Shown here one piece after another: positions 1 through 50,254 of a stretch of DNA of 50,254 bases. Both the position numbers and the translations under genes were made by a program. Origin of the DNA: Octopus sinensis. Its lineage: Eukaryota. The notes beneath the pieces are model-generated. The model was not told the origin of the DNA. It saw only the letters and a list, made by a program, of their open reading frames with translations, and did no database searches. The DNA is taken from positions 1-50,254 of the forward strand of contig NW_021835780.1 in the NCBI RefSeq assembly GCF_006345805.1, given 5' to 3'. Positions within the stretch are counted from its first letter, which is position 1, and every line of letters begins with the position of its first letter.

Positions 1-19
1 CTAAAAACGTATACTGTTC

Positions 20-195
20 AGATAAGGGAATAAATATAAACGGATGCATGCTTAAATCATCTCCAGTTCGCAGATGATGTTGTACTCTTTTCCGGGAGCA
101 TTAAGGATCAACGGAAGTACTCAGAGATCTAAAATAAGGAAGTAAAAAATGTGGACTCAGAATTAATATTCGTAAAACAAAGATAATCTTCAACG
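20..195 (+). mobile_element. Degenerate RTE-clade LINE reverse transcriptase fragment
   Basis: Frameshifted translation KGININGCML/HLQFADDVVLFS.../KKCGLRINIRKTKIIFN resembles the RTE RT motif around F/YADD and the GL.IN..KTK motif. Confidence 0.75.
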
Positions 196-341
196 GTCTA
201 ACCACAGCTAAAAATAAGAATATTTTCACCCTCATTACGTCAGCAAATGGACGAACAAATTTGAGTTGGGGGCTGCAGAGGCATTACATTAAGTATGGCA
301 GCCACCGGTTAACTAGTTGTTCAACTAATATTCTACTTTGT

Positions 342-955
342 CAAGGCGGCGAGCTGGCAGAAATACTTAACGGTATTTCGTCTGACTTTATGTTCTGAGT
401 TCAAATTCCGCCCAGATCGACTTTGCCTTTCATCCTTTCGGGGTCGATAAATTAAGTACCAGTTGCGTACAGGGGGTCGATCTAATCAACTGGCTCCCTC
501 GTCTAAAATTTCGAGCCTTGTACCTAGAGTAGAAAAGAATATATGTTTACGGCGGCGAACTTGCAGAAACGTTAGCACGCCGGGCGAAATGCTTGGCGGT
601 ATTTCGTCTGTCTTTACGTCCGAGTTCAAATTCCGCCGACGTCGACTTTGCCTTTCATCTTTTCAGGGGCGATAAATTAAGTACCAGTTGCGTACTGGGG
701 TCACTCTAATCGACTGGCCCCCTCCCCAAAATTTTGGGCCTTGTGCTTAGAGTAGGAAAGAAACGTTAGCACACCGGGCGAAATGCTTAGTGGTGTTTCG
801 TCTGTCTTTACTATCTGATTTGACACTCCGCCAAGGCCAACTTTGCCATTCATCCTTTCAGGGTCGATAAATTAAGTACCAGTTGCGTATTGGGATCGAT
901 CTAATCGACTGACTCCTCCCCAAAACTTTCAGGCCTTGTGCCCAGAGTAGAAAAG
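342..955 (+). mobile_element. Head-to-tail trimer of tRNA-derived SINE family A, flanked by a 15-bp target-site duplication
   Basis: Three units (~345-540, ~550-761, ~760-955) with A-box-like GAGCTGGCAG, B-box GAGTTCAAATTCC and core TTTGCCTTTCATCCTTTCGGGGTCGATAAATTAAGTACCAG; AATATTCTACTTTGT at 327-341 and 956-970. Confidence 0.85.
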
Positions 956-1146
956 AATATTCTACTTTGTTTTCAGTCTTGAAGAAATTACAGGAATATG
1001 AACAACTAATACTAAGCACCCATGTACAAGTGATACTGTACCGTTGGGCCAACTGAGTGAGTGTGTGTTCTAGCAATTTACGGGAGTTTCGTTTTACTTT
1101 CATTTCACCCTCTTTTTTGGTGTGTGGGTGTGGGCTTCTATTGCAG

Positions 1147-1292
1147 GTAACAGAATTTGCAAACCCAGTCATAGTTTATTCAGCGATTTCGTATATATCG
1201 ATCCAGACGGATTTTGTCAAAGCATGCTGCTTGTGAGTACATGTTACTGCCCAATATGGAAGAAATGCGCCTAACGTTCTCATTCGCTGCAG
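1147..1292 (+). CDS. Possible exon encoding a Cys-rich C-terminal peptide (stop at 1272-1274)
   Basis: Pyrimidine-rich upstream with TTGCAG| acceptor and CAG|GTATGA donor; frame reads (G)NRICKPSHSLFSDFVYIDPDGFCQSMLLVSTCYCPIWKKCA*; non-repetitive sequence; no homolog recognised. Confidence 0.3.
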
Positions 1293-1317
1293 GTATGAGT
1301 TCTGTCTACCTTCGATT

Positions 1318-1508
1318 TACGAGAGGTGGGGTGCCGAAAAATTCCTGGATTCGTGTAAAAGAAAATACAGAAGGAACACTTCATTAGGATTACATTCAAC
1401 ATATTCCTAGAGTGTTTCGAAATCCTGAAAAAGAACTCTGAGATTGATCCTCCAACCAGGCCTTTCGCGAAACCCTTAAAGCTAGGAACTTTTCTGCAGC
1501 CTATCATA
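1318..1508. mobile_element. Mariner/Tc1-type MITE
   Basis: Degenerate TIRs TACGAGAGGTGGGGTGCCGAAAAATTCCTGG ... CTAGGAACTTTTCTGCAGCCTATCATA with TA ends; ~190 bp, non-coding. Confidence 0.6.
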
Positions 1509-1686
1509 TATATATATATATGCATTGGGTTTTTAACAAAGCGCAACAACAGGAAATGTCATCGCGTGACGAACACCACAGTAAATTTTTCCATATCTGG
1601 GTTTAATCATATTAAGTATAATACACAGTAACTATTTTAGTCTTATATGAGGTGTGTGTATTTATGTAAGCTTGTACGTATGTGTG

Positions 1687-1725
<39 letters not shown>

Positions 1726-1728
<3 letters not shown>

Positions 1729-2213
1729 TTAGAAAAAACACCTTTTATCGATTCAAAATGAAAAATTACACCATCTAGAAAATTACATATAATTCATTTT
1801 GAATTGATAAAAGGTGGTTTTTTTTACTAATTTATATTTTATACTTTGTGAAATTTGATTTAGTATTTCAAAATTGAATTTTCCTCAATAACCATATAAT
1901 CTATCACTATAAGCACGCGTCTCGAAGTAAGCCGACAGAGTGTGCTCATGACTTAGTGTTTGCTTCTTCCATCGGAATAGGTAAGTATTTCATTTATTTC
2001 TTACCGTATTTATCGCTGACGGGGAGAAAATTCTTATAAATTAACTCTGAAATTGGGACCAATACGATAATAACGGAATATTTTAGAAATTTCTGTCGGC
2101 TTACTTCAAGACGCGTGCATATAGTGATAAATTATATGGTTGTTCACGATTTGTCTATTTTCGGCATATTTGGCATTAGAATATTTTCTTTTGCCCTTGT
2201 TTATAAGTTGTTT
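1726..2213 (+). mobile_element. Penelope-like non-coding terminal fragment(s) with two inverted repeats and a hammerhead, between (TA)n tracts
   Basis: IR 1726-1762/1791-1832; IR 1889-1948/2088-2141; hammerhead in the spacer of the second IR. Confidence 0.6.
2004..2076 (+). ncRNA. Type I hammerhead ribozyme motif (core CUGACGG, A9G)
   Basis: Helix I TTATCG/CGATAA extended past an internal loop by CCGT/ACGG; CTGACGG; helix II GGAG..CTCT; GAAA; helix III ATTGG-GA-CCAAT; cleavage triplet AUA. Confidence 0.7.
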
Positions 2214-2267
2214 ATATATATATAGTGTGTGTGTGTGTGTGTGTGAGTGTATGTATGTATATATATG

Positions 2268-2351
<84 letters not shown>

Positions 2352-2371
2352 ATATATATATTATGTATATA

Positions 2372-2414
<43 letters not shown>

Positions 2415-2766
2415 ATTGTATATGTATGCATAGACAGATAATCACAGACAGACAGAGGGAGACATGTGATTTAGTATGTAAGTAACTCTACCAACCAAGA
2501 TAAGACCACCAATAAGAAATGCTGACAACATATACATCACCGACAGACAGCCGTACATGGACAAACAGACCCGCAAATCGATAACACATCTGATGAAGTA
2601 AACGTAGATTATTATATATTTTTTTATGTATGTTTGTGCGCGCGTGTGTGTGTGTGTGTCTGTGTCTGTATATGTATTTATATTATATACATACATATAT
2701 ATATTTGTATTTATATACATACATATATATATATATTATATATATATAAATATATGTATATATATC

Positions 2767-2823
<57 letters not shown>

Positions 2824-2954
2824 GTGTATATATAGATATATATATGTAAATATGTGTGTATATATATGTATATATGTGAATATTTATATACATGAGCATA
2901 TGTATATATATTATATAATTTAAAGGCAATCTAGTTGTGGCAATAATATATTAC

Positions 2955-2996
<42 letters not shown>

Positions 2997-3091
2997 TATA
3001 TATATATAATATATAATCTATATATATATATATATAATATATACAGATATATATATATATATTACAAATATATATATATATATATATAATC

Positions 3092-3135
<44 letters not shown>

Positions 3136-3192
3136 GTATATATATATATATATAATATATATATTATATATATCTATATATAATATATATAT
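2213..3192. repeat. Compound (TA)n/(TG)n/(GACA)n microsatellite region
   Basis: Direct reading of the sequence. Confidence 0.95.
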
Positions 3193-3484
3193 TATTTCCA
3201 CTGTTAAATGTCCTTTAAATGATTTTTTACCGCCACAATCCGCCATCGTCGTCGTCGCCAATGTGTAGCGATTCTGGATTCTACTCAGGTTAAGTGAATG
3301 TTCGTCTCTATAGATCTCATGTCGAATAGTAATCATTATATCTGTGTCACACATTCTCATCCATGAAGTTCGTGCGGAAAGACATATAAATCAGCGAGAC
3401 AGTTACCTATTTTACAATAAAACTTTCTTTCTGTTTTCATAGCCATTGATTTACGTTTCAGGAGGCAGCGATTCTTTTGATCGC

Positions 3485-3697
3485 TGTTGTTGTTGTTGTT
3501 GTTGTAGTTGTTGTTTTTGTTGTTGTTGTTTCTGCTCTTGTTATTGTTGTTCTTGTGGCTGGTTATTCTAGTCGTTGCAGTAAATTTAACTGCTGCCATT
3601 GCTGGTGGCGCTGATGAACCTCTGATGATGATGATGATCATGATCATGATAATGATCATGGTGATGAAGTTGATAGTGATGGTGGTTGTGGTAGTGG

Positions 3698-3730
<33 letters not shown>

Positions 3731-3936
3731 CGACAAGAACGTCGATGGTCACGATGATGTCAACGACGACGATGATGGTGGGGATGAAGTTGTGGTGGTG
3801 GTGGTGGTGTTGATGATGATGTTGATGATGATGATGATAATGATGATGACGACGACGACGATGATGCTCGTGATGATGATAATGATGATGTCGATGTTGA
3901 TGATAATGACGATGATGCTCATGATGCTGCTGCTAC

Positions 3937-3969
<33 letters not shown>

Positions 3970-4577
3970 CTACATAGTTATAGTTTTGCTGTTTCTGTTA
4001 GTGATATTGCTGCAACTGGTTTTTGTTGTTCGTACTAATGTTGTACTTGTTATGGGCAGTATTATTATTATTATCATTTTTCTTGTTGTTGTTGCTGCTG
4101 CTGCTACTGTTACTAATAGTGCTATTGTTGTTATTATTGTTGTAGTTATTGCTTCTGTTCATCCTATGCCGTATTCCCGCCGCAACATCTGACACAGGTT
4201 GTTAACAGTTCTTCTGACGCTGTAGGAAGCGAAATCTTCACATCAAAGAAACAGGCACCTATATTTCAAAGATGCAAAGGAAAGAGGAAGTAATTTCCCA
4301 AAATATTAAGAAATATATTTACCATTATCGTTTTCTTCTTCTTCTTCTTCTTCTTCTTCTTCTTCTTCTTCTTCTTCTTCTTCTTCTTCTTCTTCTTCTT
4401 CTCCTCCTTCTTCTTCTTCTTCTTCTCCTTCTTCTTCTTCTTCTTCTTCTTCTTTTTCTTTTCTTCTTCTTCTTCTTCTTCTTCTTCTTCTTCTTCTTCT
4501 TTTCTTCTTCTTCTTCTCTACTTCTCTTCCTCTTCTTCTTCTTCATCATCATCATCATAATCATCATTATCATAATG

Positions 4578-4609
<32 letters not shown>

Positions 4610-4649
4610 AATCATCATCACCATTATCATCATCATCATCATCACCATT

Positions 4650-4694
<45 letters not shown>

Positions 4695-4702
4695 TCACCA
4701 TT

Positions 4703-4756
<54 letters not shown>

Positions 4757-4790
4757 GTCGCCGTCATCATTGCCATCATCAATTTTGGCG
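3485..4790. repeat. Compound trinucleotide microsatellites (TTG, GAT, GGT, CTT, CAT)
   Basis: Direct reading; source of the poly-L/M/I/R ORFs in the track. Confidence 0.95.
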
Positions 4791-5102
4791 CTATTAACAT
4801 CTCCCTCGCCTTTTCCTCCTTCTTGACCCATATCCTTCAAGGGAAAACATCTGCTTTCATGTGGAGGAAAAAAGATCAAACACGTTCGATTTTATTCGCA
4901 TAGGGTTCAATATCTGTTAATATAAATGCTTACGTATACAAAGGCACATACACACATGCGTATATTCACGCACACATTCATAATACCTACATTTACACAC
5001 GCTTGTACGCATACACATGTTTAAGCGCACACACGGACACACACACAACGGTTGGTAATGTACTTATCTGTACTGGTGCAGACACATATACAAAAACATA
5101 AA

Positions 5103-5157
<55 letters not shown>

Positions 5158-5191
5158 ATACGTTTGCAACTCACGCACACACAGACACAGA

Positions 5192-5235
<44 letters not shown>

Positions 5236-5242
5236 TATATAT

Positions 5243-5482
5243 TCTTTTATTCTTTTACTTGTTTTAGACATTTGACTGCGGCCATGCTGGAGCACCGCCT
5301 TTAGTTGAGCAAATCGATCCCAGAGCATGTCCTTTGTAAGCATAGGACTTATTCTATCGGTCTCTTTTGCCAAACCAATAAGTTACGGGGACGTAAATAC
5401 ACCACCACCGGTTGTCAATCGATGTTGGGGAGACAAACACAGACACACAAACATACACCACACACACACACACACATATATG

Positions 5483-5500
<18 letters not shown>
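5243..5500 (-). mobile_element. SINE family B, 3' half
   Basis: Reverse complement of family tail ...GGCGGTGCTCCAGCATGGCCGCAGTCAAATG.CT.AAACAAGTAAAAG seen in other copies. Confidence 0.85.
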
Positions 5501-5532
<32 letters not shown>

Positions 5533-5539
5533 TGGAGGG

Positions 5540-6033
5540 GCTAGTGGCGCAGGAGTGACTAGTGCCGCGGAGTGGATAGTGGCGGCAGGAGTGACTAGTG
5601 GGCAGGAGTGGCTAGTGCGCAGGAGTGACTGTGTGGTAAGTAGACTTGCTAACCAACCACATGGTTCTGGTTCAGTCCCACTGCGTGGCATCTTGGGCAA
5701 GTGTCTTCTGCTATAGCCCCGGGTCGACCAATGCTTGTGAGTGGATTTGGTAGATGGAAACTGAAAGAAGCCTGTCGTATATATATGTATATTATATATA
5801 TATAATGTGTGTGTGTATATGTTGTGTGTCTGGTTGTCCCCCTAGCATTGCTTGACAACCGATGCTGGTGTGTTACGTCCCCGTCACTTAGCGGTTCGGC
5901 AAAAGAGACCGATAGAATAAGTACTGGGCTTACAAAAAGAATAAGTCCCGGGGTCGAGTTGCTCGACTAAAGGCGGTGCTCCAGCATGGCCGCAGTCAAA
6001 TGACTGAAACAAGTAAAAGAGTAAAGAGTAAGA
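5540..6033 (+). mobile_element. SINE family B, full length, with tandemly repeated 5' head
   Basis: tRNA-like head (GTGTGGTAAG...GGTTCAGTCCC), body GGGCAAGTGTCTTC...GGAAACTGAAAGAAGCC, internal (TA)/(TG) tract, conserved tail. Confidence 0.9.
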
Positions 6034-6309
6034 GTATATATATATATATGGAGAGAAATAAAAAATAAAAAATACAGTATGTATTAGATTTACGGTCGGA
6101 AAAAAAGAGATGGAGTTTCTTTTTTGTACAATTTCAGCATATGTTCTTCTATTGAAAGACAGGAAAGAAAACGGGGAACGAAAGGAACAAATGTGTCTTA
6201 ATTAAACAGTAACTGCATTTGTATATCCATGTTTTCTATTCAAGTGTGTGTGAAGCTACCCAAAGTATGTGTGCGCATGTGCAAATGTGCGTCACAGACT
6301 TTTATAATA

Positions 6310-6343
<34 letters not shown>

Positions 6344-6375
6344 TAATAATAATAATGATGATGATGATGCAGTAT

Positions 6376-6935
6376 AAATGCCCTGATGCAGTACCAGGCA
6401 GTGGCTTTCATGGCTTCTGATCTTAACTGATTGGAAGTGTTATCATGTACATTGTTTTGTCTCGGTATAAAAGATGGGCTACAGCAAATATTCTGCTCAA
6501 TACCACAGATTTGCTTGTCAGTTGTTTGACCTTACCCAGTTGAGCATGTCCCTTCTGTGGCTGATAATATGTGCATCTCTGATCACGAGCAGAAGTAGTG
6601 GGGGAGCATCATAGCCGTGTGTTGAGAGGGATTCTTTGGGGTTTGAATAATTCACCTCTGGAAACATGGGTGTTTCGTTCAACATCCTTAAACAACCCTT
6701 ACTCAGGGACCTTTTGAGTATGATGGGTTACTCGACCAGAAGAAAATTCTAACTGGGCATCCACCTGCAAGGTCATGTGCTGTTTATCTTGTTTTGAAAT
6801 CAACATATCGCGCACATATGGTTGTGATGCATGTGCCTAGTGTAGCTTTATCCGATGGGTAGTCATGATGGGTATACTGGGTTTCGTATATTTTACCCCA
6901 GTGTCACTTTGATGGCATGAACTGCTCTCTCACTC
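6376..6935 (+). mobile_element. ~560-bp non-coding element embedded in (AAT)n, copy 1
   Basis: Same start (AAAT.CCCTGATGCAGTACC) and end (CTCTCTCACTC-(AAT)n) as 42301-42857, colinear throughout. Confidence 0.85.
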
Positions 6936-6991
<56 letters not shown>

Positions 6992-7070
6992 TAAAAATAA
7001 TATAATAATAAAATAATACTAATAATAATAATAATAATTAATAACAATAATAATAATAATATAATAATAA

Positions 7071-7115
<45 letters not shown>

Positions 7116-7120
7116 TAATA

Positions 7121-7303
7121 ACGGAGGCTGTAATCTGTGCTGTCCAAGATCAAACTATATAAAATACAGAATAGACAACACAGCAGAAAGTGATATGTGC
7201 AGAATCTGTGGACAAAACGGTGAAACCGTATGGCATATTACCAGCCAATGTACGCCAATAGGCCAGAAGGAATATAAGAGACGCCACGACAATATAGCCA
7301 GGC
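7121..7303 (+). mobile_element. R4/Dong-type non-LTR fragment, subfamily 2 (CCHC zinc-knuckle region)
   Basis: TEAVICAVQDQ/YIKYRIDNTAESDMCRICGQNGETVWHITSQCTPIGQKEYKRRHDNIAR, homologous to the CRICG..ET..HI.S.C..L...EY..RHD segment at 8670-8770. Confidence 0.8.
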
Positions 7304-7343
<40 letters not shown>

Positions 7344-7405
7344 GCAACAATAACAATAACAACAATAACAATAACAACAATAATAATAGCAACAAAAATA
7401 ATAAC

Positions 7406-7443
<38 letters not shown>

Positions 7444-7498
7444 TAATAATAATAACAATAATAACAATAATAATAATAATAATAATAACAATAACAAC

Positions 7499-7530
<32 letters not shown>

Positions 7531-7555
7531 CAATAATAATAATAATAATATCAAC

Positions 7556-7587
<32 letters not shown>

Positions 7588-7591
7588 TAAA

Positions 7592-7622
<31 letters not shown>

Positions 7623-7741
7623 TTAAGAACAATAACAACAATAACAATAACAACAAAAACAATAACAACAATAACAAAAACAACAACAATAATAATGATA
7701 ATAATAATAACAATAATAATAATAATAATAACAATAAGAAG

Positions 7742-7773
<32 letters not shown>

Positions 7774-8068
7774 CAACAACAACAATAATAATAATAATAA
7801 TAACAACAACAACAGCAACAACAACAACAACAATAATAATAATAATAATAACAGCAATAACGACAACAATAATAATAATAATAATACAAACAATAATAAT
7901 AATAATATTAATAATAATAATAATAACAATAACAACAATAATAATAATAATAATAATGATAATAATAATAATAATAATAATAATAATATTAATAACAATA
8001 ACAACAATAACAACAATAACAATAACAACAATAATAATAACAACAATAATAATAATAATAATAACAAA

Positions 8069-8099
<31 letters not shown>

Positions 8100-8150
8100 C
8101 AATAACAACAACAATAATAATAATTATTATTATTATTGTTATTATTATTA

Positions 8151-8188
<38 letters not shown>

Positions 8189-8249
8189 GTTGTTATTATT
8201 TTTGTTGCTATTATTATTGTTGTTATTGTTATTGTTGCTATTGTTATTA

Positions 8250-9319
8250 TGGCTCACGAAGGGGAAAACCATCTTAATTCCCAAATCAAATGAAACAACA
8301 AAACCAGAAAACTACAGACCAATAACCTGCCTCCCTACTATGTTCAAGGCATTTACTGCAGTGATATCGCAAAGGCTGAACAAGCACCTGGACGAAAACA
8401 AACTGTTCCCAGAAGAGCAGAAAGGATGCCGCAAAGGCTCATATGGCTGTAAAGATCAACTAATGATAAAACGATGGCAAGAAAAGCCCCTTCATGGTAA
8501 ATACTGCACTAAACTAAACGCAAAAGAAATAGACAAAGAAAAATCCCAGCAATGGTTGAGAAGCTCAGGACTCAAAGCAGAAACAGAGGGATTTTTAATT
8601 GCAGCACAAGACCACAGCCTCCCCACCAGAAATTACCAAAAACATGTAATGAAAAGAAATATTACAAGTAACTGCAGAATATGTGGAGATGGACAAGAAA
8701 CAATAAATCATATTATCTCTAGCTGCCCAGTCCTGGCTAAGAAGGAATATATTCACAGACATGACAGAGTTGGAACCTACATACATTGGAAGCTATGCCA
8801 ACATTATGGAATAACAACAGAAAAAAGATGGTATAGGCACACACCAGAAAAGGTCACAGAAAACGAGAAAGCAACCATACTCTGGGATATGCCGATACAC
8901 ACAGATAGAGAATTAAGGCCAACAGACCAGATATAGTTGTCAGAGATCATGCTTTCTAATGATGTATCAATACCGGCAGATGACAACGTGTCTCTAAAAG
9001 AAATGGAGAAACTCTCAAAATACAAAGACCTGGAAATAGAGGTAACTAGAATGTGGAACCTGAAAACAGAAACAATTCCTATCATAGTAGGTGCATTAGG
9101 CATGATAAAAAATATTCAGACAAATACATAACAAAAACACCAGGACTTACAAACACATATAACATACAGAAAATTGCACTACTAGGCACTGCACACATCC
9201 TACGCAGAACACTTTCCATACAATAACCATCAGAGCATCACAACAAATCACAGCACATACCCAAGGCACACAGAGCTGCGCTCGGTAGTGAAGTGAAAGC
9301 ACGCTATAAAATAAAACTA

Positions 9320-9322
<3 letters not shown>
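8250..9322 (+). mobile_element. R4/Dong-clade (RLE-type) non-LTR retrotransposon, 5'-truncated, RT core deleted
   Basis: GKTILIPK...NYRPITCLPT...EEQKGCRKGSYGCKDQL joined to WQEKPLHG...TEGFLIAAQD...CRICG..ETINHIISSC...RHD...RPDIVV..DVSIP..KE.EK..KY...QKIALLGTAHILRRTL* (stop 9224-9226); 3'UTR ends in (AAT)n. Confidence 0.9.
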
Positions 9323-9363
<41 letters not shown>

Positions 9364-9452
9364 CAATAACAACAATAACAATAACAACAATAATAATAAC
9401 AGCAAAAATAATAAGAACAATAATAATAATAATAATAATAATAACAATAATA

Positions 9453-9507
<55 letters not shown>

Positions 9508-9556
9508 TAACAACAATAATAATAATAATGATAATAACAACAACAATAATAATAAT

Positions 9557-10887
9557 GTGGCAGGGACTGTCTAACACAGCTCTTACACCACATTAAAGAT
9601 GTACTCAAAGCCTTGGGAACAGGTTCGAACTCTGACGTCATATACCTTGACTTCAGTAAAGCGTTCGACAGGGTAGACCATAACATCCTACTCTCAAAAT
9701 TGGCAAATGTTGGAATCCGTGGAAAAGTTCTACACTGGATTCAGTATTTCCTAGCGAATAGAACACAACATGTTGTAGTTGATGGAGTCCACTCAAACCC
9801 AGCAAAAGTCACCAGCGGTGTTCCCCAGGGAACTGTTTTGGGTCCGCTACTCTTCCTAATTTATGTAAACGACCTTTCCAGTGTCGTACATCACTGCAAA
9901 ATGAAAATATTCGCTGATGACACTAAGCTCCAGCAAATCGTCAATGAAGAAGCAGACCGAACTCAACTCCAGTCTGACCTATATGCTGTGAGTCAATGGG
10001 CAGACAGAAACAAAATGCAACTGAATGAGGAAAATTTGAGCTGATGCATTTTGGAAGAAATTCCTCACTAAAACAACCCACTCTCTTCCTTCAGGGGAAC
10101 CGCTCACAGCCTCTAACAATATCAGAGACCTGGGTGTAATTGTTGATGACGATCTCAGTTGGAGTGCACACATCAACAAGAAGGTCGATACAGCTCGTAG
10201 GATGAGTTCCTGGATCTTAAGAACTTTCCGGTCCAGAGAACAAGGTGTCATCATACCACTTTTTTCATCCTTTGTACGGCCACACCTTGAATACTGCTGC
10301 CCACTGTGGTCTCCTCACACAAGACAAAACATCTCCAGAATTGAGTCACCCCAGAGGGCTCTCACTAAACAAATTGAAGGCATGGCTGCTCTCGACTATT
10401 GGGATCGCCTTAAAGCCTTGAAACTTTACTCCCTCCAGCGTCGCCGTGAGCGGTATCATTTGTACGATGTGAAAATATACCGCCAACTTTGCCAAAACGA
10501 CCTAAACATTAGCTTAGGTTCATCCGAGACTTGGACCACGGGCTATACGTCCCCTGCCAATTCAAGATCACAACATACATGTACACTGCAACATAATTTC
10601 TTTTCCTCAACAGGGAGATCAAAGAGGAAAAGGATCCATCAACTTCAAACAGAGTCTGGATAGATTCCTTCAAAGAATACCAGATAAGCCACCCATAATT
10701 GGATACAAACTCACCCAACAAGAACTCACTACTTGAACAAACTGATACAACTCACCCAACAAGAACTCACTACTTGAACAAAACTTGACTTAAACAGGAT
10801 TCGAATAATCCTATCAGGTGGTGCTATTAAGTTAGACATGGCCTGGACTAATCTCTGGTCGAAACATATCTAAGTTTATCTAAGTTT
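9557..10887 (+). mobile_element. CR1-type LINE, 5'-truncated (RT domain to 3'UTR), frameshifted
   Basis: DVIYLDFSKAFDRVDH, SGVPQGTVLGPLLFLIYVND, FADDTK, VRPHLEYC..WSP, LYSLQRRRER; 3' stem-loop and ATCTAAGTTT x2 tail; (AAT)n on both sides. Confidence 0.9.
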
Positions 10888-11121
10888 AATAATAATAATA
10901 ACAATAACAATAATAAAAATAACAATAACAATAACAACAATAATAATAACAACAATAATAATAACAACAATAATAATAATAATAATAACAATAATAATAA
11001 TAACAATAATAATAATAATAATAATAATAACAATAACAACAATAATAATAATAAAAATAATAATAACAACAATAATAATAATAATATCAACAATAATAAT
11101 AATAATAACAATAACAATAAC

Positions 11122-11156
<35 letters not shown>

Positions 11157-11439
11157 CAACAATAACAACAATAATAATAACAACAATAATAATAACAACA
11201 GTAATAATAACAATAATAATATTAATAATAACAATAATAATAATAACAATAATAATAATAATAATAACAATAACAACAATAATGATAATAATAATAATAA
11301 TAACAATAATAATAATAATAATAATAATGATAATAACAATAACAATAATAATAATAACAATAATAATAATAATAATAATTATAATAATAATAAGAAGAAG
11401 AAGAAGAAGAAGAACAACAACAACAACAATAATAATAAT

Positions 11440-11612
11440 CACATATAACATACAGAAAATTGCACTACTAGGCACTGCCCACATCCTACGCAGAACACTT
11501 TCCATACAATAACCATCAGAGCATCACAACAAATCACAGCACATACCCAAGGCACACAGAGCTGCGCTCGGTAGTGAAGTGAAAGCACGCTATAAAAATA
11601 AAAATAAAACTA

Positions 11613-11615
<3 letters not shown>
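11440..11615 (+). mobile_element. R4/Dong-type 3' terminal fragment, near-identical to 9155-9322
   Basis: TYNIQKIALLGTAHILRRTLSIQ* plus the same 3'UTR and (AAT)n tail. Confidence 0.9.
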
Positions 11616-11658
<43 letters not shown>

Positions 11659-11660
11659 TA

Positions 11661-11912
11661 TTGAAGATAGTGCCAATTATTGTTGGGTCCGTGGGGACAG
11701 TCTCAAAAGGCATCAAGAAAAATATACAGGAAATCGGAATAGAGTGCCCGGTAGAACTGTCACAAAAGATTTCTCTCCTTGGCACAACCAGAAAAATCAG
11801 GAAATTATTAGATAGCTGAAAAGATCCGATAGCATGGTCTCGTAGGTTTCAGGCAGCAAGCCCTCTATCCATGCATGACTCCAGGAGTTACAATAAAACC
11901 TGAGATAAAAAG
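11661..11912 (+). mobile_element. R4/Dong-type 3' terminal fragment, divergent subfamily
   Basis: LKIVPIIVGSVGTVSK/IKKNIQEIGIECPVELSQKISLLGTTRKIRKLLDS*, homologous to the C-terminus at 9060-9226. Confidence 0.75.
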
Positions 11913-12022
11913 AAGAAAAAACAATAACAATAATAACTGCTCCAAAAATAGGTTATAGATTGACTTGTTCTCGTTAATAATAATAATTACAATAACAATA
12001 ATAATAATAATAATAATAATAA

Positions 12023-12095
<73 letters not shown>

Positions 12096-12137
12096 CCTAG
12101 TAATAATCCTAGTAATAATAATGATAATATAAATACA

Positions 12138-12520
12138 TTTTCCCTCTCTGTAGTCACTACTTATAACACAACGTAGTTTACAGACATCCTGTTTACATTC
12201 AGCACCAGAATTCGACTAAAATATACATCTGGTCTTCTACTGATTTTAAGAGACGATATTTGGCTCATATTAAGTCATTTTTCTAATATTAAGCGAAGAT
12301 CATCCACTGCATTAGCAAATTCTATCCACACTTACGCTCAGATCATTTCCTATGAGATAATCTAGTCTACGACTAAGTCTGAAATATCTTATCAATGTGG
12401 CCACACTACATGCAGTTTGTGCAACTGGGAATCTTTGAGAATATGATGAGAAAATTGGAAATATCTCCTTAAAATACAACTTTCTGTCGGCGTCGTTTAA
12501 AACGTTTCCTTTTTTCCACA
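12138..12520 (+). pseudogene. Decayed Penelope-like GIY-YIG endonuclease domain
   Basis: HNVVYR...KIYIWSSTDFKRRYLAHIKSF/...STALANSI...YQCGHTTCSLCNWE...CRRRLKRFLF resembles the Penelope pattern VVY..YIG..FK.R...H..SF..ST.LS..C.LC..E..CRH. Confidence 0.7.
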
Positions 12521-14077
12521 AATCAATATATTTCACCCTTCGCCTGTTTTACTCGGCAGAGTTATAATATATCTTGATCTTCAAATATATTAAACTATAA
12601 ATTATATTTGTATTTATATATCATTCATCGATTAATAACCCCACCCCCACCCATCCTTACCCTATTTAAGCATTTATTTTTTCTTCCCTTCGTTTCTTTC
12701 TTTTTGCTCCATACTCTATTATTTCATCTCTTGTTCTACATTATATGATTCTTTACTTTTACCACGCCTCCTGTTCTGTGTATTCTGCTGACTTGGATAT
12801 TTATACTGCCTTACGACTGCCAAAGGAGGCCTAAATTGTATATTTCGTTCTTTTATATTTTTTAATGAACTCTGCTAGATACTCCAGCCTTATTCTGTTC
12901 TCTTCAAATTTTGATTTATAACATGCCTCGACTTGTCTAATTATTTATAATTGATTATTGCCCTTTAACCTTTATTTTCTTTCTCTTTTTTCGTTTTTCT
13001 TTTTCTAGCTCTTTCTTTGTTCTATCCGTTTCCCCCTTCTACGCTTCGTCTCTCACTTTTCATACATCTTATCACTCTAAATCACACAACATTTCTTACG
13101 TCTCTTTTTCTACCCCAGCATCAATAACCCTAATTTTGTCCGTCTTTTATTGAAGTCTCCATACGCTTAAATGCCAATCTAACGTTAGACGAATCACATT
13201 CTATCACTCTTTCTTTTGATAAAGCGGTCGGGTTTTAATTTGGAGATTTCTCCTGTTAAGTGGTTTTACACTGTGACGTATACATACATATATTCGTGCC
13301 AGCAAACACACACACACACACATACACACACAACATACATATACATAGATATATATGAATATGTGCGCATGTCTGTGTGTATATATTTGAATATATATAT
13401 ATATATGAACACATATACGTGTGTATATGTACAAAAATGTCTGTGTGTGTAAGTGTGTAAGTGTGTGTATAAAGAACATGAACTATATGACTACAGATCA
13501 ATGAATATAAACTTCATTAACTTGCCGACTGTTTGATTGCTTGATCGAATGGTTAAATGATTAATGGGTAAATAAATCTACAGACAACTGAATGAATTAC
13601 TATACACAAAGTGTAGTTAAAGAGATATACGCTCACTGCGTATCGTATCACAAGCTTATACCACCATCCCCAGCCATTCAGTAATCGAACATGATGTTTA
13701 GCAATCAATATTTACTTCCAGGCATTTATTTGTCATCGATGTTCTCGATGAGCAAATTTTAACTGATTTTTAATAGACACTACAGCTTAAAATTAATCGG
13801 GAAATATAGACATCTAATAATTTTCATAACCGGTTGTTAACTGATTAATTGATTGTTTAGAAATCTGACGGTGTTAAATGACAAAGGAAATATACAAATA
13901 AATATTCTTCGCAAAATTTATTCCGTATCACAAATTATTTCATTTATTGTATAGTTATTATCAAGAAAATAGGAACGAAAAGTTGTTCCTAATTTGTCTT
14001 ACATTTGTTATGTAGGCCTTATGGTATGTAGTTAATGTTTCCAACGTTTGGCTCGTAACACAATTGTAAACTAAATT

Positions 14078-15600
14078 TAATTATTATTTTCAAAATAATC
14101 TTTCCAAAGGAATGTGTTCATTGCTATATCAGATGAAGTTGATCTTGGTTTAGTTATGAATAAATCAGATGGCAAGATATATAGAAAAAACTGTACAAAT
14201 CTATGCTAGTTGTAAAAATAACATTATTGGCTTTTTTTGTCAACATAAAATCGTATAGTTTTCAATATTTTCACTCATAATGATTCTAATTCAAAAAAGG
14301 CTTTTTATTAATTTGTAGTACAGTTAATTTTAATACATTTGCTTCAGTTTGGATTTTAGATTTAATCTGATAATCATATATTCTTTTGAAGGTTGGACTC
14401 CTTCATTTTCCATGCGATCATGTGAGATGGTTCTCAACTCTCAACCCTTCCCCTTTATTTTCAGATTCCTGAGACTCATTGCATAATGATTTAAGCATTT
14501 ACACTCCACAACTTTTTCATCATTTACTTTGCATAATGCTGGAAAATACTAGTAAAATGTTGCAACAATTTTGAGTTAAGAAGAAATGACGCACGAGTAA
14601 TAGTTTCTCTTTTTTTATTCCTTGAAGAATATTGTTCTCAAAGACGCTGATAACAAATTCGTTTTTACTTCTTAAAGAATATTGTTCCAAAAGACACAGG
14701 TATAATTAAATGGCAAGTTTCTTCTAAATCTTTATTTTTGCCAACAAAAACTGGATCGAGGATTCAGCCTCCAGTAATTTTGTTCGCTCACAACGCAAAT
14801 GTTTTAAGAATTTTCAGTGGGGCGATGGTTATACATAAGAATTTGTAGATTATTCCATTCGGCTTCTAATACTTTGTCTGTGGAAACAACCACTCTTGGG
14901 GCCCTAGAGATGGACTTTTTTTCATCATCATCGTCGTCGTTTAACGTCCGATTTCCATGCTGGCGTGGTTTGGACGGTTTGACTAAGGACTGGCAAGCCA
15001 GAAGGCTGCGCCAGGCTCCAATCTGATCTGGCAATGTTTCTACAGCTGGCTGCCCTTCAATCAAAGTTAAAATAGTATTCCTGGTGAGAGGTTAACAATT
15101 AAGTAAAATCTCCAATTCCTTTTCCAGTGCATGCTTTATAAAACTTCGTCATTTTTTAAGGGACTGTCGTGAAAGATTTCGCATATTTTTCTTTCTAGAT
15201 TATTGCTTTGTTAATTTTCTTGAATCTCTAGGGAAGATTCAATTTTATTTTTATCTTCGAAAATTACTTGAAATTGCTTGATAAGTCAAGGTCTTCTTAA
15301 TTTTCATTAACTAAAGCTTCTTCCTCCTCGCTGCATTCTTCAACTATAACCTTGGTCTTATTTTAAAATACAGCACATCAAAAACAACTAAATGAACAGC
15401 GTGAGCAACGAATTACTAATGAAAGGGTATAACTTCTTTCAAAAATTTTACGATCGGTGAAGCTCCATTTGTGGTGTAATCAATTATATGCCAACTTAAT
15501 TCAAAACCAAATTCTTCTAATCCCTCAGAGATCACTTCGGCAATTCCAACTGATGGGCTAGTAATTCCTGTTCAATTAAGCTCGATGGACCAATGCTAAT
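14078..15600 (-). pseudogene. Decayed hAT-superfamily transposase
   Basis: Minus strand LEEFGFELSWHIIDYTTNGAS...AHAVHLVVFDVLY, KICEIFHDSPLKNDEVL, EKELEILLNC, EAEWNNL, C-terminal LFITKPRSTSSD..KDYF*; resembles hAT TTDGAS, CxxH, DCxTRWNS and dimerisation regions; many stops. Confidence 0.7.
14920..15058 (-). mobile_element. Short retroposed insertion (LINE/SINE 3' end with (GAT)n tail) inside the hAT relic
   Basis: GC-richer 140-bp block ending in (GAC/GAT)n on the minus strand; hAT similarity resumes on both sides. Confidence 0.55.
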
Positions 15601-15997
15601 ATTTTTTCTTTTATTCTACAATCTGTTTTCAGCGTGTGTTTAAAAAAGCTAACCCCTAAATAGATTTGATTTTTAAAAGATGAGCACAATTTGTCTCCCT
15701 TTTCAGCATCATATTTCTGTCATTCATAGAATCGGTGGGAGGGGTCCAATCAGAAATGTTCTTTTTTTTTCTTTAACTGTCATTTTTGAATAAACGAGCC
15801 ATTACCAATTTCGTTAATGCTGGCTAATTTTCTGGAATAGAAAGACATGGCAAATATTGGCGCAAAATTCTATGCCTTTAAGCCACTTCTACGACTGCAC
15901 AGAAAGCAATGTATATACATTGCTTTGTATCGTTTTGTAATTCTCATGTTTGTAAATCTATATGTGTGTATATATACGGGTGTGGTGTATATATATA

Positions 15998-16028
<31 letters not shown>

Positions 16029-16029
16029 C

Positions 16030-16265
16030 ATACAAATGAGAAGGATGACCATTATGTGGACAATCCTAACGCTAGAAGTAGATCCGCTATGGTCTTACCA
16101 CTAAGAAATGTTCTTAAGAAAAATTTAGCAAACACCAGAACGTAAGCGCTTACGTTCTGGTGTTTGCTAAAAATTTCTTAAGAACAGTTCTTAGTGGTAA
16201 GACCATAGCGGATCTACTTCTAGCATTAGGATTGTCCACATAGAGGTCATCCCTCTCATTTGTAT
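16030..16265. repeat. Near-perfect 236-bp palindrome with no spacer
   Basis: Symmetry axis AAGC|GCTT at 16147/16148; 118-bp arms with few mismatches. Confidence 0.95.
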
Positions 16266-16615
16266 ACAATACAGTTTACTGAACCTTCAGATTTTATATG
16301 CTAGACCACTGTTGTTAAATTTATGTTAATTTAATTTAATATCCAATTTCTCATCCTCATTTTGTATATTTATATATATATACATACATACATATATACA
16401 TACATACGTACATACATACATACACACAACGATATACATGAATATAAGATGGTACGCTGGGGACTTATTTCCCTTTGTCAGTCATTAAGACAGGGATTTT
16501 GTTATTTTCGGTCATACCTTTGGCAAAATCAGTGCTAGTCAGAGCCCACGTCACTTTTGTGATCTCTATAAATTTTAGGTTCTAATTATTAATAAGCCAT
16601 CCTTTTTAAATTGTT

Positions 16616-16669
<54 letters not shown>

Positions 16670-16671
16670 AT

Positions 16672-16925
16672 ATAATATTGTCCAAGGCTCTCGAAGCTCG
16701 TAGTAGATAAAACAGGGCAACTGATGAAGGGAATGTTCTTTATGTTCTCTGTCCTCATGTCTCTATTTCTTTCGTTGTTCGAAAAAAAGTGGTTTTCCAT
16801 GGTTTTTTTTTTTCTTTTTTCATATTCTTGTTTTTCATGTTCACGTTTTTTTGAGGTCCTGTACCCAATATATGCATGTGTATACACATATATATGTAGA
16901 TATGTACATATATGTATGTATATTT

Positions 16926-16960
<35 letters not shown>

Positions 16961-17743
16961 CACAGGAGTGGATGGGTTCAGTCCCACTTCGTGGCACGTT
17001 GGCCAAATGTCTTCCGACCAAAGCCTTTTGAGTGGATTTTGTTCACGGAAACTGAAAGAGGTCCGGTATGTGTGTGTATGTATGTGTCAGTGTTTGTCCC
17101 CAAACATCGCTTGACAGCCGATGGTGATGTGTTTACGTCCCTGTACCTTAGCGGTTCGACAAAAGAGTCCGACAGAATAAGTAGTAGGCTTATAAAGAAT
17201 AAGTCTTGGGGTTGATTTTCTCGACTAAAGGCGGTGTTCCACCATGGCTGCAGTCAGCTGACTGAAACAAGTAAAAGGAATAAAAGAATTAAAAAATATG
17301 TATATATGTATTATATATATGTATTGGTTACGTGTATGTAACTTAGAATAACCTTTCTAAGTTATTCTAAGTTATTCTAAGTTACACACATAACCATATA
17401 CATACATATATATATATACATATATACATATTTTATTCTTTGTATGTATATATTATATATATATATATAATATATTATATATATATATATATATTGTCAA
17501 AGCGCTAGAAGTCGCTCGAGTCGTAGTAGATAAAACAGGGGACAACTGATGAAGGGAATGTTCTTTATGTTCTCTGTCTCATGTCTCTATTTCTTTCGTT
17601 GTTCGAAAAAAAGTGGTTTTCCATGGTTTTTTTTTTGTTTTCATATTCTTGTTTTTCATGTTCACGTTTTTTGAGGTCCTGTACCCAATTAGCATGTGTA
17701 TACAAATAATATGTAGATATGTACATATATGTATGTATATTTG

Positions 17744-17797
<54 letters not shown>

Positions 17798-18330
17798 GAT
17801 ATATATATATATAAGCACAGGAGTGGATGGGTTCAGTCCCACTTCGTGGCACGTTGGCCAAATGTCTTCCGACCAAAGCCTTTTGAGTGGATTTTGTTCA
17901 CGGAAACTGAAAGAGGTCCGGTAGGGTATGTGTGTGTATGTATGTGTCAGTGTTTGTCCCCAAACATCGCTTGACAGCCGATGTGATGTGTTACGTCCTG
18001 TACCTTAGCGGTTCGACAAAAGAGTCCGACAGAGAATAAGTAGGGGCTTATAAAGAATAAGTCTTGGGGTTGATTTTCTCGACTAAAGGCGGTGTTCCAC
18101 CATGGCTGCAGTCAGCTGACTGAAACAAGTAAAAGGAAAAAAGAATTAAAAAATATGTATATATGTATATATATATATGTATATGGTTACGTGTATGTAA
18201 CTTAGAATAACCTTTCTAAGTTATTCTAAGTTATTCTAAGTTACATACACATAACCATATACATACATATATATATATACATATATACATATTTTTTATT
18301 CTTTGTATGTATATATATGTATATATATAT
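16672..18330 (+). repeat. Tandem duplication of an ~855-bp composite unit (unknown repeat, SINE B, ~130-bp fold-back)
   Basis: SINE start AAGCACAGGAGTGGATGG at 16958 and 17813; both copies share the same SINE deletions; differences are mostly 1-2 bp indels. Confidence 0.9.
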
Positions 18331-18331
18331 A

Positions 18332-18362
<31 letters not shown>

Positions 18363-18517
18363 TCTCTTAGAGAGATTTTAGAACTCTATATATATGTATA
18401 CATAATTCATACATACATGCAGCCATATGCATAAATATATGTACGTAAATATATATATATATATACGTACATGCAAACATAAATGCAACCATATACATAA
18501 ATACTTGTACGCATATA

Positions 18518-18548
<31 letters not shown>

Positions 18549-18892
18549 TGTGTCCGTGCATATAAGCTATAAAGAGTGGGGTGGTATGTAAGGTGAATGC
18601 ATCTTTCACTTCTTATCCTTTTACACCCTTCATCATGTAATAATGTAATAATGATTTCCGTGTCCAATAAACTTATTTTAAATATCTGCCCTACTATGTC
18701 TGCTACGGATTGTACAAAACAATTGTATATTCGTAAATCAATGCAAATAAAACAAAGCTAGCTCATCTGATCAGCAGAACATCGTAGTTACACAAATTCT
18801 TCATCTCTAAGTATACATAAACAATTTTCCCCTCCTATATATATATACAGTGTATAAAAGACCGATACTAGATAAAATTTGCTTGGTGTTCT

Positions 18893-19115
18893 TTTTTGCA
18901 TTCTGTTACTTGCATTAGTCATCTTGACTGCGGCCTTGCTGGAGCACCGCCTATAGTCGAACAGATCGACCCGAGGACTTATTCTTTCTAAGCCTAGCAC
19001 TTATTCTATCGGTCATTTCTGCCGAAACGCTTAGTTGCGGGGACGTAAACACACCACCAACTGTTGTCAAGCGATGGTGGGGGACCAACACAAGACACAC
19101 AAACATACACATGCT

Positions 19116-19193
<78 letters not shown>

Positions 19194-19402
19194 TATAATA
19201 TGTGTGTGTGTGTGTGTGTGTGTATGTGTGTATACGACGGGCTCTTTCAGTTTCTGTCTACTAGGTCCAAATCCACTCACAAAGCTTTGGTTGGCTCGAC
19301 GCTATAGTAGAAGACACTTGCCCAAGGTGCCACGCAGTAGGACTGAACCCAGAACCATGTGGTTGGGAAGCAGGCTTCTTACCACACAGCTACGCCTGCG
19401 CC
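18893..19402 (-). mobile_element. SINE family B, full length
   Basis: Reverse complement colinear with 5615-6030. Confidence 0.9.
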
Positions 19403-19653
19403 TATTGGATTAAACATTTATTATAAAGTAAATATAAATTATAAATACATTTACTTCTCGTCTCTCCTGATTTTTATGGTTTATATGCTCCGCATGAAAT
19501 ACTTTCACGGATTGGATCTCCTGGATTTCAGCTGCATAGCACTATTTTATGCTTCTCCGTATTTGATTACTCTGCGCTCTGATAGCCAAGTCCGTTAGAG
19601 GAGCTTCCTTGATAGCCACAATATTGTATGAATTCCTGTACGGCGCTACAATA

Positions 19654-19740
<87 letters not shown>

Positions 19741-19929
19741 GTATATGTATATATATATATATAATAAAATATATATATATATATATTTTTCAGTAAAAAC
19801 AATTAAGATTCAAGTGAGTTCCAATGAATTCACATGAATGCGGTACTTAACTTAGATGCACCAGAAATATATGGTATTAACCATAAAATAATGTGGGGTG
19901 ATTATAAACAAGAAAAAAACTTTTTTCTT

Positions 19930-19967
<38 letters not shown>

Positions 19968-20026
19968 TATCTTCGTATGTATGTATATATATATATGCAT
20001 GTATGCATGTAGATAGATAGATATAC

Positions 20027-20172
20027 ACGATGAGCTTCTTTCAGTTTCCGTTTACCAACTCAACTCACTAGACCTTAGACTATAGATGAAGACTCTTGCC
20101 CACGGTGTCCCGCAATGGAACAGAACCAGGAACTATGTGGTGTGGATGCAAATTTCTTCTCACAAAACCACA
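20027..20172 (-). mobile_element. SINE family B, degenerate 5' half
   Basis: CTTCTTTCAGTTTCCGTTTACCAA...GAAGACTCTTGCCC...GGAACAGAACC matches family head and body. Confidence 0.7.
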
Positions 20173-20272
20173 TGTGTGTATTTACATTATATATGTATAT
20201 ATGCACACACACATACACACATTGATTATTGTTCACCCAGTGACTATTGTTTTATCCTTCTCTTTTATATAC

Positions 20273-20326
<54 letters not shown>

Positions 20327-20366
20327 GTGAGTGTGTGTGTTACTGTGTGTATACACACACATACAT

Positions 20367-20397
<31 letters not shown>

Positions 20398-20438
20398 CAT
20401 ACATACATTTATATACATATATATGTATTAATATATAT

Positions 20439-20485
<47 letters not shown>

Positions 20486-21351
20486 TAGATAGATAGATAG
20501 ACGGACAGATAGATAGATAGGTATGTATTTATGTATGTATGTATTTATGTATGTATATATGTATGTATGTATGTTTATCGTCATATATGCGGATGAATAT
20601 TCAATGACAAGACTATCTCAAAGCTAAACGCCATCCAAATATACGGTAAAACAAAACTATTTGTTGACGGCCAACATTAATTTTCATCGTCAAATAATGG
20701 AGACAACACCGGATGTGTGCTGTTTCTGTTGAACCGGAAATGGAGGCCCACAATAATTTGCCCAAGTTTTAGCAATTGGATCTTTGAAAAACTATAGAAA
20801 ATTCTTTATTTGTTAGAGTCCAGGTATTTCTGAAAAATTGAATAATTCTGAGATGCCATCTGCGTCAAAATTTATACACAAGCACAGATATAAACGCACA
20901 TATATACACACTGATATCCATACGCATAGACATATATACGTTTCGTTTAATTATGTCGCTGTTGAGCTTACATAAATGAACTCTATCTCTCTATCTATTT
21001 ATTTTCTCTCTCTCTCCCCTCTTTCCTCTGTTTATCTTTATCTTTTTCTTTTGGTTTCTGTCCTTGTTTCGTATTTTCCATTCTCACTTCTCTCTCTTTT
21101 TCTCTCTCTCTTACTCTCTCCCACCGTCTATGTGTATCTCTCTCTTACTTTGGTTTCTCTCTCTTGCTTTTGTCTCTCTTTCTTTTCTTTCTCTCGCTCA
21201 CATCTTTTCTCTGTCTCTCTCACCTCTTAATTTTTCTTCACGTTTCTGTTTCTTATTTTTCTCCCTCCCTCCTTCCCTTCTTTTCTCTCTCTCTCTCTCT
21301 CTCTTTCTATCTCTTTCTCTCTCTTCTACACACTCTCTCTTTCTCTCTGTC

Positions 21352-21392
<41 letters not shown>

Positions 21393-21764
21393 CGCTCTGA
21401 TTACACTCTGGTCTATCGCAAGAGGCTTTTCTAATTAGAAAAATAGTGAACCCAGCTGCACCATATGCCAGTGAAATACTCGTTAGTTCACAACACTGTC
21501 ACTGCTTACTTAAAGTTAAATGGACTATACTACATTGTAGCACCCAGTCTCTTCACGGTAAACAGTAACATTCTTTTATTACCAACAAATCGTGGCGCAG
21601 ATTGTACAACCGTGTCGTATCCCATTGGTTCAACGTAGATTGCACCTCACATTCTACTTACATAATCCTAGGTGTACCAAATCACAACATAGTGCTTACT
21701 TACATTAATCGGCTTATATTTAGATGTACTTGTAAAGGCGCATAGCTCAGTTGTTATATACATG

Positions 21765-21992
21765 TGTGTGTATGTGTGTGTGTGTGTGTGTTTGTCCCCG
21801 CCCACGCCATCGCTTGACAACTGATGCTGGTATGTTTACGCCCCGTAACTTAGCGGTTCAGCAAAAAAGATCGATAGAATAAGTACTAGGCTTCCAAAGA
21901 ATAAGTCCTGGGGTCGATTTGCTCGACTAAAGGCGGTGCTCTAGTATGGCCGCTGTCAAATGACTGAAACAAGTAAAAGAGAGTAAAGAGAG
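21765..21992 (+). mobile_element. SINE family B, 3' half
   Basis: TTTGTCCCC...CGCTTGACAAC...GGCGGTGCTCTAGTATGGCCGC..TGACTGAAACAAGTAAAAGAG. Confidence 0.85.
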
Positions 21993-22009
21993 TATAGAGA
22001 ACTATTAGA

Positions 22010-22185
22010 GCATTGGTATCTCTTCTGGTTCTTTACATTGTGAGATCAAATACCGCCGAGGTCAAATCCCACTTTCATCAAACAGGGCTCAATAACGTAA
22101 GGTAGCATCGAGTACTGGGGTCAAGGGTTTACCACTTAAACCCCAACCCGCAAAATTGCTGGTTTTGTGTCTGATTCAGAAACCT
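22010..22185 (+). mobile_element. SINE family A, degenerate
   Basis: GAGATCAAATACCGCCGAGGTCAA...CTTTCATC...TACTGGGGTC...AAAATTGCTGG similar to units at 345-955. Confidence 0.55.
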
Positions 22186-23000
22186 TAATATTTCTTTTCT
22201 CCTCCGAGAGTTCCATGCAAGTCTACCTTGGATTCGTGGAGGATTGAACAGTAAAAACAATCCCTATTAGAGCAGGTGCTTTGAGAACGGCATGAACCCA
22301 TGCAGGCAGATATATATAACCCAGAACGCAAGACTTTGTAACATTCATGACGGACATGTAGCAATGATTATTTGCTTTGTTATATATATACAGAATATTG
22401 CACTGCTATTTTCTTTACTTGTGTATGGCCTTGTACATTTGTATAGCAAGTGTGACTGTGTAAGATCTGGTGCATCTGCTGTGATTTTATAATTTGGAAA
22501 AGTCATTCCGTGCCTAACTAGCGAAATATCACAGAAATTTCACCGAGGTCTAATGTACTGTGACACTTGCTGCGGTATGTGACCTACGGGGTGAAACAGT
22601 GCTAGGTAACCAAGCAGTGAATTATTCCGGTCGAGAGATCCCTAATTATCACAGTTTCCAGTATAGTTCATATGAAGCTAATTATATGTATATGTGTGTC
22701 TGTGCGTGTATGCATAGGTATATATATATATACATGTGTGTATGTGTATGTATGCATTATGTAAGTGTGTAAACCAAACACTTTAACAGCTCACTGCGAT
22801 TAATAGACACGCACACACACATGCATGCGCACTCACGCGCACGCGTGCACCACATACACACACAATACACTCATATATACATACATATGTATGTATCTAT
22901 ACATTTGTATGTGTGTCCGTGTGTCTGTCTGTGTGCGTCTGTGTGTGTGTCAGTGTGTGTGTATGTGTGCGTGTCTGTGAGTGTATGTGTTTGCGTGTTT

Positions 23001-23237
23001 GGAGACTTGTGGCTTAGTGGTTACATGTGTTGGACTGATGATTGTAGGGCTGTGGTTTCGATTCCTATACTGGGCAATGCATTGTGTTCTTGAGCAAAAT
23101 ACTTCATTTCACTTTGCTCAGCTGGCAGAAAGGAATAATCTTGCGACGGACCGGCGCCCCATCCTGATGGGGATATATATACGCCTTTGAAACCGGGAAA
23201 CCGGCCCCCATGAGCCTGGTATGACTCGAGAAGGAAT
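23001..23237 (+). mobile_element. tRNA-derived SINE with CORE-like centre (family E)
   Basis: A box TGGCTTAGTGG, B box GTTTCGATTCC, then TTGTGTTCTTGAGCAAAATACTTCATTTCAC as in 49929-50250 but a different tail. Confidence 0.65.
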
Positions 23238-24051
23238 TTTTTATCATATATATATAAGAAAACTCCATCCCTCAAAATTGCTGGGCTCGTGTCTCATTCA
23301 GATACCTTAATATTTTATCTCCTTCTAGAGTTCTACGCAAGTCTACGGAAAACGTCTACGGAAAGAGGATCAGAGAAACTGTAAACCAAATTCCTTTTTT
23401 TTACTATTTTCAATTCATACTTGTTTTTCTTTTTTCAGTATGACTTGTCGACCATCACTAAAATTACTGAACTTCGTACATTCCAATATATTGATATACA
23501 GTTTTGATTTTATTGACTGCTATGAACTTACAATTGTCCTCCTAATTCATAATGCCAAATTTATCTATTTTGAACATGGTAGTTAAACATTTTAATTTGT
23601 CAACACTGAAACTTTTAAACATAATTTTCTAATTCATAATTTTAAACGTTAAACAAAAAATATTGTTGAAACTAGTTTGGTGTATATATGTAAATAAATG
23701 TATTTTAAACATATACGAGTTTTTGAATTAAGGTGCATTTTCCACACACCCATTTTCCTATTATGTATGTATATATATATATATAATATATATAATATAT
23801 ATGTGTGTGTGTGTGTGTTGTGTGGTTGTGTATGTGCCTGTCCTGTCTGTGTGCATCTGTGTGGTGTGTCATTTCTATGTATGTATATTATTTTGTATTG
23901 TATTTATGTACATATATATTTTGCAGAATGCAAATATTATAATTTAAAACTCAAACGAAAAGACCGTAAGGACTGTAGATAGATTTATTTCTGTAGTTTC
24001 AGCTCAGGGCTGCGGTCATGCTGATGCACCGCCGTTAAAAAGTACGATTGA

Positions 24052-24204
24052 TAGCAGGGGTTCGCCACCAACCCCTGCCGGAACCTCGTGGAGCTTTTAG
24101 ATATTTTCGCTCAATAAACACTCACAATGCCCGATCTGGGAATCGAAACTGCGATCCCACGGCCGCGAGTTCGCTGCCCTAATCATTGATCCATTGCGCC
24201 TCCA
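24052..24204 (-). mobile_element. SINE family C, 5' part
   Basis: Matches 45345-45495. Confidence 0.85.
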
Positions 24205-25365
24205 CTAGATAGCTATGTATATTATAATAAAAGTTGGTCGTCAACATCTGATTATATATACATACATATAGTTAAACACAATGAAACGAACAATTATACT
24301 TTCTTTAATTGGGTTGTGCACATTTCGGACAGATTGACCAGTTCCAAAATTCTCCTGTGCAATAATTATGCATAATGTTTGACTCTATATTTGATCGCTT
24401 AAGACTCTACAGAAAAATAGAAGTTAGACACCTTACTACCCTTATCAATGATGACATTTTAAGGGAGAAAGATAGACGTAAATCTAACAATACTTGTCCA
24501 GCGTAAGGAGTAAGAGTGTATCTCAAGAGGCCTACTCAGGAACTGTATTTCTCAGATCATGCTAGAATTCTTACTTAGTTTCTGTGGACTTGATGAATGT
24601 TGATGGCAAAATTCCTGTCCCATTTAAACTATTACTTACCAGTTCAGGTGGATGGCCACAATGTCCTTCGTGTCATTATTAATTAATAAATGATTAACTT
24701 AAAACCAATTCGAATACACAGAGGAGGTATGTACAAGCAAGCTATTCTGTAGATAATTATTTAGGACACGAAGCAAAAGTCGTTTCGTCAGTATTAACTG
24801 CAAATATAAGCTATGAGTAGAAGACAGATTGAGTTAATAAGAATTCAAAAAGAAAAGTATATTATTCACTAAAGAAGATACTCTATTTCAACAAATCATT
24901 TTCCTTTACAGAATAAATATTTAATCATTTTGGTAAAATAAAAATACATAATTGTAGCATAATTGATTAAGATAAACAAAGATTTAAAAATGAATTAAAA
25001 GTAAATAAAAAATATAGGGTACAAAAAATTATTAAAATTTGTTTTTTAATAACAATTAAACAATCTAAATACAGAATTTTAAAAATTCAAAGAAGACGAA
25101 GAAGAAGAAGAAGAAGAAGAAGAAGAAGAAGAAGAAGAAGAAGAAGAAGAAGAAGAAGAAGAAGAAGAAGAAGAAGAAGAAGAAGAAGAAGAAGAAGAAT
25201 GAGAAGAACTGCAATAATAATAACGATAACTCATTGATGATAATAACTATAATGATAATACTAATATTTAGAAAATTAAGATCACAAAAATAATTAAATT
25301 TAAAAATTAAACAATAGAATATCCACTAAATAATTATGGTTATGTTAAATATATATTTTTTCATT

Positions 25366-25584
25366 GCACACAGGGGGCTAAACACAGAGGGAATACACTA
25401 GGACAGACAAAGGGATTAAGTCGATTACATTGATCCAAGTGTGTAACTGGTACTTATTTAATCGACCCCGAAAGGATGAAAGACAAAGTCGACCTCGGCG
25501 GAATGTGAACTCAGAACGTAACGGCAGAAGAAATACCGATAAATCTTTCGCCTGGCGTGCTAACGATTCTGCCAGCTCGCCGCC
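25366..25584 (-). mobile_element. SINE family A, full length, alternative tail
   Basis: Reverse complement GGCGGCGAGCTGGCAGAATCGTTAGCACGCC...CTTTCATCCTTTCGGGGTCG...TGTCTGTCCT..TGTGTTTAGCCCC. Confidence 0.9.
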
Positions 25585-25769
25585 ATATTTATGTTAAATA
25601 TACAAAATATACCGGACCGAGAAAGGCAGTATGCCAGTTTAAGTAATGGAGCGGTTCTAAAAGCCCTTCTAAGTAACATTAATTTATTTCTATTTATTTG
25701 AGATCTTAGATTTGGATGAAAGGACATGAAGCGCCTTCTTGAGGTGGAAGTAGCATTTTAGTTTCCCTC

Positions 25770-25890
25770 CATTTTACAATTTGGTAGCAGTTCTAATTTA
25801 TTATTTAATATCTTAACTAATCTCTCTTTAGGGCTCCATATGAAGTTAGATAGAGAAGTGAAGCTTTCTTTCTTTTATATTTAAAGGAAT
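25770..25890 (-). pseudogene. Short relic of a Penelope endonuclease C-terminus
   Basis: SFKYK/KESFTSLSNFIWSPKE..LNNKLELLPNCK resembles SF......T.LS.YIW.LK and LLNKR.EL...C. Confidence 0.45.
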
Positions 25891-25960
25891 ATATATAATA
25901 GAAATATTAAAATTACTAAGTCTCTCTAAAGGAGATTACGGCAGTGTTACTGGATATTAA

Positions 25961-26128
25961 TAGTTATCGCCATACTAATATGGTAGTCTATAAATATAGA
26001 CTAAAACTGTCGCTGATTAGCTCCAAGAGGCCATCGCCTCTAGCTAGCTATGCGATGGCCTTTGGAGCTAATCAGCGATAGCTTTAGTCTTATATTTATA
26101 GACTACCATATTAGTATGGCGATAACTA
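25961..26128. repeat. Fold-back with ~77-bp arms abutting (TA)n
   Basis: TAGTTATCGCCATACTAATATGG...GCCATCGC / GCGATGGC...CCATATTAGTATGGCGATAACTA. Confidence 0.9.
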
Positions 26129-26129
26129 G

Positions 26130-26180
<51 letters not shown>

Positions 26181-26254
26181 TATATATATATATATATATA
26201 TATATGTCTGTACATGTGTGCGGTGTTTCAATGTATAACATACACGCTCTGCTG

Positions 26255-27000
26255 TACTAGTTCACTTTCGCTGTTTACAGCAGTGCTCGAAAGGAAGGAG
26301 TGTAGCGCGTAATCGTCGCATTGGCCATGACAGAGAGTTATCATTGCGATACCTGCTCAGAGCCCTAGGCAAAATTGCAGAAAGTGTATGGGCAGGAGTG
26401 TATGAGCCGATCACAAATGTACGAATGGTTCAGCCGTTTCTAAAATAACAGAAAAAATGTCGATATTGACGAAAGTTTGGGGAGAACCGCGACTAGCAGA
26501 ACTTAGGAAAACATTGCAGATGTGCGTGAAGCTGTGAGGGGAATCGTCGAATTAATATCTGTGAGCTATCAGAGGATTGGCAGATTAGTTATGGTTCAGT
26601 TCAGTCCGTTATCACTAACGATTTGGGTATGAGATGCGTGTCTGCCAAGTTTGTGCCAAAACTGCTTTCAGCTGACCAAAATGACACCTCGGATCTCAGT
26701 TGTACAAGATCTCGTTCATAATGTCGAGAGCGATGGAAACTTTTTGAAAACTTTGCGTAGGCCCCTGAGCAGGTATCACCAAGCTTTTGGCAAAATTTGA
26801 TGTAAATTCTATACTCAACTTTCTCTGTTACAGTCAATGCGACGATCGCACGCCACATACCTTCCTTCCAATCACTGCTGTGAACAGAGGAAGTGAGCTA
26901 GAACGTTAAAACTTAGTGCGCATGCCAAGCAGCTTCACTCTGCGTGCTTTACCTTCGTTACTATCACAACAGTCCGGATACTTATCGATCAGTATACGTA
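26255..27000 (+). mobile_element. Mariner derivative: N-terminal transposase fragment plus an inverted second copy of the 5' end
   Basis: Plus strand AKLQKVYGQECMSRSQMYEWFSRF...GRTATSRT.ENIADVR..NRRI.I.ELSED..ISYGSVQSVITNDLGMR.VSAKFVPKLL; minus strand TEKVEYRIYIKFCQKLGDTCS; TIR-like TACG...CTGATCGATAAGTATCCGGACTG at the right end. Confidence 0.85.
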
Positions 27001-27062
27001 TACATGTACGTAAGCATGCAAATATATACAAGCATACATATTTAGTATATATACATGTATCC

Positions 27063-27093
<31 letters not shown>

Positions 27094-27199
27094 ATACACC
27101 GACACTCTCACATACATACATATATATTTTTTCATGTAATTACTTTTATATATAACTTCAATTAAAAACAAACGATATGTTTGTGCATATATAGTATAA

Positions 27200-27602
27200 C
27201 GTATATAAATATATGTTCTTATATATTTACACACATGTACAACCACTCTATATGTATATACATTCACATATACACAGATATATACATACATTCATACATG
27301 CATACATTCATAGATACATGCACGCATACATACATACAAACACACATACATACAAATATACATACATAAATTCATACGTACATACAAGCATACACACATT
27401 CTTACATACATACAAACATACATACATGCAAATATACATACATACATGCATTCATAATACATACCTACATATATTCATACATACATAGAAACATACATAC
27501 ATTCATATATAAATTCTTACATATATACTTTCATAAACAAACATACATGCACACACATACATGCACACACATATTTACATACACACATACATACACACAT
27601 AC

Positions 27603-27633
<31 letters not shown>

Positions 27634-27690
27634 CATACATACATACATACATACATACATACATACATACATACATACATACATACACAC
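27200..27690. repeat. (CATA)n-type microsatellite
   Basis: Direct reading. Confidence 0.95.
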
Positions 27691-28164
27691 ATTCATATCG
27701 TTTTTAATGTTTTCTTTTAAAGATTAAAGATTACTAATTCACCATTTTTATGTCGGTTTTGTTTCTCCCATTTTCACCGTTGATAATTTGTTTTGATATT
27801 TCTGCTTTTATTTTCTTGTTAGTTTTGCTGTATTTTGTTTTTCTTTCGTCTTCATGTTGAACAAATTATATTTTAAAGAACGTGAAATAATCACATGAGA
27901 AATTAGCAGATCTGCGAAATCGAATCATCGATAATTAAAGAAAGTTACAGGCGTCAAATTTTGAAGTCTTAATTCCGGTATATATTTTGAAAAGAAAAAA
28001 AATAATAAAGATAGAATAAGAGAGATGAATTTATTCAATATAGGAACCCCGTCTCGTCTTTTATATATTAATGTTAAGTGCAGGTTATTACTTTAATATT
28101 TATATATGCTTGCGAGTATGCACTTGTAAAAGTGGATGGGGGGGCTCCCAGAAAACCAGAGAAA

Positions 28165-28530
28165 GTCGAAATAAAACGTGTCTGCAACGCTTACGAAGCC
28201 ACATATTTTTCCACTCGTGAGAAATACCCACAATGTTTAAGAAATATGTGAGCCACCTAGATGTGTTTCAGTTGCGTTGCCTCACAGTCTTATTGGACAT
28301 TTTTTGGTCTACATACGTCCCTGGTTCTGAAGTGTTTTAGAAAGATGATACATCTAATGTTTATATATCATCTAATGTACATGCATACATCTAATGTACA
28401 TATATCACCACTTTAAAATAGACTGAACCGCTGATGAAAGAGGTAAAAATATTCTTGACTCACTATAGGAGAACAACTGATTTACTATAAACTATCCAAA
28501 GGTAAAAAACGTACAATACAAGCCTATGAG
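28165..28530 (+). mobile_element. Highly decayed RTE-clade LINE, post-RT region
   Basis: KKYVSHLDVFQLRCLTVLLDIFWSTYVPGSEVF and EQLIYYKLSKGKKRT resemble RTE L..FH.RCLR.IL.I.W...V.N.EVL and KQLLYGEL..GKR. Confidence 0.6.
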
Positions 28531-28884
28531 GCAATCAATCCTCGCTCGAGCACGTGGTTACCTACCAGTACGCATCATTAATAGGCTTAAAATACCCCAA
28601 ATCTGACATTCTCGATGGTTACTCATAGGGTAAATTTTCGTACCCCTCTTATATGTATTAGGTTTTTAACACAGCACGTCCATAAGAGATGTTCTCTAAC
28701 CTCAAGTATCTCAACAAATGACCTATTGATAGTGTTTATATATTAATTATGACACATAGATTGCTATTTAAGTGTAAATATAAGGTATATAAGTGTAAAT
28801 ATATCTACAAAAATATATATATTATATTTACAGACTACATATATGTATGCACGTAAATTATATACACACATATATATACATATT

Positions 28885-28929
<45 letters not shown>

Positions 28930-29117
28930 ATATATAATATATTATTTATATATCTATATATATATATAATAGATATATATATACATTATGTATATGTATT
29001 TATATATGTGTATATATAAGGATATAAATAGGCAGATAAATAGAAACATACTTAGGTAGGTAGGAAGCTAGACAGAAAGATAGATATGGAGAGAGAGAAA
29101 GACAGAGAAAGCCGATC

Positions 29118-29153
<36 letters not shown>

Positions 29154-29372
29154 ATATATATATACATATATATATATACATACACACACACACGTACATA
29201 CACACACACATACACATACACATACACACGTATACGTATATATAATTAATAATTCAAAGAAAACAGAATATACATAGAATAAACAATTTTTAATCATAGT
29301 TCTGTCAGTTAATAAGTTCTTACATTTTTCCGCCTACGTTACGTTTTCCTAATACAGTTCTATAAAACGCAC

Positions 29373-29421
<49 letters not shown>

Positions 29422-29608
29422 CATGCACAACGAATTGCTTGTATGAGTGAAAAGAGGAATGCAAAGTAACTAACTAACTGTGAATGTGATTGTATGAATG
29501 AGAACTTCTGAGAAAAAGATGGTAAAGCAGACATGAGCAGATAAAGTGAGAGGGAAGTAGAAGGAAAGAGGGAGAGAGATGTGAATATAGAGGGAGATGA
29601 GAGAGAGG

Positions 29609-29650
<42 letters not shown>

Positions 29651-29665
29651 AAGAGAGAGAGAGAG

Positions 29666-29705
<40 letters not shown>

Positions 29706-30656
29706 AGAGATATGCAGAAAGGGCAAAGTTCAGTAATATATTTTCAGACGTGAACAGATGAAATATCGATATAAGGGTTGAAACGAACAACCCTTCTCTC
29801 ATCTTGAACCAGATTGAATAAAAACTAACGCGTAAAAAGACTATTAACAATGTGGACTGTATGAAAGGTAATTTATCATATACCCGCTTTCAATGTCAGA
29901 GTTCCACTGGGTATGGTTAGAATTTTATGTTGTGTTTTTAATCCTATACTTGTTTATCTTTTTGTATTTCATTTTGTATTTTCAATTTTTCTTCCAGCAG
30001 ACTTAGTCTCTTCATTATATTTTTGCCATTTATTCCGTGATCAAATCGTCCTCGTCATGGCCACTCATGTGATTTAAATTACTCGATGATGTTATGCTGC
30101 GTTCTGTACTGTTGTCATGGACTGTGATTGTATTAATGTTGTGATCGTTGTTGTTATCTTCATTGTTGTTGTGCTTGTTGCTGTTGTTCTTTAACCCCAG
30201 ATCAGTCTTGATTAAGTACAACTTTGATGACCATCCTCGCCCACACATATTTTATATCGAGGACACGTTATCGAATACGGCCTTCCTTTTGAAGACTGTA
30301 AAAAAAAAATTTCAATATTGTGCAACTTTGATTCAATTTTGACCCAGAGGATTTATAACATAAGGGGTTCTGATCGGGATCATCCCAATTATCTTTCTGG
30401 CATAATGTACCTACGATTGCATTATCCAATGTGCCCTTTCTATTTTCAAGATTGTAGATTCTGTTTTGAGAGAATTTTGACTGCTATTTCTTGCCGGTCA
30501 AACCATGTGTACAGATCCTCATGTTGGCATGTTGTTGTTGCAGCTGCTAATGTCTTTGTTGCTACTGCTATTGTTAATCATTGGTCAGTGAATTTGCCAG
30601 AAAAACTGTATGGAAACAAGACGATGATCTGTGCCTCTAGTATACACACACACACA

Positions 30657-30749
<93 letters not shown>

Positions 30750-30753
30750 ATAT

Positions 30754-31348
30754 AATTAGTCAAAGGGCATATTAAATATGTCTACCTGCTGGAAAAAGCA
30801 GTCAAAACTCTCATTTAAATCGCCAAAATACATTGATAATAACTACAGAAAACAAACGCCCGAAAGCAAACGGGTTAAGGCAATCTCTCAGCACCCATTC
30901 ATGCATTTGAACTCATGTGGGCTGCTTTCTGGACTGGCATTACAGCCTTAACCTCCGCAGCACGCCTTACCATGAGGGAGAGCTGAGGAGGGTGAGGGTG
31001 TAATGCCAGTCCAGAAACCAGTCCACGTGAGTCCAAATAGATGAATGTATGCTGAGTGATTGTCTTAGCCAGTCTGCTTTTGGACAGTTGCTTTCAGTAA
31101 TTATTATCAATGTATTTTGGCGATTTAAATGAGAGTTTTGACTGTTATTTCCAGCAGCTAGATATAATTAGTATGCCCTTTAATTAATTTTAATCCTTCA
31201 GCTATTTAATGCTTTTGGCGGGGCCTGCAATCGCCAATATTATTGATTCTGTTATTATCACTTTTTTAATTGATACACTAGATAATAATAGAGTAAATGA
31301 TATCTTCGCAAATAGTTTCCGTGAATTATTCGCTCCATATTGGAATTA
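30754..31348. mobile_element. Fold-back copy of the hammerhead-bearing element also found at 46114-46570
   Basis: ~205-bp imperfect inverted arms 30754-30960/30983-31190; right arm continues to ~31348; (TA)n and (CA)n flanks. Confidence 0.85.
30978..31029 (+). ncRNA. Decayed type I hammerhead motif
   Basis: CTGAGGA (30983-30989)...GCCAGTCCA-GAAA-CCAG-TC-CACGTG; a more decayed mirror copy lies on the minus strand at ~30914-30966. Confidence 0.55.
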
Positions 31349-31370
31349 CACACACACACACACCACACAC

Positions 31371-31422
<52 letters not shown>

Positions 31423-31442
31423 CATATATATATATATAATAT

Positions 31443-31475
<33 letters not shown>

Positions 31476-32757
31476 GGCGTAGGAGTGGTTGTGTGGTAAG
31501 TAGCTTGCTTACGAACTACATAGAAAGATATGGGTAAACTTCCACTCTTATTACTCTTATCAGTTGTCATCAGTAGATCAATGCTAAATTACTAATCTAC
31601 GGAGAGTAGATTTGGCTGATTGCTTTGAGCATAAGACAGCCATTCCAATACATCATGTCCTGTTATCGCTGTGCTGTTATCTATTATTGTTCTATTAGAA
31701 TTAGCAAGCTGCACTTTGGAGCAACCTCTAAGAAACAGCGCGTCTGAACTCTCCAGCATAGCAAGGTGTGTACAGCTGGTCTCTGCATTGAACCTGCGTA
31801 CCCTAACCCTGAATGGGCAAGATGCGTACCTTAACTCAGAAATCACAAGGTGTGTATCCCGATCCTGAAATAGTAAACTTTGTTCTACCCCTTTTAATCA
31901 ACAAGGGAGATTGATTCGTTTTCTCGCTTCTAGTATTCTTTGATGATAAACTGTTATACTAAGGATACACGTTGCTGATGAAATTCTTAAACTGGATAGC
32001 AACTAGTCGGGATAATCTTCCTTAATCTGTCCTTAAGTATTTAAGGGCAATGTGTTTACATTTGTTTATTACTTGTCTCGGTCATTTGATTTCGGTCATG
32101 CTGGAGCAATGCCTTGAAGAATTTTAGTCATTTTATGTATTTATTTATTTTATTTCTAAGCCTGATACTTATTCTGTCAATCAATTTTGCCGAACCGCTA
32201 ACTTAAGGGAATGTAAAAAACACCAGTATCCATTATCAAGCGGTAGTTACGGACAAACACAGACACACACACATTCACAAGCACACACATATACACGCAT
32301 ACACACACACATATATATACATATATATTGGAAGGGATTCTTTCAGTTTCCGTTCTACCAAATCCACTCACAAGGCTTTTGTCAGCTGAGGTTTTGGTAG
32401 AAGACATGTGCCCAAAGTGCGCGCGCTGAGACTGAACCCGGAAGCATGTGGTTGGGAAGGAAATTTCTGACCATGCAGCTACAGCTATGCCTAGCAAACA
32501 TATATATATATATGCGTAGGAGTGGCTGTGTGGTAAGTAGCTTGCTTACGAATTACATAGAAAGATGTGGTTAAACTTCCACTCTTATTACTCTTATCAG
32601 TTGTCATCAGTAGATCAATGTTAAATTACTAATCTACGGATAGTAGATTTGGCTGAATGCTTTGAGCATAAGACAGCCATTTCAATACATCATGTCCTGT
32701 TATCGCTATGGTGTTATCTATTATTATTCTATTTGAATTAGCAAGCTGCACTTTGGA
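31476..32757 (+). repeat. Pair of ~245-bp direct repeats (31476-31720, 32513-32757), each starting with a truncated SINE B head
   Basis: Identical fusion GCTTGCTTACGAA.TACATAGAAAGAT in both; homology ends at GCTGCACTTTGGA. Confidence 0.9.
32064..32492 (-). mobile_element. SINE family B, older diverged copy
   Basis: Colinear reverse complement of the family head, body and tail. Confidence 0.8.
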
Positions 32758-32805
32758 AAATTTTTTTCCTCTGTCTTCCCTTCTCGGGATCTTTCCTTCT
32801 CCTTT

Positions 32806-32840
32806 GTTTCCGACGAAGAGCTCCGCTCGAAACGTTAAAC
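32806..32840 (+). ncRNA. Minimal type I hammerhead (core CCGACGA) within a ~180-bp element 32760-32938 ending at (TA)n
   Basis: GTTT-CCGACGA-A-GAGC-TCC-GCTC-GAAA-CG-T-T-AAAC; helix I GTTT/AAAC; palindromic ACGT helix III. Confidence 0.75.
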
Positions 32841-33081
32841 CCTCCTTCCCTTCTTTCCTGAGCGTCAAATAATACTTTAATTGTTTCACGTCCTCGCGTT
32901 GCTGTGTTTTTTTTCTGTGTTTTCTTGTTTGGATTAACTATATATATATATATATATGCACAACATTTTCAAATCACTTATCTTTATCTTCAAAAAATAA
33001 TGATAAAGTGGCCAGCGAACATAACTTAATAGGTAATATATATATATATAAGATATATATATATATATTATATATATATAC

Positions 33082-33140
<59 letters not shown>

Positions 33141-33341
33141 TATTATATATATATATACATACATACATATATATTAGTATATATGTATTAGTATTTTTGG
33201 TACATTCTCTGTGCATGTTTACATTTAGCGAGAGATGTATGGCTTTAGAGATTTTTTACTCTCCTTTCTAGAAACAGGTGCGTATTGTATCTTGATTTTT
33301 AATATATATATATATATATATAGATATAGATATATAGATAT

Positions 33342-33505
33342 AGTTGAAATTCATAGGAAAACAAAAGACGAATGTAGGTGTATGAACAACAGCAAGTATA
33401 TTAGTTTGACACTCGGGAAAAATGAAAAAGTCTTTTACATTTCAATCCCACGCTCTTTAACAGAAAGGAATAAGAGAAAATAAACAGAGAGAAAATGAAA
33501 AAAGT
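33342..33505 (-). mobile_element. Related short element with a decayed minimal hammerhead (33432-33467)
   Basis: Minus strand CTTT-CTGTTAA-A-GAGC-GTGG-GATT-GAAA-TG-T-A-AAAG; downstream TTCCCGAGTGTCAAACTAATA resembles TTCCTGAGCGTCAAATAATA at 32856-32875. Confidence 0.6.
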
Positions 33506-33578
33506 CATCTAGATTTCAGCGCTCCAGTATAACGAATACATATATATATATGATATAAACTTATGTACATAATCATTT

Positions 33579-33669
<91 letters not shown>

Positions 33670-33921
33670 CATCAGCAATAACATGAACGCATATCTATCG
33701 TCCTATGTGGAATACCAGGCATGCTTGAAAATACATTTGGCGAGTCTTACATCCTAAGCGACACATAGCCATTAATGAACACATTCAAACAAATCTTATC
33801 TCTGTTAAAAATAAACATTTGGGCAGATATGATAACATGGCAAATTATGGTCAATACCAGATCAACGCAATGGAATATTTGGTAATTTAAAGAGTAGAGA
33901 TTAAGCATTAAAGATATACTC

Positions 33922-34018
<97 letters not shown>

Positions 34019-34231
34019 CACTTATACACACTCAGACGAGGAATAGAGCTTGTAAGAACAAAATATTCGTTGCAAAAGGAAATTAGATGTCAACATTTAA
34101 GTCAACAAAGACTCCAAATGCATATTCGAGAAGACAAAAGGGAAACGGAATCGCTCTGTTGAGAGGAGCGTTATTAGTTTGTCCTCCATTTCCATCACTC
34201 TCCCTCCCTCCTTCCCTCTCTCTCTCCCTCC

Positions 34232-34262
<31 letters not shown>

Positions 34263-34386
34263 ACTCTCTCTCTCTCTCTCTCTCTCTCGCTTTCTCAATC
34301 TCTCTCTCTACATTTGGCTAGTGTTTCCTTATGTTTTCTACATTTTTTGTTTAAAAATATTAGAAATACTAATGTTAAAAAATCAT

Positions 34387-34576
34387 TTACTCTTTTACTT
34401 GTTTCAGTCATTTTTGACTGCGGCCATGCTGGAGCACCGCCTTTAATCGAGCAAATCGACCCCAGAGCTTATTCTTTGCAAGCCTAGTACTTATTTTATC
34501 GGGCTCTTTTGCCGAACTGCTAAGTTACAGGGACGTAAACACAACAGCATCGATTGCCAAGCGATGTTGGGTGACA
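34387..34576 (-). mobile_element. SINE family B, 3' half
   Basis: Reverse complement of the family tail. Confidence 0.85.
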
Positions 34577-34583
34577 TATATAT

Positions 34584-34617
<34 letters not shown>

Positions 34618-36020
34618 ATATATAGGGGTGGGAGATTTCACAAAAAAACAAAGCTGCTCCGTTTTGCTTCTGGTTAAACTACAAAGTAAGCAAACAGCAG
34701 TAAGTAGCGGGTGCACTTTAAAATCGTGGATGGTTTCTGTATTTTGTACTTTATTCCTCTTATGGATAAATAACTTGAGAGGCTTCGCTATGATACTTGT
34801 CAATATGATGTGCTCTAAATGAGAAGCAACTTTATTATTATTGCTCCAAGAGTCTGAAAGATTGCCTGCTCTATCAAAATCATTTTCCATTTCTTTTCAT
34901 AAGCAGTAAATACAGATAAAACTGTGTTGTTTTACAGATTGGAGCAGTGATAATACAGTATTGTGACTATAGTCACAAATGTCACCTGACTAGTCACGTT
35001 CACTAACACGTTCCACAGACGTGCAGTCTCCTCTCACTGATTTTTATCACTACCTCTACAGTGACCTTTTTTTCTTCTTCTTTGCAGAGCTGGCTGCTCT
35101 CCTTTCAGATCATCCTGGTTCAGTCGCCTCTTCTCTTCTCGAAGCTCATATTGTATCCATTCGAATTCACCCCACCCCACCCCTGCTAACCCCTACCCTC
35201 AATCTTTAATTATCTGAACGCTAGCCTATTAAGAATTCAAAGAAAACCCACGTTTGTCTTTCAAGCATCAATTTGCAAGTATTCACGAGGAATACTCACC
35301 ACACCAATCTCACAGGCTTCATAGAAGTTGCAGTGTCCATTGATAAAACCTTGTCCTCCAAATCAAGCCAATGTTCTTATTCGTGATGCGAACCATCGAC
35401 CCCTTACACCAGCAGTCCAGTCTGACAACCAATCAACTCACCCATCTGCGACGTTTAAAACCATGATAATCAAAATGATTATCGTATCATAAGATATCTG
35501 ATGTGTAAGCTGACGCAACAGGCAATATTTCGTTCTTTGTTGTTATTAATGTTACAGCCATTGATGGTAATGTACCTGCTGCCGTTGTTGTAGAGAGTCT
35601 TGTTGTTTATGTTTTTGTTTTGAATTTGACAATATTGAACCAAAATATCAGTAGTTCGTTGGGTTTAGTCAGTCATTATTAATTGAAACGAAAAAAAAAA
35701 ATAGCATAGAGCAATACCATATTTATCGATTATCGATTATCAATGGTAGAGTGGGAGAAATGAATGCAATTTTTTTAAGTTCTATCAGTGCGACTGCATC
35801 ACAAATAGAGATAATAACAGAACTTATAGAATTGTAGAACCAAACTTTTCCAAAAGAGTTAAAATCTGTTTGGTATGGACGTATGAGTGTTTATGTGTAT
35901 ATGATTATGAATACATGTGCGTGTGTGTCTGCTTATATATGTATGTAGATATGTAGATATATATGTATGTATGACTACACATATACATATACATGGAAAT
36001 GAATTATGTATTTTTGTATA

Positions 36021-36059
<39 letters not shown>

Positions 36060-36466
36060 TTATATATGTATGTATATATATATAAATATTATACCGATAT
36101 TTATAAATGTATATGTATATGCCTTATTTCAAACAAACGCTGCCAACACTGCGGAATTTTATTGCCAATTACAACGTATTCTAAATTTTTTAAATGATTT
36201 ATGTTTTTCATGCTTCCAGAATCGATAAAATATGTACCAGCCATGTACTGGAGTTATTTTAATCGATAACTTCTCTGAAGGTTTGTGGTACTCTGTCTTT
36301 CTTAGAAAACCTTTCAACGTCGAAACAGCTGGAACTGTTCACATGCAGTATACGTTGTTGTTTTCTTTTTAAAGATATTAAGATTGAGAATTAGTTAGCT
36401 GATATATTTAGCAGGTCTACAACGATGTAAAGATTCTATTACTATGTTCGTAAATAGGACTCTTAA

Positions 36467-39400
36467 CCTATTAAAGCCAAAAATTAAAAGAAGTTAAATT
36501 TTCTATAAAATTTTAATGTGGTAATTTGGATACTGCATTTAAATTACTCTTTGATTGATTGATTGATTCTAGTTTCAGCTTATGAGCTGTGGCCATGCTG
36601 GGGCACCACCATTTGCTGTTTATTACAAAAACAAAATTGAAGTTTTCACATTTTTTAAACGTTTGATAGATCATTGGAGTTTTCTGGTTCGTAAGAGTTT
36701 TGGTATAAAGAAAATGCTCTTTTACATTTCTTTATTGAAAAACTTACACTAGAAATCGTTAATATTAACGGTCATTATGACAGAAAATAACTTAATTTAT
36801 TATTACTGATAGTAAGCTACAAAACATGTATCCGGATGAAGTCCGACATTACATTTAATACATACAAACTTGGCACATTTTCCACATACTGCACACTTTC
36901 TCTGCGTATCATTTTTATTGACAAAGTGGGTTTTACCCTCAAATCTGTTTGAAGAACTTGTTTCATTGTTTTAGGACGGACTCTTCGCTTTGGTTCTAAA
37001 TCTTTTGCAGGAAGTAGTATCATAACATTTTCTCTGGTGAATTCCGAGAGAGAAATTTTCTTTTCAGTTTGATAGTACAAGGTCTATAGATTCACTATGC
37101 CACCATTGAGACAAAAGCGAAACAACGACCAATACCACTTTCTCTATCTAATTCTATTTCTGTAATGTTCCCTCATTTTATGAGAAATATCTATTCCCTC
37201 CCCATTCGTCTGTTGTATAACTTAGCGATATTGGGTTGTGGAACAGTAACCTATTTTCTTTCGGTTTTCTTCCATCGCTTACAACTTCCAACTTCAAGCA
37301 AAGCTTTTTCTTTTCAATTATTTGGAACTAAAGTAACTTGGGTAAAGATGTCTTGCCACCATAAAATGGCAGTCCTGCTTTAGGACGAATATTGCTGTAA
37401 TTTAGCCCCAGGAGACATCGTCTCCAGCTGGCTATACGACACGATCTGTGTCCTTACATTTTCGAACAATTACAGCAACATTAGTCCTAAACCAGGACTG
37501 CCATGTTATGTTGGCAACCAATCTTTACTCCAAAGTACTGTTGCTGAATATATCTCGTTGTGAGATTTACAATAGTAACCTTCTAAAGTAACTTGGTTAT
37601 TATTGTTCCACCTAACAAGAGTAACTCCATTTGTTCGATCTTCAGCTGCCCAATATACACCTCACTGTGCATTACTTCGGTTCTTTAAAAGTGTCGGCTC
37701 AATTCGATCTTTCCTGAGACTTCCAACAAAGACACTCGTGCTTAACAGAGACTGTATCAAGGATAAAGAAGTGAAATAATTGTCCATAAGATTCAAGCAC
37801 CCTGACATACAAAACCTAAATAATGTATTTCTGTTACTGAAGATCCTGCCACTTGTCCCCTGCACCAGTACACACATAAAACTTAATCAAATACTACCCT
37901 TCTGTTGTTGTTGATACCAAAACTTAAATCCATAACGAATAGGCTTTTCTCTTGTAAACTGCTTCATTCCATGGTACCCGTAGTAAGGCTCCAGTGCTTC
38001 ATCAAGAGAGAAAGTTTTTATCTATCGGTAGAATGAACACACAGAATTTCCCAGTTAGATGGTCTAGGAGAGGCCTAATTATATTAAGATTGCCACAAAG
38101 ATCGATTGTCATGTTATCGTTGAAGTGTATATATTGGTGAATCTTTTCAAATTTATTTCTACTCATAGAATGGCTTACTAGAAAGTTATTTGCATCTAGA
38201 TGAGTCTCCTAATACATTTTTAAACGGAGCTTTCTCATACCCTAACAATAAAAGGACTCCAAAATATTTGTAAAGATTTTTCAGCAGACGAAGTAAATTA
38301 CGTACCTCCTTTTTCGAATGCTTATTCAACTGTTTCTTTGTATATGTGTTCCATCATTTCTTCAGTAAAGCATAATTTGAAGATGTCAAAAAGCTTACTT
38401 TCATTTCCCTTTATGTTCTTTATAATTCCAGGTTTTAATTCGTTTACCTAGTACTCAGCTGTTTTGGAAGTGTTTTTAATGCTTTAGAAGCCCACGTACA
38501 CGAAGTTTTTGCTGCACTTCCACACTTTTTTCACGGAAAACTATCAGAAAGATTTCTGTGCTAATCTTGATTTTGCAGTCAAATTTCTGCGCTTTATGAA
38601 AGTACACCATGACCAATGTCTCTAAGATTTGCTGGTGCCTCTTCGCAATCATTGCCTGCATCATCTTTATCTGAATCTAGGCCATCATTTGGGGCACGCA
38701 AAACAAATCCAAGTTCTTGTGCATCCTCAATTTCAGCCGCCAATAATTCGGAATGCTCACTTGCTTCGATGACGTTCAATAGTTCATCTGCGTCCCTTTC
38801 GACATCAAGATTTCTCTTCGGCATCATTGTTTTGAAAACGAAATGAAACACTTATAAACTTTTCAGAGCTAAATGTAAAAAATATATTTATTTTGCAATT
38901 CTTAATAGACCCTTAAATATATTTACTAGCAAATACAGCAAATAAAGTTTTTAAAAAAAGACAAAACAATAAGTACAATTGTGCGTCAAATATGAATTCT
39001 ATAATATTCTGAAATGAACGCTTCGATTCGCAGCGTATGATTTATCATACTCAGGGGAAAAAACACTTAATAAATTCAACTTACGATGCAATACATGGAT
39101 AATTTATCCTGTTCATGCGATTGTATTAGCATTATCAGGCGTTTGAGAATAAAATTATTTCTGTATACTTAATAAATCAAAACATTCAAAATATTTTTGT
39201 TTGAAATATCATTTCAAGTTAAGACATAAGTTGCAGAATAAAAAATATTAAAGTTTTGGGATTCTATATCGCTACAAAAATATTGAGCATAAATGTGCTG
39301 TCTATAAAGCTCACTTGACCAGATCAAAATGACTGCTGAAAGAAAACTTCACAACAAATTATTAAATGAAATTATAAGGCCAAATCTGCCAAATGTTGCT

Positions 39401-39527
39401 AGAGAAATTGTTAAAATCCATATTGGTATAGGTTCTGAAATGAAATGTAGAGCGGTTAAATTTTTTAAATGATTTTTTCGTTGGTAAGATTGTCCGTGTT
39501 ATTTATCATATGTTGGGCACTAATGGC
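36467..39527 (-). mobile_element. Decayed near full-length piggyBac element (transposase relic ~38824-36830)
   Basis: TTAA at 36463-36466 and 39528-39531 with degenerate TIRs; minus-strand FSLDEALEPYYGYHGMKQFTREKPIRYGFKFW, MDNYFTS, LVRWNNN, VPQPNIAKLYNRRMGG, KWYWSLF, terminal Cys-rich C..C...C.KC.V.LH...CF. Confidence 0.85.
37342..37582. mobile_element. 241-bp fold-back insertion in the piggyBac ORF with a 14-bp TSD
   Basis: CTAAAGTAACTTGG at 37328-37341 and 37583-37596; inverted arms ~37342-37402/37468-37530. Confidence 0.85.
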
Positions 39528-39916
39528 TTAACACGTTGTGCTCTCATTTACACGGCAAATGGAGCTTTATTAGGATAAAAATAATCATGTCTGCACATGT
39601 GCATGTTTGGTTTCTATTTATGGAAATGTAACTTCAGTAGTTCATTTTCTACGGTATAATAGTTTTAAGAATGTGAGACAAATAACCGTTTGAAAATTGC
39701 TTAGTTTTGCTTTGATATCAATAGTTAACACAGTGTGGGAGCAACTCAGAAATCACTGCTCCGAGAACCAAGCATTGCTGTGCAAATCGAGGACTTCATT
39801 AAGCTACAACACTACACTCTACGTCTCCGCGTATTTATAGCTTGATAACAGACAAGATCCTGAAACACATATACACACACATATATATTTATATAATCAG
39901 ACGATGAATAATTGTC

Positions 39917-40169
39917 TCTTTAGTAGAAGAATGGGAACATTACTACATTACAAAAGACCATAATCAGTAGATATAACATAGTTTTAAAAACAAACAAAAA
40001 GCGAAAGAATACAGCACGGACGCGGCTGAAGTTGAGGCCAACTTTAGACAGACTTCAGCCACAACCCTGTAGTATTCTTGAGATATTCTTTTGCTTGTAG
40101 AATTACGTTTCATCTAATGATTACTGTTTTCTGTAATGGAGTAATGTTCTCATTCTTCTATTAGAAAGA
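39917..40169. repeat. Imperfect ~250-bp fold-back
   Basis: TAGTAGAAGAATGGGAACATTAC... / ...GTAATGTTCTCATTCTTCTATTAG; inner AAGAATAC..GGCTGAAGT / ACTTCAGCC..GTATTCTT. Confidence 0.8.
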
Positions 40170-40502
40170 TGCGTTTAGAAACAGCTGTAATGAGCTGACA
40201 ATTATCCATCATCTGTTAATATTCATTTGATTATAATACCCCATAGGGATTCACAGTTTACCAAACAACGTACTATTCAATTTAACGCGGAATTTGAACC
40301 AGCACCTATGCGCTAAATACTCATAGGGTTGGTTTCTTTGTGTACACAACCGAAATAGCCTATTTGATACTCACCAAATTAAACCAGAATCACCGGTTTA
40401 TGAAACTCTACCTGGTGCATATCTTTTTAAGTATCCGATACTATCAGAATCCTTGTTTAACTAAGAAACATATTTATATTTAAACATATATAATACACAT
40501 GC

Positions 40503-40550
<48 letters not shown>

Positions 40551-40608
40551 CATACACACACACACACACACACGCACACACGCGCATATATATATATATA
40601 TATACATC

Positions 40609-40698
<90 letters not shown>

Positions 40699-41252
40699 AC
40701 ATCCATACACACACACACGCACACACGCGCGCAAACACACACAACACACACACACACATATATATTATATATATATATATATATATAATATATATATAGA
40801 TATATATATATATATATATATATAAAGGAAAATACGCACACTTACATAGATAAATAAAGGGAGGTAATTGGTTATCGTTATTATTGTTATTGTTGTGGGT
40901 AAGGGAGATAACTGTTCAGCTTTCGGTAATGGATGGGGAATATATATGTGTACAAAGACAAGTTTCAAAAACCTTGTTTAGTGAGAGGATTTATGTACAG
41001 TGATGTAATCGTGAATTGAAATATGTAAAAAGATAAAAGTTGGTTATGCGTGCATATTAAGACGTGTTCTGTAATTTTCAATGAAAAAAGTTTCTTTATT
41101 TAAACGTTCTAGTTGTGAGACTGTGTCTTTGCTCTGGTAGAAGGGGAAGACTGTGAAATTTGGTTTGATGTTATCTGCACATTTTTCTATATGTTCACTG
41201 AGAGGAATTTGCCTGTATTGCGGGAAACGGATTGGCTCTTTATGTAGAGTGG

Positions 41253-41514
41253 TTCCGGTTCTCTGTTTAGCCCCTTATGGGCAATAAAGAAATAAGAATC
41301 TTTAGCACGCCGGGCGAAATGCTTAGCGGTGTTTTGTCTAGCGTTACATTCTGAGTTCAAATTCCGACGTGATCGATTTTGCCTTTCATCCTTTCGGGGT
41401 CGATAAATTAAGTACCATTTACGCACTGGGGGGGTCGATGTAATCAACTGAAACCCCATGTCTGTCCTTGTTTGTCCCATCTATGTTTAGCCCTCTGCGG
41501 GCAATAAAGAAATA
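41253..41514 (+). mobile_element. SINE family A (tail fragment followed by a 5'-truncated copy)
   Basis: TGTTTAGCCC..GGGCAATAAAGAAATAA occurs at 41264-41295 and 41484-41515 around the family core. Confidence 0.85.
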
Positions 41515-41646
41515 AATTTATGTCGGTCATTGTAGTAATCCTAGCATACATATGCTATTAATGCCCTTCACAGGGATATCAAGATCTCAATGTTATTGTG
41601 TTGCATGTGTACATGTCTGTGTGCGTATGTGTGTGTGTTTGTGCGC

Positions 41647-41689
<43 letters not shown>

Positions 41690-42180
41690 TATGTGTGTGT
41701 GTATGTGGGGGGGGAAGAGGAGGTGACGTCTTTGGTTTCGTGACTATGTGGCATGTGAGAAATAGGAATAAAGGGGAAAAGAAAAATGTAGAATATGATT
41801 AGGGTAATAAAGACGGTAGGGGTAGCAGTGATGGTGATGATGGTGATGAGGAATATCGTCATCGTGAACATCATCATCATCACCATTTTAATGATTAATG
41901 GATAAATAATTTTACCATTAATATTCAGATTATTTCTGACCTGAAGACATCCACAGAACTCAACCTACAATCTCTTTGACAGTCTAATGAAAGACTGGCA
42001 GTCAATATTATTGGTAATCTTTCCATGTGGTGATTGTGTCGGTGATGGTGGTGGTGGTAGTGGTCGTCGTCGCCGTCGTGGAGATGGTGGTGGTGATGTA
42101 ATGGTGGTGGTTATGGTGGTTGTGATGGTGGGGTTCGTGGTGGTGGTGGAGATGATGGTGTGGCGAAGATATCATATGCC

Positions 42181-42245
42181 CGTGGTTAAGAGCATATTGG
42201 TTAAGAGCGCGGTCTACTAACCCCAAGATTCCGACTTCGATTCCT
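42181..42245 (+). promoter_or_regulatory. tRNA-like Pol III head (A and B boxes) followed by (AAT)n
   Basis: TGGTTAAGAGCGCGG-TCTACTAA-CCC..GACTTCGATTCC; TGGTTAAGAGC is duplicated. Confidence 0.6.
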
Positions 42246-42300
42246 AAATAATAATAATAACAACAACAACAACAACAACAATAATAATAATAATAATAAT

Positions 42301-42857
42301 AAATTCCCTGATGCAGTACCAGTCAGTGGCTCTCATGGCTTCTGATCTTAACTGATTGGAAGTGTTATCAAGTACATTGTTTTGTCTTGGTATAAAAGAT
42401 GGGCTACAGTAAAAATTCTGCTCAATACCATAGATTTGCTTGTCAGTTGTTTGACTTTAACCAGTTGAGCATGTCCCTCAGTGGCTGACGATATGTGCAT
42501 CTCTGATCATGAGCAGAAGTAGTGGGGAGCATCATAGCCGTGTGTTGAAAGGAATTATTGGAGGTTTGGATAATTCACCTTTGGAAACATGGGTGGTTCG
42601 TTCAACATCTTTAAACAATCCTAATTCAGGGACCTTTAGAACGGGATGGGCTACTCGACCAGAAGAAAATTCTAACTGGGCCCCACGTGCAAAGTCATGC
42701 GCTGTTTATCTTGATATGAGATCACCATGTTGCGCACATATGGTTGTGATGCATGTGTCTAGTGTACCCTTATCAGACGGGTAGTCATGATGGGTATGCT
42801 GGGCGTCATATATTTTACCCCAGTGTCACTTTTATGGCATGCTCTGCTCTCTCACTC
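42301..42857 (+). mobile_element. ~560-bp (AAT)n-embedded element, copy 2
   Basis: Colinear with 6376-6935, same ends. Confidence 0.85.
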
Positions 42858-42888
<31 letters not shown>

Positions 42889-42914
42889 TAATAATAATAA
42901 TAATAATAATGATG

Positions 42915-42975
<61 letters not shown>

Positions 42976-42998
42976 TAATAATAATAATGATAATAATA

Positions 42999-43029
<31 letters not shown>

Positions 43030-43083
43030 TAATAATATCGAAAAATACCTTAGGAATGGAACCCAGGTTCGAAATTTCCCCAA

Positions 43084-43129
43084 GACACCTGATGAAAGCT
43101 GGGAGGTATATCAGCCGAAACATTGTGTT
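43084..43129 (+). ncRNA. Near-intact minimal hammerhead within element 43037-43202
   Basis: GACAC-CTGATGA-AA-GCTG..CAGC-C-GAAA-CA-T-T-GTGTT; helix III ACAT may be a CpG-decayed ACGT. Confidence 0.6.
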
Positions 43130-43551
43130 AACAAGAAACAAGATGAGGACAAATATCCGTCAATTGTAAATAATGTAAATAATGTACATAATTCCTCATC
43201 TCCCCATTGACAAGAAGTTGATAAGCCTCACTGTTATAAAGTGTAAGAGGCCCAGCGCATCATTTATAAATGGACTAGTGTTGATTGTATATTGAATATT
43301 TTTGCATGTTAATATTTGTAATGGACTATTAAGTCCAATAATTGCAAAAACTGTTGTGAGAGGTTCAATACCTCGTTTTGTTTATTCTGTTGAAAGAAAC
43401 GGACAATGTCTTAGAGAAGCAGAAAATCGGCGGGCATTTTTTGTCTTCTCTCATCAATATCATCCTTATTTCATCATTCACCTCATCAATGTATATGTCC
43501 AGCCCGCAAGCTACTCTTTGTAATGCCTTTATGGCAAATTTTTATGATATA

Positions 43552-43975
43552 AAGTAGCTTGCTTCCCAACCATATGGTTCTGGGTAACTTGGGCAAGTGT
43601 CTTCTACTATAGCGTCGACCCGACCAAAGCCTTGTGAGTTGATTTGGTAGGCGGAAACCCAGATTGGGTGTTGTGAGTGTTTATTGAGCGAAAACACCTA
43701 AAAGCTCCACGAGGCTCCTGTAGTGGGTGGTGGCGAACCCAACTGTATTCTTTCACCACAACTTTCTCTCACTCCTTCTTCCTGTTTCTGTTGTACCTGT
43801 ATTTCAAAGGGCCAGCCTTCTCACACTCTGTTTCACGCTGAATCTTCCCGAGAACTACGTTAAGGATGCGCATGTCTGTGGAGTGCTCAGCCAATTGCAC
43901 GTTAATTTCAAGAGCAGGCTGGTTCGTTGATCGTTTCAACTGGAACCTTTGTCGTCGTAATTGACGGAGTGCCAC
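43552..43975 (+). mobile_element. Chimeric SINE: family B 5' part joined to family C body and tail
   Basis: Family B sequence to GGTAGGCGGAAAC (~43658), then CCAGATTGGGTGTTGTGAGTGTTTATTGAGCGAAAACACC of family C. Confidence 0.8.
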
Positions 43976-44016
43976 AACGCATAGCTTCAATTGTAAAGGG
44001 GAAATAAATTATACTT

Positions 44017-44148
44017 TGGCTTTCATCCTTTCGGGGTCGATTAAATAAGTACCAGTTACGCACTGGGGTCGATATAATCGACTTAATCCGTTTGTCTGTC
44101 CTTGTTTGTCCCCTCTGTGTTTAGCCCCTTGTGGGTAGTAAAGAAATA
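44017..44148 (+). mobile_element. SINE family A, 3' part
   Basis: CTTTCATCCTTTCGGGGTCGATTAAATAAGTACCAG...TGTGTTTAGCCCCTTGTGGG. Confidence 0.85.
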
Positions 44149-44259
44149 AATATATTATTTGCTACATATTACCGCTACATAGGTTCAAACTTGCGGTGGA
44201 TACCTTGTACTTTAGAAGTTCCTGCACACACTGCTATCATACACAGCAATATATTGCTC

Positions 44260-44870
44260 TATATTATTGACTAATATATAGCTTATCTTATTCCTGAGCT
44301 CTTCTACGTATATAACTTTCACGTTTGTTGCTGGAGTCGGGTGATGCCGGTTATTAATTGTTTCTCAGATAAAAATGAATCAGTCAGTCAGCTCTTTTCT
44401 GTCACCTCATTTATATTGATTTGTTGTACTGTCAGTTTCTCTTTCTGCCGAATCTTCCATTAAAATCTGCCGTTATAATTGTTTCTCTAGTTTTGGTGTA
44501 TTTAATTACATTTTGAATTTGCTGGTAGAATTCTTCTATCTGCTTATCCTTATGACTTATATATATACGAATGTATACCTCTTTAATTTTGTTATCGAAA
44601 GGTTTTTACATGTAGTTTCCTCATTATTACTCTATCCGAAACCACTCGGCGTCCAATTAGTAAATTACTTTAGCGTTTTTCATTATTATTTCTACTTGTT
44701 TTTTTATTCAGTTAGTTGTTTATTTATTTATTTTGGTACAATATTCCATCAGTATACAACACTGCATGATTCTTGTCTAACAATTTTACCATCATCTCTT
44801 TATTTAATTGCAGATATTTCCTCGAAAGCAGTAATCATGTTTTCTGTCTCCTGTCAAATTTTTCTAGTTG
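44260..44870 (-). mobile_element. Decayed RTE-clade LINE apurinic endonuclease domain
   Basis: VSDRVIMRKLHVK/PFDNKIKEVY...HKDKQIEEFYQQIQNVIKYTKTRETIITADFNGRFG and KLYT*KSSG..NKISYILV resemble RTE APE motifs. Confidence 0.75.
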
Positions 44871-45107
44871 ATGGCTTGTTCTACTTTTCTAAGTTTATAC
44901 ACGTAAGAAACATTCCCTAGTTTTCGGAGCAGAACCATTGTAATCCTAACCCACTAATGCTAGTCCTCACAATCATTTTTCCCTTATCCTACTAAGAACT
45001 TTGTCTCTTTTCTTCAGTAATTAATCTGTGGATCAGCTTCAGGACACCCAAATTTTTCTGTAATTTTCCTGATAGTTTCTAATTCTATTCATAGTTATCT
45101 AAGGGTA

Positions 45108-45497
45108 GGAAGGAAGGAAGCACTCCGTCGGTAACGACGACGAGAGTTCCGATTGATCCGATCAACGGAACAGCCTGCTCGTGAAATTAACATGTAAGTG
45201 GCTGAGCACTCCACAGACACGTGTACCCTTAACGTAGTTCTCGGGGATATTCAGCGTGACACAGAGAGTGACAAGGCCGGCCCCTTGAAATACAGGTACA
45301 ACAGAAACAGGAAGTAAGAGTGAGAGAAAGTTGTGGTGAAAGAGTACAGCAGGGATCACCACCATCCCTGCCGGAGCCTTGTGAAGCTTTAGGTGTTTTC
45401 GCTCAATAAACACTCACAACGCCCGGTCTGGGAATCGAAACCGCGATCCTACGACCGCGAGTCCGCTGCCCTAACCACTGGGCCATTGCGCCTTCAC
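45108..45497 (-). mobile_element. SINE family C, full length, 11-bp TSD
   Basis: Head GGCGCAATGGCCCAGTGGTTAGGGCAGCGG...GGTTTCGATTCCC; (CTTC)n tail; ATCTAAGGGTA at 45097-45107 and 45498-45508. Confidence 0.92.
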
Positions 45498-45849
45498 ATC
45501 TAAGGGTATACACACAGTATGGCTCCCAAACGCTTGCTAGTCGTCAATATTCTTATGCCTGAAGGGTACTCCAGATGCTCCACCAATTTTGATATCATGG
45601 CAACCGCGTTACATTTTGGTTCACCTTTCTCTTGTGTTCTTCCAATATCCATGCATTTAAGGGTTAACGTCCACTGTACAGTGGTCCGCTCGTGACTGTT
45701 ATAACGAGCTCCTTAGTTTACTCCTCAAACAAAGGAAGGTGCTATTAAGTGACCACCTCGATACAAAACCAATACTGTTTTTCTACACTTCTTACACACA
45801 CACACACACACACATGTATATGTGTATATATACATGTATACATACATAC

Positions 45850-45902
<53 letters not shown>

Positions 45903-45996
45903 GGAGTAAACACATAAATGTGAAACAAGGTGGAAAAAAGAGTACTCAAATACCAGTGGTAGAGTAATATGCTTTATTTTAGCAGCAGAAAATTCA

Positions 45997-46047
45997 ACAA
46001 AATCTGTTACTCTGAGTTTCTCGTTGCCGTTCATCAGACAGTTTTTG
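45997..46047 (-). ncRNA. Type I hammerhead with canonical core in a ~150-bp element (45900-46048) bounded by (TA)n
   Basis: CTGT-CTGATGA-ACG-GCAA-CGA-GAA-ACTC-A-GAGT-A-ACAG; helix I extends through CAAAA/TTTTG. Confidence 0.8.
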
Positions 46048-46056
46048 CTATATATA

Positions 46057-46113
<57 letters not shown>

Positions 46114-46570
46114 AAATTAGTCAAAGGACATACTAGGTATGTCTACCTGTTGGAAATAACAGTCAAAACTCTCATTTAAATCGCCAAAAGACACTGATAA
46201 TAACTACAGAAATCAACCGTCCGAAGGCAAACGGTTTAGGACAATCTCTCCGCATACATTCAAGTATTAGGACTCATGAGGACCGGTTTCTGGACTGGCA
46301 TTACAGCCTCTCCTTCCTCAGCACGCGTTACTATGATGGAGAGCTCCAACCCATCATGTTGAAATCTGCGTGGCATCTGATTCATTTTGCACCAAATCAT
46401 GGCAGCCATCAGTGTGAAAATAATTTTAATACGGAGCAAACAAATAATGAGAAAATATTTGCGAAGATATCATTGACTCTATTACTATGAGAATCAATAA
46501 TGTAGGCGATTGCAGGACCCCCGGAAAAGCTTTAAATAACTGAAGGATTAAAATAAATCAAAGGACATCA
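46114..46570 (-). mobile_element. ~437-nt hammerhead-bearing monomer with short terminal redundancy (retrozyme-like or Penelope pLTR-like)
   Basis: TCAAAGGACAT at 46121 and 46558; hammerhead at 46275-46327; homologous to 30754-31348. Confidence 0.75.
46275..46327 (-). ncRNA. Type I hammerhead motif with ACCGGT palindromic helix III
   Basis: CGCGTG-CTGAGGA-A-GGA-GA-GGC-TGTAAT-GCC-AG-TCC-A-GAAA-CCGG-T-C-CTCATG. Confidence 0.65.
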
Positions 46571-46739
46571 TACCCAACACTTGAACATTTACTTATATAC
46601 ATATATATATGTGTGTGTGTGTGTGTATGTATGTGTATGTATGTAGGTATTAGGTAGGTAGGTAGGTAGGTAGGTAGTATAGTACAAATGCACGAACCTC
46701 GGACCTTGGGCCACGCTGTTATTTCTGCTAAATCTTAAT

Positions 46740-46782
<43 letters not shown>

Positions 46783-47014
46783 TAAATATATATGTATATA
46801 TATATATATAATTAAAAATATATATGTATATATATACATATATAATTAAAAATATATATGTATATATATATATATAATTATAATATGTAGTATATATAGA
46901 TATAATTATAAATATATAGTATATATATATATATATATATATATGTGTATATTATTATATGTATAATATATATATGTATAATTATATATATGTATATATA
47001 TATATATGTATGTA

Positions 47015-47096
<82 letters not shown>

Positions 47097-47114
47097 CATA
47101 TATTTGGATAATAT

Positions 47115-47296
47115 ATCCCAGGACGTATTCTTTGGAAGCCTAGTACTTATTCTATCAGTCTCTTTTGCCGAACCGCTACGTTACGGGGGACGTAAACGCA
47201 CCACCATCTGTTGTCAAGCGATGTTGGGGGGACAAATACACAAACACAAATACACACACACACACACACACACACAACACACACACACACATAATA

Positions 47297-47339
<43 letters not shown>

Positions 47340-47452
47340 TACGACGGGTTTCTTTCAGTTTCCGTCTACCAAATCCGCTCAGAAGCTTCGGTCAGCCTGA
47401 GGCTATTGTAGAAGACACTTGCCCAAGGTGCCACGCAGTGGGAATGAACCCA
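47115..47452 (-). mobile_element. SINE family B, both ends clipped
   Basis: Reverse complement of the family body with its internal microsatellite. Confidence 0.85.
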
Positions 47453-48097
47453 GTAACATTCTTTTAGTCAGCAGTCTTCTAAAGTTTTTTTCGGACAACT
47501 GAATAACAAAATCAGATTCTACGTGAAAAATAACATCGATATACCAAATTTGAAAGAATAATACATTTTTGCAGCGAAAATTCAAAATGCAAATTTTGTA
47601 TATAGGTACGGTAACTTTAAACAGGTAGCAGTTCGGCTCGTTAAATAGGCACCGATGTGTCTTTGGCTTACGCTTAGCTAAAATTACCCAAAATTTGCAA
47701 ACTTTAAAAGCTATTAACTTTTTATATATTAACTTACGGCAAAAATGAATTCGATTTCCATAATTAGTATACATCAATACACCAAATTTAAAGTGAATTC
47801 GAACAAAATTATTAAAGGAACTTGAAAGTGAAAGCCAAACAGAAAACATCCTATATATATGTAATATGATATGCATATACTTAAGGGGTATTTATAAAAT
47901 ACATTGTATGCGAACGTATGCATGAAAGCACAAAAGTATATACAATCCGTAGCAAGCGAGTATGACTTAGAAATAAATGCCATGCCCTCGTTTGCTTACG
48001 GTGCCTATGCAGCAGCATATAGTCACAAACAACCAACACGTATATAATATATGTCTTATATATGTTTATATGTTTATATATAAAATATAATAATTAT

Positions 48098-48475
48098 AGA
48101 TGCAGGAGTGGCTGTGTGGTAATTAGCTTGCTTACCAATCACATGGTCTCGGATTCAGTTCCACTGCTTGGCACCTTGGGTAAATGTCTTCTACTATAGC
48201 TTCGGGCCGACCAAAACCTTGTGAGTTGATTTGTAGACGGAAACTGAAAGAAGCCCGTCGTATATGTGTGTGTGTGTGTATGTTTGTGTGTGAGTGTTTG
48301 TCCCTCCGCCATCGCTTGACAACCGATGTTGGTGTGTTTACCTTCCCATCACTTAGCGATTAGGCAAAAGCGACCGATCGAATAAGTAGTAGGCTTACAA
48401 AGAATAAGTCCCGGAGTCGATTTGCATGATCGCACTCGAATGACTGAAATAGATAAAAGAAAAGAATAAAAGAAT
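48098..48475 (+). mobile_element. SINE family B, near full length
   Basis: GCAGGAGTGGCTGTGTGGTAA...GGAAACTGAAAGAAGCCCGTCG...TGACTGAAA. Confidence 0.9.
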
Positions 48476-49214
48476 GCCTGTGTATGTGTACGCGTGTGTG
48501 TGTGTGTGTGCGTGTACGCGGACGTGTATCTGTGTGTGTTATAATATGCATACATACTTAACTTGCCATCCAGGCCTGTACGCAGTAGGTGCACGTGCAC
48601 TAGATATATCACTTTAAACAACTAGAATAAAACACTTTCTCCTTATAACAGCGCATCTGAAATACTGCTTACTAAATAACTGCAGCTATGATTGCTTCAG
48701 AAACTGAAATAGTTTATTTTCACAGGGAGCAAATTAATTGGTTCAGCTCCAGCCAATATCTCCTTCTGAACGTAAATTTGAAATTAAGTTAACTTCTATT
48801 TCTATACAAGTAATGAACCACGAACAAAATAATTTACTCCTAGTGAAATGTTCCCTTCAAATATCTTTTCCCCCTTTTTACTTTCTTAAATGTTTTCTGC
48901 TTGTGTAATGTGAAAGGTGCAATGTAATTAAGAAATCCTTATATACTCGTACTGAAGAGATTCACTTAAGCGAAATAGTGGCTTCTATACATGAATACTA
49001 AGGAGTTTATAGTTGAAACGAAAAGCGTGAATTTAATTAAATGAGTGTTTGAAGATTATATAATATTCTTCAATGCATTGCATTTAAAAGTAACATATTA
49101 AAGGTTTAAAAAAAAGCAAAATGAACTCCTAGCAGTACGATTTTCTCCCTTGCAGCAGAATGAAACAACCAATAAACGAAGTCATGTGTATGCCTGTATA
49201 TATATATATATATT

Positions 49215-49520
49215 ACGGAGATGTACTTGCATAGCGAGTGACTTGATCTGAGATCGTGTGCTGGAACGAAAATAATTGCACCATGCAAGGTGTTTACAGG
49301 CCATTTAAGAAACACACAAAACCGTTAGATTCACTTCAACATTTAAATTTAATTTGTCAAAATATTTTCGTCGCTTTGAGACCGCGACCTGTTCACTGAC
49401 AAAGGTTGTGCTACATCGTGCAGCACGAATTTTGACAAATTAAATTTAAATGTTGAAGTGAATCTAATGGTTTTGTGTGTTTCTTAAATGGCTTATAAAC
49501 ACCTTCCACACTGCAATTGT
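49215..49520 (-). mobile_element. Fold-back element (~90-bp arms) abutting (TA)n, with a hammerhead in the spacer
   Basis: Arms ~49271-49362 and ~49427-49520. Confidence 0.85.
49353..49403 (-). ncRNA. Type I hammerhead with G3:C8-swapped core (GUGAACA)
   Basis: TTTGTCA-GTGAACA-G-GTCGC-GGTCTCAAA-GCGAC-GAA-AATATT-T-TGACAAA; 7-bp helix I, 5-bp helix II, palindromic helix III. Confidence 0.8.
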
Positions 49521-49690
49521 TTAGGGGACCGGTAACTATTACAATATGTAGCGGCGATAGGTCAACACGTTGTTCTGAGACAGACCAAGGAATTTTTTAT
49601 TTTTAGATATAAATGAAGTACTTAAATGTAGTTGTGTTTTTAGCTTCTGCTCTTTTCATGATCACATGTGAGTATTTTATTTATATTCCC

Positions 49691-49765
49691 TCGTAAGCTC
49701 TACTGAAGAAGAATGTATCCTTTATAGAGATCAATTCCGAAATTGATTCAATATAGAGATAACGA
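49691..49765 (+). ncRNA. Type I hammerhead with canonical core CUGAAGA
   Basis: CTCTA-CTGAAGA-A-GAAT...ATTC-C-GAA-ATTGA-T-TCAAT-A-TAGAG; distal helix I TCGT/ACGA. Confidence 0.75.
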
Positions 49766-49928
49766 AATTTAAATTTTCTCAAAGTTGGTTGCCCGCTTTC
49801 AGTTCAATTTTCCTGTGGATTATTAAGTGGATAAATCAGTGTATTGGCTTTAGAATAACCTTCTTTTAATTTAAGCCTTAATTATATATGTATATATATA
49901 TATATTATATATATATATATATATATAT

Positions 49929-50250
49929 GGTACTCCGACGCTTACGACAACGAGGGTTCCAGTTAGTCCGATGGGCGGAACAGCTTGCTTGTGAGATTAA
50001 TGTGCAAGTGGCTGAGCACTCCACAGACACACTTACCCCTTCACTTACTTCTCAGCGAGATTCAGCGTCACAAAGAATGTGATGAGGCCGGCCCTTTGAG
50101 ATGCAGGTACTGCACATTTTGGCTAACTGCGTGGACTGGAGCAATGTGAATTAGAGTGTCATGTTCAAAGACACAACGCGCCGCCGAGAATCGAACTCAC
50201 GACCCTACGATCGCATGCCAAACACCCTAACCACTAAGACACGCGCCTTC
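49929..50250 (-). mobile_element. tRNA-derived SINE (family D): CORE-like centre with a family C-type tail
   Basis: Head GGCGCGTGTCTTAGTGGTTAGGG...GAGTTCGATTCTC; tail TGTCTGTGGAGTGCTCAGCCACTTGCAC.TTAAT..CAC.AGCA.GCTGTTCCG shared with 45120-45300. Confidence 0.8.
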
Positions 50251-50254
50251 ACAT

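Follow-up and report, generated by a model that had tools for sequence, protein, structure and literature searches.

We consider it fairly likely that a set of short repeats in Octopus sinensis that code for no protein and carry predicted hammerhead motifs of type I was laid down by Penelope-like enzymes, and that one family among them, a head-to-tail unit of about 440-470 nt, is a non-autonomous retrozyme. The repeats lie in a window of 50,254 nt (assembly GCF_006345805.1, contig NW_021835780.1, positions 1-50,254 of the forward strand), and their assignment to the Penelope type of hammerhead, made in the initial annotation of this window, is supported by the anatomy of the motifs, by the abutment of a microsatellite on their 3′ side and by adjacent inverted copies.

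Hammerhead motifs and their relationships

The positions given in the initial annotation for about ten type I hammerheads were all correct, as hammerhead-like letters were found at 10/10 sites (Table 1), but a type I descriptor recovered only six of them (2004, 32806, 45997, 46275, 49353 and 49691). The descriptor scan missed the motifs at 30914, 30978, 33432 and 43084, which were called by likeness or by eye. A strict first descriptor without extra bases had recovered one of the ten motifs and was therefore widened; this was done after the motifs had been seen, and the scan counts are thus biased toward confirming them. According to the scan, the core is intact or compensated, with helices, in four motifs and carries one change in two, the remaining four being those that were not recovered. 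The dinucleotide-shuffle check named in the annotation was carried out with 150 local shuffles of the window, with a divided outcome. The results showed that an intact core (any Watson-Crick 3-8 pair) was present 5 times against a shuffle mean of 1.26, with 0/150 shuffles reaching 5, whereas a relaxed core (one mismatch permitted) was present 9 times against a mean of 5.39, a count reached in 13/150 shuffles and hence barely, and not clearly, beyond chance. When a helix II of at least 3 bp was added to the relaxed core, 5 matches were observed (mean 1.71; 7/150 shuffles reached 5), and with helix I paired at 5 of 6 positions in addition, 3 were observed (mean 0.49; 2/150). Further scan matches at 15135+, 23646-, 35971+ and, weakly, 48952+ were judged to be chance. 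Five local Rfam scans, which took in seven of the ten motifs, returned no hammerhead at E<=10, and none appeared among the 150 of 218 matches listed for the whole window. A metagenome scan with a 21-mer of the 30914/30978/46275 family gave 0 matches; a 19-mer of the G3-C8 motif at 49353 gave 8, all rejected as chance, with flanks showing no likeness.

Table 1. Hammerhead motifs, stubs and inverted copies in the window (motifs are named by their lowest coordinate)
Position	Strand	Feature	Motif anatomy	C3	Basis
1887..1939	-	Inverted copy, 92%, of 2092-2144 (downstream of 2004 motif)			Sequence comparison
2004..2076	+	Type I hammerhead	One core change, A9G; H17 at 2064; helix I 5 bp + 3x3 loop + 4 bp; II 4 bp; III 4-5 bp	2016+	Descriptor scan, covariation with 49691
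30755..30966	-	Family copy with tail ending (TA)n; left arm of head-to-head inverted pair	Decayed hammerhead 30914-30966	30960-	
30978..31348	+	Second family copy: hammerhead, tail, then segment X 31173-31348 up to (CA)n tract	Hammerhead 30978-31029	30983+	
32758..32938	+	Stub of ~180 nt; (TA)n end 103 nt past H17	Minimal hammerhead 32806-32840; U4C; extra A after A9; G10.1-C11.1; helix III ACGT	32810+	
33343..33540	-	Stub of ~200 nt, probable decayed relative of 32806 group	Motif 33432-33467	33463-	
43084..43129	+	Probable decayed minimal hammerhead	Core intact; helix I 5 bp; II 4 bp behind A.C mismatch; III ACAT, one transition from ACGT	43089+	Not recovered by descriptor
45900..46049	-	Stub of ~150 nt, (TA)n both sides	Hammerhead 45997-46048; core intact; 2-bp helix II flanked by A.A; helix III ACTC-A-GAGT	46037-	
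46114..46568	-	Closed non-coding unit, a little over one monomer, in the order X (46568-46421), Y, hammerhead (46327-46275), tail with a G/(GA)n/(TA)n tract at its end	GUC triplet; intact core; additional A ahead of G12	46321-	Sequence comparison, contigs
49214..49403	-	Stub; (TA)n end 147 nt past H17	Minimal hammerhead 49353-49403; G3-C8; helix I 7 bp; extra G after A9; G10.1-C11.1; II 5 bp; III AATATT	49396-	
49428..49522	+	Inverted copy, 81%, of 49353 downstream sequence; begins ~4 nt before predicted cut site			
49691..49765	+	Type I hammerhead; (TA)n 130 nt past H17	Core intact; helix I build as in 2004; A.C at 10.1-11.1	49703+	

The comparison of the motifs suggests that the annotated figure of at least six families is about right, since the ten fall into six sequence groups, but the accompanying statement that these share only core and topology fails. 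The motifs at 30914, 30978 and 46275 form a single family, those at 2004 and 49691 are distant relatives, and those at 32806 and 33432 are probably related (z 3.5 for their likeness, yet below the maximum of the null). The motif at 33432-33467, with two core changes and a broken helix II, is not callable alone. In a common fold of 2004 and 49691, 31 of 32 cells were paired against 31-38% in slid controls, and 7 of 16 pairs had changed on both sides, including all 5 pairs of lower helix I; the pair count comes from two sequences with the structure drawn from one, and it is reached by 23/500 shuffles, a weak control.

In the 49353 motif the 3-8 core pair is kept and swapped to G3-C8. To our knowledge this core is in print only as a laboratory rescue mutant, although it or other variants may be reported elsewhere, for instance in supplements. 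The same motif shows the marks of Penelope minimal hammerheads given in the cited sections of PMC4209133. An extra base between positions 9 and 10.1 is present in four of the ten motifs (32806, 33432, 43084 and 49353), the G10.1-C11.1 pair is intact in two, and an A stands directly before G12 in four, namely the 30914/30978/46275 family and 45997, where it may represent a 10.1-11.1 mismatch or an inserted base and may cripple cutting. Helix III is a perfect palindrome in 3/10 motifs, one transition off in 3/10 (each of the three being a single CpG-type transition from the palindrome), more decayed in 1/10 and a longer hairpin with a 1-2 nt centre in 3/10. All six helix III strings annotated as palindromic or near-palindromic are present, but only ACGT, ACCGGT and AATATT are zero-loop palindromes; in ACTC-A-GAGT, ATTGA-T-TCAAT and ATTGG-GA-CCAAT the arms are separated by 1-2 nt, which makes them hairpins, and every hairpin is by nature an inverted repeat. 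The computed self-duplex energies of helix III ranged from -0.2 to -12.3 kcal/mol. Predicted folds of single copies mostly lacked the hammerhead shape, with z above -1.5 in 8/10; for 49353 z was -2.5 and helices I and II appeared in the predicted fold. Most copies in the window have decayed and probably no longer cut.

We hold it very improbable that several motifs resemble hammerheads by chance or are dead scaffolds, in a window rich in AT and in repeats, and that the closed unit described below is a minisatellite-like repeat with a non-cutting motif. The intact-core excess, the double-sided covariation, the compensated G3-C8 pair, the single CpG-type transitions in three helices III and the common 3′ geometry all argue against this, even though relaxed matches average 5.4 in shuffles, 33432 and 43084 fail the descriptor scan, some motifs carry the extra A before G12, and 8/9 predicted retrozyme dimers showed no cleavage in the cited part of a recent preprint (10.64898/2026.07.22.740005).

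Insertion footprint at microsatellites

The motifs had been described as lying next to a microsatellite. Nearness itself was rejected as evidence, as it equals background here (56% of unmasked window bases lie within 200 nt of a microsatellite), but the 3′ direction stood above background. In 8/10 motifs a microsatellite lies 94-175 nt downstream of the predicted cut site, and with a threshold of 180 nt downstream, which was set post hoc, this compares with 33% of random positions and with 3/10 motifs upstream; (TA)-type microsatellites were downstream of 6/10 motifs against a background of 19%. The 43084 motif departs from this pattern, with no microsatellite within 1.5 kb downstream. Three loci have an adjoining inverted copy (near 2004, 30914/30978 and 49353). 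By analogy, the 3′ microsatellite and the inverted copies match the published Penelope-like footprint: the cited sections describe adjacent inverted copies for microsatellite-targeting Penelope-like elements (PMC8557442) and opposite-strand hammerhead pairs (PMC4209133). For one element studied in vitro, the section cited reports that the hammerhead cuts at +26 and that reverse transcription starts at +111-118 from AT-rich nicks (PMC11167929), and the motif-to-microsatellite spacing in the window is close to this.

The window was also said to hold relics of Penelope proteins. A frameshifted stretch at 12167-12443+, about 10 kb from the nearest hammerhead motif, is one that we take, by eye, to resemble a Penelope-type GIY-YIG domain, but Pfam gave no confirmation and homologue searches with the stretch gave no match. 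The Pfam search covered 60 frames (58 of the 307 stop-free frames of at least 40 aa, and two others) and returned only reverse transcriptase pieces that do not look Penelope-like and a weak endonuclease piece; among these frames no Penelope open frame linked to a motif was found in the window, and truncated copies would lack one.

In the mechanism we propose, a Penelope protein would nick an AT-rich tract and reverse transcription would be primed about 90-180 nt downstream of the hammerhead. Copying would usually halt soon after the hammerhead had been copied and an inverted second copy would sometimes be added, so that an early halt, with or without this second copy, would leave stubs of 150-450 nt. 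Multimeric transcripts of the source RNA would be cleaved to unit length by the hammerhead; the zero-loop types would do so as dimers, via their palindromic helix III.

A closed unit and the alternatives to it

The 30914/30978/46275 family is a closed, head-to-tail, non-coding unit. Segment X is found upstream of the hammerhead in the 46275 copy and after the tail in the 30978 copy (match E 2e-19), an arrangement by which the window copies are circularly permuted relative to each other. The unit is about 437-467 nt long with a GC content of 39% and a longest ATG frame of 49 aa, and Pfam gave no match in the family. In public DNA contigs of run X1, 1824 records fell on the unit and the listed joints step back about 435-440 nt; the tail passes into X-like letters in 38 contigs and X into tail-like letters in 18, and the contigs pass without a break through X, Y and the motif and likewise return from the tail to X. 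With the majority letter at 46277 (81%) and at 46279 (96%), the 3′ arm of helix I is restored. X1 is possibly the sample from which the window originates, and joints and variants were taken from the rows listed. Two whole tandem units were not found in the window, and no listed contig piece covers one whole unit. Two runs guessed to be RNA gave 81 and 14 contigs with the joint in 4 and 3, respectively; contigs cannot show circles. In the 30978 hammerhead the 5′ arm of helix I is missing, lost at the inversion. The whole unit (46275 copy) folds no better than shuffles (z -0.95), and in its predicted hammerhead, which has no Rfam match, the core and helix I hold and a helix II base is atypical. 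The unit likely spreads as a non-autonomous element of the non-LTR-retrozyme kind.

That all groups, this family included, are 5′-truncated terminal repeats of autonomous Penelope-like elements, with no separate non-autonomous element, we consider unlikely, as X directly follows the tail and also stands about 100 nt upstream of the motif, and the contigs close the unit at about 437-467 nt, with no space for a protein. It is the published reading of single minimal hammerheads in the cited sections of PMC4209133. Also in its favour, summed contig depth, which is no copy number, drops about 60-fold from the tail (~168,000) to Y (~2,600). Part of segment Y, which we take by eye to be slightly like the end of a GIY-YIG domain and which has no Pfam match, counts on the same side. 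The annotated view of the repeats as non-autonomous short elements is borne out for one of the six groups; the other five fit 5′-truncated ends equally, and for them truncation is part of the explanation we prefer, the template being possibly a full-length element or a short one.

The converse proposal, that all six groups are independent non-autonomous retrozyme-like families, holds in the single testable group, and it agrees with the stub lengths of 150-450 nt with no coding sequence alongside, with the (TA)n on either side of the 45997 stub and with the derivation of animal retrozymes from Penelope terminal repeats in the cited part of the 2026 preprint (10.64898/2026.07.22.740005). Each of the other groups, however, has 1-2 copies in the window without head-to-tail evidence, short truncated ends would look no different, and we regard the proposal as quite improbable. 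Within the preferred reading, that of Penelope-laid repeats with one retrozyme family, we advance only tentatively a dispersed retrozyme with a 440-470 nt circular RNA and a dimer-dependent hammerhead with an atypical helix II base, inserted by Penelope into microsatellites as monomers and inverted pairs, together with a second family that has an active natural G3-C8 ribozyme.

Relation to known elements

Minimal type I hammerheads were described in the pseudo-LTRs of animal Penelope-like elements by Cervera and de la Pena (2014; PMC4209133). As in the window, the elements in the cited sections of that work form several consensus families per genome with mostly single copies, occur in opposite-strand pairs (100-700 bp apart there) and have an extra base between 9 and 10.1 (as do four of the ten window motifs), a short palindromic helix III and a covarying 3-8 pair; unlike in them, G3-C8 replaces U3-A8 in one window motif, G12 is directly preceded by an A in two groups, and among the frames searched no open frame was found beside a window motif. 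Non-LTR animal retrozymes (Cervera and de la Pena, 2020, PMC7229834; Li, Clavereau and Pollet, 2026 preprint, 10.64898/2026.07.22.740005) include, in the parts cited, >6000 motifs in 16 families in a coral and units of 350-390 bp in a mussel. They resemble the closed unit in being non-coding and head-to-tail, in a length of a few hundred bases with GC <50%, and in having one type I hammerhead per unit and dispersed monomers. The closed unit differs from them in being slightly longer (437-467 nt), in having a zero-loop, palindromic motif in which one helix II base is unusual, and in its window copies, a monomer and an inverted pair that terminate in microsatellites; as described in those parts, such retrozymes are known with tandem dimers and circular RNA, whereas the closed unit is known from head-to-tail joints and a circular permutation. 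Neptune and Naiad, Penelope-like clades that target microsatellites (Craig et al., 2021; PMC8557442), and the Anolis Poseidon element (Frangieh et al., 2024; PMC11167929) share with the window, in the sections cited, targets that are (TA)n or AT-rich, strong 5′ truncation, inverted copies alongside and, as proposed for the window, a start of reverse transcription about 90 nt past the hammerhead cut site. Naiads differ in that they are described there as lacking canonical hammerheads (PMC8557442). Dimeric Penelope hammerheads were reported by Lunse et al., as summarised in the cited part of a review (PMC6765202).

The literature search found no report of octopus or cephalopod hammerheads or retrozymes, and to that extent the set is uncatalogued as had been proposed, but elements of its kind, and their diversity within one genome, have been published: the cited sections of PMC4209133 and PMC7229834 describe single copies, pairs on opposite strands and many families per genome, and both kinds, Penelope-like stubs and the head-to-tail retrozyme unit, are already described in other animals. 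The window leaves existing knowledge of these element kinds unchanged; it adds a genome for which no prior report was found to those with Penelope stubs bearing hammerheads and with retrozyme-like units. As natural tests of what the hammerhead core tolerates, it offers the G3-C8 pair and the A ahead of G12. The closed unit and the stubs have the same insertion footprint, and the proposed partnership between Penelope and retrozyme is therefore testable in one genome; if it is true, the Penelope partner should have the closed unit's tail.

Hammerhead motifs and their grouping

The window has a GC content of ~34%, microsatellites make up 20% of its bases, and it is crowded with short repeats and retroelement fragments; the repeats look cephalopod-like. 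Hammerhead-like letters were present at all ten places named in the initial annotation. A strict type I descriptor matched 1/10 motifs; when one additional nucleotide was tolerated at the foot of helix II, and every Watson-Crick combination at 3-8, a widening that came after the motifs were known, 6/10 were recovered. Chance was controlled with 150 local dinucleotide shuffles. The results showed five intact-core matches against a shuffle mean of 1.26, a count reached in 0/150 shuffles; four were motifs already annotated and the fifth, 35971+, sits in a masked repeat and is likely to recur in shuffles. With one core mismatch permitted, nine matches compared with a mean of 5.39 (equalled in 13/150), and under stricter and strictest helix demands 5 compared with 1.71 (7/150) and 3 with 0.49 (2/150). 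The intact-core motifs are above chance, but with a mismatched core the excess is slight. No Rfam hammerhead match was obtained in five local scans or, for the whole window, among 150 of 218 matches listed. The hammerhead shape was mostly missing from predicted single-copy folds, the best being that of the 49353 motif (z -2.5).

Compensatory changes are better evidence for the motifs than the descriptor and fold results. The 2004 and 49691 motifs could be aligned over their full length, and on the hammerhead structure 31/32 cells were paired, with both sides changed in 7/16 pairs, among them the five that make up lower helix I, whereas slid-structure controls were 31-38% paired; the count concerns two sequences, with a structure drawn from one of them and a weak shuffle control (23/500). 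At least six families sharing only core and topology had been proposed; six groups agree with our count, but the members of this pair share more than that and are distant relatives. Penelope-like elements carry an intron just upstream of helix I, and both motifs have a splice-donor-like GT(A/G)AGT there, at the same aligned place. In the 49353 motif, a single copy in the window, G3 and C8 replace C3 and G8 with pairing kept. Its helix I of 7 bp, extra base after A9, G10.1-C11.1 and palindromic helix III are marks given for Penelope minimal hammerheads (PMC4209133). A C3G/G8C double mutant partially rescued cutting in the laboratory (PMC11167929) and natural U3-A8 hammerheads are known (PMC3088659); no natural G3-C8 hammerhead was found in the literature searched, the coverage of which was incomplete.

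Helix III is a zero-loop perfect palindrome in three motifs, is one CpG-type transition away from a palindrome in 30978, 33432 and 43084, and has decayed further in 30914. In the other three it is a longer hairpin whose arms are separated by 1-2 nt and which could permit closure as a monomer; computed self-duplexes of this type are also favourable.

Coordinates of motif groups and other features in the window
Feature	Positions	Remark
Motif group (closed unit)	30914/30978/46275	
Motif group	2004/49691	
Motif group	32806/33432	probable
Lone motif	43084	
Lone motif	45997	
Lone motif	49353	
Segment X	46568-46421 (-); 31173-31348 (+)	
GC-rich hairpin	46215-46240 (-)	~45 nt downstream of cut site
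Splice-donor-like sites	1980-1985; 49678-49683 (+)	
Broken non-LTR reverse transcriptase genes	8124-9300; 9556-10660 (+)	between (TAA)n tracts; RVT_1 E 1.6e-6, with zf-RVT; E 1.6e-20
Frameshifted stretch	12167-12443+, within 12131-12470 (+)	directly behind (TAA)n/(TAG)n tracts
Terminal inverted repeats around short relic	26254-26904	83 nt, 78%
Broken frames	~36800-38850 (-)	
Two 800-nt repeat copies	42247-43036; 6317-7113	89%; (AAT)n at end
Inverted repeats without hammerhead match	16033-16262; 25961-26128; 39915-40169; 37332-37539; 1733-1822	71-94% alike
200-nt blocks in 0.9-kb local duplication	16679-16887; 17495-17708 (+)	(TA)n-flanked; CUGAUGA at 16721 and 17546

Flanking microsatellites and candidate Penelope proteins

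Association with microsatellites had been claimed for nearly all motifs. Mere nearness carries little weight, since 56% of unmasked bases lie <=200 nt from one, but the 3' direction held: 8/10 motifs are followed by a microsatellite at a distance of 94-175 nt from the predicted cut site, compared with 33% of random positions having one within 180 nt downstream (binomial p ~0.001, inverted pair counted once, threshold set afterwards), and just 3/10 have one upstream. In the two remaining motifs the distance is larger, 325 nt for 30978 and 1575 nt for 43084; the latter is 46 nt behind an 800-nt repeat copy, so the microsatellite ascribed to it, the (AAT)n that ends this copy, is the neighbour's. 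The downstream tract is of (TA) type in six motifs (19% expected), and at three loci an inverted copy of downstream sequence is placed upstream. Penelope-like elements have been described as truncated, with inverted neighbours, and as targeting (TA)n (PMC8557442). Reverse transcription of an Anolis element begins at AT-rich nicks, ~90 nt beyond the point where its hammerhead cuts (PMC11167929). We infer that the stubs, the short non-coding repeats bearing the motifs, would be the first 150-450 nt copied by a Penelope-like enzyme.

Several of the five long local inverted repeats without a hammerhead match adjoin (TA)n. The two duplicated blocks have a perfect CUGAUGA half core within a long predicted hairpin, GAAA and helix III being absent, and a microsatellite 163-167 nt further on, as in the stubs; each is possibly a half-core or other ribozyme in a Penelope-like tail.

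Relics of Penelope proteins had also been proposed. The frameshifted stretch, ~10 kb from any motif, resembles by pattern what we take to be a Neptune- or Naiad-type GIY-YIG domain, but Pfam, run on 60 frames of the window, gave just a weak zinc-finger match there (E 0.015, below cut-off) and homologue searches with it found nothing. Pfam also identified fragments of reverse transcriptase (8124-8933 and 9556-10041), which presumably represent R4/Dong-like and CR1-like elements. The relic between terminal inverted repeats resembles a mariner transposase and the broken frames resemble a piggyBac-type transposase; Pfam matched neither the relic nor the submitted pieces of the frames. A repeat survey of Octopus vulgaris counted 31 recently active Penelope-like families, and the word 'ribozyme' is absent from its main text as available (PMC13282606).

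A closed non-coding unit

In the 30914/30978/46275 family, the 46275 copy is ordered as segment X, Y, hammerhead and tail; X is upstream of the motif at 46275 but downstream of the tail at 30978 (E 2e-19). DNA contigs of the public sequencing run X1, which may be the window's own source, were aligned to 46113-46590, and 1824 records covered all 30 bins. Among the joints listed, backward joints from 46563 to 46127, 46558 to 46124 and 46554 to 46116 occurred in one contig each, and one of 371 in three. Loose ends, matched by eye, had X-like letters past the tail in 38 contigs (agreement 0.61) and tail-like letters past X in 18 (agreement 0.71), and other X1 contigs ran unbroken from X via Y to the motif. 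A 30-nt stretch missing from the 46275 copy was found at 30978 and in loose ends; the unit is therefore ~437-467 nt long. Two whole units in one piece were seen in none of the contig pieces listed.

The unit has 39% GC and no frame >49 aa. With the majority letters at 46277 (81%) and 46279 (96%), the helix I 3' arm becomes CACGTG and pairs with the 5' arm; no core variant occurred among the 40 listed, beside which there are 65 more. An A directly before G12 in all three window copies, and likewise in 45997, is atypical and may lower cutting. In two runs guessed as RNA, the joint occurred in 4 of 81 and 3 of 14 contigs, which is no proof of transcription or circles. The small GC-rich hairpin, by eye kept in 3/3 copies, might serve for protein binding or for priming.

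A 2014 study already described genomes with many families each, dispersed single copies, pairs on opposite strands and folding as dimers (PMC4209133), a coral has >6000 motifs in 16 families (PMC7229834), and a 2026 preprint argues for a Penelope origin of animal retrozymes (10.64898/2026.07.22.740005). The literature searched yielded no report of octopus or cephalopod hammerheads or retrozymes, and to that extent the set is uncatalogued, but its kind and within-genome diversity were already published (PMC4209133, PMC7229834). The suggested short non-autonomous elements are borne out for the one family with a closed, non-coding head-to-tail unit. The motifs are real, mostly decayed and of a kind already described, and one family is a short closed unit, which by its size, coding content and head-to-tail joint would act like a non-LTR retrozyme (PMC7229834; preprint 10.64898/2026.07.22.740005).

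Follow-up and report, generated by a model that had tools for sequence, protein, structure and literature searches.

A covarying RNA domain at the ends of head-to-head retrozyme-type insertions in Octopus sinensis, a probable start signal for a Penelope-type reverse transcriptase

Why should two fold-back insertions, separated by 11.6 kb of DNA unrelated to either, carry the same multi-hairpin motif with compensatory changes? The question is raised by a 50,254-nucleotide stretch of Octopus sinensis DNA (contig NW_021835780.1 of assembly GCF_006345805.1), called the window here, for which the original prediction had proposed that a retroelement family ends in a conserved structured RNA, perhaps an RT-recognition signal or an unknown ribozyme. 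The two hairpins behind that proposal, TAGCT-CCA-AGAGGC-CATC-GCCTCT-AGCT-AGCTA at 26018-26050 and TAGCC-CCA-GGAGAC-ATC-GTCTCC-AGCT-GGCTA at 37403-37434, lie where they had been placed, and we also see the three co-varying base pairs, unchanged internal and apical loops, and at both sites the GCCA..TGGY and AGTC..GACT hairpins. A pattern fitting both strings occurs at two places in the window and in none of 100 shuffles. Both sites are fold-backs, with arms about 90% alike in insertion A (186 columns) and about 71% alike in insertion B (220 columns). The inverted repeats are as real as had been claimed, but the insertions are longer, each having a target duplication and a one-sided tail of about 55-60 nt (25898-~25957 in A and ~37530-37582 in B). 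Nor is the setting an unrecognised one, as had been thought, for the layout is the published Penelope-type inverted copy with a tail. Each fold-back consists of truncated copies, placed head to head, from one of two dispersed families, A and B.

Insertion A is bounded by a TA-rich 13-bp target-site duplication, on the left at 25885..25897 and on the right at 26128..26140 (plus strand), where it continues into (TA)n; the 13-mer occurs at 25885 and 26128 only. The arm terminating at the outer end site, S1, runs from 25898 to 26051 (minus strand in RNA sense, 114 bits) and contains hairpin M (26018..26050, minus strand, the motif of the original prediction on the opposite strand), the junction and the tail. 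A multi-way junction is predicted at 25939..26012 (minus strand), closed by helix P (26007-26012 with 25939-25944) and predicted to hold H2 (25985-26002), H3 (25969-25984) and the inner end site, S2 (~25955-25961), all on the minus strand. The inverted arm (26052..26127, plus strand) ends at S2 and lacks the tail. Insertion B lies between 14-letter duplications at 37328..37341 and 37583..37596 (plus strand), the first four letters of the right one being common to the unit end. Here the S2 arm comes first (37342..37467, minus strand in RNA sense, 91 bits) and carries H0 (37438..37452, minus strand, upstream of M), M (37403..37434, minus strand, again opposite to the motif as first noted), H2 and H3. 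The S1 arm (37468..37582, plus strand, 82 bits) has helix P (37473-37479 with 37540-37546), H2 (37484-37498), H3 (37499-37516), an S2 hairpin (37523-37535) and a tail hairpin, H4 (37552-37566). The target of B is a decayed DNA-transposase gene (36806..38851, minus strand), which we take to be piggyBac-like; the peptide QVTL of this gene is duplicated, one copy on each side of B. One of the four open stretches scanned in the gene matches PF13843 (DDE_Tnp_1_7, E 2e-5).

Neither window copy contains a hammerhead, whereas the full units of these families do. These full elements are, with high confidence, Penelope-dependent non-LTR retrozymes, and the fold-backs doubly truncated copies of their units. 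Tandem unit lengths are 362 nt in family A, 358 nt in B and 352 nt in E, with a GC content of 0.36-0.44, and the longest ATG frames of 20, 28 and 56 aa, respectively, indicate that the units are non-coding. A unit that is an ORF remnant beginning at the hammerhead was rejected on the same analysis. First-look candidates number about 1,100-2,600 per family, as lower bounds and not copy numbers, and the families may already be catalogued as repeats in Repbase or Dfam. A type I hammerhead motif lies about 80 nt upstream of hairpin M, on the strand to which the motif as first noted is antisense, and the predicted fold of a whole unit is a long rod, the hammerhead and the domain lying at opposite ends. 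In family A, 33 of 47 pattern matches have the core UUGAUAA (the family helix III is present in 35, and the others look like chance); in B the core CUGAUGA is found in 12 of 13, and cores are likewise found in 15 of 18 matches in D and 25 of 26 in E. Rfam Hammerhead_1 (RF00163) aligns to an E unit with E 7e-5 and 28.4 bits, under the cut-off of 34, and an Rfam hammerhead search of 12 loci that contain A and B units was negative at E<=0.001. In the B hammerhead, pairing in helix II is poor, and this family may be unable to cleave. Four presumed-RNA contig sets cover family A and three of them show unit end joined to unit start; since tandem DNA copies give identical joints, these are no evidence of circles, and an expression look-up recorded no holder as RNA. 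Arms longer than one unit are compatible with either a circle or an uncleaved multimer.

Metazoan non-LTR retrozymes have been described as tandem repeats of non-coding units, 170-400 nt long and below 45% GC, that carry a type I hammerhead, those of mussels being 350-390 bp (accessible parts of PMC7229834 and bioRxiv 10.64898/2026.07.22.740005). The octopus families resemble them in their hammerhead-bearing tandem units, low GC, self-paired predicted fold and co-occurrence with autonomous Penelope-like elements (PLEs). Circles and cleavage have been shown for those described earlier, whereas the octopus hammerheads are candidate ribozymes, and the octopus copies are mostly dispersed as monomers to dimers, in many cases head to head. 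The accessible parts of this literature describe neither a conserved domain besides the hammerhead nor the places where copies end, and the word "inverted" does not occur in the available text of PMC7229834. The hammerheads themselves resemble the minimal ones of PLEs (PMC4209133, as available; RF00163) in a short helix I, a palindromic helix III, motifs on opposite strands 100-700 bp apart and, in families A and F, the U3-A8 core, a described PLE variant; unlike in those, the hairpin domain is separate from the hammerhead. An autonomous family in the same genome, encoding a 780-aa protein with RT and GIY-YIG, has a core and helix III identical to those of family A.

An alternative is that the units are solo or tandem pseudo-LTRs of autonomous Penelope-like families, the domain being that element's own 3' start signal in the same mechanism. 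Retrozymes have been reported to derive from pLTRs (bioRxiv 10.64898/2026.07.22.740005, in its accessible part), and of the PLE candidates in the genome only 150 of 5,029 and 150 of 8,019 were scored. Yet in the loci read for families A, B, E, F and H the tail leads through a short linker to the next hammerhead and never to an ORF. The domain motif is likewise missing from the ends of several older autonomous families and of three that were well sampled. No ORF-linked domain end was found in 70 GIY-YIG loci, where the model matches are separate short insertions, none among the 74 of about 266,000 candidates scored in the Hammerhead_1 family search, and none in ten longer regions or in the search with a second PLE protein. 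We consider the pseudo-LTR origin unlikely.

The domain itself is about 160 nt long and common to seven families of this genome. Its internal loop AGCU/UGG, apical GAU(G) and GCCA/UGGC are fixed across families. Over 28 stem positions in six families (H2, the S2 hairpin and H4 left out, family C represented by one copy, and family F out of register in the tail hairpin), 163 of 168 family-majority cells are paired, and 10 of the 28 positions show two or more Watson-Crick types. The alignment holds 20 of 96 copies, with one A and one E row left out as false tail calls. Family H, found later by a covariance model that was run on fetched loci, keeps the loops and adds new compensated pairs. Helix P, absent from the original prediction, closes the predicted multi-way junction over a span of about 60 nt. 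In the covariation test, with kinship uncontrolled, two of the five measures did not exceed shuffles (50/500 and 497/500), and the tail hairpin was paired in only 74% of cells. Folding z-scores show both strands folding about equally well, with no preference, and the numbers of G-U and A-C changes (3 vs 2) likewise favour neither. A comparison with Rfam, which the original prediction had suggested, leaves the hairpin domain without a match: searches over the window returned only simple-repeat miRNA-type matches under cut-off (mir-2788, E 0.38, 24.6 of 62 bits), and those on an E dimer returned none on the domain at E<=10. The central proposal of a conserved terminal RNA structure in a retroelement family is supported, and its covariation extends to further families.

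What does such a domain do? The ends of the copies offer a clue, as they fall at two fixed sites of the domain about 55-60 nt apart, S2 inside the junction, about 175 nt from the hammerhead site, and S1 after the tail hairpin, at about 220-238 nt. In family A, 65 of 78 ends fall in two 6-nt bins, and both positions relative to the domain are kept in the three families mapped. Extra peaks in the end histograms of B (29 of 154 at 120-131, and 14 at 348) and E (21 of 85 at about 120) we take as presumed alignment artefacts. Queries without a fold-back, two of the three including the tail, gave 75 distinct loci, of which 35 are head-to-head copies with both ends at S1 or S2, in windows chosen after the histogram was seen. 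No fewer than 32 of these 35 pair S1 with S2, two pair S1 with S1 and one S2 with S2 (binomial p 4e-7). The target duplications are of variable length, and flanking repeats of 8-14 nt other than simple sequence occur at 26 of 56 B loci versus 4 of 300 random pairs. Inner junctions fall at scattered places in the unit, most of them with overlaps of 2-5 nt, and arms as long as 794 nt pass through the hammerhead site.

These ends also bear on the possibility that the fold serves the life of the RNA (circle stability, hammerhead folding, or a host-protein or promoter signal), with the ends set by local sequence or small hairpins. The predicted rod fold of the units, as described for retrozyme circles in the accessible part of PMC7229834, would suit such a role, as would the position of H0 and M 40-100 nt upstream of S2 and the layout of family G, which is alike despite a different 3' domain. 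But helix P requires the tail and encloses S2, and the end sites hold their place relative to the domain wherever they were mapped, making this explanation improbable. Still more so, to a degree that we give it very little credence, is an origin at the DNA level, as fold-back or MITE-like elements in which template switching homogenised the local hairpins, the covariation then not reflecting selected RNA structure. The elements are prone to inversion, the two strands fold alike, and in some copies the arms resemble terminal inverted repeats. However, the symmetric terminal inverted repeats, fixed ends and fixed-length target duplications of a MITE or foldback element are not what we find: the ends are asymmetric with a one-sided tail, an inverted outer arm is missing at 30 of the 75 loci, the centre varies as the duplication length does, and the hammerhead motif is kept, while helix P covaries at 3 of its 7 pairs and the unpaired loops are invariant in all seven families. 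The unknown ribozyme of the original prediction, in hairpin M or the junction, hardly survives, for although the invariant unpaired bases AGCU/UGG and GAU of M match nothing in Rfam and the B hammerhead looks weak, each family already has an ordinary hammerhead motif, no copy boundaries pile up at M, and no pseudoknot or known ribozyme core is seen in the domain.

We therefore return to a domain that probably docks a borrowed Penelope-type RT and sets its two start sites. The domain's place at the two copy ends fits the RT-recognition signal that had been suggested, while the role itself is one that we infer. Retrozyme copies together with a copying-start domain seem to us, as a whole, a likely and the best explanation. 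The unit would be transcribed as a multimer or circle, and the RT+GIY-YIG protein of an autonomous Penelope-like element would nick both target strands some 8-14 bp apart. One 3' end would prime at S1 and the other at S2, and the two cDNAs, stopping at variable lengths, would be joined head to head through a few shared bases. Staggered nicks, S1/S2 priming and joining would together yield the fold-back, the one-sided tail and the target duplication. That the nicked strands likely prime at different sites is suggested by the prevailing S1/S2 pairing together with the target duplications of 8-14 bp. In L1 twin priming, two target strands prime on the RNA and give an inversion with a target duplication. 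Unlike there, the octopus inner start is a fixed site and the arms overlap in RNA coordinates, the S1 arm passing S2, so that two templates or units are needed; twin priming on a single RNA with the outer arm stopping at S2 was ruled out, as the inner junctions scatter.

The element class, the inverted layout and the tail are already published, while the folded domain and the strict end asymmetry were not found in print. Endonuclease-bearing Penelope-like insertions are described, in the available part of PMC8557442, as having an inverted 5'-truncated copy, a tail usually at one end only, a hammerhead and a (TA)n bias. The octopus copies share all of these, with a variable target duplication or a (TA)n target, but their tail is about 55-60 nt instead of 30-40 nt, their units lack an RT-endonuclease ORF, and the pairing of their ends has been counted. 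The same source states template recognition by Penelope-like RTs, and the cause of inverted insertions with a one-sided tail, as open; in vitro work has answered these questions only in part (PMC11167929, in its accessible part). Mobilisation of retrozymes by PLEs has been argued from co-occurrence and sequence likeness. In the octopus families a small RNA, its fold backed by covariation, comes with two mapped start sites and a rule of one end each that has been counted, and intact 780-aa candidate enzymes are present in the same genome, so that both template recognition and the model of two-strand priming can be tested directly. More tentatively, and with less than even confidence, we speculate that the domain common to these seven diverged families is a template-recognition and initiation element of the Penelope-type (telomerase-related) RT, whose two start sites are used asymmetrically by an RT dimer, one per nicked strand, and that the parasites keep it though no sampled autonomous element has it. 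If true, such asymmetric use would explain the signature of an inverted repeat with a tail.

In the in vitro work on Poseidon_Ac, as far as described in the available part of PMC11167929, two internal RT starts flank the tail and both target strands are extended. By that description the octopus families are alike in having two start sites downstream of the hammerhead with the tail between them, and an inner start within a small stem-loop, which in family B is AC-rich. The Poseidon_Ac region lies within the first 172 nt of the ORF and belongs to one element, whereas the octopus region is non-coding, lies further from the hammerhead site and is backed by covariation across families.

The original prediction described two hairpin strings that share a multi-hairpin motif with compensatory changes, and both are indeed present in the window at 26018-26050 and 37403-37434, with three compensated pairs differing between them. 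A joint pattern for the two strings finds only these sites (2 matches) in the window and nothing in 100 shuffles. Both lie inside fold-backs, as had been proposed, but on one side the insertions themselves run about 55-60 nt further than the inverted repeat. Insertion A (25898-26127) is flanked by a 13-bp direct repeat and insertion B (37342-37582) by a 14-bp direct repeat. Insertion B interrupts a decayed DNA transposase: a short peptide is identical on either side of it, and one of the four transposase stretches scanned around it matches PF13843.

Searches of the 2.7-Gb animal assembly, which its SINEs suggest may be octopus-like, gave about 1,100-2,600 first-look candidates per family with DNA queries, 40 being scored in each search. 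The longer copies define a unit of 362 nt in family A (97-98% alike) and 358 nt in family B (85-89% alike), in which the unit tail is followed by a linker and the next unit. Each unit carries a type I hammerhead motif, which sits on the strand opposite to that read in the original prediction and is reached by neither window copy. The family A core is UUGAUAA in 33 of 47 pattern matches, 35 of which have the family's helix III, and the family B core is CUGAUGA in 12 of 13; helix III is palindromic in both. The longest ATG frames in the units have 20-56 codons. These putative hammerheads are weakly backed by Rfam, with a match on a family E unit at E 7e-5, below the cut-off, and no hammerhead match at E<=0.001 in 12 loci holding A and B units. 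The A and B units fit metazoan non-LTR retrozymes as portrayed in PMC7229834 and bioRxiv 10.64898/2026.07.22.740005, and the hammerheads fit the minimal hammerheads of Penelope-like elements (PLEs), among which PMC4209133 includes a U3-A8 variant. The retrozyme class and the insertion layout are already published. Within the full-text literature covered, which holds few subscription papers and excludes supplements, Repbase and Dfam, we found no description of retrozymes from cephalopods, of an end asymmetry backed by counts, or of the domain considered next.

Five more families (C, D, E, F and H) occur in the flanks of the fetched loci. In global alignment, the pairwise scores among representative copies of A, B and D are about 0.5. 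On the hammerhead strand the predicted domain consists of hairpin H0, hairpin M (the motif of the original prediction on its other strand), a long-range closing helix P, and then hairpin H4 in the tail. M has an internal loop AGCU/UGG and an apical GAU(G). Helix P, whose 3' strand is located in the tail, encloses hairpins H2 and H3 (GCCA/UGGC) as well as a small hairpin at S2, the inner copy-end site. RNAalifold gives P in this register when run on 20 copies aligned by sequence only, and the register is absent from single-copy folds of A and F. Using family-majority letters in six families (a single copy for C), 163 of 168 cells are paired over 28 positions, of which 13 are variable and 10 show at least two Watson-Crick types, three of those in helix P. 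Families A and B differ by five double and three single changes (permutation P 8e-4, for helices picked because they pair). In a covariation test that ignores relatedness, 92.8% of cells are paired and the covariation score exceeds all 500 shuffles, with two pair-type measures at 50/500 and 497/500. The Rfam search returned no family matching the domain. The best check of the fold is family H, which was absent from the covariance model and was recovered by it. Among the 16 of its 24 copies parsed by pattern, AGCU is kept in 15, UGG in 14 and GAUG in 12, one outer M pair has changed from G-C to A-U in all 16, and the H0 stem is distinct, with compensated pairs.

Sense-strand 3' ends concentrate at two sites, S2 inside the junction and an outer site, S1, beyond H4. 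Of the 78 ends in family A the two sites take 35 and 30; of 154 in family B, 46 and 40; and of 85 in family E, 15 and 30, with other peaks present in B and E. End pairing was counted over 75 distinct loci with queries lacking the fold-back: 30 are single-orientation and 10 have one end unassigned, while the remaining 35 are head-to-head copies in which each end could be assigned. Of these 35, 32 are S1/S2, the type of both window copies, two are S1/S1 and one is S2/S2 (S1/S2 excess, p 4e-7; p 7e-8 conditioned on an S1 end). Of 56 B loci, 26 have non-simple flanking repeats of 8-14 nt, compared with 4 of 300 random pairs, and A and E copies lie mostly in (TA)n. Inner junctions are spread across the unit, most with 2-5 shared bases. 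Because the arms are often longer than one unit, we infer that the template is a multimer or circle. Five family A copies (L054, L059, L061, L072, L081) consist of exactly one unit plus 11-13 nt, from S2 to S2; they could reflect a single turn around a circle, or else a join made at the TA-rich sequence of S2.

We propose that both target strands would be nicked by a Penelope-type RT+GIY-YIG protein, that one nicked end would prime at S1 and the other at S2, and that the truncated cDNAs would be joined head to head. The domain, judging from its position and conservation, may be what the RT recognises. In PMC11167929, Poseidon_Ac is predicted to be a dimer, and in vitro both strands are extended, with two internal starts on either side of the tail; PMC8557442 describes inverted copies, a one-sided tail and (TA)n bias for PLEs. 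Intact RT+GIY-YIG ORFs of 775-781 aa are present in the genome, and one ORF family has the same hammerhead core and helix III as family A. However, the domain is missing at the ends of all 70 GIY-YIG loci, which thus yield no partner carrying it. The intact ORFs of 780-781 aa in L145 and L147-L150 belong to a young family of PLEs, in which L145 and loci related to it carry a U3-A8 hammerhead that lies some 60 nt away from the 3' end. A divergent PLE family with a C-terminal GIY-YIG (L194-L223; 8,019 candidates) has a long AC-rich 3' region and, by eye, a candidate hammerhead-like core near its end.

Several other repeats were observed. A short repeat family (L264, L267-L270, at 1501-1548) has hammerheads above the Rfam cut-off, and no adjacent RT frame was seen. 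In family G, for which there are about 1,330 candidates, copies at 30751-31282 and at 46114-46382 (plus 46491-46568) in the window again combine a fold-back with a tail. The family has a hammerhead motif with core CUGAGGA, one example lying at window 30978, and a 3' domain that does not match the covariance model. Open frames at 8124-8936 and 9556-10663, amid (AAT)n tracts, are presumably fragments of two non-LTR reverse transcriptases. A SINE-like repeat at 25374-25585 we take to be a common octopus SINE, and decayed sequence to the right of insertion A (26200-26990) seems to us to resemble a mariner-type transposase remnant. A 248-nt repeat forms an inverted pair at 43725-43972 and 45120-45367, 86% complementary and 1,147 nt apart.
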